Part shown: positions 1 through 64,000 of the stretch, in pieces | How positions within the stretch are numbered: position 1 is the stretch's first letter | Layout of the letters: each line of letters begins with the position of its first letter | Source of the DNA: a virus | Reading direction: 5' to 3' (one strand) | DNA length: 64,000 nt | Virus record (IMG/VR): IMGVR_UViG_3300046453_000063 | Location: 99,995-163,994 of that record | Notes under the pieces: model-generated | What the model was told of the DNA's origin: nothing | The model's input: only the letters and a program-made list of their open reading frames with translations | Databases searched by the model: none | Position numbers and translations under genes: made by a program

Positions 1-1019
1 TAGCGAGGAGATGTATAAACTTCTCCACAATAAACTTCAGTGATTGTTTCGATACAAGCCAACCATTTACGAAGCTCGCCCTCAAGCTGTTCTGATGTCA
101 GCGAGAAACTATTTGCCGCTACTGGATCAGCAGGGTGTGGTTCAATGGGTTGAGTTTGTTCAAAAGATTCTTTAATCTTTTCTTCCAATTCTTCAATTGA
201 AAACTCAGAATAAACAATCTCTTTTTCAACCAACTGTTCTTCTGTTAGACTGTATTTTTCCAACAGAGAAGCAATATTATCAGGCACTTTGTTACCTCCT
301 TCTTGCGAATCTGGTGCAACATTACTTGCTAAATGTTGCCCGTTATTAATAGAGAATTGTAGCTCTTTTAACATTTCAAAGAATGATTCTTCAAATGTTG
401 ATGTGGAATATTGTTCAAGTTGCGCCATTGGAAAGCACGGAGTTACATTACTTCCTAAAGCGGCAACGGCTTCAAATATAAAGGAGTTTATTTTGTAACA
501 TCCTGATTCCTTAGAATAACTTCCTTTAACTTCACCGATTTCCATAGACACTTTAGGTTCAATGCCTTGACTCATCCATTCCTGAATTTTTTGTGTAGCT
601 TCATAACGTTTCCAAAGATACACATTGTCCACAACTACATAAGTCTTCATATCTGGACTGTCTTCGGTTCCTTCATTTACCTCTTCATATGAAACATTTG
701 CATCGGAAGAGATTACTCCAATTGGATACGTATCATTTTTGATAGTAAGATTGCCAGATTTATCTGTAGTCAAATATGGGTTGTGGCCTTCGAGATCTCC
801 ATCGGCTCCATCTTTATCCATATCATCAGTGTATTTTGCGACAACTGGGATATTAAAGATAGTCTGTTTAGCTAATTCAAAAGCTTCTTCTGAAATATCT
901 GAATTATTTCTGTTTTCTCCAAAAGCAAATACTTTCATTTTTACTTTTAAAAATTGGCTATCATGCTCACGAATATCTTCAAAATTTGCATTGAAAGATA
1001 AGTGTTTATCTTTTTTCAA
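1..1019 (-). CDS. Prohead protease/scaffold protein (YonD-like), truncated by window edge; missing from ORF track
   Basis: Manual translation from TTG at 1019 with GAGGTG RBS: MKKDKHLSFNANFEDIREHDSQFLKVKMKVFAFGENRNNSDIS...YLWKRY...VSMEI...ALGSNVTPCF. Open to base 1; directly downstream of portal. Confidence 0.8.
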   Translation of the reverse strand, partial: MKKDKHLSFNANFEDIREHDSQFLKVKMKVFAFGENRNNSDISEEAFELAKQTIFNIPVVAKYTDDMDKDGADGDLEGHNPYLTTDKSGNLTIKNDTYPIGVISSDANVSYEEVNEGTEDSPDMKTYVVVDNVYLWKRYEATQKIQEWMSQGIEPKVSMEIGEVKGSYSKESGCYKINSFIFEAVAALGSNVTPCFPMAQLEQYSTSTFEESFFEMLKELQFSINNGQHLASNVAPDSQEGGNKVPDNIASLLEKYSLTEEQLVEKEIVYSEFSIEELEEKIKESFEQTQPIEPHPADPVAANSFSLTSEQLEGELRKWLACIETITEVYCGEVYTSPR

Positions 1020-1048
1020 TTTCTCACCTCCAATCAAGAATAAATTAA

Positions 1049-2560
1049 TTATTCTCTCATGCCGTCTCCATTCGAATCATTTTCAATGGTCTTTTCTTTA
1101 GAATCAGACGCACTCTTATTCTGTGGTCTCCCACCATCGGACGCAGAACCGCTTGCAGTATAGCTAGATGATAATGGAATGAATTTATTTGGCAAATCGA
1201 GAATCTCATTTTCAAGAAATGCATCCATAAACATAGCACTAGGGTCATTGCCCATTGCAGCGTTTATGAGTCTTTTTTCGGGGAATCCAAGTGAGGAGGC
1301 TTCTTTTGCTCTAGCCATAAACTCATCACGATTGAAGATACTGATTTTAGGCATCTCAACTTTAAACATTTTATCGCCAAAGAAACGGCTTAAATATATA
1401 TTCAGCCATCGTTCAACTTGATAGAGTATTTTAAAAGACTTCGCCTCATCAACCATAATTGCTTTGGCAAGAGAGGCAGATGTGGTCTTATCATTACTAC
1501 TAAATAGCAATTGACTTACGCCCGTATCGGACCAATATTGACTTGTGGCTTCAGCAACCTTATTTCTGTCAACAGAGTCTTTATCGAACGATATGTCCTT
1601 AACTTCCATTGGAGAAGTAATAACACCTACCTGCATAGGAACATTACTTTGAATGTTCTCATGAAAAGTCTGTGCAAAGTCAGGCGTAATTAAAAACTCA
1701 TTTTCAGTTCCGCTTTTCTCATTGATGGGAATCTTTTGAAATAGTAATTTATAATTTCCCATCTCGGCTTCAGACTTATCAAGTTGTTTGAAATCATTGA
1801 TATTTAAAGCAGATTCAAAAGAAGAGACGTTCGGGGGGAGGAAGTACCAGTTTGATTCGTCCGTTTTTATACAAATTACATTTTCAGACTTTAGCGGATA
1901 CCAATAAGTCGAACGTTTATTCTTGATATTTGAACTATTATCTTTGTATGCATCCCTGAACTCTTGCGGGAACATAGCTAAGCGTTCGGGATATGTATAA
2001 AAATACACAAGATTGAAACTAATGAAATACATCCCACGTTCAAAATATGTGATCTTGCAATAATCAGGATCTAATTGTTGAAAGAAGAAGTCACTATTAT
2101 CTTGATGGACATAGCCACAATAAATACCATCTCGATAAACAGATTCCAATATCTTAGAAAACTCATGACGAATGTTCATCTTCTCAACAAAGCTAACAAA
2201 TTGATAATATTTATTCTCATATTCTTTCTTCTTAATTTTCTTTGGGTTCTGGCTGACTGGCTTGATGAGAAAATCAAGAGTAAGAATAGAAGAGAGGTAG
2301 TTGACCAACATATTGTATTGAGGAGATGCATTGTAGAGGAATTTGCTTATACGTCTGAGCTGTTTCTGATTTGCATCTAACTCAGGAGCAAGTATATATC
2401 TTCGCAGATCTTCTCTCGTAAACGTACCGATTAGTTTTTCTTGGGTACGATACGGATAAGTGGAGAGATCAATGAGTTGTAACTTTTGAAAAGTCTCAGC
2501 ATAATGAGCGTGTTTTTGTTCAAGAGCTTCCTCTTTTGTTAATTGCTTTTCTTCTGGCAT
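1049..2560 (-). CDS. Portal protein (YonE-like)
   Basis: 503 aa, between terminase and protease; C-terminal FIPLSSSYT...GGRP tail typical of this portal group. Confidence 0.85.
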   Translation of the reverse strand: MPEEKQLTKEEALEQKHAHYAETFQKLQLIDLSTYPYRTQEKLIGTFTREDLRRYILAPELDANQKQLRRISKFLYNASPQYNMLVNYLSSILTLDFLIKPVSQNPKKIKKKEYENKYYQFVSFVEKMNIRHEFSKILESVYRDGIYCGYVHQDNSDFFFQQLDPDYCKITYFERGMYFISFNLVYFYTYPERLAMFPQEFRDAYKDNSSNIKNKRSTYWYPLKSENVICIKTDESNWYFLPPNVSSFESALNINDFKQLDKSEAEMGNYKLLFQKIPINEKSGTENEFLITPDFAQTFHENIQSNVPMQVGVITSPMEVKDISFDKDSVDRNKVAEATSQYWSDTGVSQLLFSSNDKTTSASLAKAIMVDEAKSFKILYQVERWLNIYLSRFFGDKMFKVEMPKISIFNRDEFMARAKEASSLGFPEKRLINAAMGNDPSAMFMDAFLENEILDLPNKFIPLSSSYTASGSASDGGRPQNKSASDSKEKTIENDSNGDGMRE

Positions 2561-2619
2561 TTAGTATTGTCACCGCCTTTATGCCGATAGTGGGTGGAGA
2601 GAGGGGGAGTGTTTTAATA

Positions 2620-4368
2620 TTAACCGTAAACATTTGGTTTTTTCATGAAGAAGAAGTCCATAGGATTATAGGTATTTTTATCTTTTAAACGATCCTCGAA
2701 GTTTTTGATGTACCAAAGACCCATTGCTAAGGCTGAATATCTATCCTTATCAACTCTTTTAGTGAGTTGTTCAATGGTGTATTTACCATTGGCATTTTGC
2801 TTGAGTTTTAGATTAGCTACTTCTTCAATTAGTAAATCTGTTTGAATAAATGGATACATCTTTTTTGCGTATTCACTATCATTTATGTCATAATTATTGT
2901 CAGAATTTTTCATCAACAACTGCAACTTAGATGATTCAATAGCATCAATAAAATTAATAATAATATCATTGTTAATTCCCTGAGCCGTTAGTGCATACAC
3001 CAGCTTTGGTGATTTTGTAATTTCTGGTTGATCATCCGTATTTATAGTATCCCAACAACCTAGGCTATCACCAGTTGCAGGATCAAAGACATCTTTTAGC
3101 AGTTCATCTCTAAGACCAGAACCAACCCCATTTACGTCAACAACAACCATTTTTGCATTGTATAGATTTCTAATTCTTTTAACCTCTATACCTTGACCCG
3201 TAAAATTAAGTCCATTTGGAAGATTTATTAGATTAACCAAGGATAATCTTACGATTCTTTCTTCTTTGTTTCTTTTTATTTTTATTACTGCAATAGATGA
3301 CTGGTTGTTGTTTTGCGATGAACTTCTTGCTACGTCTACGCCCAAAACATACTCACTTTTTCCATCACCTTTTAATTCTGGCTGTGATAATGTTCTTAGA
3401 TCAATTACTTTATTTATATTGACTAAGGCTGAATCACTAGCGCCAACCCATTTGCTTTCATAGTTCATGGCGAAGAATGTAGGAGATAATTTAGATTTCT
3501 TTTCTAGTAATGAGGATTTTGGTTCTCCTCTACCGTAGTTAACGGCGAGTTGCCAATCAGATCCCATAACTATTTTTCCTTTTAATTCCGCCATTTCATC
3601 AATCATCAAGATATTTCTCTCGAATTCGTCCGAACCCCTAAACCCCGATGTAGTCATGAAGTTAATTTGTCCATTAAGTTCTTCAGGATTAATCAAAGCC
3701 TCTTTGCCAATGGTTCTGCGAGGAACGTTCACGATTGGCTCCAATACGTCTTGAAATAACATGTTGTTCAATAGATTTGATTCTTCGCAGTTTAGACGTT
3801 TTCGTCTAGCTCCTTTTGAACTTTGAGCATTAGCCATAACATCTAATCGTCCACCAGATGTAAAAACTATTTCAACTTTATCTGTTGAAAATTGAGGTTT
3901 ACCAGATATCTCGTTTTGAATTAAGGGGTAGAATTTTAGAATTTCTCTAAACTTTTCATCAACTAGTTTTGCTGCATTCTCACGTGTTTGTGCCGTCATT
4001 GTTATTTCGATGTCAGGGTGGAAAATTGCAGCATGGACCATTCCCATCACTTCGAGCAAGGTCTTGCCGTAACCTCTGGGGAATACCATGTAGTTAGATA
4101 TAAATCTAGCAACAGAACGAAGATATACCCTCTGGTCTAAATCAAGACGAATACCTCCCGTTGATGGGGTAATCAAATCCCACCATAAATCCGGGAAAAA
4201 TCTAGCCCACGAAACAAAGTCAATATATTTGTCTAAATTCTTGGTAAAACTATCCGATTCATCTATCCCTCGTGCAGCCACAGTCGGATTAAAGTTTGGG
4301 TTTCTGGTATCATGTCTATTTTTTGTATGTTTGTTGTTATCTGACTGATGATTTGAATGAGAAGCCAT
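2620..4368 (-). CDS. terL: Terminase large subunit (YonF-like)
   Basis: Walker A PRGYGKT, Walker B-like LNCEES, RNase H-like nuclease motifs LGVDVARS, VVDVNGVG, KDRYSA. Confidence 0.93.
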   Translation of the reverse strand: MASHSNHQSDNNKHTKNRHDTRNPNFNPTVAARGIDESDSFTKNLDKYIDFVSWARFFPDLWWDLITPSTGGIRLDLDQRVYLRSVARFISNYMVFPRGYGKTLLEVMGMVHAAIFHPDIEITMTAQTRENAAKLVDEKFREILKFYPLIQNEISGKPQFSTDKVEIVFTSGGRLDVMANAQSSKGARRKRLNCEESNLLNNMLFQDVLEPIVNVPRRTIGKEALINPEELNGQINFMTTSGFRGSDEFERNILMIDEMAELKGKIVMGSDWQLAVNYGRGEPKSSLLEKKSKLSPTFFAMNYESKWVGASDSALVNINKVIDLRTLSQPELKGDGKSEYVLGVDVARSSSQNNNQSSIAVIKIKRNKEERIVRLSLVNLINLPNGLNFTGQGIEVKRIRNLYNAKMVVVDVNGVGSGLRDELLKDVFDPATGDSLGCWDTINTDDQPEITKSPKLVYALTAQGINNDIIINFIDAIESSKLQLLMKNSDNNYDINDSEYAKKMYPFIQTDLLIEEVANLKLKQNANGKYTIEQLTKRVDKDRYSALAMGLWYIKNFEDRLKDKNTYNPMDFFFMKKPNVYG

Positions 4369-5285
4369 TATTCATCACCATCTTCAGACAATGATTGTTC
4401 GTATTCTTTCTTTCTCACTTCATAAAACTGATATATCTCCTCGTATTCAACGAGAGGAAGTCCTTTTAGGTCTCTGATATAGTTTACATAGCACCAAAGA
4501 GTGAAGTCGGCCTTGTCTTGAGGTCTTTCTTTAAACCTTGGCAAGATGGTGACAATATCAACGGCTTGTTCAACCGATCTAACTAATTGTCCAAAGGTAT
4601 CTAATCCATCTGATAGGTCTGATTTAGACAATTGTGATGGGTTAATCTTTGCAGCGGTAGCAGCATCTTTGGCAAGTGTACCCCATTCTTTAGCAGCCTT
4701 AGAATCATTGCTTGCTGTTGCAAGCTCTTCTTTTGCTCTGTATCTTATATAAGTGAGTAGCGCCTCAGTATGCATCGCTGTTTTTTCTTGATAGTTATTC
4801 TTGAGCATATTATATTTTCTTTCAAAAGAAATATACTCTTCCTCTGAATATCCATATCCCCATTTATCTATTAGTTCATCGGTTATAATAAATCCATCTT
4901 TTTTTTTATTGAATGTCGGAATGATATCTTCGGATATGTCTTGTTTTTTGTTCTCAAAAGAACTATCTTTCCATGTCATATTCTTATATTGCTGCATGCC
5001 GATATTCTTCATGTATTTTCCAAATATATTCTCGGGGTTTTCGTTTACCGATGTAGTATATATATCATATATGTAGGGCTTATCTATTTGTCTTAAAACT
5101 TCTTGTAATGAAACCTCTGGTTTGCGGAGATCAAACATTTCAGACAAACAAATTTTACACACTGGCACTTTCTTATCTGAATGAAGAGATGAATAACTAA
5201 TATAATAGTCTCTTAAATATTTTTCTTTTTGACACTTTAAACAAACCTTTTTATCCTGAACTTCCTTAACCTTTTTCATAGCCAT
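4368..5285 (-). CDS. YonG-like protein with N-terminal zinc finger, candidate terminase small subunit
   Basis: CxxC...CxxC at N-terminus; overlaps terL start by 1 nt; syntenic position. Confidence 0.6.
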   Translation of the reverse strand: MAMKKVKEVQDKKVCLKCQKEKYLRDYYISYSSLHSDKKVPVCKICLSEMFDLRKPEVSLQEVLRQIDKPYIYDIYTTSVNENPENIFGKYMKNIGMQQYKNMTWKDSSFENKKQDISEDIIPTFNKKKDGFIITDELIDKWGYGYSEEEYISFERKYNMLKNNYQEKTAMHTEALLTYIRYRAKEELATASNDSKAAKEWGTLAKDAATAAKINPSQLSKSDLSDGLDTFGQLVRSVEQAVDIVTILPRFKERPQDKADFTLWCYVNYIRDLKGLPLVEYEEIYQFYEVRKKEYEQSLSEDGDE

Positions 5286-5306
5286 TCCTTCACCTTCTCC
5301 ACATGA

Positions 5307-6182
5307 CTATTTATCGAAATTAGATTTTCTTATTGCCTTGAGTTTTCCATACTCATAAAATTCAGACATGCTAGAAGAATTTACTAACAAATTGTCAATA
5401 TCAAAACATATCCAACTTGACCCGGAATTTAGAAAATCAACAGCATATTCATATATTTCTTTTACCTTGTGTTTTGTTGGTAGATAGTCTTTTTTACTGA
5501 CCACTCTTATTTCCTTCCAGCCTCTGCGATTCAAGGCATACCATCTTGCTTTTTCATACTTTTCAAAATCTTCTCTTGACTTTTCTCCTCTTTTAACATT
5601 TAAATCATGACCGCTGCCGTCAAACTCTAAGTATATTTTTTGTTCTGGGAAAGCAACATCAAGAGATAAGGTATGTACTGGGTAATTTAATATACCACCA
5701 ATAGAACTTTGTATATATTTTTGTTGGCATGATACTGGCGCACTGCCGTTTTCAAATAAAGTTTTTCTTCTTTTTATAGCAGCGCAAGTTTGACATCTGC
5801 CACCAATTTTAAAACTATCATAAGAAATTTCATCTATCTTTCCGCATTCACATATATACTTCATTTTACATCTTGCGTTAATATAGTCTTTTTCATCTAT
5901 TAGCAATTTACAGTTTCCGTCTAAAAATTCTTTTTCTAAGTATTCAAAAGGAAGTCGTAATTGTATTGATTGGTTTTCATATTTACACTTAATACATCTT
6001 TTGCCACACTTGAATTTATCAAAACAAATTTCTGCTTCCCTATTACAAATACATATATATTTCATCTTTGTTTTTGCGTTTTTATATTCTGTATCTAATA
6101 ACTTACATCCATTATCTTCAAAATACTTTTTAACATCTTCATACTGTAATCTTCTTGTACACCACGTATTGTCCTTATTCAT
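5307..6182 (-). CDS. Free-standing homing-endonuclease-like protein (repeated Zn-finger domains plus Vsr/PD-(D/E)xK-like nuclease)
   Basis: Two KMKYICxC...RCxxC repeats; C-terminal LDVA...IYLEFDGSGH...GW motif. Confidence 0.7.
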   Translation of the reverse strand: MNKDNTWCTRRLQYEDVKKYFEDNGCKLLDTEYKNAKTKMKYICICNREAEICFDKFKCGKRCIKCKYENQSIQLRLPFEYLEKEFLDGNCKLLIDEKDYINARCKMKYICECGKIDEISYDSFKIGGRCQTCAAIKRRKTLFENGSAPVSCQQKYIQSSIGGILNYPVHTLSLDVAFPEQKIYLEFDGSGHDLNVKRGEKSREDFEKYEKARWYALNRRGWKEIRVVSKKDYLPTKHKVKEIYEYAVDFLNSGSSWICFDIDNLLVNSSSMSEFYEYGKLKAIRKSNFDK

Positions 6183-6230
6183 AAACCATCACATTCCTCA
6201 CAATATAATATCCTCACTTAATTTAAAAAT

Positions 6231-6291
6231 GACATGAGAAGATGAGTGAGGTCACCATTCACTTAGATAGCTAGTCTAAGAGTCTCATGTC
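6231..6291 (-). promoter_or_regulatory. Structured leader upstream of endonuclease gene
   Basis: Outer stem GACATGAGA/TCTCATGTC enclosing CTTAGA-TAGCTAG-TCTAAG; its CCTCAC (mRNA sense) is complementary to two downstream GTGAGG SD-like sites. Confidence 0.5.
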
Positions 6292-6506
6292 GTAAAAAAT
6301 CACTATTAATAACTCAAAAAACCGAATAAAACTCCCATTTCACAACACTTCAAAAAGTAAAACTTAAATGAGGATAGCGGGGGAGTGTCCACTGTTTAAT
6401 GCAAACCCTTGTAGCAGGGGCATCCTCATTTAAAAAATAAGAACAATAAAAAGGGCGATTCTAGATTAGCAATCGTCCAAGGATTTCTTCTTATTTTTAC
6501 AATAAA

Positions 6507-6878
6507 TTAAACGTAATCATCGTCTTCTCCGTCACCATCAACAAGTTCGATCTCGAATGTGTACCCGTCATTCATAGCATCAATATCCATTTGTAGCATA
6601 TCAACTTCCATAGTCAATTTATCTAGTCTCTCAGCAAGCGCTCCATGACTAGAGGCATGACCCCAAAGCTTCATTAATTCAAATTTCAATTCATCTTTAG
6701 TTTTTGCTTTGCACAATACTTCAACATAATTATCCAGAACTAGATTGAGATTAATTTTCATATTCGGAACAATAATTACATTTGTATCTGTAGCAATGTC
6801 CTCATCAGACAGAAAGGTAGAAGGGAGGTCTCGCGGATCTCCATCGGGATTGGTATTCCAGTATTCATCCTCAGTAAT
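6507..6878 (-). CDS. Hypothetical acidic protein, probable ATT start
   Basis: Track ORF 6507-6761 extends in frame 39 codons to ATT at 6878, 8 nt from a GGAGG RBS. Confidence 0.6.
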   Translation of the reverse strand: MTEDEYWNTNPDGDPRDLPSTFLSDEDIATDTNVIIVPNMKINLNLVLDNYVEVLCKAKTKDELKFELMKLWGHASSHGALAERLDKLTMEVDMLQMDIDAMNDGYTFEIELVDGDGEDDDYV

Positions 6879-6965
6879 TTTAAACGCCTCCCCTAAGTAA
6901 GATATCTAGTTGACTATGTATAATTGGTGTATAATTATATTGATATGTCTATGTATATTCATACT

Positions 6966-7703
6966 TTAAACCTGATAATTCATTAACGCTTCGTACAATT
7001 TGTCTGGAATTCTATTATGATATGTATTAGCCACATCTTTAATTAAATTTTCTTTATATTTCTTATATACCATATGTGCTTCGAGTGGCGTGTCGTATAT
7101 TCCCAAATAAACCCGTTTTCCGTTTTTGTTACAACTTGCCTCATACTTATTGAACTTTTTATGATAAGTTACTCCTAGTGGCGAACTTCCACTATCTATT
7201 CTTGTTCTGCCATTAATCAGCATATTTATTGAACTTGGAGCAATTATACATAACTCTGCCGAATATGTTTTATTTTCTCTAAATAAAATATCTTTATCTA
7301 ACATCATGACTTCATTGTTAACTTGATAATAATTATCCGTATACCATCTTGCGAAATTTTGGTAGTTGTGCCAATCTGATGAGACATTGCATTCAGAATA
7401 TGATAAATCTCTTGCACGATTCTTATTAGTACCGTAACATCTTTCTATCATTCCGCGCCAAATGTTGTGAGCTTTATCATTGGAGTCAAATTCTCCACAT
7501 CCCATAAAACCAACATTACATAAACTTGGTGCGTATGGGTTTGTAACTCCACCTCGTTTGAAGTTCCCATATCGCACATTTTGTTTAATAAATCCATCAT
7601 CAAATTCAACACTAATATTATTCTCGCTTATGTATGATACTATTTTCATCTTCTGTCCGCTATTTGTATAAGATATTTCACCAATGCGATTAGTTTTTTT
7701 AAT
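6966..7703 (-). CDS. Homing endonuclease (HNH-like plus AP2-like C-terminus), probable ATT start
   Basis: WRGMIERCY, WHNYQNFARW, LDKDIL, YS...C, and LGVTYHK...YLGIYDTPLEAH AP2-like domain; in-frame extension to ATT after TAGGAGG. Confidence 0.8.
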   Translation of the reverse strand: MKKTNRIGEISYTNSGQKMKIVSYISENNISVEFDDGFIKQNVRYGNFKRGGVTNPYAPSLCNVGFMGCGEFDSNDKAHNIWRGMIERCYGTNKNRARDLSYSECNVSSDWHNYQNFARWYTDNYYQVNNEVMMLDKDILFRENKTYSAELCIIAPSSINMLINGRTRIDSGSSPLGVTYHKKFNKYEASCNKNGKRVYLGIYDTPLEAHMVYKKYKENLIKDVANTYHNRIPDKLYEALMNYQV

Positions 7704-7777
7704 AATTGCGTCCTCCTAAACAATTATTGATATAGGAGGGCAGTGGGAGTGTACCCCACAATGAGTCACCCAAAAAT

Positions 7778-9076
7778 TTATTCTACTGTTGTATAAATGG
7801 CATCCAATAGTCCCAATTCTTTATCCCAAATAAAAGACTGTCCAACTTTTAAGGCTCCGACATATCCTGATTCATAGTGCCATGTGTCAGTTCCAGTGGG
7901 AGAATTTAAATAACGAATAATAACACCATTATCCTTCGTCACAGTCTTCTCAGAGTGAAAATGTCCGGCATGAACTTCATGATAAACTGTTCGACCCCAT
8001 GCCTCTCTAGCTTCTACTGGCATAACTTCTCCAATTCGTTTACCTTCGGCGTGACCGTGAGAAAATTGAATTAGACATTTTCCAAACTCAACGTATTTGC
8101 GAATTTTAGGATCTGTATCCACAGTTACATTGGGTTCATTTCTGAACCATGCTGCAAGATGTTCTGTTGCGACATAACTTGTCAATTTATCATGATTTGC
8201 TCCAACATAGAAGGTTTCAACTGGAGCAATTTGTGATAGAATATCAACTGCCTCAACTAGCATCTTCGTCCCGATTTTATACATTTGTGCAAACTTTAAA
8301 TCGGTATCTTGCGGTGTTCCTCCAGTGGTTGTTTTGGTCAGTCCATCATAATGGAAAAAGTCATTACTCCAACAGAAAAGGATTTTTTCGAATTCATATG
8401 CTTGTGTTCTAGTCAAAACATCGTTTATGATATGAAAAAATCTTTCCCTTGCAATTTCCCAATTATATGTATCATTAGAATCTCCTTGCCAAGCGAGTTT
8501 TCCCAAATGAATATCTGCAATAGATACTTCAAGCATCTTGCCATTTTTACTATAGCGAATTGGATTGTGTAGTGGGCGCACGTAGTTATCTGACATTTCT
8601 TTAAACATAGATCGAAGTGATTCGAGGGATAGCTCATCTCTTTTTGGTTTAACGGAAATCTTACTAGAGTAAAGTTGCATAATACCATCTTTTTTCGAAT
8701 AGGAGTTCCAAATATTCGAACGAGCAGAGATTAACTCCCACAGATCAGGATTATAACCGTGTGCTTTAAGCAGATAATTAACATCTTTGGAATCCTCAAT
8801 AGACATTTTGACGAGTTTATTACTGGTTTGTGATCCATCTTTATTAATCTCGATAGATTCTTTGAAATTGTCAGTATTAGAAGATTGGAGGTCGTTGTTT
8901 TTATCTTGAACTCCTTGAGTTCTAAGTCTATTCTTTACCCATAGACGGTATTGTTCGCCATCAGAAAACATTCCATTACTAAAATCTTCTGCAAGAGAAG
9001 CCCAACTATCTGTAATGTCACCGTTTCGCTTTTTAATCCCAATTTCCAGTAGTTTTTCAGGAGTAATAGTCATCAA
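7778..9076 (-). CDS. Calcineurin-like metallophosphoesterase (YonJ-like)
   Basis: ADIHLG, NDFFH, ANHD, SHGH, GHFH motifs. Confidence 0.8.
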   Translation of the reverse strand: MMTITPEKLLEIGIKKRNGDITDSWASLAEDFSNGMFSDGEQYRLWVKNRLRTQGVQDKNNDLQSSNTDNFKESIEINKDGSQTSNKLVKMSIEDSKDVNYLLKAHGYNPDLWELISARSNIWNSYSKKDGIMQLYSSKISVKPKRDELSLESLRSMFKEMSDNYVRPLHNPIRYSKNGKMLEVSIADIHLGKLAWQGDSNDTYNWEIARERFFHIINDVLTRTQAYEFEKILFCWSNDFFHYDGLTKTTTGGTPQDTDLKFAQMYKIGTKMLVEAVDILSQIAPVETFYVGANHDKLTSYVATEHLAAWFRNEPNVTVDTDPKIRKYVEFGKCLIQFSHGHAEGKRIGEVMPVEAREAWGRTVYHEVHAGHFHSEKTVTKDNGVIIRYLNSPTGTDTWHYESGYVGALKVGQSFIWDKELGLLDAIYTTVE

Positions 9077-9084
9077 ATCACTCC

Positions 9085-9279
9085 TTATTCTTCTACTTGA
9101 TGACTAGGCTCGAAATCAGAAGCTACAGTAATAGAAATGTTACTACCATCAAAATCTTGAAGGAGAGACTTAAGATCAAAAATGTAAATCCCGTTTTTAT
9201 CTTCAGCAGTTACTGTCATTTTGTCCATTTCAAATAGACCAGTACGATTAACTGTTTTACTGTCCTTATTTTTAGCCAT
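9085..9279 (-). CDS. YonK-like small protein
   Basis: 64 aa, immediately upstream of the yonJ-like gene; DLKSLLQDFDGSNISIT pattern. Confidence 0.65.
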   Translation of the reverse strand: MAKNKDSKTVNRTGLFEMDKMTVTAEDKNGIYIFDLKSLLQDFDGSNISITVASDFEPSHQVEE

Positions 9280-9312
9280 ATTTCATTACTCCCTAATATG
9301 TATTTTTATTAA

Positions 9313-10506
9313 TTACATACGATCAGCAATCGCTGCAATTTTAGAGCGATAGATTGTTTTAAACTCAACTTCACCATACAACTGTTCACCACGAAATACT
9401 GTGCTTGTGCGCTTTATCCCATTATTAATTCCAGCATAAGAATCTGAATCTACCTGTGTTTTGTCATCGCCATCAATGATAATCTGGCTACCCTTACCAA
9501 TGCGCTGCAGACCAAGCTTCATCAAGTCAACAGATAGATTTTGTGCTTCAGAAATCCATACCAACGATTTATCACCAGTGTCATATCCTCGAATATCAAC
9601 AAATGGAATCAATACAAGTCTTCCAGTGGCAATCAGCGCCTCAACTTCTTCTTTATTACCCAATTTGCTAATCAGTAAGTTTCCAATGCCGCTCTGCAAT
9701 AACTTCTCGTTCTTATCACCTTTATAAAAGCCGATTTCTTGCGCTCCCCGTACGGGAACAGGATTTACCAGACAGATGAGTTTATTAATTCTGCCCTTTT
9801 CGAGTTGATGCATTGCATATGCAAACGCGAGCAAACTTTTACCAGAACCTGCTTTACCACGCAGAAGTGTAATATCATTTGTAATCAATGAATCAATAGC
9901 GGCAATCTGATGCATGTCGAGTGGCTTGAATTTTCCCATTGCTACAGTAGATAAATTCTTTTCCGCACAATCAACAAACTCTTTACCGTTCCACTTCTTA
10001 ACATCTACGGGTTGACCAGACTCTCTTATGATAATTATGTATTCGTTAGTTAGAAGATTATATTTATTAATATTTCTATTTTCGTAAAAGTAAGCCATTT
10101 CAGATTCGCTCATTGTGATTTCTTTATATCCACAATAGGAATCTTCACTATAAGCATCGTCGGGTTCATATACGTCTACACCAAGAGATTTTGCTTTAAG
10201 TTGTGCAAGAAAATCGCCAGATATGAGAGAGGCATCGTGAAATTCAGCGCAAGCAACAATGACATCATCATTACTAAGTTGTGCTGCTGAATGCTGTTTT
10301 CCGAATTCATGATCATAGAAGATATCTGTTTTCGATTTTAATTTGCGAACCGCCTGACGAGCACGAAACGCCGTATCGGTAATGCCAACTTTTAATTTAT
10401 CAAGTTCATGAAGTACAATTTCAGGAATAATAATTGAATTTTCAATATCAAGAACTTCAATATGTTGCAACAGGGCGTTAGTATCAACTACGACCTTATT
10501 TTTCAT
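9313..10506 (-). CDS. phoH: PIN-domain plus PhoH ATPase (PhoH2/YlaK-like)
   Basis: VVDTNALL, ELDKLK, NDD PIN motifs; GKAGSGKS, IRG, EAQN, RIG, DGD..Q.D, RS..A PhoH motifs. Confidence 0.9.
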   Translation of the reverse strand: MKNKVVVDTNALLQHIEVLDIENSIIIPEIVLHELDKLKVGITDTAFRARQAVRKLKSKTDIFYDHEFGKQHSAAQLSNDDVIVACAEFHDASLISGDFLAQLKAKSLGVDVYEPDDAYSEDSYCGYKEITMSESEMAYFYENRNINKYNLLTNEYIIIIRESGQPVDVKKWNGKEFVDCAEKNLSTVAMGKFKPLDMHQIAAIDSLITNDITLLRGKAGSGKSLLAFAYAMHQLEKGRINKLICLVNPVPVRGAQEIGFYKGDKNEKLLQSGIGNLLISKLGNKEEVEALIATGRLVLIPFVDIRGYDTGDKSLVWISEAQNLSVDLMKLGLQRIGKGSQIIIDGDDKTQVDSDSYAGINNGIKRTSTVFRGEQLYGEVEFKTIYRSKIAAIADRM

Positions 10507-10664
10507 AGGCGTTACCTCGTTGGGTAGGATGGAGGGGAGGTCAATCCCCTCATTTGTGAACCTTGTGTACTATTAAATAAAACTTGCCATTTCGGCTTAT
10601 ATCATTGCATTCTTAGTCTTTCAGTTTCTTCTTACAGGTTCCCTTGTTCAGGGGTAAGTTAATC

Positions 10665-10766
10665 GAAGTCGATAGCAGGGCGGCGTATCCTGCATCTCTG
10701 ATAACTTGGAGCGTACACAACGTGCGTTCCAAGCGTGTAGAGAACCTTTTCTACCTTATCGACTTT
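10665..10766 (+). ncRNA. Candidate four-way-junction structured RNA
   Basis: Closing stem AAGTCGATA/TATCGACTT enclosing three hairpins, each with G-U pairs that form only on the + strand. Confidence 0.5.
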
Positions 10767-10832
10767 CAGTTGAGATATTACATCTCTTGAATATGTATGT
10801 ATGATAAAGCTATTGTTTTATATTAATATTTA

Positions 10833-11105
10833 TTATTTAATAGCGTCTTTCAAACCCTTGAGAGCCTTGAAAGTCGTTTTCTTACTGGCGGCGATTTCGA
10901 TTTCTTCGCCTGTTTGCGGATTGCGTCCTTTACGTGCAGCAGTTGGCTTAACGCCGAACTTTGCAAATCCAGCAATGTTCACTTCTTCGTCATTGGCGAG
11001 CGCTTCTGTGATTGCTTCAAACACAGCATTTACCGATGCCTCAACATCCTTCTTAGCCAGTCCGGTTTTTTCTGTTACTACCTTTGCAAGTTCTGTTTTA
11101 TTCAT
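10833..11105 (-). CDS. hup: HU family DNA-binding protein (YonN-like)
   Basis: MNKTEL...GF.KF...ARKGRNPQTGEEIEI...LKDAIK signature. Confidence 0.96.
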   Translation of the reverse strand: MNKTELAKVVTEKTGLAKKDVEASVNAVFEAITEALANDEEVNIAGFAKFGVKPTAARKGRNPQTGEEIEIAASKKTTFKALKGLKDAIK

Positions 11106-11338
11106 TTTAAATTTCTCCCTTAGTTTAATTTTATTTTGTGAGAAGATGATAATCCCTTAATTTTGGATATTAAATCATCATGCTCCCTAAAAGACAATCA
11201 GCATTTTTACATGTTTTTTAAAATACGTTGATTTTTAGGGCTTTTCTAAATTAAAAAAATTTGACATACATATATTTATTGTCCAAAATACCGCGAAAAA
11301 TCAACGTATAACGAAAAATTCCTGAATATACACGTTTT

Positions 11339-13939
11339 TTACTGTTTTCTTTGTTTTTTCCTATACTGTCTTTGTTTTTCGGCATTATATTTCTTCCATT
11401 CTTCTTTTTGACAGTGCTTGCAATAGATTTGATTATTTGTGTTTACTTCAATTCTAGTCCCACAAGACTTGCATAGGACTTTTTCTAAACTATCAATAGT
11501 GTTACTTTTAATATTCTCAACAATAACATCTCCAAAACTAGACCACAGTGTTGTCTTATAGCTACTTTTCTTTTTTTCATACAAGAATTGTACTAGCACA
11601 TCGACTACATGATCTACATCATTACAAACTTCCAATATCTTGTCTCTAATGTTTTTATAAACAAACAAACTATCTCCCGTATAGTGACCATCAACCGGAC
11701 GAGTATCCATAAATCGCTTTTTAAGGTCTAATTCCTTATATCTTTCAATGATTTGATTGTCTATGTCTCTCTTAGCATACTCTTTACTCATCAACACCTT
11801 GTAATCAAATTCTCCTATATTCATTGCAGAGAATTTAATTCTTGGATTAGGGATAAGTTTACCAAGCCTATTGACCACGCTCTCATTAACTGGTTCTACA
11901 TTAGGTTTTTCTTTGTCTTTTGCATATACAAAGAAATAGGGTGTTTTAGACTTTGTATATTCGGTAATTATTTTTTTCTTGTTATTCGGTCTTTCTGGTT
12001 TGTACAAAGTTTTTGCGTAATCAATTGTAAAATTGTTCTCCATACATAATAGTTTGATCACATCCAGGTTAACGTTGTTACTATTCCAGATCTTCGTGAT
12101 GTCGTTACTGATCATCCCAATATTGCCACCAGTATAAGCAGACTTTAATCCTTCATATATAGTCTCATAATTAACAGGTTGTGCTTCTGCTTTTGCCATG
12201 TTGTAGAATAGGGGGTTAATACCTTTCATATTTCTTTCTGCAACTTCTACGATAGTTTTATCATTACAAACTAAACTTTTATCTCCATCAACGTCAAACA
12301 TGAGTATTTTACTGATAGCATCATGACAACTTGTATATAGATTCTTAGTGACGAACCAGCGTTTCATTTCTTTATTTACTTTATTTTTTCGGACAGCGTG
12401 TTCCCGGTATAGATGAGGGCTACGTAAACAATCAAGTTTTTCCTCATCATTATAAAGGAAGCAAGAAACTTCTCCATCATCAATCAACCCTTTGGGGTCT
12501 TTATCGTCCTTAATTAAGTATTCACAAAAAGCATGTAAATCTGGACATATGAATGTGTATTTGCCGCTTATTGAGATCTTCCCGGCTTTTGCAGACATTA
12601 CCATGCTCTTTTTAGTCTGCTTAAGGATTTCTTTGCTATATGTATCATTTAATAGTTCTGGATAAATCTCAAGCGCTTGCTGGACATAGTTTTTGTTTAT
12701 ATTTGTTTCTGTAGCACCAAGTATTTTAAGCATGGTGCGCCGATCTGTTCCAACATTAATGATATTGTTTCTAGTTTCTTCACTAATCGTTCTTAACTCA
12801 TCATCGGTGATGTCTGTTAGGGTTTGAAGCATTTGATAATTCAACTTGGCATTCTTAATGAATGATTCTTCTTCGTTGCACTTTCCTGCATGGCATTTAA
12901 ACTTTTTATAAAATTTCTTGTACTCATCCCAGGAAGAATAGTACTTCCACATTTTAAACTGGCTTTTTGTGAATATTATTTCAATTTTTTCAGCGTTTAG
13001 ATCATGCTCTTTACCATAAATATCTTTAACGGTGCCGTAGAGTCCTTTTTTTGCCTTCTTGTTTTCTTCACGAATGAATTTATCGAAAGGAAAAGGGACT
13101 AACAAACCTTTTACCCAAGGCAGACGCACCATTATACTATTCTTACTAACTCTTGGCAGGATCATTCCACAACCATCTGTGTGTTCGATGGGAATGTCCA
13201 TATTCTTTGTTTCAATTTCATATGTCTTGTCATCAATGAAGTCAACAGTACAGTTAACAAGTGTTTCCATGTCATTGACCACGATAGATTTGTCAATATC
13301 AAACTCATCCCATTTTTCCGTTGCACTATTGCAGAGAGCAAGATAGGCTAGATACTTGTTAATATTGACTCCTTTATGATCATTAATCTTTTTAATGGTA
13401 AGACCACACATCAGCGATTGTTGATATTTATTAAATGTTTTTTCTTTAATGAATACCGTTTTCTTCGTTCTAATTTGTCCCGCGCTTGCTGTAAAGCATA
13501 TGTATTTTTCATTATCAAAGATAAATCCATTATGTATAAGATCTTTTAAAATATCAAAAAAGTAAGTTTGAACAACAAGTATGTCTTTGGTTAAAGTATT
13601 CTGTTTAATCTTTAGAGTTCTTGTTAATACGGAGTCGAATACTGAAATCGTATTTTTTTCTCTAATCAACTCACTACGCAAAACTCTAAGTTCTTCATTT
13701 TTTGTAAATAGTTTGTACAGTGTATCCTTTAGATTTTTAATTCGAGTGGAAGTCCTTGAGATTTTTTCTTCAAATCTTTTTTTTGTGTCGTCTTCAATGT
13801 GAGCTGATTTTATTTTACCTTTTAATAAATATCGAAATCTGTAGTTCTTATTTAATCTTCTATGTATGGACATTTCACTTTCGTTATAAAAGAAACTGGT
13901 ATCGATGCTGTATACATGGACTTGTTTGTCTAGGCTAAT
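11339..13939 (-). CDS. yonO: Single-subunit DNA-dependent RNA polymerase (YonO-like), probable ATT start
   Basis: Catalytic DVDGD (DxDGD), RSPH, TDGCG, RLPWVKG, SAGQIR motifs; in-frame ATT at 13939, 8 nt after GGAGG, restores the N-terminal KQVHVYSIDTS typical of YonO. Confidence 0.92.
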   Translation of the reverse strand: MSLDKQVHVYSIDTSFFYNESEMSIHRRLNKNYRFRYLLKGKIKSAHIEDDTKKRFEEKISRTSTRIKNLKDTLYKLFTKNEELRVLRSELIREKNTISVFDSVLTRTLKIKQNTLTKDILVVQTYFFDILKDLIHNGFIFDNEKYICFTASAGQIRTKKTVFIKEKTFNKYQQSLMCGLTIKKINDHKGVNINKYLAYLALCNSATEKWDEFDIDKSIVVNDMETLVNCTVDFIDDKTYEIETKNMDIPIEHTDGCGMILPRVSKNSIMVRLPWVKGLLVPFPFDKFIREENKKAKKGLYGTVKDIYGKEHDLNAEKIEIIFTKSQFKMWKYYSSWDEYKKFYKKFKCHAGKCNEEESFIKNAKLNYQMLQTLTDITDDELRTISEETRNNIINVGTDRRTMLKILGATETNINKNYVQQALEIYPELLNDTYSKEILKQTKKSMVMSAKAGKISISGKYTFICPDLHAFCEYLIKDDKDPKGLIDDGEVSCFLYNDEEKLDCLRSPHLYREHAVRKNKVNKEMKRWFVTKNLYTSCHDAISKILMFDVDGDKSLVCNDKTIVEVAERNMKGINPLFYNMAKAEAQPVNYETIYEGLKSAYTGGNIGMISNDITKIWNSNNVNLDVIKLLCMENNFTIDYAKTLYKPERPNNKKKIITEYTKSKTPYFFVYAKDKEKPNVEPVNESVVNRLGKLIPNPRIKFSAMNIGEFDYKVLMSKEYAKRDIDNQIIERYKELDLKKRFMDTRPVDGHYTGDSLFVYKNIRDKILEVCNDVDHVVDVLVQFLYEKKKSSYKTTLWSSFGDVIVENIKSNTIDSLEKVLCKSCGTRIEVNTNNQIYCKHCQKEEWKKYNAEKQRQYRKKQRKQ

Positions 13940-13995
13940 CTCAAATTCCTCCTGTCTGGTATTGTTAAGTGATATATGTATATTTATTAATTAAT

Positions 13996-14271
13996 TCAAT
14001 TCAACTCTAAACTCAACAAGCTTACTCCAACCTGTGGATTAAACGGTTCTCTATAAAATACTCCACTATTAGCATTATTCATCATCCAAAGTACTCCATC
14101 GTCTACCATATTAGAATCTAGATATTTTGTACAATCGTTCAATCCTTCTTTCATTTCTTTGGAAACAAACTTCTCATCCAGATAATCAGCGTCTCCATCA
14201 TAATACTTATCTTCCATTTCCTTAATTGAAAATCCTTGATATTGCATATTAATCTCCTGTGTTTTTTTCAT
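13996..14271 (-). CDS. Hypothetical protein upstream of yonO
   Basis: 91-aa ORF with AAGGG RBS, co-oriented with the operon. Confidence 0.6.
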   Translation of the reverse strand: MKKTQEINMQYQGFSIKEMEDKYYDGDADYLDEKFVSKEMKEGLNDCTKYLDSNMVDDGVLWMMNNANSGVFYREPFNPQVGVSLLSLELN

Positions 14272-14339
14272 ATTATGTATTCCCTTGCCCTTTCTTTTAT
14301 ACCCTCGTATGTTTTATTCAGGAGATGCTTGCTTGTGTT

Positions 14340-14520
14340 TAGCAATCTCTCTCTGTGTTTATAATATAACATGATAATATTGCATAGTCAACATATATTT
14401 ATTAATTAAATTTACCAAACAACACATGAAGAGGGTTCTATGTTGCTTCATTATATATAACAAAAAAGATGAAGAATTTAATGAATAAATATATACATAA
14501 ACATAATAATGTGATATGAT
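14340..14520. promoter_or_regulatory. Divergent promoter region (yonO operon versus recombinase operon) carrying the phage operator motif in both orientations
   Basis: CAACATATATTTATTAATTAAA (14390-14411, reverse copy overlapping TTGACT) and TTTAATGAATAAATATA (14477-14493). Confidence 0.65.
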
Positions 14521-14592
14521 GTGTTTATGAGACAGATGGATACAAACATAATGAATTCAAAAAACAATACATATAATAAGGAGGAGAACAAT

Positions 14593-15660
14593 ATGAGTGC
14601 TATAACAAACAATGTAGTGGGATTACATATGGGTAATGTATGGGAAGACATCCAGACACACCTAAAAGGATTTGAAAGCAAACACACATCTGAAAATTAT
14701 GAACGTGGTTTGAGAAAGTTCTTTCAGTGGTTTAAAGGAAAAGATCTGGAGTTGCTGACAAGAGAGGACTTATACATCAGAAATGCAGATGTTTTGAAAT
14801 ACCGCAACTTTTTAAAAGAAATACTCGATGAAGAAGGCGAGAGACAATACACTAACACTTCAATCAACAATGTCATTGCTGCTATTCAATCACTCTATGT
14901 GTTTCTTGAGAAGAATGACTATGATGTTAAATCTGTGACCACCAGAGCGAATCCACTTGCTGACGACTCTGTAAGATGTGGAGCGCTTTACACTCATGAA
15001 GCTGAAAAAATGGCCGACATTATTATTGATACTGTCAAAGGAATAGAAAAATCAGCATTGATCAGAATGGCATATATAACAAGCTTTCGTAAGGGATCTT
15101 TGCTTAGATTAGAATGGGATGATATTGTAGAACACCCAAGTAACAAGTATTACGAAGTTACTGTAATGGGCAAAGGCGGTAAGAAACATACTGTTCCAAT
15201 TTCAGAAGATCTTTATCAATATGTTCTAAAAATTAAGGATCAGAGGTACTACGAAAGATACAATGATAATAAAATATTCCATTTAAGTACTGGTGCAATT
15301 CAAGATATGATGACTTATTTAAAGGATAAAATGAGCATCTCTGAACAAAGAAATGTAGTATTTCATAGCTTCCGAAATGTTGCTTCTATGTATGGTACTT
15401 TAGAAGAAGCTAAAGAGCATTATAATCACAGTAGCTTTAATGTAACAGAAAAATATAGACATAAAGATAATGATATGAGCAATAGTTTGAGTTTGAGAAT
15501 TGGCGAGAAGATTGACGATGAGATTTTTATGGAGTTAAGCAAAGAGGAGATTATTCAATTAGTGTTGAGACAGAATGAAGGAGTGATTCATCAGATGAAG
15601 AGAGACGCACAGAAAATTGTTAATGATAAAAATGAAAATAAAAAGGAGAGTGTTGAGTAA
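14593..15660 (+). CDS. Tyrosine recombinase/integrase with intact catalytic residues
   Basis: SAM-like N-domain; R (TSFRKG), K (GKGGK), HSFR, H and Y (NHSS...KY); GGAGG RBS before ATG 14593. Confidence 0.88.
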   Translation: MSAITNNVVGLHMGNVWEDIQTHLKGFESKHTSENYERGLRKFFQWFKGKDLELLTREDLYIRNADVLKYRNFLKEILDEEGERQYTNTSINNVIAAIQSLYVFLEKNDYDVKSVTTRANPLADDSVRCGALYTHEAEKMADIIIDTVKGIEKSALIRMAYITSFRKGSLLRLEWDDIVEHPSNKYYEVTVMGKGGKKHTVPISEDLYQYVLKIKDQRYYERYNDNKIFHLSTGAIQDMMTYLKDKMSISEQRNVVFHSFRNVASMYGTLEEAKEHYNHSSFNVTEKYRHKDNDMSNSLSLRIGEKIDDEIFMELSKEEIIQLVLRQNEGVIHQMKRDAQKIVNDKNENKKESVE

Positions 15661-17946
15661 TTGAATCCTATTATTGAGTTGAAGTTAACGCCAGATCGAA
15701 TGATGTATCCCAAGAGAGAAGCAGATAATAAGGGAGATTTCAGAATCTATTCGTGTAAGACGGAAAGTCAAAATGTAATTCTCAATGATTACAACCGAGT
15801 TTCGATAAAAGGAGTGATGCAGAGACTTGAAATTGGAGTTGAATATGACGCTCAAATTCAGTTAGAGAAAATCGATCCTCAGTATGGAGCAAGTTACAAT
15901 GTGTTGTCTGTATACCAAGACATTCCAGAAACAATGGATGGTCAAAAGTCCTTTCTTGCAACAATGGTAACTGAACAACAACTGAAGGAAATTTATACCA
16001 CCTATCCAGATGAAGATATTATTAAACTATTCGTTGATGATAAATTTGATTATAAAAAAGTGAAGAGTTTTGGACCAGTGGTATACCAACGAGTCAAAAA
16101 TAGAATCATTGAAAACATAGCATATAAAGAAATTTTAAGCAGACTTGGAAAGTATGGAATTACGTATGATGTTATTTTAAAGCTCGAAGAAGTGTTTAAA
16201 AGTAAAGAGTTAGCTATACAGAAAATTGAAGAGAATCCATACGAATTAACCAGGATTCACGGATATGGATTCAAGAAAGCAGATAAAATTGCAAAACTGA
16301 TGGGTGTTGCTCACGATGATCCTAATCGAATCAAATACGGAATTAGATTTGCTATTGACGAGAACCAGCAAAGCGGACATACTTTTATGTACCGGGAAGA
16401 ACTGCTGAGAAACGCGTCAGAAAAGTTGGAGTTAGAGATTGATCAAATACATAATCTGTTAGATGAGACTGATGAATTGAAATTTATTGATGATAAAGTG
16501 TCTTTAATTAAAACATATAATGCGGAATTTTACATTGCAAAAAGATTGACTGAAATACTGAAGAATGGTGAACCATTAGATTTTGATCCAGAAGAGTTTA
16601 TCAAATACATAGAGAATAAATATATTGATATTATACCTAAAGGATTGACACATCAACAAAAGGATTTCTTTAGAAACATACAAAAGAATTCGGTTAACTT
16701 GTTGGTGGGGTACGCAGGAACCGGAAAAAGTCAGATGCAAATGTTTCTAATTGAATTATTGGATTGGCTGGGTTTAACTTACACAATGGTATCTCCTTCG
16801 GCAAAGGCTGCTAAGGTTACAAAGAAATATACCGGATTTAATGCACTAACCACACATAGAAAGATTGGGTATGGTCGAGGTGGAAAAGACGAAGAACATC
16901 TATATGAGATTTATGAAGACTTCGTGATTATGGATGAATCAGGAATGACAGACGTATTTATTTTATCTTCGTTGCTGGCTAAAATTAAGAATCCTAAAAC
17001 AAGACTGTTATTTGTAGGTGACGACTTTCAACTCCTCAGTATTCAGGCCGGGAACTTCCTTCATGATATAATCCAGTGCGGAACAATCCCTCTTACGAAG
17101 CTAGATATTGTATTTAGACAAGAAAAAGGTGGAATCCTAGACATTGCAACGAAGATCCGTCAAGGAAAACACTTTGTCAAAGACAGTTTTGTTAATGATA
17201 AGATACTCTTTGGAGAAGATTTTCTTTTACATTGTGTAGATCAATGTAATATGGAATCTCACTATAAAGGATATTATAACGTATTAATGAAATTGTTTCC
17301 GCCTGAAGATATTATGGTTTTAACTCCAACAAAGAAAGGAAAACTTGGAACAGTTGAAATAAATAAATATATACAATCGGTTGTTAATCCAGATGATGGC
17401 GCGAAGAAGCAATACGAATATGGATATGAGAAAGAGAACATAATTCGAGTAAATGATTTTGTCATGAACACTGTTAATATGTACGACATTTCAAATATTG
17501 ATGACGAAGGAACGGACGTGGTGAATGGCGATTCTGGAATTATAATTGATATTAAATTTGAAGATGAGAAAAGACCTGTGAATAAATACGATGTAGACGA
17601 TGATGATCAAATTAGAGAAAGTGAAAAGAAAGGGATTATTATTCAGTTTGATGATGCTGTAGTAAGATTGGATTTTGGGTTAGCGATGCAACTATTACAT
17701 AGCTGGTGCTATACCATTCATAAGGCCCAAGGATCAGGGAGTGAGGCAACTTTATGCATATTGGATAAGTCCAATAAATATCAAGCATCTGCAAACTTAG
17801 TATATACAGCAATAACGAGAAGTAAGAAAAAATGTATATTCTTGACTCAGGCCGAAACGCTGAATTTCGCTATTCGTAAAGTTGATAATATGAGAAGAAA
17901 TACACATCTATGTGATTTGTTAAAGGCTGCTGTGGGAAATGAGTAA
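15661..17946 (+). CDS. recD2: RecD2-like ATP-dependent helicase
   Basis: NPY..HGYGFKKAD HhH, GYAGTGKS, MDESGM, VGD..QL, FRQ, NGD.G, TIHKAQGS, YTAITR. Confidence 0.92.
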   Translation: MNPIIELKLTPDRMMYPKREADNKGDFRIYSCKTESQNVILNDYNRVSIKGVMQRLEIGVEYDAQIQLEKIDPQYGASYNVLSVYQDIPETMDGQKSFLATMVTEQQLKEIYTTYPDEDIIKLFVDDKFDYKKVKSFGPVVYQRVKNRIIENIAYKEILSRLGKYGITYDVILKLEEVFKSKELAIQKIEENPYELTRIHGYGFKKADKIAKLMGVAHDDPNRIKYGIRFAIDENQQSGHTFMYREELLRNASEKLELEIDQIHNLLDETDELKFIDDKVSLIKTYNAEFYIAKRLTEILKNGEPLDFDPEEFIKYIENKYIDIIPKGLTHQQKDFFRNIQKNSVNLLVGYAGTGKSQMQMFLIELLDWLGLTYTMVSPSAKAAKVTKKYTGFNALTTHRKIGYGRGGKDEEHLYEIYEDFVIMDESGMTDVFILSSLLAKIKNPKTRLLFVGDDFQLLSIQAGNFLHDIIQCGTIPLTKLDIVFRQEKGGILDIATKIRQGKHFVKDSFVNDKILFGEDFLLHCVDQCNMESHYKGYYNVLMKLFPPEDIMVLTPTKKGKLGTVEINKYIQSVVNPDDGAKKQYEYGYEKENIIRVNDFVMNTVNMYDISNIDDEGTDVVNGDSGIIIDIKFEDEKRPVNKYDVDDDDQIRESEKKGIIIQFDDAVVRLDFGLAMQLLHSWCYTIHKAQGSGSEATLCILDKSNKYQASANLVYTAITRSKKKCIFLTQAETLNFAIRKVDNMRRNTHLCDLLKAAVGNE

Positions 17947-18613
17947 AGATAATACAAATAAGAAACAATACATAAAGATTAGAACAGATGTCGTGAGGGA
18001 TGAAAATATAACTGCTAATGATTTTGCAATAATCTTATATCTCAAATACATGACCTGGAAGACTGGTGGTAAATACAGGTTTGAGGTATTATTGTCTGAG
18101 TTAAAAAGTTTTCTCAATGTAGCTGATAATAAATCACTTAAGCCTATATACACAAGTCTTTATAATAACGAGTACATAATTGAACCTATGAAGCCACTGA
18201 AACCAAATACACCTATACTTTTTGTTTTAAATAAAAATAAGTTTAATACTGATGATTTAAGTGGAGATGAATTTTTTACTCATCTCCCTATCAGTATTTT
18301 GTTTGGTCTTAAAGATGGGAAGATTGATAAGAAAGAAGTTAGAATATTGTATTATTTGAAAAGTTATATTAATTATACTGATTCAAAAAAGCATTTTTGT
18401 TATACGGGAATTGAGAAGACGATGACCAGAGAACTGAACATGAGCGAGAAGACAATACCCAAATACACAAAATCACTTGTCGATAAAAAATTAATAAATA
18501 TAGAGAGACATGTTTTTAAAACTGAATACCAGTATGATGAAAATGGGAAGCTGCTATTTAACAAGTTCAACAATCACTATTATATCAATTATGAAAACAT
18601 AGTTGATCTATAG
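17939..18613 (+). CDS. Putative replication initiator (tandem winged-helix)
   Basis: Two wHTH-like repeats (ILYLKY...ELKSFL; ILYYLKSY...TMTRELNMSEKTIPKYTKSLVDKKLI); iterons start 14 nt after the stop. Confidence 0.65.
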   Translation: MSKDNTNKKQYIKIRTDVVRDENITANDFAIILYLKYMTWKTGGKYRFEVLLSELKSFLNVADNKSLKPIYTSLYNNEYIIEPMKPLKPNTPILFVLNKNKFNTDDLSGDEFFTHLPISILFGLKDGKIDKKEVRILYYLKSYINYTDSKKHFCYTGIEKTMTRELNMSEKTIPKYTKSLVDKKLINIERHVFKTEYQYDENGKLLFNKFNNHYYINYENIVDL

Positions 18614-18623
18614 AGAATTCCTC

Positions 18624-18719
18624 TACCCGTAATTTTTCCCACTACTAACCGTAATATCTCCCACATCCTACCGTAAAATATCCCTTATCTAACCGTAATT
18701 CATCCGGGAGAGATTACGG
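18624..18719 (+). repeat. Iteron array: four direct repeats at exact 22-bp period plus one inverted copy (putative origin)
   Basis: CCGTAA core at 18627, 18649, 18671, 18693; inverted TTACGG at 18714-18719. Confidence 0.85.
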
Positions 18720-20280
18720 ACTAGTACTTATGTACTTAGATCTTTATATTTTAGATGTTTAGATACAGTATTTAGAAACACGCTGCGCTAGTTTCTGTGA
18801 GCTTGACAACTGATTGAAAACGGAGAGATGAAAGATTAAAGAAAGATCAAAAGATAAAACCAACTTAAACGGTTGTTGTGTGTTTGGCATTAAAGTATTC
18901 AGTATTAATTTCATTATAAATTATGTATGATTTTATAATTATCATATGGGGATGAATAAATAGACAAGATGGATAGTTGAGATGTGAATTCAATATAAAT
19001 TATAAAGGAATCTGAGTTTAAAATTGAAATTGAGTTGTGATGGAAAGTGTAACTTAAAACGTAAAGTGTGCGATAGATGAAAAATAAATTTGAATATTTA
19101 TATGTGGGTAGTATCCAGGATATTGGATGCTACCTTTTTTATGTTAATGTACCCCCTCCCCTGGAGATAAGATAATATGATGATAAATTTTAATCGTGAG
19201 TGAGAAATGAGGTGAATGTAGTGTCGATTAGAATTAGAAAAATGATGATAATTTGAGGTTGGTGAGAGGTAAAAAGTGTAGACAGAATAAGGATATTCTT
19301 GTGTTTTGGATGTGCCGATATGAGTGTGGGTTGGTGATTCGATGGTAAGAGATGGATTGCGATATATAGGTTAATCGTAAAAGATGAGGAAATATAAGGG
19401 TTATTGAGGTGAAATGGGGGATAAATGTGGAAAATGAGGTGATTTTAGAGGAAATTAAGGGGAAAAAGTGTAGGAAATATAAGGGGTTTACGATTGAAAT
19501 TACGATTGAAATTAGGGTGAAAATTGGAGAATATAAATTATAAATTGGAAGAGGATGGGAAAATGAGAGGAGAGTAAATTGGGGAGTGAGAGGAGATAAA
19601 AAGTAAAAATTGAGTTGAGTGTAGGAGTGGAACAGATAGCGGACTATTTTCTATATTTACCAGTTATTGGGTTGTAAACTACCCCCGGTATCCCTTTATA
19701 GATAGCACATAAGTATAGTTGTATGCTATCTAGCATGCATGATCAACCTTGACAACTCACCAGTTATATACTACTTATCTCGCTGGATTTTATTTAAAAT
19801 TTTTATTAAATTGACCATATTTTCATTTGAAATTTTCAACTCCAGACATAACATATATGATATCACTGTATATATCCAATATACACACTCACAGAATCGA
19901 ACGATAACGCGAAGTCTCTAAATTATGACATCACACTGTATCATTAGTATTATACTCTGTTATATAACACAGAAATATGCATGCACATGTATCACTTATC
20001 GGTGTACTTGTCATACTGTTTAAGTATCTCACTATTCAATTGCACACAATCTAATTTATATCAATATAATTGTTATCTATTTAATTGTATCATCTATAGC
20101 TTCTTATCTAATGATGGATGTTCCTCATCCGTAATAATACATTGTATACAATTAAATTTTAAAAAATTTAATTTACATAAATACAAATAGTCTTACAGTC
20201 CCACTTACTCACTTTGATCACTATACCATAGACTGTACCTAAACTATAGCATATGATTCAACTCTAATACTCCAGTGATG
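18720..20280. other. Long non-coding region with sharp G-rich to C-rich switch near 19680
   Basis: No credible ORFs; TACCCCC motifs at about 19150 and 19680; tandem TTACGATTGAAA x2 at 19488-19511; inverted repeat 19701-19730. Confidence 0.7.
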
Positions 20281-20328
20281 TTTAATAAATAAATATATGT
20301 TGCAATCATCTAATATCCATGCTATAAT
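20281..20328 (+). promoter_or_regulatory. Early sigma-A promoter with conserved upstream operator motif
   Basis: TTTAATAAATAAATATATG, then TTGCAA-17-TATAAT with extended TG. Confidence 0.8.
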
Positions 20329-20381
20329 AAATATATAAAGTAAATGATACATATTAATCCTATCCCTTGGAGGTTATCCAC

Positions 20382-21020
20382 ATGTCAAACACTAAACTCA
20401 CTGAAGCGTACGAGAAAGCAGCACTTGCCACTGACAAACAGAGATCCACTATTGAACGTCACCAGTCACAACTTGACAAGATGCTTGCAACTCTCACTTC
20501 TAAAGGTGTTGACATCAATGACCTTGAAACTGTCAAGTGGGCAAACACCGATAAGGATCTTTACTGGGACATCTGCAAGATTCAAGGTAAACATGATGAC
20601 ATCAAGAATGCACTCAAGAAACTTGCTAAATGTGAATCCATCCAATCCGGCTGGTCAGATAAACTTAACAAGGAGATTGAGAAGGCACAGCTGTTCTCAG
20701 AACTCCCAGCCATCATCCTAGAGTTTGCAGAGAGATACAGAGTACGCTGCATTGAATGGCTGCTAGAAGGTCCAGAAGGCTACACACAAGCCGAAGCAGA
20801 GAAGAAGGCAGAACAGTTTAAGAAGGATCTACTCACCACTCTAGTATATAGAGTATCATCCAAGGTTGGTAAAATCACAGACGCAAAAGGCTTAACAATT
20901 GGTATGAATGGTGAACTCAATGGTTTAGTTATTGGAGATAAAGATAGCGCAACCGTTACAACAATCCTAGCAGGTGGATATAATATCCAATGCTTACACT
21001 ATAGAGTATTAGTAGGTTAA
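20382..21020 (+). CDS. Conserved phage hypothetical early protein
   Basis: GGAGG RBS; C-terminal TILAGGYNIQCLHYRVLV motif seen in phage proteins. Confidence 0.75.
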   Translation: MSNTKLTEAYEKAALATDKQRSTIERHQSQLDKMLATLTSKGVDINDLETVKWANTDKDLYWDICKIQGKHDDIKNALKKLAKCESIQSGWSDKLNKEIEKAQLFSELPAIILEFAERYRVRCIEWLLEGPEGYTQAEAEKKAEQFKKDLLTTLVYRVSSKVGKITDAKGLTIGMNGELNGLVIGDKDSATVTTILAGGYNIQCLHYRVLVG

Positions 21021-21088
21021 TAACAAAAAGGCTCAGAGTGACACCTGAGCCTAAATATTCCTTTAACTTTGAAAGGTGGATACATATA

Positions 21089-21292
21089 ATGTTCAATAAA
21101 GCACTCAAGGCACTTCCTAGTAATGTTGGCTATGATCCAGGTGAACATACTACTGTTTCAGATTTAATCTATATTGTTCAACATGAATTAGATCTCATGA
21201 ATGAAGAACCTGAACAATATGAATATCTATCTGCTGCAGAATTTAATAAACTAAAAAAGAAGTGTTTAAATTTTATTCAAAAATATAAATAA
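21089..21292 (+). CDS. Hypothetical protein
   Basis: AAAGGTGG RBS, ATG at 21089; followed by terminator. Confidence 0.6.
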   Translation: MFNKALKALPSNVGYDPGEHTTVSDLIYIVQHELDLMNEEPEQYEYLSAAEFNKLKKKCLNFIQKYK

Positions 21293-21317
21293 GCATAAAT
21301 AAATATAATTCACTCCA

Positions 21318-21350
21318 GAACTGTTATATCTCATAACGGTTCTTTTTTTT
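21318..21350 (+). terminator. Intrinsic terminator
   Basis: GAACTGTTAT...ATAACGGTTC followed by T8. Confidence 0.75.
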
Positions 21351-21456
21351 ATTTCCCTCTCACACCTCACACAATCCATTCTAAGCCATTCCACTATATG
21401 GTATAATAACCCTAACCTATCCTCATCATCTCTAATAAAGGATGTGCTTCCATTCC

Positions 21457-22278
21457 ATGTCTGACCCCAATCCATATCAACACATACCGTCTTACTCATC
21501 TAGAATATCTAAAGCAGCTCTAGACGCTGCACAGTATGCACAACAACAGGTTAACTCTCTTCAATCCTTACTAGGTGATACTGCTTATAGCATTGCCATG
21601 TCAACAGACGTTACTCATTTATTAAAAGATGCTGCCTATTATGCATCCGATGAAGCAGTCAAACAAATAGATTCATCAACTAAAGCACTATCCTCTATCT
21701 CAGCAGATGTTATGAAAGAAGTCATTCGCTCCACACAAGGTATTATTAATGCACGTATTCCACAATCAGCAATCGATAGCATTGCTCTCATTAACACTGC
21801 TATAGAATCTATCAAAGGTATTCAGTTTGACACTATTGCAGCAAAGCATATAACTGTTAACTACGAACAGTATAAGCCTGTAGCAGACGCACTAGAAGGC
21901 TTACAGCATGATAACAACATACCACTTGACTTTAATTCTATACCTGTTCAGGATTCATCTGATACTGTTACGGATAACATCAGTGAAGTAATCAAAGAAC
22001 AAAAGCCAGTCAACGTAATAGCCATTATTAGTCTTATACTTTCTATCTATGGTTCTTATCTGGGAACATATACCAACTTTCTTAAGCCTAGCATAGCAGG
22101 CGAACAGTTACAGTTAGAAAAAGAGCAACTTGCACAATCAAAGTTAGATTATAATGAAGAGGTTAGACATAATAAGATAACAGAAGAACAGGGTAGACAA
22201 ACATTGATTTTTACGGGTAAAATGTATGATCTTTTGATTAACCTTACTAATACAGAAGCAGAAGTAACTGAAGAGTAG
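21457..22278 (+). CDS. Hypothetical single-TM protein (moron-like, own promoter and terminator)
   Basis: TM segment VIAIISLILSIYGSYLG; TGGTATAAT upstream; hairpin at 22290-22316. Confidence 0.65.
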   Translation: MSDPNPYQHIPSYSSRISKAALDAAQYAQQQVNSLQSLLGDTAYSIAMSTDVTHLLKDAAYYASDEAVKQIDSSTKALSSISADVMKEVIRSTQGIINARIPQSAIDSIALINTAIESIKGIQFDTIAAKHITVNYEQYKPVADALEGLQHDNNIPLDFNSIPVQDSSDTVTDNISEVIKEQKPVNVIAIISLILSIYGSYLGTYTNFLKPSIAGEQLQLEKEQLAQSKLDYNEEVRHNKITEEQGRQTLIFTGKMYDLLINLTNTEAEVTEE

Positions 22279-22442
22279 TAGTTTGCATGAAGCAGTCTAT
22301 ATGTTTAGACTGTTTCTTTGTATCATTTTAATCATTTAATAAATAAATATAAGTAGACATTATAATATAATATATGCTATAATAAGGTATAAGAGGTATT
22401 AACGGTTAACACATTCCAGCATCACAAAAGGGGATCATACAT

Positions 22443-22973
22443 ATGACAATTATCAACCATATCAACACTATCCAAGGTGTTACCACTAAAGACTCCAACA
22501 TGTTTAACCTTCACGAGCTGCACATTGACGGCGTTCATGTTGGTTATGTTCGTATGACCAATAGCAAAATTGAAATTATTCCTCATATCAACTTTACAGT
22601 TAATGCTGCTAAACCTATCTTTGTATCCTATGACGAGTTCCACAGTGTTGTTGATCAATATAGAGCAAAGGGTATCATCTCCTATAACCATTCTAACACT
22701 CCTGTAACCGTCTCTAAGCCTTCGCAAACTAATATTAATCCACTCATTACAACTAACCTTATCGGCCTCACAGTGACAGGTGAAACGTATGGTATTGTCA
22801 TCAACGAATATTCTGATTCATTCGGCAAAGATATTGTTATTGATTGGGAAGATGGCAGAACCACTCAAATAGACGTTAACAATATCACCGTTATTGACGA
22901 TAACACAGATATTCTTAATCCTGGTATCTTTATCGATCTCACAGGTGAATACTTGAGCAATATTTATATTTAA
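22443..22973 (+). CDS. Hypothetical early protein
   Basis: Motif promoter at 22335-22383; AAAGGGG RBS. Confidence 0.7.
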   Translation: MTIINHINTIQGVTTKDSNMFNLHELHIDGVHVGYVRMTNSKIEIIPHINFTVNAAKPIFVSYDEFHSVVDQYRAKGIISYNHSNTPVTVSKPSQTNINPLITTNLIGLTVTGETYGIVINEYSDSFGKDIVIDWEDGRTTQIDVNNITVIDDNTDILNPGIFIDLTGEYLSNIYI

Positions 22974-23059
22974 TAAATAAATATAAGTTGAAATACAAAA
23001 AATATCGTGCTATAATAAGATATAACCAAAAACGAGATACATAAAAGGAGCTGATAACA

Positions 23060-23395
23060 ATGATTACAGAAACTACTGGTCGCAACGAAATTCAAATGAT
23101 GCAGAATAAATATAATGCAGTCATCAGATGGGAAGAGCAGTTTGCAAATGAAATTGAAGAACTCAAAAAGATCGATGAAAATGACACTGAAGCGAATAGC
23201 GTTGCTCTTGAATTGCTCAAGACATGGGATGACCGCAGTAAAATTTCTGGTAAGCGTACAGCCTTGGTAACATCGAGCAATTCACGTAAAATTGATAAGC
23301 TTGAATCAAAACTTAATTCCTTGGGCTACAACCTAAAGAAAACAGATTGGAACAACAATATTGCAATTACAAAATTGAAGTGTGTTATTGCCTGA
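23060..23395 (+). CDS. Hypothetical early protein
   Basis: Motif promoter TTGAAA-17-TATAAT (22988-23016); AAGGAG RBS. Confidence 0.7.
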   Translation: MITETTGRNEIQMMQNKYNAVIRWEEQFANEIEELKKIDENDTEANSVALELLKTWDDRSKISGKRTALVTSSNSRKIDKLESKLNSLGYNLKKTDWNNNIAITKLKCVIA

Positions 23396-23428
23396 AAATT
23401 AAACAATAATGAAAGGAGGTGGGATAGG

Positions 23429-23584
23429 ATGATTCTTATTTATGTATCATTTCTTTTATACACCATTTATAGAATGACTAAGGAAGTGAGAAAGAAACAG
23501 TATAAATGGGCGCTTGAATCTTTGGTGTTTGCATTTTTATTTGTAATTGAAATTGCAGCATGGATTATCTTAGAGATTAATTAA
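23429..23584 (+). CDS. Small two-TM membrane protein (51 aa, not in track)
   Basis: AAGGAGGT RBS; MILIYVSFLLYTIYRMTKEVRKKQYKWALESLVFAFLFVIEIAAWIILEIN. Confidence 0.55.
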   Translation: MILIYVSFLLYTIYRMTKEVRKKQYKWALESLVFAFLFVIEIAAWIILEIN

Positions 23585-23709
23585 TACATAAATATTATGA
23601 ATAAATATGAATAAAATATAAATTCAAGGAGAATCCCATTCTCCTTTTTATCATATATTCTCGCACCGACTCATTAACACAATAATAATCAAAAGGAGGT
23701 ATTCACAAA

Positions 23710-24924
23710 TTGACAATCAAAGTAGTTGATTCTATTATGGGTTCCTATAAAACGACAACGGCAATAGACATGATGAACCGCGACAGCAAACATAAGTATA
23801 TATTCATCACTCCATATCTTGATGAAGTGGACCGAGTAAAACAATCATGTTCAGGAAAAAGGTTTGTTGATCCAAAAAATTACGATTCAGAAGGACGCTT
23901 CACACATAAACAAGATTCGTTTCATGAACTGCTTGCAAATGGTCACAATATTGTTTCTACTCATGCACTATTCAGGCAGTCCAATGAGGAGACAAGGGAG
24001 CTTATTCAGGCAGGAAATTATATTTTAATCCTTGATGAAGTAATGGATATTATCGAACACTTAGCAATTAAAAAATCTGACAAGGATCTGCTTTTTGATA
24101 ACAACTTACTATTTGTTGATGAAGAAGGTTATATATGCTGGAACAATGCGAATCCAAAAGCATTAGAATATGATGGTAAATTTAATGATATAAAGAACAT
24201 GGCTAATAATAGAAATCTGCTGTTTTATCGTGACACAATTTTAATCTGGACGTTTCCACATAACATCTTTAAATCATTCAAGGAAACATACATACTTACA
24301 TATAAATTCAGTGGTCAGATTCAGAAGTATTATTATGACTTGAACAAAGTAGAGTATGAATATTTCAAAGTAAATAAAAATAATGATACATATTCATTTG
24401 TCAGAGGTAAGGCAGAAGACAAAGAAATCAGAACCAAACTCAAACCACTAATTAATATTTATGATGGCACACTGAACGATATAGGAAAAGACAAATACAC
24501 ACTTTCTAAGAGTTGGTACGAAAAGCGAAACCAATCACTAACACGACTAAAAAATAATGTTGCAAACTATTTCAAACATAAAATGAAAGCAAAGTCTAAT
24601 CAAATTCTCTGGACAACATTCAAGGAATATCAGAGTAAAATTAGTTCACCTGGGAATCAGCGTTCATACATATCTTGTAATGTAAGGGCTACGAATCAGT
24701 ACAGGGATAGAATATACTTAGCTTACACGGTCAATAGATATATGAATCCAATCATTGAAGGGTTCTTCAACGAAAGAGGAATTGCTCTAAACCAGGAAGA
24801 GTGGGCAACGGGTGAATTAATCCAATGGATATGGAGAAGTGCAATCCGTGACAATAACGAAATTAATATTTATATTCCATCCGAGAGAATGAGGAATTTA
24901 TTAATTAGTTGGCTGGATGAATAA
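23710..24924 (+). CDS. SF2 helicase-like P-loop protein (YonV-like) with altered Walker A
   Basis: VVDSIMGSYKTT, LILDEV, ATN.Y, QWIWRSAIR motifs; AAGGAGG RBS. Confidence 0.75.
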   Translation: MTIKVVDSIMGSYKTTTAIDMMNRDSKHKYIFITPYLDEVDRVKQSCSGKRFVDPKNYDSEGRFTHKQDSFHELLANGHNIVSTHALFRQSNEETRELIQAGNYILILDEVMDIIEHLAIKKSDKDLLFDNNLLFVDEEGYICWNNANPKALEYDGKFNDIKNMANNRNLLFYRDTILIWTFPHNIFKSFKETYILTYKFSGQIQKYYYDLNKVEYEYFKVNKNNDTYSFVRGKAEDKEIRTKLKPLINIYDGTLNDIGKDKYTLSKSWYEKRNQSLTRLKNNVANYFKHKMKAKSNQILWTTFKEYQSKISSPGNQRSYISCNVRATNQYRDRIYLAYTVNRYMNPIIEGFFNERGIALNQEEWATGELIQWIWRSAIRDNNEINIYIPSERMRNLLISWLDE

Positions 24925-25331
24925 GCAGGAATTTTTTATATTCCAAACACTCAAAAAAAGCCTTTATTATCAACGGTTTTATGAACAAAGTCTTAATAGG
25001 AAAATTGTAATAATAAATATATTTATAACTTTATTTTCATGCAATCCGTTCGCCTATTAGCCAAATTTTCAATTCAACCATATAAAGACAAGATCAAGAG
25101 CCGCCACACAACTCGCAAACCCGGCGAGTTCTATGACGTACTACAGAACGCACAAGGCGCGTTCTTTCGTTCAATTGGAACACCTTAGCCGTCATTCCCA
25201 CTCTGACGGTTATTTTTCATACTCACACATAATATAATAAGTAAATATAAGTAGATTAATACAATTAAGTATGGTACACTATATATGTAACAAAGGTACT
25301 CAATATATCCATACATTAAGGAGCAATCAAC

Positions 25332-25535
25332 ATGCAAACTAAAACCATCAACCCTAATTTCCTTATCCCAGGCGAAACCTATCTCATCAATTACGGTACA
25401 TTCTCCAAAGTTTCAACATTCCTTAACTCTTTTAATGGTATCAACTCTTTCTTTGACATTAATGGTCCCTTTAATTTCTCTGATTCTTTTATCAATTCAG
25501 GTAGAATCACTATTGAACAGATTAACAACATTTAA
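25332..25535 (+). CDS. Hypothetical protein, paralog of 32061-32246
   Basis: Motif promoter and RBS; clear alignment to the 32061 ORF. Confidence 0.7.
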   Translation: MQTKTINPNFLIPGETYLINYGTFSKVSTFLNSFNGINSFFDINGPFNFSDSFINSGRITIEQINNI

Positions 25536-25563
25536 TAATAAAAATATAAAGGTGGTTACTATA

Positions 25564-25917
25564 ATGAAATCAATCCTATTCGCTCTTTTCATCTCTCTTT
25601 CTCTATCTCTATCTCAATTCCCACTATCCTCAATCGACTCAACTCAGATCCAATCCGTTCCAGCCTCGACAACTCAATCCCATCAATACATATTCGAAGA
25701 CTTCACGATTGTTGACGTAACACCACAAGGCGAAATCTATGGCGAACTAATCACAGGCAAAGGTGAAGGGATCTTGCTTCTACAGTCTCAATTATCATCT
25801 ATTCTAGATGCACCGACTAAATTAGTTGTTGGTGATGAGATTGAAATTGCTTGGACTATTCAAGATTATCAAGATGAGAATTGGGAGAATATTCATTCGA
25901 TTGAGTTTTTGAATTAG
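25564..25917 (+). CDS. Putative secreted protein
   Basis: AAGGTGG RBS; MKSILFALFISLSLSLS signal-peptide-like N-terminus. Confidence 0.6.
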   Translation: MKSILFALFISLSLSLSQFPLSSIDSTQIQSVPASTTQSHQYIFEDFTIVDVTPQGEIYGELITGKGEGILLLQSQLSSILDAPTKLVVGDEIEIAWTIQDYQDENWENIHSIEFLN

Positions 25918-26000
25918 GGTTAATGAGTAAATATATGTTGTAATTGTGTTGTCTCCCGTGATATACTGTATTCAAGAGATAAAACAAGGAGGCAATACAA

Positions 26001-26660
26001 ATGTCATACATATGCTCAGTTTGTGGAAAGTCGGTTACTCCAGCAGCTCACCAATATTGTATTAGTAATCAATATCCAGTAATGTGCCATAAACACCAAC
26101 AAGAATATGGTTTAAATGCTTATCATGTTGCTTCTGACTTGGAAATTCAGATCAATAAAGAAGAGGCAGAGAAAGAAGCTGCTGAACGTCAAACAAGAGA
26201 AGTAAACAGATTAAAAAACGTCATCGCAAATATTGAATACTTTGTAAATAAAATCATCGTCAATAAAGAATACGGTTACGCGAAGTCATTGTTTCGAGAA
26301 ATTGAACTGGCAAAGAAAAACAACCTAATCACAGTTGAACAATATAATAAATATATTGAAATATATTATAAAAATAAAGACAAGAAACCATTAACTCAGA
26401 AGCAAAAATCAACATTTTGGAAAGAGATAATTGTCAAAATTGAAGCAATAATAAATGAAAATGTTAAAACAAATAAGATTGAATCTGATTTCGCAAAAGA
26501 AGATGTTTATAGTCAAATGAACGATCTGATCGATGAGTATCAATTCATTGAAACAAACAGAGAAGAATACTTATATGTTTACCTGAAGAAATTGCAAGAA
26601 ATAACTGAATCATATTATTATGAAGATGCTGAAGAAATCAAATTCGGATTTAAAATGTAG
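26001..26660 (+). CDS. Zinc-finger protein
   Basis: CSVC...YC...CHKHQ N-terminus; GGAGG RBS; terminator at 26661-26686. Confidence 0.7.
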   Translation: MSYICSVCGKSVTPAAHQYCISNQYPVMCHKHQQEYGLNAYHVASDLEIQINKEEAEKEAAERQTREVNRLKNVIANIEYFVNKIIVNKEYGYAKSLFREIELAKKNNLITVEQYNKYIEIYYKNKDKKPLTQKQKSTFWKEIIVKIEAIINENVKTNKIESDFAKEDVYSQMNDLIDEYQFIETNREEYLYVYLKKLQEITESYYYEDAEEIKFGFKM

Positions 26661-26768
26661 AGAATCCTTAACAGGGTTCTTTTTTTATTTGCTCGTTTCT
26701 CATTTAAAAAGTAAATATATATTTACAAATCACATCGTCTATGCTAAAATTATAACTATCAAGAGGAG

Positions 26769-27101
26769 GTGAATCCATTGCCAAACTTAGCAACAGCATT
26801 CAATCAATCACAACCAACGCCAATATCACAGCAGCAATCTTTATCTATCATTTCATCACTCACCAAACAATCGGCTTACACCTATTCTTCACACGCTCTA
26901 GAACGCCTTAATCAGTCTGACAGATGCTTCACTGTTGAACGTATGTTATTCATCCTAAAGTTCCCCAAAGCGGTCTCTGAGCCTGTCTACGATGCTAAAT
27001 ATAATGAATATCGCTATTGTGTGAAGGGTTTCAACAAACGCCATGTTGTAGTGGCCCTGAACGCTTCTAACACGGCAATGGTCATAATCACCGTCTATTG
27101 A
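26769..27101 (+). CDS. DUF4258-like (RelE/BrnT-fold) protein
   Basis: YSSHALERL...RYCVKG...VVVA...VIITVY pattern. Confidence 0.55.
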   Translation: MNPLPNLATAFNQSQPTPISQQQSLSIISSLTKQSAYTYSSHALERLNQSDRCFTVERMLFILKFPKAVSEPVYDAKYNEYRYCVKGFNKRHVVVALNASNTAMVIITVY

Positions 27102-27199
27102 ACCTCTTACAGTGTTACGGTCTTTCCTAGAGCCTCACAGAGCGTTATAATTGATTTTAATACATAGTTACCAATACATTTTACATAGGAGTGTCTACA

Positions 27200-27430
27200 A
27201 TGACCAATAACCAGTACATAACCGATATGATTCTAAATACATTTAAATCTAATAATAAACTGGATCAATTCAAGCACTTCTATAATTTGTCTCATGAGGA
27301 TCTGACTGGAGTTGCTGAAGCTTATAAGCACGGAGCAATGTCAGAAGAAGAAATGCAGGAACAGGTTAAAGTGTTTATGAATGAGTATACTTATAATTTG
27401 ATCGGGTTGATGAGTGGAAAAGGGGAATGA
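27200..27430 (+). CDS. Hypothetical protein
   Basis: AGGAG RBS. Confidence 0.55.
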   Translation: MTNNQYITDMILNTFKSNNKLDQFKHFYNLSHEDLTGVAEAYKHGAMSEEEMQEQVKVFMNEYTYNLIGLMSGKGE

Positions 27431-27572
27431 GTACATAAAATGGAGTGTGTGATTTAATAAATAAATATAAGGTAAAAAATTAAAAAGTATTGACGATAAC
27501 GAAAAATGATGCTATTATATAAATATAAATAAATGAAATTTATAGCCGCAGGGCTTTAACCTTGGGGGTCGC

Positions 27573-27764
27573 ATGACATATACATATTTTAAATACGAAA
27601 TCAAGGTTAATGGTGAAACGGTGCGCAATAATATAAAAGTATCTGCAACAATATTTGCAAAAGAAGATGCTTTAGAACTTTTAAAAGGAAATTTTGGTAG
27701 AGATATTGAAATCATTACTCTGAAAAGAACTACAATGAAAAATTATAAGAATGGACAATTTTAA
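27573..27764 (+). CDS. Hypothetical protein
   Basis: Downstream of TTGACG promoter; GGGGG RBS. Confidence 0.5.
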   Translation: MTYTYFKYEIKVNGETVRNNIKVSATIFAKEDALELLKGNFGRDIEIITLKRTTMKNYKNGQF

Positions 27765-27765
27765 T

Positions 27766-27930
27766 ATGATAAAGGAGATTGAAGTAGGACACACAGTAGA
27801 AGCTTTTGTTAATGATAAATTAATTACAGGAAAAGTGTTTCATAAAGGATTTGATGTATTAACAATACGAACAGAAAATGTGAGAATCAGAATAGAGATT
27901 ACCCCAAAAACAAAAATTAGAAGGGTTTAA
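27766..27930 (+). CDS. Hypothetical 54-aa protein (not in track)
   Basis: Manual translation MIKEIEVGHTVEAFVNDKLITGKV...; abuts the previous ORF. Confidence 0.45.
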   Translation: MIKEIEVGHTVEAFVNDKLITGKVFHKGFDVLTIRTENVRIRIEITPKTKIRRV

Positions 27931-28192
27931 TTTTCTTATGTTAATCTCATGAAATACTTGTTTTATCAAGTTTTTTATGTATAAATATTCATGATAGTAT
28001 GTATAAGGGTGTATAGTGAATGAATAATATACATAAAAATGTATAAATATAATATGATTGATTTCATTGAGGGGAGAACGAAGATTCTCTCTTTTTTATT
28101 TAATAAATAAATATATGTTGACTTATCACTAACAAAGGTTTATTATTATAGATAAGAAGTTAATACATATTAATTACATGGAGGTTTTACAA

Positions 28193-29926
28193 ATGACAAA
28201 AACAATGACAGCAACTACAGCGGCAGCAATTAAGCAAGAATTGAAAGCAACTTTCCCGAATGTTAAATTTTCGGTTCGTAAGTCTGCTAGTGGTGGCTCA
28301 ATTAATGTCAGATGGGAGAACCTGCCAAGCGTTAACGCTGTAAATGCTATTGTTAAGAAGTATGAAAATGTTTCTTATGATCAACATTCCGGTGAAGTTT
28401 TGAGTGGTGGGAATACTTTTGTATTTGCAACAGCCGAATATACACAGGAGTTTAAAAAAGAAGTTGAAAACAGAATGACAGAGTATACTTTAAACAATCA
28501 TACTCATTATTATAGAGGATTTACTGAGGTCGTTAATCAAATGTGGGAAGAACAAACCAGTATGAATGAAGTTGCGGAGATTGAGAAAGTAGTTATAAGA
28601 GAAGAAAAAGAAGTTACGATGACTAATGAATTAGCCAAAGAATTAGTAAATAAATATGTTAAAAATGAAACAACAAAAAAAGAAGAAAATACTCTCACTC
28701 AATATCATTTGCAATTGCAAGAACGAGCAATGAATTTTAAAAAGTCTTTGCCTTCTAATTACTCTGAGTTAATCAATGATGAACTATCTTATGAAATATT
28801 GGTTAATTACTCTGAATCAAATAATGCGGCCGGAGAATATACCGAAACCGTTAGTGGTAAAGAACTAAAAGAATATATCTGGAGTAATCTTGTATTAGAT
28901 ATTGTATCTCCTTTGGTAGCCTCTGAGATCAGCCAGAATATTAATGCATCCGTAGATAATAGTGTATGCGAATCTGTCATAGTCGCTTATAACAACGAAT
29001 TGAACGGTATTGAATTATCATTTTCAGATACTTTGTCCGATGAAATGTTGTCCTCTGTATGTGCAAATGGCTTCAAGTGGAGCAGAAGAAAGAATCTGTT
29101 TTACGCAAAACAATCAGAAAAAACCATTGCGTTCGCAAACTCCCTAAGTGGTAATGACAGTATGCGAACAGCTAATGATACTACTTCTAAGCCTTCTGTA
29201 ATCAATTCTGAACCTGTTTCATATCCAACTATAAACATAGATGATCTTGAGTTATATATTGTTTCAGACGACTTACAACGCCGCTTACACTCATCTAGCA
29301 TGTTTGAGGTGGATTACAAGAAAGAATGTGTAAATGTATTTCAATCAATCCAATCAGAAGCAGTAAAAATAATCGAATCAACAAATGTTGAGTCAATTCA
29401 GTATCAAGTAAAGAAGTATCTGCAATCATTTAAAAAGCGTTATTACGAACAGTACATTAAATCACTTAACCATAAGGCAAATAATCCAGGATGGGCCGTT
29501 ACTGGTAGAGGTGGCTTAAATGTCCGTAGATATAACAAAATGCAGGACAGATATGGCAATATGATTTCTAATCTGTCTGAGATGTCAAAAGAATATGACC
29601 GTAAATTATCACAATTCAAATCAGTAATTAAGAAGCATGAACAAGACCTAAACAAACAAGCTGTAAGCGATTCTGTTAGCTCAAATACTGAACCTGTGCA
29701 ATTTATAACTGAAACAAAAGATATGATATATGTGGGCCGCTCACAGCGTCTTAGAACCTATAATGCTGGAGGATATACTATTGCAAAGTTGTGGGGTTGC
29801 TTCAGAGTGTTTGACGATAAAGGGAAAGAGATCGATGCCAATTTGAAAACAACCAGTAAATTAGACGATGCTAAAAATTATGTTATTTATCTTATCCGTT
29901 CACAGGCAGTTAATCAGGCTGTTTAA
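28193..29926 (+). CDS. Large polyvalent protein with N-terminal LPD29-like domain
   Basis: AAAIKQELKATFPNVKFSVRKS...SINVRW signature; GFKWSRRKNLFYAK module; strong motif promoter TTGACT-17-TATTAT. Confidence 0.75.
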   Translation: MTKTMTATTAAAIKQELKATFPNVKFSVRKSASGGSINVRWENLPSVNAVNAIVKKYENVSYDQHSGEVLSGGNTFVFATAEYTQEFKKEVENRMTEYTLNNHTHYYRGFTEVVNQMWEEQTSMNEVAEIEKVVIREEKEVTMTNELAKELVNKYVKNETTKKEENTLTQYHLQLQERAMNFKKSLPSNYSELINDELSYEILVNYSESNNAAGEYTETVSGKELKEYIWSNLVLDIVSPLVASEISQNINASVDNSVCESVIVAYNNELNGIELSFSDTLSDEMLSSVCANGFKWSRRKNLFYAKQSEKTIAFANSLSGNDSMRTANDTTSKPSVINSEPVSYPTINIDDLELYIVSDDLQRRLHSSSMFEVDYKKECVNVFQSIQSEAVKIIESTNVESIQYQVKKYLQSFKKRYYEQYIKSLNHKANNPGWAVTGRGGLNVRRYNKMQDRYGNMISNLSEMSKEYDRKLSQFKSVIKKHEQDLNKQAVSDSVSSNTEPVQFITETKDMIYVGRSQRLRTYNAGGYTIAKLWGCFRVFDDKGKEIDANLKTTSKLDDAKNYVIYLIRSQAVNQAV

Positions 29927-29945
29927 CATAAAGGAGGCTTTTCTC

Positions 29946-30110
29946 ATGATTCAAGCAATCAACAAAATTCTCCCTATTCCCAGTAAATCAAACTTTACCA
30001 AAACTATGCAACATGAATCTAAACTCAAAAAGAAAATCAAAAAACTAAACAAAACAGACGTTTATACGTCATTTGCAGATCAACTTGAAATGGCCTGTAA
30101 ATTCAACTAA
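29946..30110 (+). CDS. Hypothetical basic protein
   Basis: AAGGAGG RBS before ATG 29946. Confidence 0.55.
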   Translation: MIQAINKILPIPSKSNFTKTMQHESKLKKKIKKLNKTDVYTSFADQLEMACKFN

Positions 30111-30138
30111 ATAATAAATATACAGAGGTGACTATATA

Positions 30139-30294
30139 ATGAAAATGAAAACAATCAAGCTTGTGAAGCGTGATGGATCGGTTATCCTCAAATGTGAAGG
30201 TGATAACATGAAGGTGCTTGAACTTGCTACATGCTGCAAACACGATATTGTTTGTGATTATGGTGATGTTGTAGAGATTAAGGTTAGTGCATGA
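30139..30294 (+). CDS. Hypothetical 51-aa protein (not in track)
   Basis: GAGGTG RBS; MKMKTIKLVKRDGSVILKC... Confidence 0.5.
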   Translation: MKMKTIKLVKRDGSVILKCEGDNMKVLELATCCKHDIVCDYGDVVEIKVSA

Positions 30295-30396
30295 TCTGAT
30301 AAAACACTTATTTCAAATAAATAATAAGTAAATATATGTTGAATAATACATAAACGTATGTTATACTTTAGGTATCCCATAGAAGAGGTGATACAT

Positions 30397-30684
30397 ATGG
30401 ATAGAGCAATGGAGTTATCAGAAAGAATTAAGGCAAAAGCACAGGAGCGCAAGGAACGTGAAAAGTGCGCCAAGTATACAGATGTTAAACTTGAAGGAAC
30501 GAACGCACTTCAGGCCGGATTCACAAAAAGCGGGAAGAGAGTCGTTTTTGAGTCTTGTATGGGGTTTTCGTCACAGAGCATGTATGGAGCCGGAACTTTC
30601 AGTGTGTATGATGGGAACGAAAGAAAAGTCATCTTTACAAAAGGATACCCATCAAAAGCACTCGAATATATGATGAATAACTAA
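30397..30684 (+). CDS. Hypothetical early protein
   Basis: Motif promoter, GAGGTG RBS, terminator at 30683-30717. Confidence 0.65.
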   Translation: MDRAMELSERIKAKAQERKEREKCAKYTDVKLEGTNALQAGFTKSGKRVVFESCMGFSSQSMYGAGTFSVYDGNERKVIFTKGYPSKALEYMMNN

Positions 30685-30743
30685 GAGGTCGAAATGACCT
30701 CTTATAATCTCTTTTTTGAATAAATACATGGAGTGTGATACAT

Positions 30744-31028
30744 ATGACAACCGCAACATTAACACCAGTCAAGAAAGAAACTCCAATTGAAACGCTGATC
30801 AAGAGAGCTTCTAAGGCCGTTTCCGCTGCAACTGATGGAGACATCAAGTGTAATGAATACACCGTCACAGAGCTTCGTAGAGTGTTTCTAGAACTTGCTG
30901 AAGATGGAGTCTGGGCAGCATACAAAGGGAATGGAATGTTTGAGGATGAGTATACCGAAATGCACATAGATGAGATGTCGGATAGATGGATTGCTAGAAA
31001 ATTGATTTGGGAATATGAATGTGAATAG
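30744..31028 (+). CDS. Hypothetical acidic protein
   Basis: GGAG RBS plus GATACATATG start context. Confidence 0.6.
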   Translation: MTTATLTPVKKETPIETLIKRASKAVSAATDGDIKCNEYTVTELRRVFLELAEDGVWAAYKGNGMFEDEYTEMHIDEMSDRWIARKLIWEYECE

Positions 31029-31108
31029 ATTTAAAGAGTAAATATATGTAGACAAAGAAAAATATATGTGATATGATGTAAATATCAAATGAAGCGGAGA
31101 TGATACAT

Positions 31109-31279
31109 ATGAAATATCTAACGCTCAAGAATATGGAAAAGGCAACCAAAATGATTGCAGATAAAGGATATGAGTGGAACAAGGCAAATCAAATTTCAAT
31201 TGATTGTTTCGAAAAATCAAAAAGAGCTGGAATGTCTGTTGAGTTTTTCATTTCTAAAATTGAAATAAAGACACTGTAA
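31109..31279 (+). CDS. Hypothetical 56-aa protein (not in track)
   Basis: Motif promoter TAGACA-17-TATGAT; GGAG RBS. Confidence 0.55.
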   Translation: MKYLTLKNMEKATKMIADKGYEWNKANQISIDCFEKSKRAGMSVEFFISKIEIKTL

Positions 31280-31325
31280 AATGATAATTTCATAAGAATA
31301 AAAATAAGATAATGGAGGAATTATA

Positions 31326-31538
31326 ATGAAAATTAATAAAAAGAGTTTCCCTAAATGGGTCGATGTTGATAGTGCTGATGTTTTAAATCGTCTTAAGGGT
31401 ACAAAAGGATTAGAAACTAACTATCAACATGATATAGATTCAAATTCAAATGGACTTATGTATAGAATGGAATTTAATTACGGAACTTTGAAATGGGATT
31501 GTATAGATGTGTTTCAGAATGGATTTAAAATCACATAA
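31326..31538 (+). CDS. Hypothetical protein
   Basis: GGAGG RBS; flanked by boundary palindromes at 31276 and 31569. Confidence 0.6.
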   Translation: MKINKKSFPKWVDVDSADVLNRLKGTKGLETNYQHDIDSNSNGLMYRMEFNYGTLKWDCIDVFQNGFKIT

Positions 31539-31645
31539 ACGAAGTTATAGGATTTGTAGACAAGTATGATAAAAACAAGATTTTACGCAAATTATTAATT
31601 ATGTTATTGTGAAAATAAAATAGTTAAAAAAGGAGATAGACATAC

Positions 31646-31843
31646 ATGGTTAGGTATAAGGCGGTAATTTTTGAAACAAAACGAATTGAATTGGAATTTG
31701 AGGCAAGTAGCATGGAAGAAGCAAAACAAAATGTCAGACAAAATAAAGAGAATGCAGGGGAAATAATTAGAGAATTACCAATTGAAAAGGAGGCTAGAAT
31801 TACAAGTGATGCGGATAGGGTACATGTGGTATTTCTAGCATAA
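31646..31843 (+). CDS. Hypothetical protein
   Basis: AAGGAG RBS. Confidence 0.6.
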   Translation: MVRYKAVIFETKRIELEFEASSMEEAKQNVRQNKENAGEIIRELPIEKEARITSDADRVHVVFLA

Positions 31844-32060
31844 TGATGCAATAAATAGGATAGATACTTTAAAATTTAACTTTATCATAATAAGAATGAA
31901 TATTTATACGATACTTAGTTTATAAGTGTCGTATTTTTCATGAAAATATACACAAAAGAGTATTAATATTCTATACAACAATTTAATGAATAAATATATA
32001 CAAATAAATAAAAGTGTGATATGATGTATTCATAAGATTAATACATAGGAGGTAAGGAAC

Positions 32061-32246
32061 ATGAAATTTGAGCGTGGAGTACCATATGAAATCACGTATA
32101 AGGACATAAAGAAATCGAAGGTTGGAACGTATCTCTGTTCAAGTGATGGAGTTAATATATTTTTTGATATAACCGGTGAATTTTGTGTAAGTGATACGTT
32201 CATCAAAAATGGTCGTGTCAATATTGAAGAAATAGCAGACATTTAG
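32061..32246 (+). CDS. Hypothetical protein, paralog of 25332-25535
   Basis: GGAGG RBS; alignment to the 25332 ORF. Confidence 0.7.
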   Translation: MKFERGVPYEITYKDIKKSKVGTYLCSSDGVNIFFDITGEFCVSDTFIKNGRVNIEEIADI

Positions 32247-32278
32247 TGAATTACTCATTTTAATAGGAGTGAAATCCC

Positions 32279-32503
32279 ATGACAGATAAAGTTATATGTA
32301 AATATATGAGTTTGGTAATTAGGAATTCAAAAGCAAAATTCCTTTATGATAAAACATCTGTTGAAGGACATACGTTTATCAGAGAGGATTGGAAAAATGG
32401 CTTTACAATAACAGAAGAGGTTTTTCAACATCTTCTTGATGGGAATAAAATAAAGGCTAACTTTGGAGTATCAAAAGGAGTGTTTTGGTTAACAACACGA
32501 TAA
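32279..32503 (+). CDS. Hypothetical protein
   Basis: AGGAG RBS. Confidence 0.55.
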   Translation: MTDKVICKYMSLVIRNSKAKFLYDKTSVEGHTFIREDWKNGFTITEEVFQHLLDGNKIKANFGVSKGVFWLTTR

Positions 32504-32841
32504 ACGAGTTATGATCACCTCAAGGATAAATAATTTAGGTATCCACTTCATAGGCCCCTGCCTCAATAGTATACTAAGTATTAAATGAAGTTGGCTGGAT
32601 AGGAGCGAGATTTTGTGATAAATAAAAGATGGTTTAAATGGTCTGTAGTAGTGAAAACGGAATCCTAAGATTCAATTGGTAGAACCTGATAAAACCCGTC
32701 TTTTACGTAAACTTTATAAGCACATATGCTTATATGATACGATACTTGATAAACAGGTATCGTTTTTTAATTTATATTGAAAAATATTTAAAAATAAAAA
32801 TATGTCAATGAAAAATATTTATTGCTTTTAATCAAAACCCA

Positions 32842-32895
32842 TTGACGTACATACGACAGTGTGGTATATTTATATCAAGAAGTCGCACATACGAC
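32842..32895 (+). promoter_or_regulatory. Sigma-A promoter with two 14-bp operator copies
   Basis: TTGACG-17-TATATT; GACGTACATACGAC (32844-32857) and GTCGCACATACGAC (32882-32895). Confidence 0.7.
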
Positions 32896-32944
32896 AAAAA
32901 AGCCGCAGCTACAATAGGGTAGCGGGTACAGGGAGCTAATTAAA

Positions 32945-33112
32945 ATGCAAATTCAAACTTTTACCGCAGTAAAGTCGCTATGGCCTAATATGGAAGGTAA
33001 CGCTTATTGGACTATTACAGATGGAGTTGTTGAAAAGGGAGAATTCGGAAGCGAAAAGGAAGCCATTGACAACATGGAGCGGATCATTGGTAATTGGCGG
33101 TGTGATTCCTAA
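32945..33112 (+). CDS. Small 55-aa protein (not in track), candidate anti-CRISPR
   Basis: AGGGAG RBS; stop overlaps next ATG (TAATG); MQIQTFTAVKSLWPNMEGNAYWTITDGVVEKGEFGSEKEAIDNMERIIGNWRCDS. Confidence 0.55.
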   Translation: MQIQTFTAVKSLWPNMEGNAYWTITDGVVEKGEFGSEKEAIDNMERIIGNWRCDS

Positions 33113-33582
33113 TGGATATTCGTAGTGTTAAATTTGCACAGTTAATGGCAATTGCGAATGTTCTAGGGGAAAGAGTCATTGACAGGAATGAGTACGGAAT
33201 GGGAAAAGAAGTTGGAATAGCTGGTGTGCATTTGACCAACATGCAACGAAAGCCAGCCATCACCTTAGAGCGCATTCACCGGGATCTGATGGAGCATGCG
33301 GAGAGGTTTGGAAAACATGAATTGGTTCTCCTAGATATGTTTGGGGAGATCATGGCAGATTTATCAGTGGAAGAATTCACAAACGAACCGTTGGATAAGA
33401 AATACTTACACGCCTATTACATCCAGCAAAACGCACTGGCGCAGGTGACAACCGTTAAGGGGTACGCTTTAAAGTCTGGATTAAACATTCGCACAATTCA
33501 GAGGATGTGTGTAGACGGAAGTTTAAAAGCTAAAAATGAATATGGAGTATGGTTAATTGAAGATACAGAAGAAAATCAATGA
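33112..33582 (+). CDS. Cas8c-C-terminal/Cas11-like helical domain fused to C-terminal HTH
   Basis: FAQLMAIAN...P..TLE...L...YLHAYY.Q resembles the Csd1 C-terminus; TVKGYALKSGLNIRTIQRMC..G.LKA...GVWLI is an HTH_17/MerR-like motif. Confidence 0.6.
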   Translation: MDIRSVKFAQLMAIANVLGERVIDRNEYGMGKEVGIAGVHLTNMQRKPAITLERIHRDLMEHAERFGKHELVLLDMFGEIMADLSVEEFTNEPLDKKYLHAYYIQQNALAQVTTVKGYALKSGLNIRTIQRMCVDGSLKAKNEYGVWLIEDTEENQ

Positions 33583-33705
33583 GGATTATTATGTTAGATG
33601 TATTTGTGGAACCCATAATCACAACACACGGTCACAATAGGCCATTACTTACGCGATTTCCAGCGATGTGTTACTATGGCAGAAAGAGCTGTAGGAGGCG
33701 TTAGA

Positions 33706-33960
33706 ATGGCTTATACAACGTGTAGGGATGAATTGCTGAAGACAGTCAAAAAGCTTGTGAAAGATAAAGGTAAGAATGAATTCACACCTATTGAAGTCTT
33801 AACCTTAATGTTGCAAAACGGGTCTAATTACAATGTAAAAACGATACGAACACATATTGTTTCAAAGTGCTGCATTAACGCAAATCAGAATCATATTGAA
33901 GTATTTAATGATTACCGGAGACTGGAACGAGGAAAGTATGAGTTGATTAATTTTGAATAA
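33706..33960 (+). CDS. Small winged-helix-like protein
   Basis: AGGAGG RBS; TCRDE...FT..EV...TIRTHIVS.CC.NA...RG.Y pattern. Confidence 0.6.
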   Translation: MAYTTCRDELLKTVKKLVKDKGKNEFTPIEVLTLMLQNGSNYNVKTIRTHIVSKCCINANQNHIEVFNDYRRLERGKYELINFE

Positions 33961-34091
33961 GGAATAAAATTCTTAGTGAATTGATCATTGAGCATATTTT
34001 AATTAATAAATATATGTTTGACAAGAACGGATATGTGGTGTATTATAGTAGATAAGAAGAGAACACAATACATAGTGCGGAGGCGGTAACA

Positions 34092-34319
34092 ATGACAGGT
34101 GAAAATTTTAAAATGTTGAATCGTAAAAATTCGAAGATCGAAAGTTTGAAAAATGAATTAGAAAATGCAAAAGAAGCATTTACCAAATATTCTAAAAAAG
34201 GCGAAGATGAAAATTGGTCTTGGGATCAATTGCACAAGTTAGAAGATGAGGCTAAAATGATAGAGTACAGACTGGATTGTGAAATTTACGAAGACAACAG
34301 ACGAAGAAACTGGAAGTAG
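34092..34319 (+). CDS. Hypothetical coiled-coil protein
   Basis: Motif promoter TTGACA; GGAGG RBS. Confidence 0.6.
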   Translation: MTGENFKMLNRKNSKIESLKNELENAKEAFTKYSKKGEDENWSWDQLHKLEDEAKMIEYRLDCEIYEDNRRRNWK

Positions 34320-34336
34320 GGGGATGGGAAATAAGT

Positions 34337-34552
34337 ATGAATAAAAGTGATTTTAAAGAAGGATACAAACAAGGCGAAATGAAAGAAGCGGTTTCTGCAC
34401 TTCGAAATCTTTACAAAATATATGATCAGATTACACCAGCACCACACAAAAATGATTACATAAATACTTACATTGCAGATCTTGAACATTTCACAGGCAA
34501 GAATCGTAAATACTTTGATAATGAAGAAGATGCTTTTTCAGAAGAATTTTAA
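34337..34552 (+). CDS. Hypothetical protein
   Basis: G-rich RBS; operonic. Confidence 0.55.
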   Translation: MNKSDFKEGYKQGEMKEAVSALRNLYKIYDQITPAPHKNDYINTYIADLEHFTGKNRKYFDNEEDAFSEEF

Positions 34553-34602
34553 ATAACTATGTAAAAATTTTAATTTCACTATAAGACGGAGAGTGGAAAA
34601 GT

Positions 34603-34794
34603 ATGGGTAAAGACATTAGCGAACCAGTATTAAAAATCGTTTGTGGGGTGCTTACAGCTTTCGTAGTAATCAAAATGGGAATTTCTTTTGCTAATCAAGA
34701 TTATAATTCTTTTGTTGCGAGATCATGTTTCCTGTTATTCATAGTTGCAATCTATCTTGTTACTATGAAATCACTTAAAAAAGAGAAAGATTGA
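34603..34794 (+). CDS. Small two-TM membrane protein
   Basis: Two hydrophobic segments; flanked by boundary palindromes. Confidence 0.55.
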   Translation: MGKDISEPVLKIVCGVLTAFVVIKMGISFANQDYNSFVARSCFLLFIVAIYLVTMKSLKKEKD

Positions 34795-34927
34795 GTAATC
34801 AAATTTTGAATGAAATGTCAATTTCACATAGATTACTGTATTCAAAATGAAAATATAGGTATTGACTTTGAAACATGCGCGTGTTAAGATGTAAATATAA
34901 GGAACGAAATTAAAAGGAGTGGTTAAC

Positions 34928-35362
34928 ATGACGGAAGTAATCGAAGTGGTTAAGGTAGATGGAAGAGGTAAGAATATCAAACATTTTGATCTTCTGGAAG
35001 TTAACACTTCCTATCTTGATTCTTTCAGAAACAGCAAATACCCAGAATGGAATACAAATAAGAAACAAAGTAGTTCCTGGGCGCAATACAAGGTTAGTTT
35101 CGGAAAGTTTCTTGAGTCTATTGACAAAGATGCCGTTACAATTAATGAAGAAGAGCTAGTAACATTTATTGAATCTTTTGAAAATGAAGAGGTAAAAAAG
35201 AATCGCACCGTACATGTCAGAACATTGCTGACACACATTCTAACACACAACATTGAAAACTGCCGTGATCATGCAAGCAAATTTGTATTAGTATTTACAG
35301 GAAGTGTTGCTGCTTGGTTGGTTGATGATAAAGAATTGTTAGCAAGAATTGAAAAAATGTAA
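34928..35362 (+). CDS. Protein resembling a stand-alone integrase SAM-like (core-binding) domain
   Basis: QYKVSFGKFLESIDKDAVTINEEELVTFI...NRTVHVRTLL pattern; AAGGAG RBS. Confidence 0.45.
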   Translation: MTEVIEVVKVDGRGKNIKHFDLLEVNTSYLDSFRNSKYPEWNTNKKQSSSWAQYKVSFGKFLESIDKDAVTINEEELVTFIESFENEEVKKNRTVHVRTLLTHILTHNIENCRDHASKFVLVFTGSVAAWLVDDKELLARIEKM

Positions 35363-35377
35363 TAAGGAAGTGACACC

Positions 35378-35620
35378 ATGAACTTTGGACAATACATTAA
35401 GAATCTAATCGAGGAGAGAGGCTACCGCATTCCCTGGGTAGCCGATAAAGTTGGAATTCATGAAAAAACACTACATGGAAAAATAAGAAGAGACAGCTTT
35501 AGTTATGATGAAATGATTGGGCTGGCAGTTTTCTTTAATATAGATTTAAATCAGTTTAAGGAATATGAAGAATTCGAAAAATACAAAAACCCATTTGCCG
35601 GAGGTAATGAAAATGATTAA
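35378..35620 (+). CDS. XRE-family HTH protein
   Basis: IPWVADKVGIHEKTLHGKI...FSYDEMIGLA. Confidence 0.75.
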   Translation: MNFGQYIKNLIEERGYRIPWVADKVGIHEKTLHGKIRRDSFSYDEMIGLAVFFNIDLNQFKEYEEFEKYKNPFAGGNEND

Positions 35621-36629
35621 AAAAGCTAATATCTAATGGAGTGCAAAGCAGCTTACAAAGTCAATTCAAAAAGGGAATATTAAATTTGATAATGCCGTTC
35701 AACGTGGTTATGTGTGGGACCAAGACAGAAAGTCTTTGCTTATTCACTCTCTCATTGAAGGATATCCTGTGCCAGCGTTCTACGCCGTCAAAGACGAGAA
35801 TAGCCAGTATAGTATGCTTGATGGAAAACAGAGATCAGAGGCTATCAGCGGCTTTCTAAACGGTGAATATGAACTAACCAATGTGCCTGAAATTAACATT
35901 GGTGATGAAGGCGAAACACTCAACATCAACGGCCTGAAATTCGCCGATTTACCGGAAGATGCGAGAGATGAAATTGAAAGTTATTCATTAACTGTTTATT
36001 ACTTTGACAGCCAAATTACCGATGATGAAATTAATGAATTATTTTTCAGACTCAATAACGGCAAGCCATTGACAAGTATTGAGCTTGGTCGAGTTAAAGC
36101 AAAATCAATTGAAACAATCCAGGAAATCGGTAAACACGATCTATTCAAAACAACGTTAACAGAAAAGGCCATTAACAAATATACGAATGAAGAAATTGTT
36201 ATTAAGTCGTGGGCAATGCTGAACGTTGAACAGCCCTCATTTGAAACTAAATCAATTCGACCTCTGATTGAAACGGCAGATATTACACCAGAGCAAACAG
36301 AGAAAATTAAAGTTGCCTATGATCGAATTCTGGAGACTTACAATTCAATCAAGCAAATTAATGATAAAGAACATAATAAAATTGCAAAACGAATCATCAC
36401 ACGGACACACTTAATTGCATTGGTTCCTGTTGCCGTTAAATCAGCTAGTGATGGAGTTGAGATTTCCGATTTTACAAAATGGGCAACATCATTTTTTAGC
36501 GGAAAGAAATCTGCAAGCGTGAGCGAAGTATATAATAGCGCAATTGGTTCTGGATCTGCTAAACCGGAAAGTATCAAGAAAAGAAATGATTCGATTATGG
36601 AAAGTTACAATGAACAATTCTCAAACTAA
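35613..36629 (+). pseudogene. DUF262 (ParB-like/GmrSD N-terminal) gene interrupted by in-frame TAA at codon 8
   Basis: GGAGG RBS, ATG 35613, MIKKANI-stop(35634-35636)-WSAKQL...QRGYVW; downstream DGKQR and FFRLNNG motifs. Confidence 0.75.
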
Positions 36630-36822
36630 CCACACATGCACTTACTGCAATAAGCCCGTTACACAAGCAGCATACAATTATTGTCTGTCTAATGGGCTTC
36701 CTGTGGCTTGCTACAAGTGTCAATATATTAAAGGAATAAGTATATATAGTATACACCAGAGAATGCGACAGAGGGTCAATGAGGGGGTTGTGACGATGAA
36801 CTTAGGTAGCGAGGAGGAATAA
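36610..36822 (+). CDS. Small zinc-finger protein sharing its domain with the 26001 ORF
   Basis: CTYCNKPVTQAAYNYCLSNGLPVACYKCQ. Confidence 0.6.
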   Translation: MNNSQTNHTCTYCNKPVTQAAYNYCLSNGLPVACYKCQYIKGISIYSIHQRMRQRVNEGVVTMNLGSEEE

Positions 36823-37051
36823 GAATGAATATGCTAAGGGGAAGAGTTAAGGATTTTTGGTCTAATAATTGGACGCTAGTTGCTGCTATTGTGATTTGGG
36901 GATTCTGGATTGTGAAGGTTGTTGGGTAGTTGAATAAATGATTTAAAGAATAAATATAAGTTGTTAAATATATTTGAGTATGATATGATTACATCAAGAA
37001 ATACATAGAGTTAATGCTGATCAAACAACACGATTTCATGGGGAATAGGAG

Positions 37052-37285
37052 ATGGTTAAAATGTCATTTACGGATCGTTTGGAATTAGCCTGTGAATTAC
37101 AGCGTAGAGGTTTTTATCCGTACAGTATTCTTAAGACACCTAGAAAATTTGAAGAGTTTTATTTAAAAAGTAACAGTGTAGATTATGTTGAATTTGAGTG
37201 GATCGACAACAACAGAAATGATACCTCAATTGGAATCAAAATTGGGCAGAATGAGCACGGAGAAGGGATATATTGTATTCAATAA
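37052..37285 (+). CDS. Hypothetical protein
   Basis: Downstream of motif promoter; stop lies inside a boundary palindrome. Confidence 0.55.
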   Translation: MVKMSFTDRLELACELQRRGFYPYSILKTPRKFEEFYLKSNSVDYVEFEWIDNNRNDTSIGIKIGQNEHGEGIYCIQ

Positions 37286-37315
37286 AAACAGTATTTCATA
37301 AGGAGGATACCAAAG

Positions 37316-37546
37316 ATGAAAGAGCATACAGGTAGGGTAGTGAAATTCACTAGTAACCATGGTAATGAGTTTCGAACAGGTGATTTGGCAGTATGTATGG
37401 ATGGCGAATCAAAACTTTTTCTGGGGTTAAGCGGGATTAATATGATGCGTATGTGGTACGAATCCGGTTCATATGAAGTATTGCCAACAATTAAATCAGA
37501 TATCGAAGAATTGTTGTCGGTAGTACGCTGCAAGTATTTTCAGTAA
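37316..37546 (+). CDS. Hypothetical protein
   Basis: AAGGAGG RBS; boundary palindromes on both sides. Confidence 0.6.
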   Translation: MKEHTGRVVKFTSNHGNEFRTGDLAVCMDGESKLFLGLSGINMMRMWYESGSYEVLPTIKSDIEELLSVVRCKYFQ

Positions 37547-38715
37547 AAGCAGGATTTGATCAAAACTTTAGGGGATGAGTTATAGGTGGAACTGTATATC
37601 AATCAAACAGTACTAGTGCTGCCCAACAATAAATTTGGGAGAGTGAAAATGCTTGATGTCAAAACGTTACTTGTGAGATTTCACGATAAGTCAGTGAGTG
37701 AATATAGTTTTGACGAAATATCACCGTGTATGTTCTGATGAAACAGTTATATTATTAAAAAGTAAATATATCTATCAAAAGGTCTTAAAAGGGTGTAAAA
37801 GGTCTAATAAGGTTATCATAGGCCATATAAGGGGTGATATCATATGCAAACAGCAATCCGTTGCCGTGATGATCAAGGAAATATTATCATGAGTGTACGT
37901 GAAGAAAAAATCAAAACTCTACCCGATGTAATAGCAGATATTGAAAAAGCTATAATCATTGTTGGCGTAGTATTCATAGTTGTTGTAACTGCCGTAGCAG
38001 TATTGTTATAAATAAAAATACAAATACATATCACAATCACGAGAATACACATCTAGAATATAACTGGTGTGTATTTTTCTTTGTGATAATTACAAATTAA
38101 AAGGAGTTGTAACCCTCTATATGCCATCATATGACCATTATCTAGTTGAAGCTGAACATTCATCTCATCCATTTGAAACTGGCCTTATATCGTCTTTTAG
38201 TGTGGCTAACAAGGTATATAAACGCTGGCAGAGTGATCCATGGGTTAGCAATGTCAGATTAATGAAATGCACTAACCAGGGAAGAGTACATATAGAAATT
38301 TAATGAATAAATATATTGACTTAAATATAAAATCATGATAAGATTATTACAGATAAGAAACACATACATACATGAGGTGAAACGGATTAATGTATCAAGT
38401 AAAAATCATTGAAAAGATTTGTGGTAAGTTAGCAGTTAGCGTTCATGTTTTTAATGATGAAGCAGAAATGAAACAGTTTGTGAAATTACGCAGAAAAGAA
38501 CGTGCGTTAGTGTTTGTACAAAATAATGAGAAATGTCTTAGGAGGTAAATATAATGAATGAAGTTAGATTGTTTATGTGGCTGAAACAGCAGCACCAAAA
38601 CAATGATAAGTTAACACTGAATGAACGTGTTATGATTAAGAAGAGAATGGTGAGTATTGCTGAGAAGCATGTTAAGTTTTGATAAATTTATGTGTTTATG
38701 GGGAGTTGATCTTAA

Positions 38716-38955
38716 ATGAGTATAAGTGCAATTGAAATTAACAGACAATCATTGCTTGAAATCCTTGAGAAAATGAGAAAAGACGAGCTGATCCCAAACA
38801 CATATCAATACGCTGGCGCAGAGATTATTAACTTCAATGATACTCCTCAGATCCGATTGAACTTTGAAGAATGGTCTTACCCATTTGTTGCTGGAAGAGA
38901 AACATCAAGAATGCTGCCAGAACAGTTTTATGATGAAGTACTAGAGCAGTTATAA
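38716..38955 (+). CDS. Hypothetical protein
   Basis: GGGAG RBS; boundary palindromes on both sides. Confidence 0.6.
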   Translation: MSISAIEINRQSLLEILEKMRKDELIPNTYQYAGAEIINFNDTPQIRLNFEEWSYPFVAGRETSRMLPEQFYDEVLEQL

Positions 38956-39214
38956 TTAAACTATATTTTCATAAGGAGATGAAAGTTACAATGACAAGAA
39001 CCTTAAAAGTTAAGGTAGAAAATATTAGTTCTTTGGCTAAGGAAAAATTAATTATTATCCTGTTGATCTTATATCATTCTGGCAGACGTTTACTAAAGGT
39101 AAAGATGATGACATTGTAGATATTGAATTTTCAAGTGTGATCGAATTTGACAAAGCAAAAGAAATTCTTAATTTGCAGTAAAATAAGTCTATTATCAAGA
39201 AATGGAGGTTAATT

Positions 39215-39418
39215 ATGAGTAAAGAACTAATCTGTCATGCTCCTCGTGAGCCGTATTTTACTGTTAGTAATATTTATATAGCGAGAGAAGAAACTGACGA
39301 AGATGGAACCCCTCTATTTATCATTAAAGACAATAAAGGTGATGAATATGCTTTTGCAGCAGTAGATGGTTGCGGAGAGTCAAGTTATGGCTTTAATTTT
39401 TACTTGTTGGAAGATTGA
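39215..39418 (+). CDS. Hypothetical acidic protein
   Basis: GGAGG RBS; boundary palindromes at 39178 and 39419. Confidence 0.6.
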   Translation: MSKELICHAPREPYFTVSNIYIAREETDEDGTPLFIIKDNKGDEYAFAAVDGCGESSYGFNFYLLED

Positions 39419-39665
39419 ATGAAAGAGAAATTTTACTGAAAATTAAAATTAAATGGGAGGTTAAATGATGAAAGAATGTAGGCCATTACCACAAAATACT
39501 TTCATGGTTGAGACGGAAAGAGGAATCATTTTTGTTGACGCAAAATCACACAGAGAAGCAGAAAGCAAAGGGAAAAGTATGGGATATAAAAGTGTAGCCG
39601 CTTATGAAACTATTGAAGTTCATTGTGATTAAGTTTTAAAAATAAATATATAAGGGATGATACAT

Positions 39666-39839
39666 ATGAAAACATGGGATTTTATTGTTAACAATCAAGT
39701 TGTCGAAACCATTGACCAACAACAAAATAAGGAATCATTCTATTGGATTGTATTGGACAAAGTATATTCGCTCACACAGCGTTATGGAGCTTCTGTGGCT
39801 GTCTATAACCGCTCAGGAAAGGAGTACAGTTATGTATAA
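39666..39839 (+). CDS. Hypothetical protein
   Basis: AAGGGA RBS plus GATACATATG start context. Confidence 0.5.
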   Translation: MKTWDFIVNNQVVETIDQQQNKESFYWIVLDKVYSLTQRYGASVAVYNRSGKEYSYV

Positions 39840-40246
39840 GAATGGACGAGTTAAGGGCGGAAAATGCGTTGTGGTGACTGTGGAAGGGGTAGAAATTGGA
39901 TTACTTGATGCTGCAAATAAATATAGTGAAAATCATAAATAGTTGATGTGGCGGACATAAATATGTGTTCGCCATTTCCTTTTAATAAGTAAATATATGT
40001 TGAACAATAATTAAGTGTGTGGTAAAATAAAGGAGTCAAGAAGGATATTATACATATGAAGGAGAATGGTAAATTGAATGGTGATAATGCTAAAATGAGA
40101 TCAATCATTGCTGTACAAATTCGCGATCTGGAAGCACTGAAGGATTCTGTGATTTCTAAGTCATCGCCACAACGGTTAATGATGGTTGAGGCTGAGATTA
40201 AGGGATTGCATGTTAGGATGGCGAAGTATGCTTAAGTAAAATATTT

Positions 40247-40483
40247 ATGAAAAATGATCAATTAAAGTGTATGGCATACACATATAGTGCATCGAGGACG
40301 GAGGATGAAGCCATGAAGTGGATTTTGGTTAGGAGTTTACCATACACACATGAGTTTGAACTAGATGATGATGAAAGAGTGGAACTTAAATTATCGTGTC
40401 GTGAATCAGAGATTATGTATAAGTTGCGCGTAACTTTTGGACGTGATGTGGAAGCGGATCTGAGTATGTTAAAACCAGAATGA
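40247..40483 (+). CDS. Hypothetical protein
   Basis: ORF track; internal GGAGG suggests a later start. Confidence 0.45.
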   Translation: MKNDQLKCMAYTYSASRTEDEAMKWILVRSLPYTHEFELDDDERVELKLSCRESEIMYKLRVTFGRDVEADLSMLKPE

Positions 40484-40534
40484 AACCACAAAGTTTGTAG
40501 ATTATATTTATAAAAGGTTGATTTCATCAAGATA

Positions 40535-40780
40535 TTGGATTTAAAAAAGTCAATGAATACGGGGGTTTTTGAGATGGATAAATTTGAATATACTCATCTT
40601 ATTCAAGAGAGATTTGAAAGAGGATCGATTTGGTCGATTGTATCTGAAAATAAAAAAGAACGTTTGGATTTTCTTGACGATGTTAAAACATTAACGGTAT
40701 TAAATGCTATTGGTGAATTAGGATGGGAAGTTGTAGCTTTAGAAAGTAAAGTGTATTTACTGAAGAGAAAGATTTCTTAA
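40535..40780 (+). CDS. Hypothetical protein (DUF4177-like motif)
   Basis: FEY...LNAIGELGWEVV...YLLKR pattern. Confidence 0.55.
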   Translation: MDLKKSMNTGVFEMDKFEYTHLIQERFERGSIWSIVSENKKERLDFLDDVKTLTVLNAIGELGWEVVALESKVYLLKRKIS

Positions 40781-40812
40781 AGAAATAACTATTTCAAAAG
40801 GAGAGTGTCTGT

Positions 40813-41037
40813 GTGGATATTAAGCAAATCAATGAGATAATTAGTGGTAAGCCTTACTTTTTTAGTGTAATTCATGATTATACGCTTGAGCATGATCATA
40901 TACGTGGATTAGGTCTTTATGAGGAAGATATGATTCATCTAAGAACTATGATTCCTGAAGACTGGGCCTTTGTTGAAACGAGAAGAAACACTGAAAATGA
41001 TTTTTTAAGAATCAACATTGTAAAAGCAGCTAAATAA
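40813..41037 (+). CDS. Hypothetical protein
   Basis: AAGGAG RBS, GTG start. Confidence 0.55.
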   Translation: MDIKQINEIISGKPYFFSVIHDYTLEHDHIRGLGLYEEDMIHLRTMIPEDWAFVETRRNTENDFLRINIVKAAK

Positions 41038-41111
41038 TTAAATAAGTCTGTTTAAAAGGAATGTTTTATCGGATTACACATTAGACACATATAGCGAAGG
41101 AGAAAAGTAAA

Positions 41112-41315
41112 ATGACCTTTAAAATCCTTAAAGAACACAAGTATTTTCTTAATATTGGAGCGAAACGTCCAGAAGGATTTACTGGAATCATGACATCCAG
41201 TGAGCATATAGCGACATACAAAGGAAAAAGGGAAGATGGAACGTTCATCTTTGATGAAAATGGTTCTGAGTTGCTGGTATGTCCAAACGACATCAGAGGG
41301 ATATCAAACTTCTAA
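41112..41315 (+). CDS. Hypothetical protein
   Basis: AAGGAG RBS. Confidence 0.55.
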   Translation: MTFKILKEHKYFLNIGAKRPEGFTGIMTSSEHIATYKGKREDGTFIFDENGSELLVCPNDIRGISNF

Positions 41316-41527
41316 GACTGCTGAACAGTCGAAGATATAACGACATATGAAAGGGAGGGTACTAAAATGCACAGCAATGTGAATGTTGTTAATGGATATC
41401 AAATTCATCATTGGACGCTTGGCGATGTATATTACATAACAGATAAAAAAGACAGCGGTGTGTGGCTCTGCGAGGATAAGGATAGAAGTATTGTAGAGGA
41501 ATATGCAAAAACATTGGAGGGTTAATT

Positions 41528-41734
41528 ATGGGGCTTAAAACAGTAGCAGAACTCATTAAAGAGGTAGAACACATGGAATACATGATTAGGGCAGGAAGAG
41601 AATCGGTCTACTTTGCAGTGCTTAATGATAATTTTGATAAGGCCAAAACGACAGCACTCCAGGTCAAAGAAAAAGAAAGGGAATTGAAAGTATTTATGGA
41701 TCAATTAGTGAGAACAAAGGAAGAAGACAAGTGA
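41528..41734 (+). CDS. Hypothetical protein
   Basis: GGAGG RBS. Confidence 0.55.
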   Translation: MGLKTVAELIKEVEHMEYMIRAGRESVYFAVLNDNFDKAKTTALQVKEKERELKVFMDQLVRTKEEDK

Positions 41735-41771
41735 TGAAAGGCATCTTTTATCAAAACATAAAAATAGGAGA

Positions 41772-41987
41772 GTGTTATTAATGGGAGCGCACAAAAATAT
41801 AACAGCAGAAATATTTCCGAAACAGGGTAGTATGTTAAATAAGAATGTAAAGGTTTGCTTTCATTACGATACAAGTAAACAGTTTGACGGAATGATTATT
41901 AGAGATGATGTAGAAGAGCCATTTTTAACAATCATTAAATTAGAAGACAATAGAATTGTTTTGGGCAGTGAATGCCAGTATTCATAA
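41772..41987 (+). CDS. Conserved phage hypothetical protein
   Basis: FPKQG...VCFHYDT...G.IIRDD.EEP...ECQYS; AGGAG RBS. Confidence 0.6.
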   Translation: MLLMGAHKNITAEIFPKQGSMLNKNVKVCFHYDTSKQFDGMIIRDDVEEPFLTIIKLEDNRIVLGSECQYS

Positions 41988-42072
41988 ATGTAGATTTAAT
42001 TCAATTTTGTAACCCATAATACAATATTGTATAGTAAAATAAAATACTATCCGATAAAAATGGAGGTATTTT

Positions 42073-42372
42073 ATGCAGCCATCATTAAAGCAATTGAAAG
42101 AGGTTCTCGGTTCCGTTACCGACTCCAAAGATTATGTGCTTATTTTGAATCTAAATGCAACATTTGAGCTTGTAGAAGGCGCAGGAGCAGGTGCTATTTC
42201 ACATCTTGATTATGTTACTAGATGGAACACATATGATAAAGGATATGGCTATGTGGGAAAAGAAGCCTCTAAGGACGATAAACATACTGATAGGATCATG
42301 AAATGGGCAAACGAAGCTTGGAAGACACATCAAGAAACCGGAAGAACAAGAATAACTAACCTTAGAGATTAA
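42073..42372 (+). CDS. Hypothetical protein
   Basis: GGAGG RBS; terminator at 42411-42439. Confidence 0.6.
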   Translation: MQPSLKQLKEVLGSVTDSKDYVLILNLNATFELVEGAGAGAISHLDYVTRWNTYDKGYGYVGKEASKDDKHTDRIMKWANEAWKTHQETGRTRITNLRD

Positions 42373-42410
42373 ATCTGCATAAAATACGAATTTTATCTAA
42401 AATTGTGATG

Positions 42411-42439
42411 AAAAAACCCTTGATTTATAAGGGTTTTTT
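42411..42439. terminator. Bidirectional intrinsic terminator
   Basis: AAAAAACCCTT-GATTTAT-AAGGGTTTTTT. Confidence 0.75.
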
Positions 42440-42685
42440 GTTTTGTCTTTTTATGAAAATTTTGATTTTTGGAATTTATCCTGTTTAAGAGTGAAAGTAT
42501 AAGGTTAATACAAAATAAGAGAGACATTAGTCACGTAATACATATTCCCAGCAGCAATGCAGTACTTTTCAATTTTCAGAGAATGTCAACACCAAAACAC
42601 ACTATTATCCTAATTTATGTAAGGAAATTTTGTGCAACAACATTTGTATTGACAAAAACAAAAACATTTGAATTTATTGACGTTT

Positions 42686-42699
42686 AGAACAAATGTTCG
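42686..42699. promoter_or_regulatory. LexA/DinR (Cheo) box upstream of the mazF-like gene
   Basis: AGAAC-AAAT-GTTCG matches the Firmicute GAAC-N4-GTTC consensus. Confidence 0.65.
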
Positions 42700-42817
42700 C
42701 TTGTGAAAATTACTATCACTAGGTATAATAAATATATAAATAGTTAATAATAAAAGTACATAGTGATAGAAAAAATAGAGTGAAGCAAGAATAATAATAA
42801 TCAGGAGTGTGGTACAT

Positions 42818-43213
42818 ATGAGCATGGTTATGGAACGCGTGGAAATGAATAAAAATATTAATGTTGCTACAACACAATATGAAGTTTGGTTGGCAGATCT
42901 ACAGGCAGACGGATCAGTACAGGGTGGTAGAAGACCAGTTGTTATTCTATCTAATAATCTTCAAAATAAATTCTCTCCAACAGTGATGGTAGCTCCAACA
43001 ACCGGAAGTAAAACAAAAAGACCTCTTCCGACACATGTAGATTTAATCGCTTCGGAAATTGGATTTGTAAAAGATAGTGTATTGCTTTGTGAACAAACAA
43101 CATCGATTAATAAACACCGACTCATTAAAAAATTAATTGATCTCCCATATGAATATCAAAGTAAAATTGCTGAAGCAATTAGAGTTGCATTTGCAGAAAT
43201 TAAAGTTTACTAA
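42818..43213 (+). CDS. mazF: PemK/MazF-family endoribonuclease, no adjacent MazE
   Basis: VWLADL...GSVQGGRRPVVILSN..QNKFSPTVMVAPTT...LPTHV...DSVLLCEQ. Confidence 0.88.
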   Translation: MSMVMERVEMNKNINVATTQYEVWLADLQADGSVQGGRRPVVILSNNLQNKFSPTVMVAPTTGSKTKRPLPTHVDLIASEIGFVKDSVLLCEQTTSINKHRLIKKLIDLPYEYQSKIAEAIRVAFAEIKVY

Positions 43214-43220
43214 TAAATAT

Positions 43221-43253
43221 AAAAAGAAGAGGTTTTTATACCTCTTCTTTTTT
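43221..43253. terminator. Bidirectional terminator between convergent mazF and xre genes
   Basis: AAAAAGAAGAGGT...ACCTCTTCTTTTT. Confidence 0.7.
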
Positions 43254-43466
43254 AGAGTCATCTTTGTGATATTTAAACAAATCAATAATATCAATATCTA
43301 ACTCATCGCATATTGAGACAATATTCTTTAGAGGAATTTGTTTGGCTGTATTATTGCACATCTCATTGATAGTTGAATGCCTTATGTTTGTACGTCTAGA
43401 AAGTTCTCTTTTTGTAATTCCTTTGCTGTCAAGTATGTATTGTAACCTTATCTCAACCCACGACAT
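43236..43466 (-). CDS. XRE/Cro-C1 HTH regulator
   Basis: GITKRELSRRTNIRHSTINEMCNN...ICDELDIDIIDLF. Confidence 0.88.
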   Translation of the reverse strand: MSWVEIRLQYILDSKGITKRELSRRTNIRHSTINEMCNNTAKQIPLKNIVSICDELDIDIIDLFKYHKDDSKKEEV

Positions 43467-43494
43467 GATGTATCCCCCTGAGAATAATTGAGTA

Positions 43495-43547
43495 TTGACT
43501 TATAAAAGGTAATCTAGTATATTAAGGGTGGAACGATAATCGTTCCA
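43495..43547 (+). promoter_or_regulatory. Sigma-A promoter with perfect 19-bp palindromic operator at +1
   Basis: TTGACT-17-TATATT followed by TGGAACGAT-A-ATCGTTCCA (43529-43547), divergent from the xre gene. Confidence 0.7.
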
Positions 43548-43663
43548 AAATTTAAACATAGAAAAATCTCCCCACGTATATGGAGAGACACTTGTTAAGC
43601 AATCATAACAGAGTTAGATGTTAAATCATAGGCAAAATATTACATCGAGGTGCAGTCAGAATT

Positions 43664-43867
43664 ATGCCTAAAACGGGAAGATATTGTTTACAACGTTTGG
43701 TTTATTTTGATCCAGAAAATAGGCTTGAAACCTGGAAGATAACAAATTTAAAAAGCGATAGCGTCCATGCTTTTAGTAATTTTAATACCGAACTATACAG
43801 AATATTTGATACATTAGAAAACAAAGTTATTCCATTTATAGAAATTAAAAACAACATAGAATCTTAG
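43664..43867 (+). CDS. Hypothetical protein
   Basis: GAGGTG RBS. Confidence 0.5.
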   Translation: MPKTGRYCLQRLVYFDPENRLETWKITNLKSDSVHAFSNFNTELYRIFDTLENKVIPFIEIKNNIES

Positions 43868-43939
43868 CTATATTTTTTTATAAAGAGTAAATATGTGATG
43901 TTAAATAAATATATACCATATAAGAAGGGTGGGATATAA

Positions 43940-44242
43940 ATGAATATTACATACAAGCATCTTCCCAAACATAAAAAGTTTTTAGTTCAAATGAATGGTG
44001 GAGCGAATAGATATTGTTATGAAGTAAGATATGAAATTGAAGTTGATCAAGGGGAAAGAATTGTTGAGGGAATCAATATTCTTAAAAAGGAAATGTTGAA
44101 CAGCGAAGATCTGACTAAAGAAACTTTAGCAATATTTAATACAAATTTTAAACAAGACTATTATAGGATATTTAGACTATTGTCGGTTGAACTAATTAAT
44201 GCTTACTATATCAAACCAGACTTATTGAAAGGATATAAGTAG
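43940..44242 (+). CDS. Hypothetical protein
   Basis: AAGGGTGGG RBS. Confidence 0.55.
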   Translation: MNITYKHLPKHKKFLVQMNGGANRYCYEVRYEIEVDQGERIVEGINILKKEMLNSEDLTKETLAIFNTNFKQDYYRIFRLLSVELINAYYIKPDLLKGYK

Positions 44243-44506
44243 ATGGACGACCAAGTTGAATTGATTGTCAAATTGGTACAGGTGGATCATGGGAACGATT
44301 TTTATGATAGATACTTGAGACCAAAAGACGTTAGTACTTACACCTTTGAAACCAATAGAGAGCGGTATGTGTGGCAGATCAACAATCCAACTAAGGCAGA
44401 CTTAATTGAGGGAACTTACTATAAAATACATGCAATCAAAGGGAAAAAGTTGTTTGGAGGAAGAGGGATTGCACTAATTGATGTAGTGATAACATCCTAT
44501 ATCTAA
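44243..44506 (+). CDS. Hypothetical protein
   Basis: Abuts the previous ORF. Confidence 0.55.
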   Translation: MDDQVELIVKLVQVDHGNDFYDRYLRPKDVSTYTFETNRERYVWQINNPTKADLIEGTYYKIHAIKGKKLFGGRGIALIDVVITSYI

Positions 44507-44669
44507 CCAATGGTAAAACTAAATAGTGTACCATAAAAAGTTCTATACATATGCAAATAAATGACTTTAAAGTTGTTTATTTGTGTAGAATAGGACTTTT
44601 TATTGTTATTTATTAAAATAGTATTGCAATTTTTAATCACAATGGTAAATTAGGTTTGGGGGTGTTTAA

Positions 44670-45164
44670 TTGGGTTATAATAATGAAGATAAGAATAATA
44701 CTCTAAGTATTATGACATACACTCTAAACAGTGGAATAAAATCAACAATGCCTTTATCGGCCATACAGATTGAAGAATGGAAAGAATGTTATCAAAACAA
44801 TAAAAAGTTTATAGTAAATGTTGGAACAGAAACATTTGGCTTGAATCCGTCTTTAGTGGCGGATTGGAGAGTACATAATAAATATTCAGAACACAGAAAA
44901 CAAATCGAATGTATTGTTAAAGATGTAATTCCTAATGAATTAAAGAATGCCTATGAAAGAGCAGAAGTATTAATAAAGGTTGATTGTAAATGTGGAACAA
45001 CTTACGTTGCAGAGTCAACTAAAAGAAAAATGTGGTTATGTAGTAAGTGCAAAGAAGAAGTATATATTATTGGCGATACTCTACATAATACAAATAAAGG
45101 AAAGGCATTTCTAATGTCGAATAAATTAGAGATGTTAAAAATCAAAATTGAGAAAGGAAACTAA
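44670..45164 (+). CDS. Hypothetical zinc-ribbon protein
   Basis: CKCG...CSKC; own promoter TTGCAA...TAAATT. Confidence 0.6.
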   Translation: MGYNNEDKNNTLSIMTYTLNSGIKSTMPLSAIQIEEWKECYQNNKKFIVNVGTETFGLNPSLVADWRVHNKYSEHRKQIECIVKDVIPNELKNAYERAEVLIKVDCKCGTTYVAESTKRKMWLCSKCKEEVYIIGDTLHNTNKGKAFLMSNKLEMLKIKIEKGN

Positions 45165-45166
45165 AC

Positions 45167-45940
45167 TTGATTGATAAAAAGTTAGAGGAAAGATTAAGGG
45201 AATTAGAAAGAAACCACGGTTATCTAAATGTTGAATTATATGATAAACATAAAGGAAAAGATTACCCGTCTAGCGAATCCATAAAGAAAATATACAAGCT
45301 ATCTTTGGTTGAAATATTAAAGAGTCTAAAAATTAAGAACAAAGAAGATTACACTATAGATAAGAATAGACCTATCTCTATAAGTAACATGAAGTTATTG
45401 CACCTAGAACATGGAGAGATATCAAAAACATTGTACGATAAAGCAAAATTATTGCCCAGTAGTGAATATATTACTAAAAAATATGGGTGGGATGAATTAG
45501 CAAAAGAGGCAAATGTTAAATTGGCTAATTCTCAATACATCTCAAGTGATGATGTACTAAAAGAATTGAAATTAGTAATAAAATCTATTGGATATATACC
45601 TACAAGCAAAGAATACGAATCATTAAGATTAAAACCTTCGCAAGAAATATTACGAAAACATGGACATACCTTTGTAGAAGCAATGCGAAAATGTGGTTAT
45701 CGAACATATAATAAACCAGTAAAAGTTAAAGATAAAGTTTGCATAGGTAAAGACTGCTTTAGACAGTTTACACCTTTAGAAGATGAAATATATTGTGATC
45801 AATGTTATAAAGACTTGAGATCAAGGCTTATTAAGGAAATTGGGAACATGAGTCAGCAGCGATTAAAAGATGTTTGTCAGAAGTTAATATATGCAGGAAA
45901 CAAACAAAAGACAATATTAGACATATTTAACAATATGTAA
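45167..45940 (+). CDS. Protein with homing-endonuclease-associated DNA-binding repeats and a zinc finger
   Basis: Three Y....PS...I...(Y/H)G-type repeats; C-terminal C....C...CxxC. Confidence 0.55.
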   Translation: MIDKKLEERLRELERNHGYLNVELYDKHKGKDYPSSESIKKIYKLSLVEILKSLKIKNKEDYTIDKNRPISISNMKLLHLEHGEISKTLYDKAKLLPSSEYITKKYGWDELAKEANVKLANSQYISSDDVLKELKLVIKSIGYIPTSKEYESLRLKPSQEILRKHGHTFVEAMRKCGYRTYNKPVKVKDKVCIGKDCFRQFTPLEDEIYCDQCYKDLRSRLIKEIGNMSQQRLKDVCQKLIYAGNKQKTILDIFNNM

Positions 45941-46015
45941 ATTAAACGAAATAATTAATGAGAATTTATTATATTTATATTTTATGATATAATTTAAATA
46001 AGGAGATGAACTCAA

Positions 46016-47347
46016 TTGAAAAAAGACAGAGATCAGCTTGAAACATTAATTGCGGACACAATTGCAGAAGTTAAAGTTGATCGGAAAAAAGTGTTGAAAG
46101 TTAATAATTTCCTCTCTGAATCAGGAGTATCATTAGGAACATTTGATGAGATATCAAAGGGAGATAAACAATTATCAACACTTGAATCATCAATGTTATG
46201 TGTTTTATCCGACGCTCTGTATGAATTAACTGGCAATGGTAATCTTAAACCTGACCAATGGTTTACCACTAAAGAAATAAACTATGCAAAAAAAGAATTA
46301 ATGAACAATACAGAAACCAATAGAATAATGTTACCCATAGCATTAGAAAATGTTGAAATGGTAAATATTGATAACTATATTACAAAAATTAAAATGTCTG
46401 ATTTAGTTCAGTGGTTTCACTCCCAACTTATTATTTATGACTTTGATACTCAAAGAAGCGCAAAATTTAAAACTGGTAAGAATGGGGTTGTACCAGTTCC
46501 AGACATCAATCTAAAAAGTGTTAAAGACATTGCAGAAAACATGCTAAACGGTACATACCTGGAAGATATGATTACGCTAAACATCTACTCTGATGAAGCT
46601 GAAGCGGTTGATTACAACTCTAAGTCACGACTATTGACAATCAACGAGCAGGCAGCCATATCAATACTTGATGGCTTTCACCGTCTTCAGGGCGGTGTGA
46701 GAGCTTGCGCTATCAATCCAGAATTAGAGCAGATGATGATACTATCAATACGGTCTTACGATACAGATACGGCAAAGAAATACTTTGGACAAATCAATAC
46801 AATCAATGTTGTTAAAAAGGAACGGCTTAAAGAATTGAAATCACAAGAGTTCTCTGATCTGGTCGTTAAAGATCTTCAGCAAAAAACAGACCTTAAAGGC
46901 AAAATTGCTTCTGCATCAAGAATCAGTGAATTGGCTGGACAATTGACCACCTTTGACATCCTATCCTATGCTATTGATAATGTCTATAAACCCAAAAGCA
47001 GACTCGATGCAATGGAAATGTCTGAAACACTCACTAAGTTTTTTAATTATCTAGCAGGAAGTTATGTTGATGAGTTTATTACAAATCCTAACAAATATAG
47101 GGATGAGAACATTAATCATTCTCTTATGTTCGTGGGATATGTTGTAATTGCTAAACACTTTGAAGACAACCAAATTCCGTATAAAGAAATAAAGAGTTTC
47201 ATCGAAAGCAAAATAAATTTTCAAGATAAGAAGTTAATCGAGCTTTTGAATAATAAGCGTGGAATCAATAACACAAAAGTAAGAAACGATGTAATTAAAT
47301 ACTTTGAGCGGCTGATAGGAATAGGAGTGGATCAAGATGTCCAATAA
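46016..47347 (+). CDS. YopQ/SroE-like DndB/ParB-superfamily (DGQHR-type) protein
   Basis: QR motif (DTQR), ILDGFHR, FGQINT; directly upstream of the yopR-like gene as in SPbeta. Confidence 0.78.
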   Translation: MKKDRDQLETLIADTIAEVKVDRKKVLKVNNFLSESGVSLGTFDEISKGDKQLSTLESSMLCVLSDALYELTGNGNLKPDQWFTTKEINYAKKELMNNTETNRIMLPIALENVEMVNIDNYITKIKMSDLVQWFHSQLIIYDFDTQRSAKFKTGKNGVVPVPDINLKSVKDIAENMLNGTYLEDMITLNIYSDEAEAVDYNSKSRLLTINEQAAISILDGFHRLQGGVRACAINPELEQMMILSIRSYDTDTAKKYFGQINTINVVKKERLKELKSQEFSDLVVKDLQQKTDLKGKIASASRISELAGQLTTFDILSYAIDNVYKPKSRLDAMEMSETLTKFFNYLAGSYVDEFITNPNKYRDENINHSLMFVGYVVIAKHFEDNQIPYKEIKSFIESKINFQDKKLIELLNNKRGINNTKVRNDVIKYFERLIGIGVDQDVQ

Positions 47348-48332
47348 AATATATGAAGATGGATTTTTTAATGAATCTCACAAAGAAATGTATCTTAAAG
47401 ATCTAAGTGAAAAAACTTACACGTCCTATGCCAGAGTTTTAAAAAGAGCACGATATGTAGAAGAACAATTAGGTAAAGACCTATATAACTTTAATGTGTC
47501 TGAGATAGAACAACTACTTAAATTTATGGCTCCTGGGTCTTATTCGGTAAGCAGCGGCAACATCAATGTAATTAGATATTATATTCGATGGGCGATACAA
47601 CAAGACTTAAGAGTTGATAATATTAATCCATTAGATTCAGTAATTAGCGATGAGTTTATAAACAAGTTTATTGACACAACAAACAAGAAATTGTTTACCG
47701 AAGAAGAAATAAACAATATTATTGGTGGATTACAAAGTTTTCAAGATGCTGCAATTATACAATGTTTATTTGAAGGGATAATGGGGCATGAGTATTCGGA
47801 AATTTTAAACATACTTAAAGATGATATAGATAGAGACAGCACTAAATTAGAGGTGAGAAATTCTCCATCATCTGGACCAATGGAGAGAAGAGTGGCAGAA
47901 GTGAGTCCAAAACTAATGAATTTATTATATAGCGCAGCAAATGAGAAAGAGTACCTGAAGTTTAATGGGATGAGCAATTCCAAAGCTCAGAGAATTGAAT
48001 TAATCGAAAATGAGTATGTATTTAGATCGGTTAAGCTCAGAGTTGTTAATTATGAAAGAGCCAGTAATCATTTGGTTCTAAGAAGAATAAAGAGCATTAG
48101 GGAATGGTATGGATACCCACATCTAACAGCAACGGGTATAAAAAACTCTGGTATGCTTAAGATGGCTAGAGATCTTTATGTGGTAAATAAGACTTTAACC
48201 CGAGATGATATAGTTAAGATTTGTAGGCGTTTTGGGGCCAATGAAATTGCTACAACAAGACTAACGAAAGACTTTTTAAATGTAGATACAATCAGGTCGC
48301 TTTATCCAGAAATAGATGAAGAACAAGCCTAA
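47337..48332 (+). CDS. YopR/MrpR/SroF-like master repressor (catalytically degenerate tyrosine-recombinase fold)
   Basis: EEQLGKDLYNFN..EI, YIRWA, LFEGIMG..YSEI (no catalytic Arg), IKNSGM (no HxxR). Confidence 0.82.
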   Translation: MSNKIYEDGFFNESHKEMYLKDLSEKTYTSYARVLKRARYVEEQLGKDLYNFNVSEIEQLLKFMAPGSYSVSSGNINVIRYYIRWAIQQDLRVDNINPLDSVISDEFINKFIDTTNKKLFTEEEINNIIGGLQSFQDAAIIQCLFEGIMGHEYSEILNILKDDIDRDSTKLEVRNSPSSGPMERRVAEVSPKLMNLLYSAANEKEYLKFNGMSNSKAQRIELIENEYVFRSVKLRVVNYERASNHLVLRRIKSIREWYGYPHLTATGIKNSGMLKMARDLYVVNKTLTRDDIVKICRRFGANEIATTRLTKDFLNVDTIRSLYPEIDEEQA

Positions 48333-48352
48333 AAACTTGTTCTTCTTTTTTT
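48321..48352 (+). terminator. Intrinsic terminator after repressor gene
   Basis: GAACAAG...CTTGTTC followed by a T-tract. Confidence 0.6.
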
Positions 48353-48364
48353 GTTTAAAAGTGT

Positions 48365-48427
48365 TGACTTTGGATTTTACGCATGATATATTGAGTACAT
48401 AAGAAATACATATATTTATTAATTAAA
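48365..48427 (+). promoter_or_regulatory. Promoter of the agr-like operon with a reverse copy of the phage operator motif
   Basis: TTGACT(48364-48369)...TGATATATT; CATATATTTATTAATTAAA at about 48409-48427. Confidence 0.6.
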
Positions 48428-48456
48428 ACAACATCATAAAAGGAGACAAGAGGAAG

Positions 48457-49113
48457 ATGTTAGATGCGATAATTTATGTGGGGTTTTCAGCATTTGAAAC
48501 ATTTTGCGTTTTATACATTATTTTAGCCATTGCTAGATTGCAAATAAAGGATTATTTAAAAGAAATGATTTTTGGAATTATTGTGATTTCTGTGAGTTCA
48601 TATCTGTTCAAAGAAGTAGGGGTTCTAAATAATATTACTCCTATGTTAAATCTAATATTAATTTTATTAATCCTTGTCTTTGTATTTAAAATATCCTTAA
48701 AGCACTCCATGATTGTCGTAGTTATTGGATACATAATAGCACTAATCATTCAAGGAATTATTCTTTATACTCCAATTGTATTGTCTAGTGTTACTTTTAA
48801 AGAAATTAAAGGTAACGACATTACCAGATATACATTTCAAACTATCTCAGCAATAACAATTTTCTTAATTGGTTTACAGCTAAAGAGAAAAAACATCGGA
48901 TTTGTATTCGTACCATATGCGCCTTCTCTAAAATTCAAATTAACAAAGAACAACTTAAATATCCTCTACCTTTTAGGAGCAACTTTAATTATAACCGGAT
49001 CAATTCTTGAAATCGGAAAAATGTATATAGGAATATTCTTATTGATAGTATTATTCAACTTTGCCTTGTTTATGGGGCTAAGAAGAGAAAGAGGAGATAT
49101 AAAGTTTGATTGA
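48457..49113 (+). CDS. Multi-pass membrane protein resembling an AgrC sensor domain with no kinase domain
   Basis: About 7 hydrophobic helices, 218 aa, no HisKA/HATPase; overlaps agrB start. Confidence 0.65.
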   Translation: MLDAIIYVGFSAFETFCVLYIILAIARLQIKDYLKEMIFGIIVISVSSYLFKEVGVLNNITPMLNLILILLILVFVFKISLKHSMIVVVIGYIIALIIQGIILYTPIVLSSVTFKEIKGNDITRYTFQTISAITIFLIGLQLKRKNIGFVFVPYAPSLKFKLTKNNLNILYLLGATLIITGSILEIGKMYIGIFLLIVLFNFALFMGLRRERGDIKFD

Positions 49114-49633
49114 TAAATTTTCTTTAAAAGCCGCCAAGAGTCTTGCCACATATGACAGAATGCCAGAAATTGATGTAATGAAGTATTCAATTAAGATTAT
49201 TTTTACAAATGGATTTACGCTCTTGCTTATGGTTGCTTGTGGATTAACTTTTGGAAACCTGGAGGATGTTTTCGCAGCAGCCATATCATTTTCTTTGTTA
49301 AGAAGTTTTTCTGGAGGATATCATATAAAAAGCTCAGAAATGTGCATCATTATATCTACCTTAATTATTGTGTTGATATCAAACTATGCCTATACAATGT
49401 CTGAGTATAATACATTATTGTTTGTTATTACATTATTGTTGGTGTTATTGTTTTCTCCCGCAAAAATAAAGCATCATTCAATTTTAAAAGAAAAATATTA
49501 TATCATATTTAAAATACTATCTGTCATTATTGTTATTGTGGCTTATCTTACAAAAAATGATGTAATACAAACCTCAACTTTCGTGCAGAGTCTGACTCTA
49601 ATCCACTTGAGAGGAGGTGAGATGGATGAATAA
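49106..49633 (+). CDS. agrB: AgrB-family peptide-processing membrane protease
   Basis: LLRSFSGGYHIKSSEMC with conserved Arg, His, Cys; later FSPA motif; multiple TMs. Confidence 0.92.
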   Translation: MIDKFSLKAAKSLATYDRMPEIDVMKYSIKIIFTNGFTLLLMVACGLTFGNLEDVFAAAISFSLLRSFSGGYHIKSSEMCIIISTLIIVLISNYAYTMSEYNTLLFVITLLLVLLFSPAKIKHHSILKEKYYIIFKILSVIIVIVAYLTKNDVIQTSTFVQSLTLIHLRGGEMDE

Positions 49634-49760
49634 AATCATGAATAAAGTTGCTCCAATTATGGGAGTTATGCTATCAACCGTAGCAGTTCTGACCACTGCT
49701 AGTACAGCTAGTATCTTGTGGTTGGGCTATGAGCCAGCACCAAAAAGCTTGAGAAAGTAA
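49626..49760 (+). CDS. agrD: AgrD-like cyclic lactone autoinducing peptide precursor (44 aa, not in track)
   Basis: GGAGGTGA RBS; MNKIMNKVAPIMGVMLSTVAVLTTASTA-SILWL-GYEPAPKSLRK has an amphipathic leader, Ser core and P-K-S-L tail. Confidence 0.85.
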   Translation: MNKIMNKVAPIMGVMLSTVAVLTTASTASILWLGYEPAPKSLRK

Positions 49761-49833
49761 ATTTTAGGGCAAATCGTCTCCTCTCACAGAAAACAGTGAG
49801 AGGATGAATTGCCCACAAATGGAGGCTATTATT

Positions 49834-50223
49834 TTGGGCGATAGAATAATGGTTGTCAAAGTAGAGTTTGAACCAAAAAAGAAAGAATACATACAAGGTG
49901 ATGCTCAATGGTTAGAGGTAAAAAAAATACTTAATACAAGAGTAGAAAGAATAAAAGGCCGAGATAGAATTATAATTGATTCAAAGGATGGTTTGTTTTT
50001 CTATAATATAATGGCTGATAACTTTACTTTATTAATGTCTGAACTAAGTGGATTCGAAATAGCAGATAGGGGAGTAATCGTAAATTTAGATAATGAACTT
50101 TCGCTCGACCTTGATAAGAGAGTCATTGTATTTGAAGATTACCCTAACACTGTAGCTCCAGTTGGAGGAACTAGGCTTCCCGACATAAAGAAACTAATAA
50201 AAAAATGGGTACTAAAAAAGTAG
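49834..50223 (+). CDS. Stand-alone LytTR DNA-binding domain protein (no receiver domain)
   Basis: GFEIADRGVIVNL...VF...APVG motif; GGAGG RBS 8 nt before TTG 49834. Confidence 0.72.
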   Translation: MGDRIMVVKVEFEPKKKEYIQGDAQWLEVKKILNTRVERIKGRDRIIIDSKDGLFFYNIMADNFTLLMSELSGFEIADRGVIVNLDNELSLDLDKRVIVFEDYPNTVAPVGGTRLPDIKKLIKKWVLKK

Positions 50224-50270
50224 TACTCATTAAACAATAAATATAATTAAAATAAAATTATATGCAATCA

Positions 50271-50321
50271 TTGCAATAAGCGGTCAATGAATGTATAATC
50301 TATAAATAAGAACAGACGTTC
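50271..50321 (+). promoter_or_regulatory. Sigma-A promoter with LexA box just downstream of +1
   Basis: TTGCAA-17-TATAAT (50271-50299); GAAC-AGAC-GTTC at 50310-50321. Confidence 0.72.
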
Positions 50322-50553
50322 CTATTTTCAACATCCGACACGAACCGACAAATTATAACCTCCGAAGAAAAATATGGGAATTGTCAACACTAAAGTTGTT
50401 GCACAATTATCGTATTGAAATAGTATCACATTAGATATATGATATATTTACCACTTATGAGTGAGGGAGCCGATGTCTATTTTTCAACAAAGAAATGGTA
50501 GTAGCAGAATGAAGAGTACTGGGGAGTATTTCAAAAAAAGAGGGGATACGCAC

Positions 50554-50946
50554 ATGCAATTATCAATGATCAGAGAACTCTCGATGGCACTAAACATTGA
50601 TTCTGATGCTGCTGGGTTCTGGAATAACGTACGTTATCTATTTAAAACAGATGATGAGGTCAGGTCATTATTGCATGAGTGTACCGGGAAATCTAGAAGA
50701 GAAGTAGATAAGTATATTACTAAAGTAAGGAATGAAAAAATAAAGAAACATCGCTTTCTGTCTTTGAATGATTTCGTAAGTAGCTTTAATGCTGATAAGA
50801 TCGCTGCTCTCGAAAGGATGTTTCAGGAGCCAATTGATATTTCAAAACTATCCAAATTAACTACCAGCGACCCAACCCGCATATTCACTATACATAGCAG
50901 CCTACCACTTGCGGTGTGGTTCATGAGTTTTGTAATCTATTTGTAG
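50554..50946 (+). CDS. Hypothetical protein under putative SOS control
   Basis: AGAGGGG RBS before ATG 50554. Confidence 0.6.
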   Translation: MQLSMIRELSMALNIDSDAAGFWNNVRYLFKTDDEVRSLLHECTGKSRREVDKYITKVRNEKIKKHRFLSLNDFVSSFNADKIAALERMFQEPIDISKLSKLTTSDPTRIFTIHSSLPLAVWFMSFVIYL

Positions 50947-51110
50947 TATAGTGTTTGTGAAATAATGCACGTTATTGTAAGCCGGGTGTAAAATCCCGGT
51001 TAAACAATTTAATAAATAAATATAATAAAAATATGTTGACTAAAACGAATGTGCGATGTATATTAAAGAAGAAGAGAGAAACAAGAAGAATGAAAATGGA
51101 GGAAAGGCAT

Positions 51111-51392
51111 ATGAGAAATATTGTCGATGTAGCAATTAAGATTAAGGAAAAGTTTTTGGGTAATGTAGAAGCACAAAACAATATCGAAGCAGTAATTAAG
51201 GATTCATCTTTCACAGCTCCAGAGGCGATGTACTTAAGATGGACAGATTTACAATGGGCAGTATTTAGCAACATTCCAGAAAGTTCTGATAACTGGAACG
51301 ACAATGATATTGAGATAGTATCCATATTTTCTACGGTCCCAGTTGATGAAATTAAGAAAGATATTAAGTTTGGAATTGATTCTTCAGATTAA
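51111..51392 (+). CDS. Hypothetical protein
   Basis: GGAGG RBS; motif promoter TTGACT upstream. Confidence 0.6.
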   Translation: MRNIVDVAIKIKEKFLGNVEAQNNIEAVIKDSSFTAPEAMYLRWTDLQWAVFSNIPESSDNWNDNDIEIVSIFSTVPVDEIKKDIKFGIDSSD

Positions 51393-51717
51393 ATCCTTCG
51401 AAATAATAATTTTATCAAGAATGTGGAGGACAGAAAGTGAATGATGTTCTGGTAATCCTACTTGCATTAATAATTGTCTACTTCACAGTTAAGTACGAAA
51501 GAACTGATGGGGGTCGCAGGGTATTCTATAATTCATTAATTGGATTAACAGTAGTTCTTGCACTCTATATCGCTTCATTAATAATTTAAAACGCCATGCG
51601 AAAGCATGTTGAATATATAGCTTTACGTAAGTGAGGTTATAGATATTCTAATACTGAAAGGTGGTGAACCCGACAAACTCAGCTTTTGAACGATACATAT
51701 AAAAGTGGGTAAGAATA

Positions 51718-52656
51718 ATGAGTTTACAACCAACATACGGTAATTTTGAAGTAAGAGGGATTGTAACCGGAATGCTAAACTCTAAAGCCTATAGTGATGG
51801 AGATATGCAGGATGGGCAATGGAACAGGATTCAGTTCGGTTTAAAAGTTAGTAATAATGCTTTCGTTTATGTTGAATTGATGGGGAATAAAACAAGTAAG
51901 ATAAAGATGTTTAAGATTGATCCAATGACGAAGAGATATGATAAAAATAATCACATAATGGTTAACTGGGACGAAAAGTATAGTCAGAAGTTTAGCGGCT
52001 ATAAATACTTTCAACCAGTAAAGATTAATCTTGAGGGGGTAGCTGCTGAAGATGTTCAATTAATTGGATATGACGCTGCTGAGCGCCTTAGAGATGATCT
52101 TAAAGATGGTACATACATACTAATCAAGGGTTCGTTACGATTTAATGAATACAAAGGCGATACACAAGAAAACTTCATCATCAAAGAAATATATGTTATG
52201 GATCAAAGTGAATTATCGAATGAGGCTTATTTTGCCCAAGAGATTGTTTATATGGGAATTGAAGATATAAACAAGTCAAAGTGTAAAGTGAATTCAAAAT
52301 TGATCGTTCGTAATTCTGATGGATTTGATATCATTCCATATTCTTTCGTCATTAATAATAAAGATAGTAAGATGAAAAATGTTTATGAATACTTTAATAA
52401 TAATATTCAGATTGGATCAACCTTAAAAGTTCATGGTTTGATTAGGAATTATGTTCCTATGGTTTGGACTGATGAAGGACAAGAAATAATATGTGGTTCA
52501 GCGGTTAAAGAATTGGAGATTACGGGTGGAAATATATCGTCATTGGTTCAGGGCAGATATAAGCCCGAAGAATTGGAATCAAATATTATCCAGGGTTCAC
52601 CATTTGAAGATAATTCACAAACACATGATAAGGGAGTAAACAGATTCGGGTTCTGA
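51718..52656 (+). CDS. Tandem OB-fold SSB-like protein (paralog of 52785 ORF)
   Basis: Two beta-rich repeats (IKGSLRFNEY; LKVHGLIRN; ELEITGG). Confidence 0.55.
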   Translation: MSLQPTYGNFEVRGIVTGMLNSKAYSDGDMQDGQWNRIQFGLKVSNNAFVYVELMGNKTSKIKMFKIDPMTKRYDKNNHIMVNWDEKYSQKFSGYKYFQPVKINLEGVAAEDVQLIGYDAAERLRDDLKDGTYILIKGSLRFNEYKGDTQENFIIKEIYVMDQSELSNEAYFAQEIVYMGIEDINKSKCKVNSKLIVRNSDGFDIIPYSFVINNKDSKMKNVYEYFNNNIQIGSTLKVHGLIRNYVPMVWTDEGQEIICGSAVKELEITGGNISSLVQGRYKPEELESNIIQGSPFEDNSQTHDKGVNRFGF

Positions 52657-52784
52657 TGAAAGGATGTGAGGGCATAGTCAATTCAATGCGAAGTCCGCCG
52701 ATGTAATGTAGTGCCGCAAAATTAAACTTATAAGACTATGATTAAAACTAAACTAATACATAATATAGGAGAGATAATTTAAAA

Positions 52785-53756
52785 ATGACAACTGAAAAAA
52801 ACCAACTTCCAGAGGCACAAAACACCGTACACATCGAAGGTATTGTAAAAGAAGTTCGTATTGAAGAAGGAAGCCTTCCCGCACCAGATGGACGAGAATT
52901 GATTAAGGGCGAAGTTGATATTGCTGTTGATGAAAACTCTGTACATACCGTTAATATGTTCTCCTTTAAGTTGAAAAAAGGAACAAATGATATTAATGCT
53001 ATCTATAAGGGAATTAAGACAATTCAAACTGAGCTGAATGAGGGTGATAAGGTTCGCGTTACTCAAGGTAAAGTAAGTTTGAATGAATATATCGGGCAAG
53101 ATGATAAACTCAAATCTTATCCTAAAATTGACTCAAATTTTATCAACCGTATTAAAGACGGAGAAGATTTTGAACCAAAGGCTACATTCTCACTTGATAT
53201 GATGGTTGCAAATGTTAAAGAAGAAACGAAAGACGGAGAAGAAACTGGTCGCGCAATCATTAAGGGATATGTACCAATGTATAACGGTTCCGTTATTCCT
53301 TTTGAAGTTGTAGTTGCGAATCCTCATGCAGTAAATTATGTAACAGGCAACTATGAAAAAGGATTGACTGTTTCTGTTCATGGTAAAATCGTTAATCAGG
53401 TAGTCGTCACTAAACGTCAGGTTGAGGTTGGGTTTGGTGAGCCACAGGAAAAAATTGAGCGTAAGACAACTCGTGAGTATCTTGTCGAAGGCGGATCTGC
53501 TCCACTAGAAGAAGACGATAAAAATGCATTCAGCCCTGAGTTGGTAAAGAAGGCTTTGGTTGAGCGAGAAGCATATATTCAAAAAATGCGAGACAAAAAG
53601 GCCGCAAAAGAACAACGTTCAGGTGGAAACAGTAGTGGATTTGGTTCCAGTACTCCCGCAAAGGTGGACGATCCATTTGCGCCCAAACACAATAAAGATC
53701 CATTCAGTGGTGATGGAAAACCGATTGACATTTCGGACGATGACCTCCCATTTTGA
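52785..53756 (+). CDS. Single-stranded DNA-binding protein (YorF-like)
   Basis: Tandem OB-like folds; acidic C-terminal tail DISDDDLPF. Confidence 0.75.
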   Translation: MTTEKNQLPEAQNTVHIEGIVKEVRIEEGSLPAPDGRELIKGEVDIAVDENSVHTVNMFSFKLKKGTNDINAIYKGIKTIQTELNEGDKVRVTQGKVSLNEYIGQDDKLKSYPKIDSNFINRIKDGEDFEPKATFSLDMMVANVKEETKDGEETGRAIIKGYVPMYNGSVIPFEVVVANPHAVNYVTGNYEKGLTVSVHGKIVNQVVVTKRQVEVGFGEPQEKIERKTTREYLVEGGSAPLEEDDKNAFSPELVKKALVEREAYIQKMRDKKAAKEQRSGGNSSGFGSSTPAKVDDPFAPKHNKDPFSGDGKPIDISDDDLPF

Positions 53757-53791
53757 TTAAAAGAATAAATATAAGAAACATATAAATTAAT

Positions 53792-53820
53792 AGAGACAGT
53801 CATGCAAAACGGCTGTCTCT
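53792..53820 (+). terminator. Stem-loop between ssb and ATPase genes
   Basis: AGAGACAG...CTGTCTCT. Confidence 0.5.
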
Positions 53821-53865
53821 CCAAACAAAAAATATAACAACATTTAAGGGAGAGATTTTATACAT

Positions 53866-54855
53866 ATGTCATTAGATATCTTTAATCCACAAATTTCCGT
53901 AGTAGCTAAAGGTCTTGAAGGTAAAATCATTACGATATTTGGTAGTAATAACTTGGGCAAAACGAAGCAAACTACGCGATTCAAAAAACCATACTATCTC
54001 GGATTTGAAAAAGGTCTTGGGGCGATTGCTGGCGTACCGTTCGCCGCAATTAATAACTGGGCTGACTTCAAAAAAGTAAATAAACAGCTCACACATAAGT
54101 CTACAGTCGAAAAAGCAAAAGAAGTGTATCAGACAATCATTTTCGATGAGGTTGAAGCGTCTGCACGTTATTGCTCTAAGTATATCTGTGATAAGTATGA
54201 TGCAGACACAATTGCTTCTGGTCGCGAAGGCTTCGGATTGTGGAAGGAATATGAAACGGCTTACTGGGAGGAAATCGATAAACTGATCGGTGCAGGATTT
54301 ACAGTTGTGTTTATTGCTCACCAAACAGAAGATAAAGCGGGTAAGGTATGGCCTAAAGGCGATAAGCGCGCGCTAGCACCGATCATCGATAATAGCGATA
54401 TTGTCGTACATGTCCGCTCTAACGGAACAGATGATAAGAATCAGGTTATTAAGTCATCTGCATACTTGGCTGAGACTTCTGAATTCTTCGCTCGTAGTCG
54501 TTTCGATTATATTCAAACAGTTCTTCCAGAGTTCACTGCCGAAGCGTTAGAAGAAGCAATTATCAAAGCAATTGAAAGACAAGAAGAAGTTGAGGGAATT
54601 AAGGCCGTTACTTATGTCGAACAAAAAGAAACGCTTAAGTCTCAGACATTGAATTTTGATCAGCTTAAAACAGATATTATCTCGGCGGGTAAATTACTCC
54701 ACTCCAAAAACAAAGGAGATGTAGTTACAGAAATTATTGAAAATGGTCTTGGTAAGGGAAAGAAGGTTACTGACTTTACTAAAAATCATGTAGAAATGAT
54801 GGTCGGAGTGCTTGACGAGTTGAATGATGCCGTAAATGAGCTTGAACAAGAATAA
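53866..54855 (+). CDS. AAA_24/Sak4-like ATPase (YorG-like recombinase)
   Basis: GSNNLGKT, FEKG, IIFDE, VFIAH, ARSRF. Confidence 0.82.
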   Translation: MSLDIFNPQISVVAKGLEGKIITIFGSNNLGKTKQTTRFKKPYYLGFEKGLGAIAGVPFAAINNWADFKKVNKQLTHKSTVEKAKEVYQTIIFDEVEASARYCSKYICDKYDADTIASGREGFGLWKEYETAYWEEIDKLIGAGFTVVFIAHQTEDKAGKVWPKGDKRALAPIIDNSDIVVHVRSNGTDDKNQVIKSSAYLAETSEFFARSRFDYIQTVLPEFTAEALEEAIIKAIERQEEVEGIKAVTYVEQKETLKSQTLNFDQLKTDIISAGKLLHSKNKGDVVTEIIENGLGKGKKVTDFTKNHVEMMVGVLDELNDAVNELEQE

Positions 54856-54953
54856 GGGACCTGATAAAAGACAGATATCATCAAGATTAAGAGAATAAAA
54901 ATACAATAGCCTCACTGTAATGGTGGGGCTATATCTAAAATGTGGAGGTTCTG

Positions 54954-55454
54954 ATGCTAAAAGAGATCTTAACTTTAATGTTCGCATTGGCTTTGATTCA
55001 GTCAAATATCCAAGGTGAAACTATTGAAGAAGCAAAAAACACTATGCCAATTGAAAATAAAGTCGTCCAGACGGTTAAAGTTGAGAAAGAGAGGGAAGAT
55101 GCAAAGGTTGAACCAAAGGTAATTGTGAAAACTGAAGAAAAATGGAAAATCTATAGTGTGAGTGCATATACCAACGGATATGAGTCAACCCAAAAGCATA
55201 AAGGCGAAGAAGGATATGGGATTCAAGCTAACGGAAAACGAACTGTCGAAGGAAGTTCGATTGCTTGCCCCAAATCAATGAAGTTTGGAACAGAAGTAAA
55301 AATTAAAGAGCTTGATAATACATATGTTTGTAGTGATAGAGGCTCTGCAATTACTGAGGGAAAATTAGATATATTCATGGAAGATTTAAAGCGTGCTGAG
55401 AAATTTGGCAGAAAAAATTTACATGTTCAAATCATAAAAAAGGAAGTGGATTAA
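54954..55454 (+). CDS. Secreted 3D-domain protein
   Basis: SAYT...ANG...IACPKSMKFGT...DRGSAI...KLDIFM. Confidence 0.85.
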   Translation: MLKEILTLMFALALIQSNIQGETIEEAKNTMPIENKVVQTVKVEKEREDAKVEPKVIVKTEEKWKIYSVSAYTNGYESTQKHKGEEGYGIQANGKRTVEGSSIACPKSMKFGTEVKIKELDNTYVCSDRGSAITEGKLDIFMEDLKRAEKFGRKNLHVQIIKKEVD

Positions 55455-55999
55455 TGAAGCCAAAAGTATTTATTTTAATGGGTTATAGTGGTAGCGGCAA
55501 GACTGAAATTGCCAAGGAGTTAGAAAAGTATAATTACAGCATCCTCCAGTCATATACCACGCGCCAGCCACGCTACGAAGGCGAATACGGGCATATGTTC
55601 TGTTCGGTAGAGGAATATGAACAGTTCAAGAAAAACGGCGATGTAGCAGCCTACAGCTTGATTGAGGGCAATCATTATTTCAGTACTGTTGACCAAATTA
55701 GAAGCACTAAGAATGATCTTATCTATGTTTGTGATCCAGATGGAATCAAAGATCTTAAAGAAAAAGTTCCAGATATTGAGTTTATCACTATCTATATCAA
55801 AGTAGATAAAAAAACTCGTTGGAGACGAATGGTAGAGCGCGGAGACAGTACAGATAAAATTCTTAGTCGCGTGACAACAGACGGAGTTAAATTCAGTAAG
55901 AAACGTTTTGATTATCAGGTTATCAATTATGAATTTGATAAAGCAGTAAAAATCATCAAGAACATTATTGAGGTGGAAAACGAACAACCATTAAATTAA
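55454..55999 (+). CDS. gmk: Guanylate kinase-like protein
   Basis: GYSGSGKT, SYTTRQPR, DPDG, RGD. Confidence 0.85.
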   Translation: MKPKVFILMGYSGSGKTEIAKELEKYNYSILQSYTTRQPRYEGEYGHMFCSVEEYEQFKKNGDVAAYSLIEGNHYFSTVDQIRSTKNDLIYVCDPDGIKDLKEKVPDIEFITIYIKVDKKTRWRRMVERGDSTDKILSRVTTDGVKFSKKRFDYQVINYEFDKAVKIIKNIIEVENEQPLN

Positions 56000-56163
56000 A
56001 AAAGGAAGTGATATTATGTTCCCGATTAATTTAGAAATCTATGTTGCAAGTGGAGATTATACATATAGTGACCTGTTGGAACTTAGAGATAAGACAAAAG
56101 ACATTCTTGATCATGTAGAACGGTTGTTAGATGAAGAATAAAAGCTCATGAAACTGTTAATTC

Positions 56164-56373
56164 ATGAAGAAATTAAGGGAGGGTGAAATAGTGAAGCGAG
56201 ATATTAAGGCGAAAATTTATTTTAAATCAGGACTCACAAGAGAATTGTGTGTGGGAAGTTACGAAACATTTCGAGAAGCAATGAACATTATACTTACGGC
56301 GAGATTTAATGTTGGGAATGACTATGCGTTTGATAGAGATTCAATTGAGTTTATGGAAGAAGTTAAACAATGA
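56164..56373 (+). CDS. Hypothetical protein
   Basis: GGGAGGG RBS points to GTG start at 56191. Confidence 0.5.
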   Translation: MKKLREGEIVKRDIKAKIYFKSGLTRELCVGSYETFREAMNIILTARFNVGNDYAFDRDSIEFMEEVKQ

Positions 56374-56729
56374 ACAGACTGAAAATCATCAAATACATAT
56401 CAGAAACATCAGTCGAGGACATGATTAACGACATCAAAAATAAAAATATGGACGTTAATCATGTCATTGCTTCAAGCCTTGAATCAAGAAAAGAATACGG
56501 ACTTAAAGTACAGCAGTTTGTTGATGAGTTGAGTAAGTTGTTACCAAAGTTAGAAGTTGGAATGATCCTGGAAGCCAAAGATGATTGTATGAATAACTTC
56601 CGTAAAGGCCAGAGACTAGAAATAACTAAAATCAATCAAAATGGTGATTATGTGATTGATGGAGCAGTTGGAACGAATGCAGAAACGATTCATAAATACT
56701 TTAATGTTGTTGGCATGAGAGGAGAATAA
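56370..56729 (+). CDS. Hypothetical protein
   Basis: ATGA overlap with the previous ORF. Confidence 0.6.
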   Translation: MNRLKIIKYISETSVEDMINDIKNKNMDVNHVIASSLESRKEYGLKVQQFVDELSKLLPKLEVGMILEAKDDCMNNFRKGQRLEITKINQNGDYVIDGAVGTNAETIHKYFNVVGMRGE

Positions 56730-56730
56730 G

Positions 56731-56994
56731 ATGGAGACGAAACTCGGTGAATGGGTTGAAAGTATTAACGCTTTCTGGTGTGGTGGGAACGGTATGGAGT
56801 ATGTTGCACGGAAAGGGGCTTTAGAGGTACTTGTTTATGACTGCGATCAGCATCCATGTCCACCAAATTACGTGATTTTGTTGGAGATGGGTCGAAGAAT
56901 TAGAACGCTGGATGATTTCAATGAAGCACTAACCAGTGGAGTACGGATGAAAGCAACTTATGAAACAGTTGGAACAGGAGTATTTGGAGACTAG
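56731..56994 (+). CDS. Hypothetical protein
   Basis: GAGGAG RBS. Confidence 0.55.
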   Translation: METKLGEWVESINAFWCGGNGMEYVARKGALEVLVYDCDQHPCPPNYVILLEMGRRIRTLDDFNEALTSGVRMKATYETVGTGVFGD

Positions 56995-57158
56995 ATTCTT
57001 GATAAATTCCGCAGTTTATCAAAAGAGGTGAATCATGAACATTGATAAGGATTTCGGTTTTGGCAATGAAGTATGTTCCAAATGCGGAGAAGAAATCTAC
57101 AACTCGGAAACATTGAGTAGATGTTTGAGATGCGGGAAATCGACTCCAAGAGAAATGA

Positions 57159-57371
57159 GTGGTAAGGAATATCATAAGAATAAATATGGGGAGGAAGAGA
57201 GAAATGATTGATTATCTAAGACGAGTAATTGAATCTGAAGACAGAGATAGACAAACCAGCAGACCACCCAATAATATTGAGATTATGATAAAGATTAATG
57301 AAATTATTCAAGCACTGAATAATGATTACGAAAAGAAAGATAAAAATCCATTTACTTCGCGAACACGATAA
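57159..57371 (+). CDS. Hypothetical protein
   Basis: GGGAGG RBS suggests a start near 57204. Confidence 0.45.
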   Translation: MVRNIIRINMGRKREMIDYLRRVIESEDRDRQTSRPPNNIEIMIKINEIIQALNNDYEKKDKNPFTSRTR

Positions 57372-57525
57372 AAAAGAATCCATAAAGAAAGGATTGTAAA
57401 AATGAAGAAAATTGGATCATTTGATGAATTTGACGTTTACAAATTAGACGATAGTAATGTTTATATTCAATTTAAAGAAAGCAGAGACGTATACACAATT
57501 TTCGAAGAAGGCAAGTTAACGAAGA

Positions 57526-57792
57526 TTGCTGATTCATTTAGGGATAAAGTATTTATTTAAAATTTATTTCAAAAGGAGCGCAACCTTGAAAGAGAGCAAT
57601 CAGAAACTTTATATAGTTACCGTTCAATATTCCAAAGAAGACAATGATCCAATGAGCGAAATGGTTATTAAGATATTCCCGTGTAGCACGTATGGAACAG
57701 CACAACAATTCGAAAGTTATTTTAGAAAAAATATGTCAAGCACGCAATTATATGATATAGGAATTACAGAAAGTCCGATTTACGATATCTAA
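57526..57792 (+). CDS. Hypothetical protein
   Basis: AAGGAG RBS suggests TTG start at 57586. Confidence 0.5.
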   Translation: MLIHLGIKYLFKIYFKRSATLKESNQKLYIVTVQYSKEDNDPMSEMVIKIFPCSTYGTAQQFESYFRKNMSSTQLYDIGITESPIYDI

Positions 57793-58020
57793 ACGAAATG
57801 GATCAAGAGAGGATGAATAGTATGAAGGAACGTCATGAAAAAATTATCACCAGCGAAGAACTTGTGAACATTATTGAAATTCACTATGGAGAAAAATTTG
57901 ATGACTACGAAGTCCACATAGATGAAGATGAACATATAGTAACTGAAGTACACTTTTTTAGGAATATTTAAGATACGAAATTTAATAAATGAATCTTTCA
58001 TTAAGAAAGGAGTAGAGATA

Positions 58021-58251
58021 TTGAAAGAAATTATATTTGAAAATGGGAGCAAAATTCAGCTTACTACATCCAGTATGAGTATAAGAGGTAAAGGTTATCA
58101 TTTCGGTGTTGATTTGAATCGTCAACAAATGAACTTATGTAATGGAACAGGTCAAATTGGTTATGCGGTTGATATTGAAGATTTCTGCCCTTGTCCTGGA
58201 TGTGAAGCATGTGAAAATGATGAGTGGAAAGCAGGAGAAGATGAAAACTAA
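58021..58251 (+). CDS. Hypothetical Cys-rich protein
   Basis: AAGGAG RBS; CNGTG...CPCPGCEAC. Confidence 0.55.
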   Translation: MKEIIFENGSKIQLTTSSMSIRGKGYHFGVDLNRQQMNLCNGTGQIGYAVDIEDFCPCPGCEACENDEWKAGEDEN

Positions 58252-58426
58252 AGAATCAATGGCATATGTAAATATGATTAAAGAAGTCCTTGACCGCAAC
58301 TATGGAAAAGAAGTTGTATTCTATAATGATGGTGAATGGTATTCCAGAGATCATTGTAGAAGAATTACGGTTGAAGAGCTGAGAGAGTACTTGCTAAAGA
58401 ATACATATATCGGCGATGAATATTAA
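58241..58426 (+). CDS. Hypothetical protein
   Basis: AGGAG RBS before ATG 58241. Confidence 0.5.
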   Translation: MKTKESMAYVNMIKEVLDRNYGKEVVFYNDGEWYSRDHCRRITVEELREYLLKNTYIGDEY

Positions 58427-58471
58427 AAGCTGACGAAATCATCATTTCATAAAGAAAAAGGAGAGTGTTAG

Positions 58472-58957
58472 ATGAAAATATTGAACAAGATTAGATGGTT
58501 TTGTGAAGATAAATGGTGGAATATTCAGCATTATTTCGAAGTAATGAGATGTAAAAGATTGTATTCAGATTATGAAGACAATGAATATAATATCGGTTCG
58601 CTTAAACATATATGGGGAGTAACATCCTGGGATAATCTAAGCGGTAGTGATTCGAATTTGCATACGATGAATGATATTGAAATTACATACGACAGAAAAA
58701 GTAAACTATATGGACTTAATATCGAAACACATTACATGTTCAATAAACAAAACGGAGAAAGCGTATATCTTACGGATCTTCTGAGCGCATTTACAACTTT
58801 TATGGATGCAAATGGATATTCAAAAGAATATCGATTCCCTTTATTCTGTGGAACCCCTACCATTACAGCGTCTGCGGAGTCAATTGAAGAACTGTATACT
58901 AACTTTAAACTCTTTGTATCGGGATATTGTGCGGTTTATGAAGATAGCATAAAATAA
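58472..58957 (+). CDS. Hypothetical protein
   Basis: AAGGAG RBS; boundary palindromes at 58433 and 58949. Confidence 0.65.
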   Translation: MKILNKIRWFCEDKWWNIQHYFEVMRCKRLYSDYEDNEYNIGSLKHIWGVTSWDNLSGSDSNLHTMNDIEITYDRKSKLYGLNIETHYMFNKQNGESVYLTDLLSAFTTFMDANGYSKEYRFPLFCGTPTITASAESIEELYTNFKLFVSGYCAVYEDSIK

Positions 58958-59277
58958 AACTTTTATCAAGAAAGGGGAATATCTGCTCTGATTAAAAATA
59001 GTGATTATATAAAATGTGACAACGGAAAGAGCTATCACATCATCGACAATTGGGACGACAAGAATCATCGCTGGAACAATAAATATAATTACAGACTGGT
59101 CGAAAATGGTGAAGCGGTAAACGAGGTTAGTAGCTTGCATATTAACGACTGTTTTAAGTTTGGAGAATCAATTTGTGTTGGCGAACTATATAATAGAAGC
59201 CCAGAATTCGCAAAAATACTAGAAGTATATGATTTATTAGGTAGACTAAAACATACATATGAAAGTAGGAAATAATA

Positions 59278-59565
59278 ATGGCAATTTATACAGCAGCAGA
59301 AAAAGAAACAGTTTGTGTAACTGATGAAGAGGGCAAAGTGTGGAAAATCTACACCATGTCAAAACCCAAAATTACGAAAATGCTCAAAGCGGGATTTGTA
59401 CCAGTAAAAGTTGACGAAGAAGGTGGTCACTTCTTTGAAGTAGAAGATAATCAAGTATCATTTAGAGCAAAAAGTACACGAGTGGTAAGTCAAGAACAGA
59501 AAGATGCTGCTTCGGAACGGTTTAAACAAATGTGGAAAGATAAACTTAATCAAGAGGAGGCTTAA
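59278..59565 (+). CDS. Conserved phage hypothetical protein
   Basis: EKET...YT...ITKM...S.EQK.AASER pattern. Confidence 0.6.
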   Translation: MAIYTAAEKETVCVTDEEGKVWKIYTMSKPKITKMLKAGFVPVKVDEEGGHFFEVEDNQVSFRAKSTRVVSQEQKDAASERFKQMWKDKLNQEEA

Positions 59566-59566
59566 T

Positions 59567-59935
59567 ATGGACGTTGAAACTAAAGTTAGAACTGAATCAC
59601 AACGACTGAAAATCCTTAATCTGCTGCGGTCTGCCGGGAATGACGGTGTAACCAATGTGGATTTGGTCAAGGTCGCTCTGCGATACAGCGCAAGAATCCA
59701 GGAGATGTATGTTGCTGGGTACGAAATCAATGTTGAAGAATTGGCTGGCGGTTTGACTAAGTATGTATTGGTAAAAGAGCCTGAGACAAAGAAAAGTAAA
59801 CCAGATAAGGCGCTGAATGTTTTGGTTGAAGGCATTAAGAATAAATATAATGGTAATATAAGTGTGGAACAATTGATTGAGGAGTTGAACAATAACAATT
59901 TTACTGTGAGACGCAATATTGGGACGTTTTGCTAA
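59567..59935 (+). CDS. Winged-HTH protein
   Basis: SQRLKILNLL...VTNVDL...LRYSARIQEM..AGYEI; GGAGG RBS. Confidence 0.7.
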   Translation: MDVETKVRTESQRLKILNLLRSAGNDGVTNVDLVKVALRYSARIQEMYVAGYEINVEELAGGLTKYVLVKEPETKKSKPDKALNVLVEGIKNKYNGNISVEQLIEELNNNNFTVRRNIGTFC

Positions 59936-59955
59936 ATTGAAAAGGGGATGATTAT

Positions 59956-60639
59956 TTGAGTAATAGTCCAAGAGCAATTGAGGATTTTAAAGGTATCTGC
60001 TTTAAGTGCCTGAAAAAGAAAATCACGGCAATATACTCTCTATATAGAAGCAATTACGGAAGTAGTTTTGATAACAATTATACATATATGCAAATCTGCG
60101 ATGAGTGTAAGCCTAAAGATATTAAAAAATGGTTTGATGAAGAGCCTGAATTGATTGACGGATGGTGCGAAGATTATAAATATGAAGATTGTATTATTGA
60201 ATTTGTTGATACATTTTCAGTCGAGGGGCAGGAATTATTCTGGAATAGATGTGCTTACGGAGCTTGTTCCCATACCATGGAGAGCCAAGATTGGATCGAG
60301 AAGAAATTGGGAACTCTTCCAGACGAAATATATGAACAATATGGGATGTATTCACCTAAGACTATTAGATTATACAGGGAAAGATTCCCAACATGTAATC
60401 ATCCTATAAATATAATATATAGTGATAAATCAAAAGGGTGCTGGTGCGTGTTCGATGCTAGCGGAGAATATGATCAAAAGGCAGAAGAATATAATATTTC
60501 TGGTGAATGTGCAAGTTGTCAGCATTTTGTTGAACGGAATGAACCATTAAAGAACATGACAAGTAAAGAGTTTGAACTGTACAAAAAGTACTTCATAGGA
60601 AAGATGAAATACCTTGAATTAAGAGATAAGTTTGAATGA
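59956..60639 (+). CDS. Cys-rich hypothetical protein
   Basis: Multiple CxxC motifs; AAGGGG RBS. Confidence 0.65.
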   Translation: MSNSPRAIEDFKGICFKCLKKKITAIYSLYRSNYGSSFDNNYTYMQICDECKPKDIKKWFDEEPELIDGWCEDYKYEDCIIEFVDTFSVEGQELFWNRCAYGACSHTMESQDWIEKKLGTLPDEIYEQYGMYSPKTIRLYRERFPTCNHPINIIYSDKSKGCWCVFDASGEYDQKAEEYNISGECASCQHFVERNEPLKNMTSKEFELYKKYFIGKMKYLELRDKFE

Positions 60640-60684
60640 AAGGAGAATTTGATCAAGAAATGAGGTGCGGATATCGTTCATTAT

Positions 60685-60879
60685 TTGATTTCACTATTGA
60701 TATTTAGCATTGTATTAACTTTGATTTTGGGCGTTATGGAGGGAACTATAACACCAAAAAAGATATATAAAGATACATTATTGATTTTTGCTTGTTGTGT
60801 CTTAATGATCATAGGGATGATATTGTTTGTTTCTGTAACTGCCTTAATATTGGGATTTTTGTTGTGGTTGGTAATTTAA
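60685..60879 (+). CDS. Small membrane protein
   Basis: Two hydrophobic helices. Confidence 0.5.
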   Translation: MISLLIFSIVLTLILGVMEGTITPKKIYKDTLLIFACCVLMIIGMILFVSVTALILGFLLWLVI

Positions 60880-60903
60880 AAATATAAAACAAAGGAGTAG
60901 TTT

Positions 60904-61206
60904 ATGAATATGAAAGTATTTCGAGTAAACGATTGTGATTGTGTGGTAGCCGAGACCCCAAAAGAAGCTCAAGAATGGTATATGAAAGAGTATCGAACTC
61001 AAGCAGACGAATGTGACGGAGCAGATGAAGTTGCTTGGGATAGTGAAATGTGGGTTGATATTAACGATGTTGCAGAAGAGGAAAGAAAAAATATAAAAGA
61101 GGTCAGCGATAATGGTGAACTTGCTTCAATGACGTATGAATGGGTGTATACAAAACTTTATCAAGACAGAGAAGTGCCATTTCATATTTCTAGTACAGAG
61201 TTTTAA
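60904..61206 (+). CDS. Hypothetical acidic protein
   Basis: AAGGAG RBS; MKVF..NDCD.V.A...PF.ISSTE. Confidence 0.65.
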   Translation: MNMKVFRVNDCDCVVAETPKEAQEWYMKEYRTQADECDGADEVAWDSEMWVDINDVAEEERKNIKEVSDNGELASMTYEWVYTKLYQDREVPFHISSTEF

Positions 61207-61382
61207 AGGGGATCAAAAAATGAGCGATATGAATATAAAGGTTAATGGGAATGCTTCATCAAGAACCTCAAAGCGCTATCTGGAAATCTTAATCAGGTCA
61301 ATCGAAAACTGTGTTGCGTTGGAAAAGACACTAAAGAAATAATACATAAAATTGTGACTTTAAGCAGAGAGGAAAGATTCAA

Positions 61383-61760
61383 ATGTGTAAACATGGAACT
61401 TATATTGATGTAGAAGTCATCAACAAGCAAAATGGTCGGGTGGTTAAAATTGATGCATGTATTGCAGATGAAATTCAAACACTCAATAATTTGGGTGTTG
61501 TAACTTTAGGATGCTGTTGCGGTCACGGTAATGCTGGCAAGATTATCGAGTGGGCGAATGGCTTTGGGGAGTGGAAGGGGCATGATTATCCGCCACATAC
61601 GTTGATAGATCAGAAGAGTATTGAAGATGTGAAAGAGTTGGGATATCGTCCGTTCCCCTACTATTATGCGGATGGAGAACATAATGGAGTATGGCAGATG
61701 TATCTAAAAACAGGGTGTGTTACCGAAGAAGATGTTGAGGGATGGCATAATAGAAAGTGA
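61383..61760 (+). CDS. Hypothetical protein (ID.CIA...CCCGHG family)
   Basis: IDACIADEIQTLN..GVVTLGCCCGHG. Confidence 0.65.
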   Translation: MCKHGTYIDVEVINKQNGRVVKIDACIADEIQTLNNLGVVTLGCCCGHGNAGKIIEWANGFGEWKGHDYPPHTLIDQKSIEDVKELGYRPFPYYYADGEHNGVWQMYLKTGCVTEEDVEGWHNRK

Positions 61761-61782
61761 TTGTATATTGTATTTTAATAAA

Positions 61783-61804
61783 AAAGACCTCATTGAGAGG
61801 TCTT
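61783..61804. terminator. Terminator between convergent genes
   Basis: AAGACCTC-ATTGA-GAGGTCTT. Confidence 0.65.
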
Positions 61805-61814
61805 AGGTTATCGA

Positions 61815-62177
61815 TTATAGGGCATTTACGAAGTCTTCAAGTTCCTGGAGAGAAGGAGCGACCTTGTAAAAGAATATCCCATTGCCATCTGCCATCTGTA
61901 CTTCTTTCCATGGAGCACTTTCATACATCATTGCAATTGCCAATGGATCACCTTCCTTACGAAATCTTACTCTGTCAGGCTGGGTGATACATAGATAAGA
62001 CTTACCACTTTCGTGAGCTAGAGTCATAAATAGTGAATATTTCCCTTGTGTGCCAAGTATGGCAAGATTGGCAGGATAGAATACAGTGTTGCCGCATGGA
62101 GTTGGCAGAGAGATCATATCTCTGACTTGCTGACTTGGAGGAAGATTACCTTGATTCACAATAATACCCTCTTTCAT
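61815..62177 (-). CDS. Hypothetical protein, antisense moron
   Basis: 120-aa ORF against the prevailing strand, ending at a terminator. Confidence 0.65.
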   Translation of the reverse strand: MKEGIIVNQGNLPPSQQVRDMISLPTPCGNTVFYPANLAILGTQGKYSLFMTLAHESGKSYLCITQPDRVRFRKEGDPLAIAMMYESAPWKEVQMADGNGIFFYKVAPSLQELEDFVNAL

Positions 62178-62270
62178 TTTTTGGTAAATAGAGTATATAT
62201 GGAAATGAGAGTAAAGTAAATATATTTAATTTTAAACAAAATCTAAACTTAATAAGAATGGGAGACAATA

Positions 62271-63338
62271 ATGTATAACGAACCTGATTACTATGACTAT
62301 GAGCACGAACCATCAGAAATTGAAAATGTGTTTACATCTATAGTTGATGCTGAAGTAAACAAACGCACATCAAAGTATTTTGAAAAAATGAAACAACTTG
62401 AAGAACAACATGAAAAAGATGTGCTTCGAGTGCTGGAATTGGCAAACGAAAGAGATGAGTTGAAAAAGACTCATAAACAAGGCGAAGCATTTAGTGTATT
62501 TAAGTCACAGATTAATGATAAAAATATTGAGAATGTGTGTTCATTCCTGAATCTTGAAAAAATCAACATTGATTTTAGCGGAATGCATAGCGATCAAATT
62601 CCAGCGTGGTTCAGATTGGTTGCCAAGCACTATCCAGATCGTGATAAAGTTTTCTCTCTCCTGGATTTGTTTGAGATCAATTATCCCGATTGGGCTAAAA
62701 CATTCAAGATGCCGTTTGATTATGGTGAAGAAGAGCTTGATTTAATCTTTTCAAAGATCGGAAGGATGTACGTTTGCAATAGTTGTATCTTCAGCGACAA
62801 TATGGGATTCTTTTATACTTACTATTCAAGACATAAGAATCTTAATACATTGTTTGAAAGAGAATCTTCTGTTGAAATTCCATGGAACCTGTTTCTACAA
62901 AACAAACTTTTGGCAACAGAAAAGTATTTTGCAAGAATCATTGAATCGTTAAAACGAAAAGAAAGTCGTTCTGATTATTTTTATAAGATTCAAGATTATC
63001 AAGAGTTGTCTCCAGAACAAGCAGAAAGAATGTTTGATTTTCTGCCAATGAATAATTTATATGATATTCATAAAAGATTCATTGAGCTTAACAATGATAT
63101 TGTTAAAAAGAAACCAGAATTAGCGATTATATATAAAGACAAAATGAGTGACAATCAATACTCAAGCTTTTATTATTTGAACTTCCCTATTGAGATGCAA
63201 AAAGACTTTATCAGAAATTACAGAGGGATGGGGAGATATGAGTCTAAATTTGATCTTGTAAAAAAGATGAATATCTCAAAGAAAGAAAAATTAGCATTTC
63301 TACAAGAGATTAATGAACAAATGTTGCGAGAAAAATAA
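62271..63338 (+). CDS. Hypothetical protein
   Basis: 355 aa; GGGAG RBS. Confidence 0.75.
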   Translation: MYNEPDYYDYEHEPSEIENVFTSIVDAEVNKRTSKYFEKMKQLEEQHEKDVLRVLELANERDELKKTHKQGEAFSVFKSQINDKNIENVCSFLNLEKINIDFSGMHSDQIPAWFRLVAKHYPDRDKVFSLLDLFEINYPDWAKTFKMPFDYGEEELDLIFSKIGRMYVCNSCIFSDNMGFFYTYYSRHKNLNTLFERESSVEIPWNLFLQNKLLATEKYFARIIESLKRKESRSDYFYKIQDYQELSPEQAERMFDFLPMNNLYDIHKRFIELNNDIVKKKPELAIIYKDKMSDNQYSSFYYLNFPIEMQKDFIRNYRGMGRYESKFDLVKKMNISKKEKLAFLQEINEQMLREK

Positions 63339-63429
63339 ACTTCATAAAAGATAGGTTTTATCAAGTTTTTCGGGTGTTCTTAAGTAAGAAAACAAGAGTA
63401 TTCAAGAGTAAAATAGAGAATAAGGGAGA

Positions 63430-63963
63430 TTGAATATACATATGCCATCACTTTACCAACTTTCGGAGAAATATAAGTTTTTGAATGAATATGTTGACGC
63501 TGCACTTAGTAATGAGGAAATTGAAGAAGATGATCTTCAAGCCTATAAAGATACTTTGGAATTTATCGAAGATGAAATTGATACCAAGTCAGAAAACATT
63601 GTTAAATTCATTACAAATTTGAATGGCGACATTGCTGCCTATAAAACAGAAGAAGAACGACTAGCCAAGAAGCGTAAATATCTTGAAAATAAACAAAAAT
63701 GGCTGAAGGAATATCTGCAAGGATTCTTGGAATTGAATAACATTGACACGGTAAATGCAGGAACATTTAAAATTAAATTATGTAAAACTAATCCATCTGC
63801 CGATGTTTTGGATGAAAATAAAGTGCCGGATAAATACAAAGTCAAGCAGCCAGATAAAATTGATAAGAAACTTTTGCTTGCTGATTTGAAGAAATTACAA
63901 GAGGGAGAGGTTATTGAGGGAGCAACATTAATTAGCGACAAGAAGCACATTAAAATTTCATAG
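63430..63963 (+). CDS. Siphovirus Gp157-family protein
   Basis: SLYQL...K.ENI...EEERLA...LKEYL...IDKK.L...LK...IEGA.L. Confidence 0.85.
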   Translation: MNIHMPSLYQLSEKYKFLNEYVDAALSNEEIEEDDLQAYKDTLEFIEDEIDTKSENIVKFITNLNGDIAAYKTEEERLAKKRKYLENKQKWLKEYLQGFLELNNIDTVNAGTFKIKLCKTNPSADVLDENKVPDKYKVKQPDKIDKKLLLADLKKLQEGEVIEGATLISDKKHIKIS

Positions 63964-64000
63964 ACAAGCTAGAATTTTTATCAATTATAAACTATAATAT

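Follow-up and report, generated by a model that had tools for sequence, protein, structure and literature searches.

In T4-type phages, the elements called PeSL, as Arbiol, Comeau and Krisch described them in 2010, are reportedly short, conserved and intergenic, and border small accessory ORFs in hyperplastic regions. Each is said to combine an early promoter with a stem-loop; PeSLs are also said to lie at module boundaries and to act as crossover points for modular shuffling, the exchange reportedly proceeding by ordinary homologous recombination. In cluster A mycobacteriophages, the immunity repressor (gp71 in phage L5) binds asymmetric 13-bp sites called stoperators, whose specificity varies from one immunity group to another. 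In the SPbeta phage family, the repressor MrpR is a recombinase-fold protein that only binds DNA (PMC10516654).

The dyad element treated here was studied in a 163,994-bp viral genome of that family (IMG/VR record IMGVR_UViG_3300046453_000063) and its relatives. The window is the stretch of 64,000 nucleotides at positions 99,995 to 163,994 of the record, and coordinates refer to it unless stated otherwise.

Sequence, number and placement of the dyads

A preliminary description of the window had given 27 positions for the palindrome RTRAAA-N6-TTTYAT, and all 27 carry the pattern or a copy with one or two mismatches, those at 38955, 57984 and 10804 being weak copies below the matrix threshold. 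It had also named a lack of enrichment over AT-rich background as the result that would speak against the motif. In the whole genome, RTRAAA-N6-TTTYAY occurs 37 times at a spacing of 6 and 0-3 times at any other spacing from 0 to 20, and the same scan with everted or direct arms is flat, without a peak; the spacing-6 peak and these flat controls together answer the objection. In the window, 20 strand hits match RTRAAA-N6-TTTYAT exactly, versus 0.9 expected from dinucleotide shuffles, and none of 100 shuffles reaches 20. Scanning with a position matrix located 59 dyad sites genome-wide, 26 of them in the window; trained on the window, the matrix found 33 more in the remaining 100 kb, where order-3 Markov simulations gave 0.4, and it gained two cores (38682 and 54864) over the earlier list. 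The dyad motif is confirmed as real, and it is larger than first reported.

The full site is a polar, imperfect palindrome of 34 bp, wTTTCYTs-ATRAAA-N6-TTTYAT-sARGAAAw. Its polar CAAG tail, reported earlier, is borne out by the base counts at positions 19-23 over the 59 sites (C31, A48, A47, G37/A22, A54) and belongs to an outer symmetry, in which it is stronger than the left-hand half, wTTTCYTs/AAATCTn. This weak symmetry of the outer flanks gives arms of 14 bp about the fixed 6-bp spacer (14-6-14); the long arms and fixed spacer of a tyrosine-recombinase core site, a geometry recognized at the outset, are present. Inside one genome, spacers differ from site to site, but dyads at matching positions in different genomes have conserved spacers. 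The earlier argument that variable spacers speak against homology-dependent exchange has to be revised.

It was found that called genes exclude 52 of the 59 sites. The core starts a median of 5.5 nt after a stop codon (IQR 0-14.5) and ends a median of 22.5 nt before the next start codon (IQR 18-37), 5-12 nt 5' of Shine-Dalgarno sequences, in agreement with the initial remark that the sites overlap or follow a stop and precede the next ribosome-binding site. Both orientations occur, and 35 of the 59 dyads are co-directional with both neighbouring genes. That dyads delimit single genes is true of 12 of the 58 inter-dyad intervals, which hold exactly one called gene, while the others hold 2-32. 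Nor is the array limited to 27949-63361, as had been thought; it is one block of about 88 kb of small plus-strand genes, which runs across the 127-bp terminal repeat and reaches genome positions 1-51 kb.

In the window, a weak core lies in the late minus-strand block (6326..6343, minus strand, matrix score 16.3). The core ATGAAA-tacttg-TTTTAT, followed by CAAG, is at 27949..27966 (plus strand, score 28.4), and further plus-strand cores stand at 30299..30316 (score 22.4), 31276..31293, where the left arm forms the upstream TAA stop, 31569..31586, 32689..32706, which a terminator-like hairpin follows at 32739-32763, and 34810..34827. The plus-strand cores at 37282..37299 (spacer ACAGTA) and 37543..37560 bracket a single gene of 76 aa, and those at 39178..39195 and 39419..39436 a single gene of 67 aa; between the two pairs lie 37738..37755 (plus) and one of the added cores, 38682..38699 (minus, score 24.0). 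The ACAGTA spacer recurs in distant relatives at a roughly syntenic location. Beyond a core at 40510..40527 (plus), two are on the minus strand, namely 40780..40797, with degenerate arms (score 19.8), and 41052..41069 (score 22.1); the plus-strand cores at 41734..41751 and 42379..42396 follow, the latter preceded by a stop codon and followed by a terminator hairpin (42411-42439). Between 42379 and 51398, where MazF, YopQ-like, MrpR-like and agr-like genes lie, the matrix scan found zero dyads, so their reported absence from the yopQ-yopR-agr block stands. The series resumes on the plus strand at 51398..51415, 54864..54881 (3' of a YorG-like gene, score 27.2; the other added core) and 56148..56165, turns to the minus strand at 57002..57019, and continues on the plus strand at 58433..58450, 58949..58966, whose spacer contains the stop codon of the upstream gene, 60636..60653, whose left arm forms a TGA stop, and 63344..63361.

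The dyad is also found in SPbeta, phi3T, Goe11, IMG/VR relatives and prophages of other Bacillota; the motif is phage-specific and family-wide. SPbeta has 36 copies at spacing 6 versus 0-5 at other spacings, and relatives have 26-69 N6 copies versus 5-8 N7 copies. In Terribacillus (3.4 Mb), the prophage holds 11 of the 12 strict matches, and in Paenibacillus a prophage region holds 9 of 19, the remainder equalling the control count; from host chromosomes the dyad is essentially absent. A Lachnospiraceae genome bears six dyads in 21 kb, and YomM-like and YopP-like proteins were not found in it with the queries used.

Mosaic breakpoints at the dyads

In comparisons among SPbeta, phi3T and Goe11, HSPs begin at -8 to -1 and stop at +14 to +18, counted from the dyad core. 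Whether gene gain and loss break at the sites had been raised as a check, and the outcome was positive in two clades. Breakpoints fall at 30 of 52 dyad junctions versus 74 of 237 other junctions (OR 3.0), making dyad junctions about three times likelier to be breakpoints, with p-values that are overstated because the same events are counted repeatedly across three genomes. In the SPbeta clade, 54 same-spacer dyad pairs were found (chance about 1), both 120-bp flanks being unrelated in 13; in the IMG/VR clade there were 72 (chance 0.4), with both flanks unrelated in 19. The two clades together give 126 same-spacer colinear pairs versus about 1.4 by chance, and among the first genome pairs listed, the paired dyads are collinear in both genomes. 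Around the dyad with spacer agactg, the upstream and downstream flanks are U1/D2 in SPbeta, U1/D1 in Goe11 and U2/D1 in phi3T, which are three of the four combinations. On these sequence comparisons, homology is seen to break at dyad edges, and spacers to be conserved between unrelated flanks.

About 70% of the mosaic breakpoint junctions are without a dyad, and in 49 variable segments dyads stand at both ends in 4 and at neither end in 27. At least one indel, that of yoqH, joins dyads of unlike spacers. The integron-like cassette array first proposed is contradicted, because the dyad stays at its colinear position while neighbouring genes change and does not move with the gene.

Junctions from laboratory crosses of phi3Ts and SPbeta were tabulated by Dragos et al. 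(bioRxiv 10.1101/2020.05.06.055103, Suppl. Table 1). At junction 7, the whole homology is 30 bp and consists of a shared dyad, ATAAAATGCATATTTTAA (SPbeta 69423, phi3Ts 62422); it is the one junction of 16 at a 30-bp island, the other homologous ones spanning at least 400 bp (bioRxiv 10.1101/2020.05.06.055103). The sole junction termed 'non-homologous' maps, with a coordinate calibration accurate to about 10 bp, no more than 14 bp from an identical dyad between unrelated flanks (SPbeta 116414, phi3Ts 107396). Recombination took place at an 18-bp island. Taken as a whole, the interpretation in the preliminary description is partly supported.

Binding proteins and alternative readings

The dyad can be told apart from promoters, from terminators and from SPBRE. 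No sigma-A hexamers stand at a fixed register to the dyads, and promoters bear a separate box, ATTTAATAAATAAATATAT, 5' of TTGACw or an extended -10. The dyad was rejected as a promoter on these grounds and because some copies (42379, 32689) lie between a stop and a terminator, a position that by itself excludes a promoter at 42379. It is most improbable that dyads serve as promoters for a phage-specific transcription machinery, be it the sigma factor, YonO or a host RNA polymerase that the phage has appropriated. Their polarity and their location at gene starts would suit such a role, as would the sigma factor and YonO-type RNA polymerase encoded in the genome, but tblastn of the sigma-factor ORF finds no match in SPbeta, which has dyads. 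YonO, moreover, initiates from one late promoter, upstream of yonK (PMC5467207), where there is no dyad, and a variable 6-bp centre with a 12-bp hexamer pitch fits no sigma-70-type promoter. SPBRE, derived from SPbeta as tAGACAAATACAAAwAATATGTATATAAT, lies within about 10 promoters and differs in sequence, and the dyad was rejected as this known master-repressor operator. The suggestion that the YopR-like protein binds the dyads is contradicted for SPbeta, where ChAP-seq of MrpR gave 10 peaks, every one at SPBRE (PMC10516654). An RNA element on a polycistronic early mRNA, either a hairpin or a translational-regulator site 5' of the ribosome-binding site, is hardly to be expected. The fixed distance to the Shine-Dalgarno sequence, a polarity that follows transcription and good folding of two of eight window sites tested agree with it; however, the other six fold no better than shuffles, some dyads precede a terminator and not a gene, and either orientation is found. 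Arm positions 3 and 16 vary independently (G/C 8, G/T 17, A/C 12, A/T 17; Fisher p=0.58), with an A/C mismatch in 12 of 59 sites, and an Rfam search of the dyads matched no family. The arms are under no base-pairing constraint.

Since there is no covariation, most sites do not fold as RNA and the sequence is unlike SPBRE and the promoter box, we infer that the dyad is bound by a dimeric, phage-encoded DNA-binding protein. The 14-6-14 geometry suggests one of the additional proteins with a tyrosine-recombinase fold in this family, and the genome encodes two Pfam tyrosine recombinases beside a serine integrase homologue. The first candidate is the YomM-like protein, whose gene lies outside the window; it is better conserved than the YopP-like one (56-64% identity within the family) and retains R, H, H and Y, but in both phages it has HxxK where the second catalytic arginine would stand. 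The YopP-like recombinase, the one placed at 14593 and suspected in the preliminary description, is the second (14521..15660, plus strand; Pfam Phage_integrase and a SAM-like domain); R, HxxR, H and Y are present, and it is 29% identical to SPbeta YopP. The YopQ/SroE-like protein (46016..47347, plus strand; Pfam DndB; 30% identity to SPbeta YopQ) is a further candidate, and the HU-family, YonN-like protein (10833..11105, minus strand; Pfam Bac_DNA_binding, E 4e-31) a weaker one. The MrpR/SroF-like master repressor is encoded at 47337..48332 (plus strand; Pfam MrpR_N_CB and MrpR_C_cat); the target of its SPbeta homologue is SPBRE and not the dyad (PMC10516654).

The reading that we tentatively put first, giving it slightly less than an even chance, is that dyads are double-stranded DNA sites for a conserved dimeric phage protein and module-boundary landmarks that channel exchange to cognate dyads. 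The phage-encoded dimer would occupy the dyad on double-stranded DNA, each dyad being a fixed, position-specific landmark at a gene-module boundary, whose arms are common to all sites and whose 6-bp spacer is unique per genome and shared by relatives at the matching place. Where related phages come together, be it in a co-infected cell or in a lysogen that is infected, exchange would be directed to cognate dyads; the genes to the left or right of a dyad could then be replaced, and gene order and adjacent reading frames would be kept intact. The binder may catalyse strand exchange or may merely make the dyad a preferred crossover point, and a Sak4-like annealing protein of the phage could exploit 18-30 bp of identity without a site-specific enzyme.

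Possible, but rather unlikely, is a purely regulatory or architectural role as dispersed operators, at which SroE/YopQ, for example, would block or insulate read-through between modules. Dyad recombination would then be a by-product, the dyads being the sole short identities between unrelated modules, and the array might be likened to the L5 stoperators or the KorB OB sites. The large number of sites between genes, most of them pointing in the direction of transcription, and the dyad-free lysogeny block are consistent with operators; SroE, the second repressor of the family, has no known target (bioRxiv 10.1101/2025.11.27.690993) and a homologue in the window, MrpR is a precedent for recombinase folds as regulators (PMC10516654), and most mosaic breakpoints need no dyad. 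On the other hand, dyads are not at promoters, and some flank terminators, where a roadblock would be redundant. The dyad is near-identical in very distant phages, while operator specificities in the family diverge: SPBRE is unlike the promoter box of this phage, and SroF motifs are phage-specific (bioRxiv 10.1101/2025.11.27.690993). The use of a 30-bp island in one laboratory junction of 16, beside homologies of at least 400 bp, also counts against operators. Another DNA transaction, such as a specific nick or cut or a polar barrier to forks, resection or branch migration, with recombination tracts beginning or ending at one dyad edge, seems improbable. The dyad is polar, insertions adjoin its left edge with their opposite end inside coding sequence, and SPbeta-clade pairs with one flank kept retain only the right one in 18 cases and only the left in 6. 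This asymmetry is gone in the second (IMG/VR) clade (12 versus 13), however, and no candidate nuclease or terminator protein was identified.

Comparison with known systems

The dyads resemble PeSLs in being short, intergenic and located at module boundaries flanking small accessory ORFs, but have no promoter, stable stem-loop or arm covariation, and show a recombinase-type geometry with a position-specific spacer. As with stoperators, tens of copies per genome occupy short gaps between genes, follow the direction of transcription and possibly act away from promoters; the dyad, however, is symmetric, 34 bp long and conserved family-wide, and the known master repressor binds a different site. 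Integron attC/attI sites are likewise imperfect palindromes that end promoterless, co-oriented small genes, with a tyrosine recombinase encoded nearby, but an attC site accompanies its gene and is recombined in the form of a folded single strand, whereas the dyad arms have no pairing constraint. SPBRE is a dispersed repeat of the same phage family bound by a recombinase-fold protein (PMC10516654); it is phage-specific and lies in promoters, in contrast to the dyad, a different sequence with 36 copies in SPbeta that are not at promoters. Membership among dif/pdif sites fails: the ATAA/TTAT blocks of the host dif that was found (ACTTCCkATAA-TATATA-TTATGTwAACT) are 6 bp apart versus 10 bp in the dyad, and dyads are phage-specific, show no alternation of orientation and, as a rule, border a variable segment at only one of its ends. 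The dyad nevertheless shares with the XerC/XerD sites two arms about a fixed 6-bp centre and a half-site resembling GATAA/TTATC, and pdif sites, too, border exchangeable gene modules.

The source phage and its dyads

The source phage is a large SPbeta-like siphovirus, whose 163,994-bp record (the window being positions 99995-163994) carries 127-bp direct repeats at the genome termini. The preliminary description had listed about 25 palindromes in the window, and these proved to be real, the exact pattern being about 20-fold above shuffles. Across the genome, 37 copies have their arms six nucleotides apart (N6) vs 0-3 copies at each other spacing from 0 to 20, and everted and direct arm arrangements showed no spacing peak. 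A matrix trained on the window found 33 more sites in the other 100 kb, compared with 0.4 in order-3 Markov simulations. There are 59 dyads in total; the 26 in the window and the 29 at genome 1-51 kb lie in one block of about 88 kb of small plus-strand genes, joined over the terminal repeat, and the minus-strand structural block holds only a handful.

The dyad core is ATRAAA-N6-TTTYAT, in which positions 7 (not A) and 12 (not T) are semi-conserved. The right flank is a strong C-A-A-R-A-w-w-T, mirrored less strongly on the left by AAATCTn, for which the best copies have ATTTCCTC; because of this mirroring, the dyad was defined as a polar imperfect palindrome of 34 bp, each arm being 14 bp long. 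Dyads lie a median of 5.5 nt past a stop codon and 22.5 nt ahead of the next start, 52 of the 59 are outside called genes, 35 are co-directional with both neighbours, and most are of one polarity. Among junctions with a gap of 35-60 nt, 20 of 59 contain a dyad.

SPbeta has 36 dyads at N6 vs 0-5 at other spacings, phi3T and Goe11 have the same dyad with the same spacing, and the IMG/VR relatives have 26-69 at N6 vs 5-8 at N7. The element is also present in prophages of Paenibacillus, Bacillus pseudomycoides, Terribacillus, Metabacillus and one Lachnospiraceae genome. In Terribacillus, 11 of the 12 strict matches in 3.4 Mb are inside the prophage, and in Paenibacillus the matches outside the prophage equal the control count. 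The dyad is a phage feature and not a host feature; real and family-wide, it is undescribed in the searchable SPbeta reviews and papers (most subscription journals lie outside this search), though it occurs in a model phage. The SPBc2 record labels a few copies merely as stem_loop (e.g. 116406-116431). Lineages differ in the arm variant they favour, with GTAAAA...TTTTAC in one relative and ATAAAA...TTTTAW in SPbeta, which would fit a phage-encoded binder that co-evolves slowly with its site.

Gene content was assigned by tblastn against SPbeta and by Pfam. The window encodes an HU-like, YonN-like protein (10833-11105, minus strand; Pfam), a YonO-type RNA polymerase (11339-13873, minus strand) with 52% identity to SPbeta YonO, a YopP-like tyrosine recombinase (14521-15660; tblastn/Pfam), a YopQ/SroE-like protein of the Pfam DndB family (46016-47347) and an MrpR/SroF-like repressor (47337-48332; tblastn/Pfam). 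A RecD2-like helicase and YorF-like and YorG-like proteins are encoded in the genome (tblastn/Pfam). Outside the window lie a YomM-like tyrosine-recombinase homologue (genome 86433-87515, minus strand), a serine-integrase homologue and a sigma factor (genome 45949-46623, plus strand; Pfam Sigma70_r2, E 4e-11), the ORF of which had no SPbeta match by tblastn. The nearest prophage found is in a Paenibacillus genome, with 85% amino acid identity in the YorG-like protein and about 75% nucleotide identity over one gene only, too little for mapping breakpoints; megablast of window 36000-44000 gave no GenBank phage match.

Three further features of the gene map were observed. Window 10667-10764 (minus strand) matches the Rfam skipping-rope RNA at 65 bits (E 2e-13); this RNA has the HU-like gene on one side and the beginning of the late structural operon on the other, and it neighbours the gene for the YonO-type RNA polymerase. 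SPbeta is reported to have an unannotated non-coding RNA at the start site used by YonO. A MazF/PemK-like toxin gene (window 42809-43213, plus strand) is directly upstream of the YopQ/MrpR-like lysogeny block; SPbeta YopM works via the host MazE/MazF system. The YorL-type DNA polymerase III alpha homologue, outside the window, consists of two plus-strand ORFs about 1 kb apart (genome 53365-54846 and 55856-58444) with 57% and 51% identity to consecutive parts of SPbeta YorL, an arrangement that suggests an intron, intein or homing-endonuclease insertion in between.

Dyads at mosaic boundaries

Gene gain and loss was compared with dyad position in the SPbeta clade (SPbeta, phi3T, Goe11) and in an IMG/VR clade of relatives (L011-L016, about 50% protein identity), and the expected coincidence of breakpoints with dyads was seen in both. 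Relative to the dyad core, the homology blocks given by megablast have their starts within -8 to -1 and their ends within +14 to +18. Breakpoints were found at 30 of the 52 junctions with a dyad vs 74 of the 237 others, an odds ratio of 3.0, or 2.5 when limited to gaps of at least 25 nt, the events in both counts not being independent. A dyad is missing from 70% of all breakpoint junctions, and just 4 of the 49 variable segments are bounded by dyads on both sides.

The strongest result on mosaicism is that colinear dyads have the same spacer even where the flanking sequence differs. There are 54 same-spacer dyad pairs in the SPbeta clade vs about one by chance, with homologous flanks on both sides in 17, on the left only in 6, on the right only in 18 and on neither side in 13. 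For the IMG/VR clade, the figures are 72 pairs vs 0.4 by chance, distributed as 28, 12, 13 and 19 in the same order. Spacers differ within a genome and are kept between genomes; since a spacer stays at its colinear site despite the change of flanks, it is address-like and not cassette-borne. The dyad with spacer agactg occurs in three of the four flank combinations among three phages, and hence it was concluded that exchange took place at this 18-bp island. An arm-identity analysis for placing crossovers inside the dyad had a mixed outcome. Between distant relatives and this genome, 8 same-spacer matches (about 4 of them independent) were found vs 1.2 expected, without flank homology and in numbers too small for interpretation. 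The spacer ACAGTA (window 37282-37299) recurs in two relatives of only about 50% protein identity, at L013:18517 and L014:17294, about 7-8.5 kb downstream of the same reference gene and with unrelated flanks; this single case may reflect deep conservation of one address.

Laboratory recombinants are also available, as an evolution experiment yielded 16 junctions between phi3Ts and SPbeta (Dragos et al., Suppl. Table 1; bioRxiv 10.1101/2020.05.06.055103). Fifteen of these were reported to lie in homology, 14 of them in stretches of 400 bp-19.8 kb and junction 7 in 30 bp (bioRxiv 10.1101/2020.05.06.055103). The junction coordinates were converted via two block edges, with an accuracy of about 10 bp, and the sequences of both parents were read. 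The homology of junction 7 consists of the dyad ATAAAATGCATATTTTAA and a few bases next to it, common to otherwise unrelated sequence. The single 'non-homologous' junction (SPbeta ~116405-116414, phi3Ts 107382) is at most 14 bp, with mapping good to about 10 bp, from an identical dyad, ATAAAATATTCCTTTTAT, common to unrelated flanks. The two phages share roughly 20 dyads, amounting to about 0.5 kb of identity, vs about 75 kb of homology of the ordinary kind; for dyads to hold one or two of the 16 junctions is therefore more than their share, in an experiment that had another aim.

Nature of the element and candidate binding proteins

The two arms vary independently at positions 3 and 16 (G/C 8, G/T 17, A/C 12, A/T 17; p=0.58), RNA folding was no better than that of shuffles for six of eight window dyads, and the dyad matched no Rfam family. 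It was therefore concluded that the constraint is on half-sites of duplex DNA and not on a hairpin, and we infer from the sequence that the two half-sites would be read by a dimeric protein.

Several known signals were compared with the dyad and rejected. The operator of the master repressor MrpR/SroF, SPBRE, was derived here from ten published MrpR target promoters as tAGACAAATACAAAwAATATGTATATAAT; it is promoter-embedded, and neither its sequence nor its position is like that of the dyad. MrpR ChAP-seq gave ten peaks, all at SPBRE (PMC10516654), and SroF was reported to bind as a monomer to an asymmetric, phage-specific 24-nt motif (bioRxiv 10.1101/2025.11.27.690993). YonO has a single late start in SPbeta, upstream of yonK (PMC5467207), and no dyad is at that position; hence, the dyad is not the YonO promoter. 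A sigma-A promoter within the dyad was discarded, as acceptable hexamers occur in no register and some dyads, such as those at window 42379 and 32689, sit between a stop codon and a terminator hairpin. Dyads are not intrinsic terminators, which have a G+C-rich stem and then a U run, their arms being A/T only; separate terminator hairpins adjoin some of them. An IHF-like reading of the right half (TATCAA) was dropped because SPbeta copies are without CAA.

The promoters of this phage have a different repeated box, ATTTAATAAATAAATATAT, immediately upstream of TTGACw -35 hexamers or TG-extended -10 elements. It was seen at window 20288, 22342, 22976, 28106, 34005, 38306 and 51015 and about 30 more times genome-wide, and is likely an early-promoter/operator box, the functional analogue of SPBRE for the MrpR-like repressor. 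Of this box, the form AATAAATATA has 66 occurrences in the genome. An A5-CC(n)GCATAAACATTGG-T5 element, which occurs in both orientations, stops 22-23 nt short of some dyads, with a conserved linker (..ATTTCCTC). Its copies outside the window are at genome 13665, 23191, 28935, 48234, 68906 (minus strand) and 86086, and window 42411-42439 holds the hairpin form related to it. Equally far from other dyads there is a genuine bidirectional terminator, AAAAACCCTTGATAAATAAGGGTTTTTT. The A5-CC(n)GCATAAACATTGG-T5 element itself may be a terminator that has decayed, or else an accessory site.

With its 14-6-14 geometry, the dyad would suit a putative binder of tyrosine-recombinase fold. The best-conserved candidate is the YomM-like protein, with 56-64% identity across the phage family; yomM is in the late-gene cluster of SPbeta, and of the R-K-H-R-H/W-Y set of tyrosine recombinases the residues R, H, H and Y are kept, with HxxK for HxxR in both phages. 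The searchable literature, which excludes most subscription journals, held nothing on yomM. In the YopP-like protein, which has only 29% identity to SPbeta YopP, R, HxxR, H and Y are all present. SroE/YopQ has been described as a 'second repressor' without known target (bioRxiv 10.1101/2025.11.27.690993), and the HU-like YonN is a weaker candidate. The YomM-like gene is bracketed by dyads at genome 86123 and 87733; a dyad is about 400 bp downstream of yomM in SPbeta and adjoins the 3' end of the yomM-like gene in Terribacillus.

Proposed role and comparison with known systems

The dyads are fixed, addressed junction landmarks. That they are putative sites of a recombinase-fold protein channelling module exchange, with or without catalysis, is proposed tentatively, at a probability a little short of even. 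In its most specific form, which we consider doubtful, SPbeta-like phages would have a natural 'heterospecific-site cassette exchange' system, with a late-expressed YomM-like putative recombinase acting on cognate dyads. This protein would recombine the cognate dyads of two co-resident phage genomes, and the 6-bp spacer would serve as a position address, so that exchange would take place only between sites at the same genomic position. Each genome would then have some 25-70 landmarks at which mosaicism is programmed and preserves order. It is debated whether the exchange points of phage mosaics are random and filtered by selection or guided by sequence; the present case is a defined element of 34 bp, found also in the tractable model phage SPbeta, at which a considerable fraction of module boundaries lie. 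With the dyad in SPbeta, its spacer kept between unrelated genes and a 30-bp laboratory junction, this question is directly testable. The proposal also offers a possible function for the unexplained extra tyrosine-recombinase homologues of SPbeta-like phages; SroE, the 'second repressor', might have its target in the dyads. Should the exchange prove to be catalysed, it would represent a site-specific system of a new type, which might also serve as a tool for exchanging cassettes at multiple sites in a set order.

Alternatively, the dyads could form a regulatory or architectural operator array, used for recombination only opportunistically, which we judge rather unlikely. Like a stoperator array, they are many, intergenic and oriented with transcription. 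Stoperators are asymmetric sites of the immunity repressor, with a specificity that varies with the immunity group, whereas the dyad is symmetric and has the same consensus across distant phages; the MrpR operator lies at early promoters and differs from it in both sequence and position. A nick or barrier site, an RNA element and a promoter together share the probability left by these two readings; the weak folding and independent arms speak against the second and the absence of usable hexamers against the third.

The preliminary description had proposed an integron- or pdif-like cassette array; membership of either class did not hold up, and the part that survives, in modified form, is that of recombinase-type sites tied to gene exchange. 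Integron sites travel with their cassette, whereas dyads remain colinear between genomes while neighbouring genes differ; attC sites act as a folded single strand with paired R and L boxes, unlike the dyads with their non-covarying arms. Both integrase candidates, YopP-like and YomM-like, matched only the generic Phage_integrase family. Host dif sites, recovered in two host genomes, share a GATAA/TTATC-like half-site with the dyad, but their ATAA/TTAT blocks are 6 bp apart in 11-6-11 arms and those of the dyad 10 bp apart; because of this difference in pitch, dyads are not dif or pdif sites. In addition, pdif modules have sites of alternating orientation, whereas dyads are mostly of one polarity and seldom bound a segment at both ends. 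PeSL-type elements include a promoter and a stem-loop, neither of which is in the dyad, and have in common with it a crossover role at mosaic boundaries. In geometry, the dyad with its strict N6 and symmetric flanks agrees with a generic tyrosine-recombinase core, where a spacer of set length (6-8 bp) separates two arms of about 11-14 bp in inverted orientation.

Follow-up and report, generated by a model that had tools for sequence, protein, structure and literature searches.

Type I-C CRISPR-Cas is a compact system that has been used in genome editing and for making large deletions, and the small subunit of its Cascade complex, Cas11c, is produced by internal translation from the 3′ end of cas8c. 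Anti-CRISPR (Acr) proteins derived from Cas subunits are, to our knowledge, a recent discovery that has been demonstrated experimentally in Listeria only, the cases known to us being AcrIB3 and AcrIB4, which act against type I-B, and homologues of Cas3 such as AcrVIA2, which act against type VI-A. Regulation is built into another set of inhibitors, the Acr-Aca fusion proteins, whose helix-turn-helix (HTH) domain represses the acr promoter via inverted repeats. Among described systems, the closest to the locus reported here is AcrIB4 of Listeria seeligeri, a homologue of the Cas8b C-terminal domain that inhibits type I-B (Katz et al., ‘Diverse viral cas genes antagonize CRISPR immunity’, bioRxiv 10.1101/2023.06.24.545427). 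AcrIB4 left Cascade assembly intact and blocked target DNA binding (bioRxiv 10.1101/2023.06.24.545427), and it has since been proposed, on the basis of modelling, to take the place of Cas11 (bioRxiv 10.1101/2025.06.06.658234). Table S3 of the former study catalogues orphan viral ‘cas8c’ genes from IMG/VR as short phage fragments of approximately 300 nt and putative Acrs; in the part of the table consulted, these entries are uncharacterized and come mostly from phages of Lachnospiraceae and other Clostridia (bioRxiv 10.1101/2023.06.24.545427). A search of Table S3 for five related UViG identifiers and for Paenibacillus entries found neither, and the HTH fusion and operator architecture that we describe below for the ORF156 cassette are not described in the portion of the catalogue consulted.

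ORF156, the second gene of a small phage cassette, combines features of these systems. Like AcrIB4, it is a small mobile-element protein that is homologous to the Cas11-equivalent C-terminal part of Cas8 and is encoded outside a cas operon. It differs from AcrIB4 in being derived from type I-C Cas8c/Cas11c rather than I-B Cas8b, a distinction drawn from family models and not from direct sequence comparison; in its identity to a host Cas8c C-terminal domain (approximately 28 %, as against 38 % for AcrIB4 and Cas8b); in carrying a fused winged HTH; and in belonging to a family found in Bacillales phages, whereas AcrIB4 is found in Listeria. With Cas11c itself (PDB 7KHA, 8DEX and 8DEJ) it has the fold and framework residues in common, but it is an orphan phage gene with its own promoter, a net charge of -4 and a C-terminal HTH extension. 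As in the Acr-Aca fusions AcrIIA1, AcrIIA13-15, AcrIF24 and AcrIIC9, a putative inhibitor and an HTH are joined in one polypeptide, with inverted repeats at the promoter, although here the inhibitor domain is Cas-derived and the HTH, an excisionase/MerR-type rather than a Cro/XRE-like one, stands at the C-terminus. We consider it probable that the cassette is an autoregulated anti-CRISPR operon directed against type I-C, encoding a counterpart of AcrIB4 with a built-in autorepressor of the Aca type.

The features of the cassette are given below by their positions in the window, that is, the whole 64-kb stretch of DNA that was analysed, which is part of a 164-kb phage. The phage is of the large Bacillus type, temperate and SPbeta-like, with an integrase at 14521-15660.

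32739-32763, plus strand: intrinsic-terminator-like hairpin with a 10-bp stem (4 GC pairs) and a T-rich tail, the T run following the stem
32842-32870, plus strand: promoter of the sigma-A/sigma-70 type (10 of 12 matches), with -35 TTGACG at 32842-32847, a 17-nt spacer, extended -10 TG at 32862-32863 and -10 TATATT at 32865-32870
32844-32857, no strand assigned: O1, candidate operator, GACGTACATACGAC, over the -35 element and spacer
32882-32895, no strand assigned: O2, candidate operator, GTCGCACATACGAC, a GTCG-N6-CGAC dyad just 3′ of the likely transcription start
32902-32927, plus strand: 5′UTR hairpin of 9 predicted pairs, nearly invariant, directly 5′ of GGGAG
32945-33112, plus strand: ORF55, a conserved small protein of 55 aa in the ‘acr position’, coupled translationally to ORF156
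33112-33582, plus strand: ORF156, 156 aa, the second gene of the cassette
33112-33447, plus strand: ORF156 residues 1-112, homologue of Cas11c and the Cas8c C-terminal domain (by profiles, BLASTP and fold)
33439-33582, plus strand: ORF156 residues 110-156 and stop codon, Aca-like winged HTH of the excisionase/MerR type (by fold, PHROG and relatives)

The hairpin at 32739-32763 closes the upstream unit and insulates the cassette from the preceding gene. Its stem motif, ACGATACYT, was considered as a phage-wide motif and rejected, as it is not phage-wide. ORF55 has a GGGAG ribosome-binding site at 32931-32935, and its TAA stop codon overlaps the ATG start of ORF156 by one base (TAATG), which bears out the original prediction of a 55-aa ORF translationally coupled to a 156-aa protein. 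Homologues of ORF55 with 55-84 % identity lie directly 5′ of the Cas11c-HTH gene in four of the relatives' loci, which were located with a 12-sequence alignment (L001, L004, L007 and L009). The homologue search with ORF55 returned close homologues only, and there was no match to Pfam, PHROG or NCBIfam; ‘WGR domain’ clusters, which the Atlas feature search gave at 0.88, were set aside as being under the trusted level. The GC content of the cassette is 41.6 %, compared with 32-35 % in its flanks, and blastn of the locus against GenBank phages gave no match.

Cas11c corresponds to the C-terminal domain of Cas8c, and the N-terminal domain of ORF156 is genuinely homologous to it. ORF156 itself matches positions 474-558 of the 559-position Pfam model Cas_Csd1 (PF09709) with E 2.7e-4. 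Its own score is below the Pfam gathering cut-off (20.2 as against 27 bits), and it is through relatives, profiles and fold that the homology is supported. Cas_Csd1 is matched by 31 of 40 family members (best E 1.6e-18), TIGR01863 is matched by ORF156 with E 4.5e-6, and hhalign, run with the family against a retrieved set of 26 Cas8c proteins, all of them close Bacillales sequences, gave a probability of 99.5 % and E 2.3e-23. BLASTP aligned residues 2-111 with residues 529-633 of a 649-residue translated frame, the Cas8c of Paenibacillus sp. S150 (E 2e-9). Against PDB sequences, phmmer of ORF156 found no match, whereas the family profile reached Cas11c (E 0.003). The framework residues R4, F8, P48, I55, E79, F89, P93, L94, Y98, L99 and Q105 are common to ORF156 and Cas11c, and Cas11c-specific motifs are retained along the full length of the domain. 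Cas_Csd1 and TIGR01863 are the sole models matched, suggesting an ancestry in type I-C and not I-B. The homologue is encoded as a stand-alone gene with its own promoter and not inside the cas8c of a type I-C operon. Neither a Cas7 gene nor a second Cas11-like copy was found in the 164-kb phage, and no CRISPR-like array was found in the 64-kb window, in line with the earlier remark that the window holds no other cas genes or arrays. ORF156 is a homologue of a Cas subunit that is carried by a mobile element and lies apart from any CRISPR-Cas locus.

Structural comparison, which the original prediction had put forward as a check on its by-eye likening of the N-domain to the Cas8c C-terminus and Cas11 of type I-C, gave the same answer. 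An AF2 model built from the family alignment reached pLDDT 87.9 and was used in place of an unusable single-sequence model (pLDDT 47.6). The top Foldseek matches were Cas11c with modest E-values (1.6e-2), and the fold was settled by VIA-align, which superimposed ORF156 on solved type I-C Cas11c (8dex_J) with Z 13.7 and rmsd 2.2 Å over 104 residues. All of the top eight VIA rows were type I-C Cas11c or Cas8c (Z 11.8-13.7, rmsd 2.0-2.7 Å, 98-113 residues); the rows after these had Z of 6.4 or less and matched the HTH part. The net charge of the ORF156 N-domain is -4 and the viral domains average -2.75, whereas the C-terminal domains of all 26 host Cas8c proteins carry a positive net charge (+1 to +6). 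A net basic domain serves here as a stand-in of our own, and not as a curated criterion, for the surface that small subunits turn towards DNA. Opposite host residues R540, K590 and K607 the viral columns are mostly acidic, and ORF156 has E20, D75 and E92 where host Cas11c is basic. The surface charge of the N-domain is reversed relative to the host domains, a reversal that could equally well accompany a use of the domain unrelated to CRISPR. Paenibacillus sp. S150 supplies a natural pair, and complex prediction for its L009 N-domain and Cas8c residues 430-642 gave weak support for an association (score 0.43; best control, 0.00); a like complex (Cas11c-Cas8c) is already solved, and the pass may reflect memorization by the predictor. 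Of 80 solved complexes 58 reached the mark used, as did 2 of 110 mismatched pairs; at scores of 0.60 or below it was reached by just 7 of the 80 and by both mismatched pairs. Agreement between the runs was 66 % of contacts or more, and the partner pLDDT was at least 79.

The C-terminal domain, previously read as an HTH by eye, proved to be one: VIA aligned it to BldC and Pukovnik Xis (Z 6.0-6.4), it matches the Cox-like PHROG 575 (E 0.005), and close relatives such as P0005 pass the HTH_17 cut-off. A search of named Aca families with the ORF156 HTH gave no match. The layout is Aca-like, with the HTH domain encoded last in the operon and inverted-repeat sites over the operon's own promoter. Both near-palindromes of the originally proposed self-contained promoter are present, one over the -35 element and spacer and one after +1; they have GTCG-N6-CGAC as the core of a 14-bp pattern, and the O1 copy is imperfect because it has bases in common with the -35 element. 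Allowing up to two mismatches, O1 and O2 are the sole matches in the window, for which the chance expectation is 0.36 and two or more matches arose in 5 of 100 shuffles; allowing up to one, they are the sole copies in the whole 164-kb phage, over which a reversed-pattern control gave 0 matches. The proposed resemblance to acr-aca loci gains from the relatives, where the promoter and both sites are kept. The -35, the -10 and their spacing are all preserved in L023, L024, L001 and L004. O2, which is placed at approximately +5 to +18 on the assumption of a start near 32877, was found in four of five related promoters and is degenerate in L001, with no recognizable second site there. Relatives with K/R-P, E and R substitutions in the HTH have CGCC half-sites in place of CGAC, the operator-like dyad of L004 reading GGCG...CGCC. 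The half-site of the candidate operator changes in step with the HTH sequence, a co-variation that amounts to one evolutionary event. As an inverted-repeat search among the promoters of distant relatives gave no operator in common, the autoregulatory layout is documented for the close group only. In the 5′UTR hairpin, the relatives show two one-sided changes (G-C to G-U and C-G to U-G) and 0 compensatory pairs, and an Rfam search gave nothing relevant at the locus.

A different division of labour would make ORF156 a regulator only, an Aca, Cox or Xis-like repressor whose Cas11-like bundle was exapted for oligomerization or ligand sensing, with ORF55 as the payload, either an Acr or another anti-defence protein. 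The gene order fits such an arrangement, with ORF156 coming last, as an ‘aca’ would, and ORF55 placed like an ‘acr’; between distant loci ORF55 also keeps a higher identity than ORF156 does (60 % as against 52 % in L009), and the dimer that a palindromic operator requires could be supplied by the N-domain. However, the Cas11c-like domain exists by itself in proteins of 103-112 aa, one such gene (L008) being preceded by a small ORF and a gene of the ribbon-helix-helix (RHH) type. Elsewhere it is fused to a C-terminal HTH_17 or HTH_59, to an AbrB-like N-terminus, or to an N-terminal HTH, absent from ORF156, that matches the N-terminal domain of AcrIIA15 (E 6.5e-6) and Aca11 (E 0.032). Its partners, at one end or the other, thus include no fewer than four unrelated DNA-binding domains, the pattern to be expected of an effector that recruits regulators and not of the dimerization module of one regulator family; the retention of Cas11c-specific motifs throughout the domain points the same way. 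The small ORF upstream belongs to the ORF55 family in some loci and is a different 94-aa ORF in L005, and the Cas11c-HTH gene is kept without ORF55 both there and where Phage_Gp111 is directly upstream (e.g. L011-L013). We therefore regard a purely regulatory ORF156 as unlikely.

The class of the C-domain could also indicate a role in the phage life cycle, in which ORF156 would be an excisionase/recombination-directionality factor or a lysis-lysogeny switch and its similarity to Cas11c would be irrelevant to immunity. The C-domain falls in the excisionase/MerR class (HTH_17, TIGR01764) and is similar to Pukovnik Xis and P2 Cox, the L024 operon adjoins an integrase, and the phage studied here is, as noted, a temperate SPbeta-like phage with an integrase of its own. 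Yet that integrase is 17 kb from the cassette in the window, and in other phages the same cassette adjoins terminases, lysis genes or unrelated small ORFs. The cassette has its own promoter and terminator and a GC content unlike that of its flanks, its candidate operator sites lie in that promoter and not at an attachment site, and we know of no recombination-directionality factor with a Cas-derived domain, all of which make a life-cycle role very unlikely. The presence of a Cascade-subunit homologue and a sequence-specific DNA-binding domain in a single polypeptide might instead reflect a non-inhibitory or indirect action on host CRISPR-Cas, for example through repression of the host cas operon by the HTH, or through a Cas11-HTH hybrid that is built into Cascade and redirects or tethers it. 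We hold this to be highly improbable, because motif matches in the phage are confined to the cassette's own promoter and the existence of HTH-less and differently fused versions marks the HTH as exchangeable regulatory equipment.

Under the preferred reading of an autoregulated type I-C anti-CRISPR, host sigma-A RNA polymerase would use the promoter at 32842-32870 to transcribe both ORF55 and ORF156. The N-domain, as a diverged copy of Cas11c in which the fold core is kept and several host-basic positions are now acidic, would occupy the place of Cas11c on Cascade or dock on the C-terminal domain of Cas8c. The resulting Cascade would be unable to stabilize the R-loop or the non-target strand, and Cas3 would not be licensed, the same mode of inhibition as that proposed for AcrIB4 in type I-B. 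The original prediction had suggested that a Cas11 mimic could poison Cascade assembly; by analogy, a defective complex is more likely, because AcrIB4, the one precedent studied by experiment, blocked target DNA binding with assembly unaffected. As ORF156 accumulated, its winged HTH, probably dimeric, would bind both GTCG-N6-CGAC sites, over the -35 element and spacer and at approximately +5 to +18, and shut the promoter, an Aca function that shares one polypeptide with the Acr, as it does in AcrIIA1, AcrIIA13-15 and AcrIF24. The co-expressed ORF55 would inhibit in its own right or else act as a partner to ORF156. A more elaborate circuit, which we think decidedly unlikely, would sense demand: uptake of the Cas11c-like domain into Cascade would draw the repressor off the promoter, such that Acr expression would track the amount of type I-C Cascade and fall at saturation, and the co-evolving ORF55 would be a partner that aids Cascade loading or mimics a second contact surface.

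If active, ORF156 would extend the ‘faulty small subunit’ strategy, so far demonstrated for type I-B alone, to type I-C, and its family would offer a natural series of charge-reversed Cas11c variants that could reveal which Cas11 surfaces are important for R-loop stabilization. It would also be, as far as our literature search found, the first inhibitor of Cas origin to be joined to an Aca regulator of its own; no Cas11c-derived Acr was described in the literature searched.

Genome matches to the family came from Paenibacillus, Alicyclobacillus and Virgibacillus, and an Accumulibacter MAG gave a single match that was weak and partial. Members of the family occupy accessory loci in prophages of Bacillales, among which type I-C is common. 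Full Cas8c is present in three of the five genomes that have a relative of ORF156, a co-occurrence that we discounted because it is not above background, 39 % of the sampled genomes of the bacterial family of those matches (155 of 401) carrying Cas8c anyway. The search for acr neighbours proposed with the original prediction found no experimentally validated Acr adjoining any copy. An AcrIC5-like C-terminus in the protein P0044 was below threshold (22.2 as against 27 bits) and is a hint only. Together with the ORF55 and Phage_Gp111 proteins, the Cas11c-like family marks accessory loci in Bacillales phages, at which more anti-defence genes could turn up by association. One copy that is 94 % identical (L023) is clustered with an Acb2/Tad1-hairpin gene and adjoins the terminase, and other copies, in prophages, adjoin lysis cassettes or integrases.

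The phage, an IMG/VR genome of 163,994 bp with direct terminal repeats, of which the window is the final 64 kb, is an SPbeta-like temperate phage, placed there because its YonO-like polymerase matches proteins of phi3T and SPbeta-type phages. The cassette within it was originally noticed in the sequence as a promoter with two copies of a 14-bp site driving a 55-aa ORF coupled to a 156-aa protein, and this layout is present as described.

Cassette and phage features in the window
11339-13873, minus strand: YonO-like single-subunit RNA polymerase, RdRP-type domain, 843 aa, 52-57% identity to proteins of phi3T, SPbeta-type phages and Clostridium phage D-1873
14521-15660: integrase
32739-32763: terminator-like hairpin
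32842-32847: promoter -35, TTGACG, followed by a 17-nt spacer with TG
32844-32857: O1, first 14-bp operator-like site, GACGTACATACGAC, over the -35 and spacer
32865-32870: promoter -10, TATATT
32882-32895: O2, second 14-bp operator-like site, GTCGCACATACGAC, about +5 to +18
32931-32935: ribosome-binding site, GGGAG
32945-33112: ORF55 (55-aa product); its stop shares one base with the ORF156 start
33112-33582: ORF156 (156-aa product)

Searched alone, ORF156 matches the extreme C-terminus of Pfam Cas_Csd1 (positions 474-558 of 559) below threshold, at E 2.7e-4 (20.2 bits; cut-off 27 bits), and TIGR01863 (Cas8c/Csd1) at 4.5e-6. An exhaustive phmmer search gave 50 cluster representatives, and 31 of 40 aligned family members match Cas_Csd1, several above the curated cut-off (top E 1.6e-18). 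By BLASTP, residues 2-111 resemble residues 529-633 of the Paenibacillus sp. S150 Cas8c, numbered on a 649-residue translated frame (28% identity, E 2e-9). When the family profile was compared with one from 26 Cas8c proteins, the probability was 99.5% (E 2.3e-23) over the final ~110 residues of Cas8c, the segment also produced on its own as Cas11c via internal translation; a Cas11c chain is listed separately in PDB entries 7KHA and 8DEX. The family alignment yielded a confident AF2 model (pLDDT 87.9). Its best eight structural matches all come from solved type I-C Cascades, being Cas11c or Cas8c chains (Z 11.8-13.7, rmsd 2.0-2.7 Å, 98-113 residues aligned). The matches that follow (Z at most 6.4) fall on residues 110-156, a segment similar in structure to BldC, mycobacteriophage Pukovnik Xis, P2 Cox and MerR-type domains. 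Sequence and structure together show that ORF156 consists of a Cas11c-like domain and, C-terminal to it, a winged HTH of the excisionase/MerR type, so that both halves of the original prediction, a Cas8c C-terminus/Cas11-like N-domain and an HTH C-domain, were borne out. The N-domain is almost certainly a Cas11c homologue.

The ORF156 gene is an orphan. The window contains no array, and the whole phage has neither a Cas7 gene nor a second Cas11-like copy. Framework residues are common with host Cas11c (R4, F8, P48, I55, E79, F89, P93, L94, Y98, L99 and Q105). Net charge, by contrast, is reversed: -4 for the Cas11c-like domain of the window and -2.75 for the viral mean (n=40), and +1 to +6 for the host C-terminal domains, 26 of 26 of which are positive; viral columns opposite host R540, K590 and K607 are 62-70% acidic. 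A kept scaffold with lost basic character would be the expected look of a dominant-negative subunit.

Complex prediction was run on one pair that occurs naturally in Paenibacillus sp. S150: the N-domain of a prophage relative (L009) and Cas8c residues 430-642. It was graded as weak support and scored 0.43, with 0.00 for the best control, at least 66% run-to-run contact agreement and a partner pLDDT of at least 79. In calibration, 58 of 80 solved complexes and 2 of 110 mismatched pairs attained the mark; just 7 of the 80, and both mismatches, did so at scores of 0.60 or below. Because Cas11c-Cas8c complexes have already been solved, the prediction shows likeness, not binding.

A precedent is AcrIB4 of Listeria, with 38% identity to the final 90 residues of Cas8b, which leaves Cascade assembly intact but inhibits type I-B at a step before DNA binding (bioRxiv 10.1101/2023.06.24.545427). 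A later modelling study proposed that it replaces Cas11 (bioRxiv 10.1101/2025.06.06.658234), and a 2026 review still gives the mechanism as unclear (PMC13131331). The orphan viral cas catalogue of Katz et al. has 'cas8c' matches, some only ~300 nt and, among the rows examined, mostly from Clostridia phages; its table lists neither the related UViG identifiers found here nor Paenibacillus entries (bioRxiv 10.1101/2023.06.24.545427). A literature search of incomplete coverage found neither a Cas11c-derived type I-C inhibitor nor an Acr of Cas origin that carries an Aca domain. Compared with AcrIB4, ORF156 is a putative Cas-subunit-mimic anti-CRISPR for type I-C instead of type I-B, fused to its own predicted regulator. 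On balance, we lean towards the protein inhibiting type I-C CRISPR-Cas.

The HTH probably autoregulates the cassette through O1 and O2, and occupancy of either site would be expected to block initiation. Five related promoters keep the -35, -10 and spacing, with O1 in 5/5 and O2 in 4/5. No further copy of the 14-mer with one mismatch or fewer occurs elsewhere in the phage; with two mismatches allowed, 5 of 100 shuffles of the window gave at least two matches, a count outweighed as evidence by the position and conservation of the sites. An HTH with G-L-N...V-D-G-S accompanies CGAC half-sites in the window and loci L023 and L024, and one with K/R-P...E-D-G-R accompanies CGCC half-sites in L001 and L004, where O2 of L004 changes in both halves to GGCG...CGCC. 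Such co-variation, as expected of a protein-operator pair, is suggestive and not strong, because it represents a single evolutionary event. A 26-nt 5'UTR hairpin (32902-32927), just 5' of the ribosome-binding site, is near-invariant in the five promoters despite differing flanks, with changes limited to G-U wobbles, and may control expression at the RNA level or serve as a stability element.

The cassette is mobile. Within SPbeta-like surroundings of 32-35% GC, it has 41.6% in the window and 45.6% in L001, and the start of a DUF7669 gene lies 5' of it in L001 (700-930) but 3' in the window (~33610-33770); the promoter and two genes therefore moved as one block. Homology between loci starts exactly at the -35, and in L023 and L004 the cassette matches its surroundings (45-47% GC). 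In the window, the DUF7669 protein (33676-33960, plus strand) is immediately 3', and a GmrSD_N-domain protein (35712-36629, plus strand), a neighbour shared with L001, is ~2 kb 3'.

The Cas11c-like domain is modular across the family. It occurs alone (proteins of 103-112 aa), with a C-terminal HTH_17 or HTH_59, with an AbrB-like N-terminus, or with an N-terminal HTH matching the AcrIIA15 DNA-binding domain (E 6.5e-6) and Aca11 (E 0.032). The tail of one member weakly resembles AcrIC5 (E 1.5e-4, under cut-off), and in Virgibacillus (L008) a ribbon-helix-helix gene and small ORF precede a Cas11-only gene. An ORF55 homologue (55-84% identity) lies immediately 5' in L001, L004, L007 and L009; a 55-aa gene also fills this position in L023 and L024, and a different 94-aa ORF in L005. 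In Alicyclobacillus suci (L007 5933-6399) the Cas11c-HTH gene is divided between overlapping frames of 68 aa and 130 aa, owing to either a frameshift or an error in sequencing; the upstream ORF55 homologue is intact, and a full type I-C Cas8c is encoded in the same genome.

The directly upstream gene differs between loci. A Phage_Gp111-family gene (PF07410) is directly 5' of the Cas11c-like gene in many other loci from unrelated prophages, and in L007 and L009 it precedes the ORF55 homologue, making its product a candidate partner or further anti-defence protein (L009 5371-5802; L011 1251-1697; L012 5536-5958; L037 3013-3588; the contig of family member P0027). In L011, a distant relative, a 19-nt inverted repeat (1174-1225; 95% complementary, 14-nt loop) 5' of the Gp111 and Cas11c-HTH pair could be an operator or terminator. 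Family neighbourhoods are prophage accessory positions adjoining terminase, lysis or integrase genes. In L023, the cluster of small genes that contains the 94%-identical cassette also encodes an Acb2/Tad1-hairpin protein (444-791), of the anti-CBASS/anti-Thoeris sponge family, just 5' of the small terminase.

Relatives reside in genomes of Paenibacillus, Alicyclobacillus and Virgibacillus, with a weak partial match in one Accumulibacter MAG. Of 401 genomes sampled from that bacterial family, 155 have Cas8c, which makes type I-C a major barrier to these phages. Full-length Cas8c accompanies a relative in 3/5 genomes, all three Bacillales, a co-occurrence made uninformative by that background.

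Elsewhere, the window encodes a PIN-PhoH fusion protein (9313-10506, minus strand) and a DndB-like protein associated with DNA sulfur modification (46016-47347, plus strand). A tandem repeat with a 22-bp unit and 3.5 copies (18623-18699), directly after a gene ending at 18613, has no CRISPR likeness and could be an iteron set or recombination site.

Follow-up and report, generated by a model that had tools for sequence, protein, structure and literature searches.

How could a phage that carries the genes for making an Agr-type peptide, and no kinase domain for reading it, make use of such a signal? The question is raised by four genes located directly behind the master repressor of an SPbeta-like phage, within a stretch of 64,000 nucleotides referred to here as the window. 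We propose that these genes make up a peptide signalling cassette, self-contained and pherotype-polymorphic, which would work by the steps set out below, a reading to which we give a probability of roughly 0.5.

The phage and the transcription unit

The window belongs to a complete, DTR-bounded phage genome of 163,994 bp. The sequencing runs listed as containing this DNA are rhizosphere metagenomes, one of them possibly its source, and no RNA run is among them. The assignment to the SPbeta-like phages is based on the presence of MrpR/YopR with an adjacent YopQ-like gene, a large serine recombinase and a genome of more than 120 kb, and near relatives of the phage sit integrated in Paenibacillus chromosomes, among them the prophage L003 of P. 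tianjinensis. It is a large temperate SPbeta-like phage of Paenibacillus. The following elements lead up to the cassette.

46016–47347, + strand: yopQ/sroE-like gene (DndB/DGQHR family; PF14072, E 5e-7; TIGR03187; phrog_5732, E 2.5e-114)
47337–48332, + strand: mrpR/yopR-like master repressor gene (tyrosine-recombinase fold; PF22822, E 4.6e-24; PF22823, E 1.1e-13)
48318–48345, + strand: intrinsic terminator closing the mrpR transcript (10-bp stem followed by a T-run; kept in seven related phages)
48364–48392, + strand: sigma-A-type cassette promoter, TTGACT-17-TATATT with a TG-extended −10 (−35 and −10 invariant in seven phages)

The product of the mrpR/yopR-like gene is 32% identical to the phi3T/SPbeta homologue (tblastn). 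The profile matches of the two upstream genes agree with a preliminary description of this DNA, made from the sequence alone, which had placed the cassette directly downstream of yopQ/yopR-like repressor genes. The four genes described there are indeed present, all on the + strand (48364–50223) and in the order membrane protein (TM protein), AgrB, AgrD and LytTR, and the identities given to them proved correct. The start coordinate given there, 48365, falls inside the −35 box of the cassette promoter. Since this promoter is located immediately 3' of the mrpR terminator, the four genes form a transcription unit of their own and are not part of the yopQ/yopR transcript. The cassette region had no blastn match in 50,697 INPHARED phage records.

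Genes for peptide production

49106–49633, + strand: agrB, predicted peptide-processing membrane endopeptidase (PF04647, E 1.3e-22, 80.5 bits; cut-off 23)
49626–49760, + strand: agrD-like precursor of 44 aa, with Ser at −5 relative to the predicted cleavage site and S-I-L-W-L as its predicted ring (GGAGG 8 nt upstream)

Across 36 cassette and host AgrBs, residues R66, G70-G71, H73 and C80 show little or no variation, and the catalytic H73 and C80 are the same in all 36 aligned sequences. The start of the agrD-like ORF overlaps the agrB stop. Its product has no Cys and contains the ring candidate S-ILWL followed by a Pro-containing tail; with the AgrD family model TIGR04223 it scores 12.2 bits (E 0.16), below the cut-off of 19. 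The Ser-x4/Pro(+6) register is kept in every recovered cassette AgrD of this type while the ring residues vary, and the canonical AgrD of the host has Cys in the register where the cassette AgrD has Ser. Since Ser takes the place of Cys throughout the family, a lactone is predicted. In the mechanism that we propose, AgrB would cut the 44-aa precursor by means of His73 and Cys80 and, with the invariant Ser replacing the usual Cys, the released peptide would be a lactone cyclised into the ring S-ILWL.

A LytTR protein without a receiver domain

49804–50223, + strand: predicted stand-alone divergent LytTR-domain protein (longest ORF; profile comparison)

The likely start of this gene is either TTG 49834, preceded by GGAGG at 8 nt, or ATG 49849, and the protein is a single domain of 124–139 aa. 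Taken alone, this last ORF gives no LytTR match and stays below the Pfam threshold. PF04397 is matched by 5 of its 9 orthologues, and comparison by hhalign of the clade of the last ORF with the PF04397-positive syntenic orthologues resulted in a probability of 98.4% (E 9e-15). In ESM-Atlas, its 30 nearest clusters consist without exception of stand-alone LytTR proteins (features 0.92). On these comparisons we read the last ORF as a divergent LytTR domain, in line with the LytTR protein without a receiver domain that had been described. AlphaFold2 on a shallow alignment gave an unusable model (pLDDT 53.6), and a profile search of PDB sequences with the LytTR clade returned chance matches only (FimH, E 1.6).

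Absence of a kinase, a receiver and AimR

No kinase, response regulator or aimR had been noticed in the window, and a cognate kinase or aimR elsewhere in the phage had been named as what could explain the signalling instead. Profile searches of the complete phage found neither: PF14501 and PF02518 (kinase) and PF00072 (receiver) are absent from the whole genome, and the AimR model NF038310 matches only positions 2–49 (HTH) of an 87-aa ORF, scoring 18.7 bits where the cut-off is 70. In the related complete phage G002 AimR is likewise missing, with the same HTH-limited outcome.

The expectation that the cassette and aimR exclude each other was tested on the MrpR-bearing viral records examined. 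AimR was found in none of the 10 cassette-bearing records (the window phage, G002 and 8 others) and the cassette in none of the 6 AimR-bearing ones. Exclusivity is therefore complete in this sample and at the same time confounded by phylogeny and host, since it follows the split between Paenibacillus and Bacillus phages and is not phylogenetically independent. It may be that the cassette stands in for the arbitrium system of the related Bacillus phages. In one known host two canonical agrBDCA loci, kinases included, are present, and because known hosts carry such loci cross-talk with the host is possible.

The membrane protein as a putative receptor

48457–49113, + strand: membrane protein gene, 218 aa, about 7 predicted helices; proposed peptide receptor and partner of the LytTR protein (phrog_15604)

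The TM protein matches the phrog_15604 family 'membrane protein' (E 1.9e-12), has no Pfam match and, as a family profile, finds nothing among PDB sequences. Even at E 10, tblastn found nothing in the INPHARED records, where Abouo was the sole match of AgrB. The close TM alignment used for the locus search gave a single viral contig and nothing among genome contigs. The family consists of 255 clusters; among the 150 listed nearly all are about 205–230 aa long and one reaches 293 aa, so that no member of kinase length is present among the listed matches, and there is none in 101 Paenibacillus genomes. Longer, kinase-fused relatives were also looked for and none was found, which is weak evidence. 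Across the family only Q99 is near-invariant. [quoted passage not shown] A comparison of the family profile with one host AgrC by hhalign gave a probability of 0.6%, that is, no link at the sequence level. The AlphaFold2 model on a shallow alignment was unusable (pLDDT 44.4). The ESM-Atlas model, however, is similar to the membrane part of a histidine-kinase cluster (TM-score 0.63 over 192 residues), 17% of whose members carry PF14501, suggesting that the predicted fold resembles a kinase sensor domain.

The genes for the TM and LytTR proteins tend to be found together. The TM...LytTR arrangement on the same strand is seen in 28 of 29 further Paenibacillus loci examined and also in L016–L018, and in the decayed chromosomal cassettes L017, L037 and L050 AgrB is lost whereas TM and LytTR are retained. 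A predicted complex of the two proteins scored 0.36 (runs 0.27, 0.43 and 0.36; best of three controls 0.00), with at least 95% of the contacts agreeing between runs and partner pLDDT of at least 75. For calibration, 58 out of 80 solved complexes attained the mark for support and so did 2 out of 110 mismatched pairs, both mismatches and only 7 of the solved complexes doing so at a score of 0.60 or less. The prediction hints that the TM protein may bind the LytTR protein. It seems plausible to hypothesize that the TM protein, which co-varies with the peptide (next section), would be its cognate receptor and that, with no kinase domain and no phosphorelay, it would hold or release the receiver-less LytTR factor by direct contact, comparable to what membrane inhibitors do in LytTR regulatory systems (LRS).

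MroQ aids AIP maturation in staphylococci, and the TM protein could likewise assist AgrB in maturation, export or a second cleavage. Sensing would then proceed through a host AgrC/AgrA-type system, for which the two canonical loci with kinases in a known host are available, or through another host factor, and the LytTR protein would be independent (constitutive or a decoy). The lack of sequence homology between the TM protein and AgrC sensors fits this possibility. We nevertheless judge it decidedly unlikely. Neither a protease-family match nor a conserved catalytic-type motif was found in the TM protein, the TM–LytTR pairs outlast the loss of AgrB, and the modelled sensor-like fold and the weak predicted interface with LytTR both speak against it. 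In addition, the canonical AgrDs of the host use Cys whereas those of the cassette always use Ser, which argues for separate channels.

A hypervariable block of three genes

Comparison of the window with L004 shows that flanking proteins are 92–95% identical while TM, AgrB and AgrD are 60%, 53% and 73% identical, respectively. The same three proteins of the window are nearest to those of L005, whose backbone is more distant. Between near-identical phages, DNA identity drops from 90–97% to 49–63% precisely at the TM start codon and rises again near position 50287. TM, AgrB and AgrD are thus exchanged together as a hypervariable block whose edge is a sharp breakpoint, which recalls the agr specificity groups. 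Covariation of AgrD with the TM protein had been put forward as a prediction, and it holds for the block as a whole, independent of the phage backbone.

The pattern is as expected for a peptide and its receptor, but a role of the TM protein in maturation, export or immunity would likewise make it co-vary with AgrD, and co-variation with both AgrB and AgrD would also be expected of a processing partner. The block also fits a toxin–immunity system, in which AgrB would make an antimicrobial cyclic peptide as a weapon of the lysogen, the TM protein would confer immunity or export, LytTR would be the regulator and diversifying selection would have made the block hypervariable. Bacteriocin loci typically have hypervariable producer/immunity blocks and LytTR regulators, and LRS control bacteriocins in S. 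mutans (PMC6193735). Nevertheless, neither an ABC transporter nor a bacteriocin-type leader is encoded here, and the modelled fold of the TM protein resembles a sensor domain. Moreover, AgrD-type peptides with a 5-residue ring are, to our knowledge, known as signals and not as antibiotics. Taken together, this makes a toxin highly improbable.

Regulatory elements around the cassette

48409–48427, − strand: inverted copy of a phage-wide, operator-like early-promoter motif in the transcribed leader (leader kept in seven phages)
49779–49804, + strand: conserved stem-loop separating agrD from the LytTR gene (RNAalifold over seven phages; compensatory changes in 6 of its 9 pairs)
50271–50443, + strand: candidate output region ahead of a gene of about 130 aa (conserved across seven phages)
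50271–50299, + strand: promoter in the output region
50310–50321: LexA-like box, GAAC-N4-GTTC
50336–50350: invariant direct repeat, CGACA-N5-CGACA
50415–50443, + strand: second promoter in the output region

In a forward 28-mer scan the leader appeared to be unique sequence, which was rejected when it was recognized as the inverted copy of a phage-wide motif. Of the core of this motif, AATAAATATA[AT]G, the genome contains 16 copies (0.8 expected), most of them directly adjoining −35 boxes of early promoters. The copy in the leader probably acts as an operator. This is reminiscent of SPbeta, where MrpR binds the operator SPBRE at PaimR (PMC10516654). The stem-loop ahead of the LytTR gene is possibly an attenuator or a stability element.

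The output region is conserved in the seven phages although their proteins have diverged to 20–60% identity, and we suggest that it is a target of the LytTR protein. Transcription from phage promoters would be the likeliest output of the cassette, and this region with its promoters, LexA-like box and CGACA repeat would be the first candidate. As a phage-wide operator the CGACA-N5-CGACA repeat was rejected, since it has only 2 occurrences in the 164-kb genome, the second at genome position 69007. The CGACA repeats have a 10-bp period; LytTR sites usually have a period of about 21 bp. The hallmark of LRS is a pair of direct repeats of about 9 bp, 11–13 bp apart and 4–11 bp upstream of the −35 of the operon, with autoactivation (PMC6193735). 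None of 11 loci has direct repeats of this type (19–23-bp period, at least 8/9 matches) ahead of its promoter, and the terminator abuts the cassette −35, where they would lie. The likeness to LRS that had been suggested earlier thus stands for the stand-alone LytTR protein with its co-operonic membrane protein and fails for the repeats.

Distribution and origin of the cassette

The cassette is no peculiarity of the phage. It is present in 85 of 101 sampled Paenibacillus species, often in 1–4 copies and never with a kinase domain, and among the chromosomal copies there are some, such as L010, whose surroundings are clearly not those of a phage. It forms a large and uncharacterised family of bacterial cassettes, which phages have captured. 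TM, AgrB, AgrD and LytTR follow mrpR in seven loci (window, L003–L005 and L007–L009), and the same order after mrpR is found in two further prophages (L025 and L045) and seven IMG/VR records; an eighth IMG/VR record, L061, has the cassette genes in another order, and the IMG/VR record L051 is the same contig as L004. The nine SPbeta-like phage copies included in the trees form one clade, both for TM (99/98) and for AgrB (100/99), which is parted from the chromosomal copies by long branches. L053 and L060 retain the LytTR gene alone after mrpR, suggesting that LytTR belongs to the phage circuit. In the unrelated Brevibacillus phage Abouo, gp44–47 are the same four genes and are located beside the integrase, in the lysogeny-control region.

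With the same cassette so common in chromosomes, its function need not concern phage decisions. It could be a host-directed moron, in which a captured quorum cassette alters or eavesdrops on the physiology of the lysogen (antibiotics, sporulation, competition with non-lysogens) and has no part in the phage decision. Agr peptides do regulate secondary metabolites in P. polymyxa, where the AIP is a Cys-type peptide, ICFGLF (PMC12180512), and PHROGs places the membrane protein in the category 'moron, auxiliary metabolic gene and host takeover'. A moron, however, does not readily account for phage copies that form one old clade in a constant slot after mrpR, with the phage's own early-promoter motif in their leader, nor for the LytTR gene kept alone in two phages or for the location of the Abouo cassette, and we regard it as unlikely. 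Judging from position and regulatory motifs, the signalling cassette would instead feed information on the population into the lysogeny–induction circuit, as arbitrium does beside the sro/mrpR operon.

Relation to known signalling systems

The cassette joins Agr signal production to an output resembling that of LRS. With staphylococcal-type Agr it shares an AgrB endopeptidase with catalytic His/Cys, a short AgrD whose nucleophile lies 5 positions ahead of the cleavage site and which ends in a Pro-containing tail, a LytTR DNA-binding output domain and a hypervariable block that covers the processing enzyme, the peptide and the putative receptor. In contrast to that system, the phage has neither an AgrC kinase domain nor a receiver domain on LytTR, Ser replaces Cys with a lactone predicted as in the S. 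intermedius AIP, the gene order is receptor-B-D-regulator and the AgrD model score stays below its cut-off.

The LRS HdrRM and BrsRM of Streptococcus mutans (PMC6193735) likewise consist of a soluble LytTR regulator that stands alone and a co-operonic membrane protein, and they are free of phosphorylation, as we propose for the cassette. Its membrane protein is, however, of another family, with about 7 helices and no DUF2154 or other Pfam match, and the gene order is reversed, with AgrB and AgrD between the membrane and LytTR genes. AgrBD would here supply the signal to an LRS-like output. We know of no signal for the known LRS.

Like arbitrium (AimR-AimP-AimX) of the SPbeta-group Bacillus phages, the cassette is a phage peptide module adjoining the sro/mrpR operon, with a likely repressor motif at its promoter comparable to SPBRE at PaimR. 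Unlike arbitrium, which pairs a linear hexapeptide with a cytoplasmic TPR receptor upstream of the sro operon, it lies downstream of mrpR and has a predicted cyclic peptide and membrane receptor.

Phage-borne agrB and agrD are shared with phiCDHM1, which in contrast has a full AgrC kinase, and with the Brevibacillus phages Abouo, Davies and Emery (PMC3901668). The kinase-less agr cassette of the Brevibacillus phages was already remarked on by Hargreaves et al. 2014 (PMC3901668), where the LytTR gene of the Abouo cassette went unrecognised. In the literature on a kinase-less AgrBD-LytTR system, or on phage Agr tied to lysis–lysogeny, we found just this remark and reviews repeating it. New beyond that paper are the clade of SPbeta-like phages of Paenibacillus, the chromosomal family, the Ser rule and the pherotype block.

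It is possible, and we put it forward tentatively, that the phage lactone is the phage's own lysogeny–induction signal in place of arbitrium, with a kinase-less receptor gating LytTR and exchangeable pherotypes that restrict the talk to kin, and that the same cassette is also the main Agr-type channel of most Paenibacillus. If the signalling reading is true, the best-studied family of 'talking' phages would have a second, mechanistically unrelated peptide system, and the role of arbitrium could be filled by a captured bacterial module. A membrane receptor with a LytTR factor and no phosphotransfer would be a third way of reading an Agr peptide, linking the Agr field to orphan LytTR regulatory systems, and an uncharacterised quorum channel would be testable in Paenibacillus (about 85% of sampled species), a genus of soil, rhizosphere and antibiotic production. 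The phages themselves provide natural specificity pairs for such experiments, namely the rings SILWL and SALWL on nearly identical phage backbones.

Gene content and identity of the cassette

The phage carries a kinase-less and receiver-less Agr-like cassette with pherotype behaviour, and this reading is well supported. A complete IMG/VR record of 163,994 bp, with direct terminal repeats at its bounds, contains the window as its right-hand 64 kb. Since the phage encodes a large serine recombinase and its close relatives are integrated in Paenibacillus chromosomes, it is temperate. The genes and signals in and around the cassette are located as follows (window coordinates).

46016-47347, + strand: YopQ-like DndB/DGQHR gene
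47337-48332, + strand: MrpR/YopR gene (PF22822 and PF22823)
48318-48345, + strand: intrinsic terminator, 3' of the MrpR/YopR gene
48364-48392, + strand: near-consensus promoter directly 3' of the terminator, driving the four cassette genes
48457-49113, + strand: TM gene, encoding a membrane protein of 218 aa and about seven helices
49106-49633, + strand: AgrB gene (PF04647)
49626-49760, + strand: AgrD-like ORF of 44 aa, overlapping the agrB stop, with a good ribosome-binding site
49804-50223, + strand: LytTR gene, last of the four, with a product of 124-139 aa
50271-50443: conserved regulatory region, 3' of the LytTR gene and ahead of a gene without assigned function

The four-gene cassette without a kinase, proposed in the preliminary description, is confirmed and extended. 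AgrB is unambiguous from its sequence, with a PF04647 match of 80.5 bits in the profile search, and all 36 aligned sequences share its catalytic residues His73 and Cys80. Searched alone against Pfam, NCBIfam or in the genome search, the last protein gave no LytTR match and its AlphaFold model was poor. Its identity as a divergent LytTR protein is settled by the sequences of its syntenic orthologues, five of nine of which match PF04397 (best E 9e-12). Aligned to these orthologues, a profile of the window's LytTR clade matched across 117 columns (probability 98.4%, E 9e-15), and the nearest ESM-Atlas clusters are all stand-alone LytTR proteins of 110-126 aa (30/30). A receiver domain is absent from the LytTR protein and from the rest of the phage, and profile search of the whole 163,994 bp found none of PF14501, PF02518 and PF00072. 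Canonical Agr contains AgrC and AgrA, whereas the cassette is without both and therefore falls outside that system.

A GC-rich stem-loop is present between agrD and the LytTR gene (49779-49804) and is conserved in seven phages, with compensatory changes in six of its nine pairs. It has no T-run after it, its 3' arm is Shine-Dalgarno-like, and it may set the ratio of the upstream genes to LytTR.

The AgrD-like peptide

The NCBIfam AgrD model scored the 44-aa ORF at 12.2 bits, below the 19-bit cut-off. The comparative evidence for its identity is strong: every cassette of the window's type has an ORF of 38-48 aa separating agrB from the LytTR gene. Its invariant Ser precedes four variable residues (among them ILWL, ALWL, WLWL, WMLF, WVLL, WTIL and WTLI), and the tail that comes next has Pro at +6 and either Leu or Met at +9. 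The corresponding ring residues in chromosomal copies include VLFV, IVYI and PVYV, and the -5 Ser register is not kept in a few divergent cassettes (those of Brevibacillus phage Abouo and locus L018). In a host agrBDCA locus, the canonical AgrD carries a Cys in exact register with the cassette Ser; together with the invariance of the latter, this predicts that the released peptide is a 5-residue lactone ring. S. intermedius is a known precedent in the Agr literature for a Ser-based lactone peptide.

Exchange of a specificity block

The strongest new result of the analysis is a specificity block within the cassette. Between the window's phage and L004/G002, a related complete phage, the flanking proteins are nearly identical (DndB 94%, MrpR 95%, the next two genes 92-93% amino acid identity), whereas identity is 60% in TM, 53% in AgrB and 73% in AgrD, with LytTR intermediate at 81%. 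DNA identity to L004 is 90-97% up to the TM start codon, drops to 49-63% at precisely that point and climbs back to 88-100% near 50287. Locus L005 is closest to the window in TM (78%), AgrB (63%) and AgrD (84%) and has a more distant backbone (82-84%); the reciprocal holds for L003 and L004. Divergence of the block between near-identical flanks, with a breakpoint at the TM start, indicates that TM, AgrB and AgrD have been swapped between phages as a unit, the pattern of agr specificity groups and of other pherotype loci. The covariation of peptide and membrane protein anticipated earlier is thus borne out, both in protein identity and in the DNA breakpoint.

The exchange supports a specific functional tie between the TM protein and the peptide. 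Unit exchange alone cannot separate a receptor role of the TM protein from one in maturation or export, and a rival explanation is that it is a maturation partner while host kinases do the sensing. Another rival is that the cassette is a toxin-immunity locus. For the cassette itself we infer a receptor mechanism, as in the earlier proposal that the cyclic peptide would bind the TM protein, which would sequester or release the LytTR factor without phosphorylation.

The membrane protein and its proposed coupling to LytTR

The TM protein belongs to no Pfam family. Exhaustive profile search recovered 255 cluster representatives; among the 150 matches listed, nearly all are about 205-230 aa and one is 293 aa, with no relative of kinase length. 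The family occurs in 85 of 101 sampled Paenibacillus species genomes, in 1-4 copies each, all short ORFs, and the order TM-AgrB-LytTR on one strand is kept in 26 of the 29 best loci. Sequence methods gave no link to AgrC. The ESM-Atlas model (pTM 0.76) aligns with a histidine-kinase cluster at a TM-score of 0.63 over 192 residues, PF14501 being present in 17% of the cluster's members; this modelled likeness is a lead and not proof of descent.

TM-LytTR pairs persist after AgrB loss, as in three decayed loci. Prediction of a TM-LytTR complex gave a weak pass, with a score of 0.36 (runs 0.27, 0.43 and 0.36; best of three controls 0.00), contacts agreeing by at least 95% across runs and partner pLDDT being at least 75. 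Of 80 solved complexes, 58 reach the pass mark, as do 2 of 110 mismatched pairs; scores of 0.60 or less account for only seven of the 80 and for both mismatches. The conserved part of the TM protein is its C-terminal third, which would be in keeping with a surface turned towards LytTR, the more conserved protein.

LytTR regulatory systems (LRS) have as their hallmark a set of direct repeats that closely precede the operon -35 (PMC6193735). No such repeats closely precede the cassette -35, and LRS-type autoactivation is therefore not supported by the sequence. Canonical LRS also have their own membrane family; the cassette, with a different family and without the repeats, falls outside them, and plausibly works like a fusion of Agr and LRS.

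A related prophage resides in P. tianjinensis G001, which carries two canonical agrBDCA loci (L020, L021) with Cys-type AgrD, 423-455-aa kinases and a 247-aa AgrA. The same genome has three kinase-less cassettes, one in the prophage, one chromosomal (non-Ser AgrD) and one decayed. In the decayed chromosomal cassettes L017 (G001:C1:2710124-2713738), L037 and L050, TM and LytTR are intact and AgrB is a 42-aa remnant or gone; in L040 and L049 AgrB is split. Such cassettes may be 'listen-only'.

Possible relation to the phage switch

The AimR model matches only the HTH of an 87-aa ORF in the window's phage, and AimR is absent from the related complete 174.5-kb phage G002. Scored by matches above the model cut-off, AimR is present in six MrpR-bearing viral records, none with the cassette, and in none of ten cassette-bearing records; this exclusivity follows phage clade boundaries and is no independent test.

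The genome contains 16 copies of a phage-wide motif, TTTAAT(A/T)AATAAATATA(A/T)G (core AATAAATATA[AT]G), where 0.8 would be expected, and most of them abut the -35 of early promoters.

Window 14392, 20288, 22342, 22976, 27460, 28106, 34005, 36949, 48409 (- strand) and 53764: phage-wide motif, with six further copies outside the window

One full inverted copy (48409-48427, -) lies in the cassette leader, which is conserved around it in seven phages. In SPbeta, early promoters and PaimR carry the repeated element that MrpR binds (PMC10516654). By this analogy, the motif is likely the operator of the MrpR-like repressor, an analogue of SPBRE, and the regulon of this repressor may include the cassette. 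We infer a role in lysis-lysogeny, as suggested in the preliminary description; the rival reading is that of a host-directed moron.

In seven phages, region 50271-50443 contains a promoter, an invariant CGACA-N5-CGACA, a GTCAAC box and a second promoter, with a LexA-like GAAC-N4-GTTC box in six of the seven. The CGACA repeat has one further copy in the genome (position 69007, outside the window), directly after a -10 box and with a third CGAC unit. It is a first candidate LytTR site, with a 10-bp period that is atypical for one.

A PemK/MazF-family toxin gene and a divergently oriented small HTH gene are conserved among four of the phages, a few kb upstream of yopQ/mrpR (window ~42677-43442; L003 3355-4004; L004 406-1055; L005 3268-3931). 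The SPbeta arbitrium circuit acts through host MazEF.

Distribution and history

The cassette follows mrpR in the seven loci first found (the window, L003-L005 and L007-L009), in two further prophages (L025, L045) and in seven records of IMG/VR. L004 and one of these records, L051, are a single 174.5-kb contig. In an eighth record, L061 (6135-9041), the order is AgrB, TM and then two LytTR-like ORFs, and in L053 (6103-6504) and L060 (6114-6497) the LytTR gene alone directly follows mrpR, with no TM, AgrB or AgrD. Nine phage copies were placed on trees of TM and of AgrB, and in each tree they group as a single clade with good support, separate from the chromosomal copies. This suggests that the cassette was captured once, long ago, and then kept as the identity of other phage proteins fell to ~40%.

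All four genes also occur in the unrelated 45-kb phage Abouo, next to its genes for integrase and repressor. The window's TM protein matches phrog_15604, whose type is Abouo gp44, and Abouo gp47 scores above the Pfam LytTR threshold. AgrB, AgrD and membrane proteins without a HATPase domain were reported in Abouo, Davies and Emery (Hargreaves et al. 2014, PMC3901668), where the LytTR gene of the Abouo cassette was missed; a literature search found apparently no published follow-up of these kinase-less Brevibacillus phage agr genes.

Window 47337-50946 is almost completely present in two rhizosphere metagenome runs from two studies, with all sampled words in one run (which may be the source sample) and 87% in the other, as would fit a Paenibacillus host living in soil or the rhizosphere.
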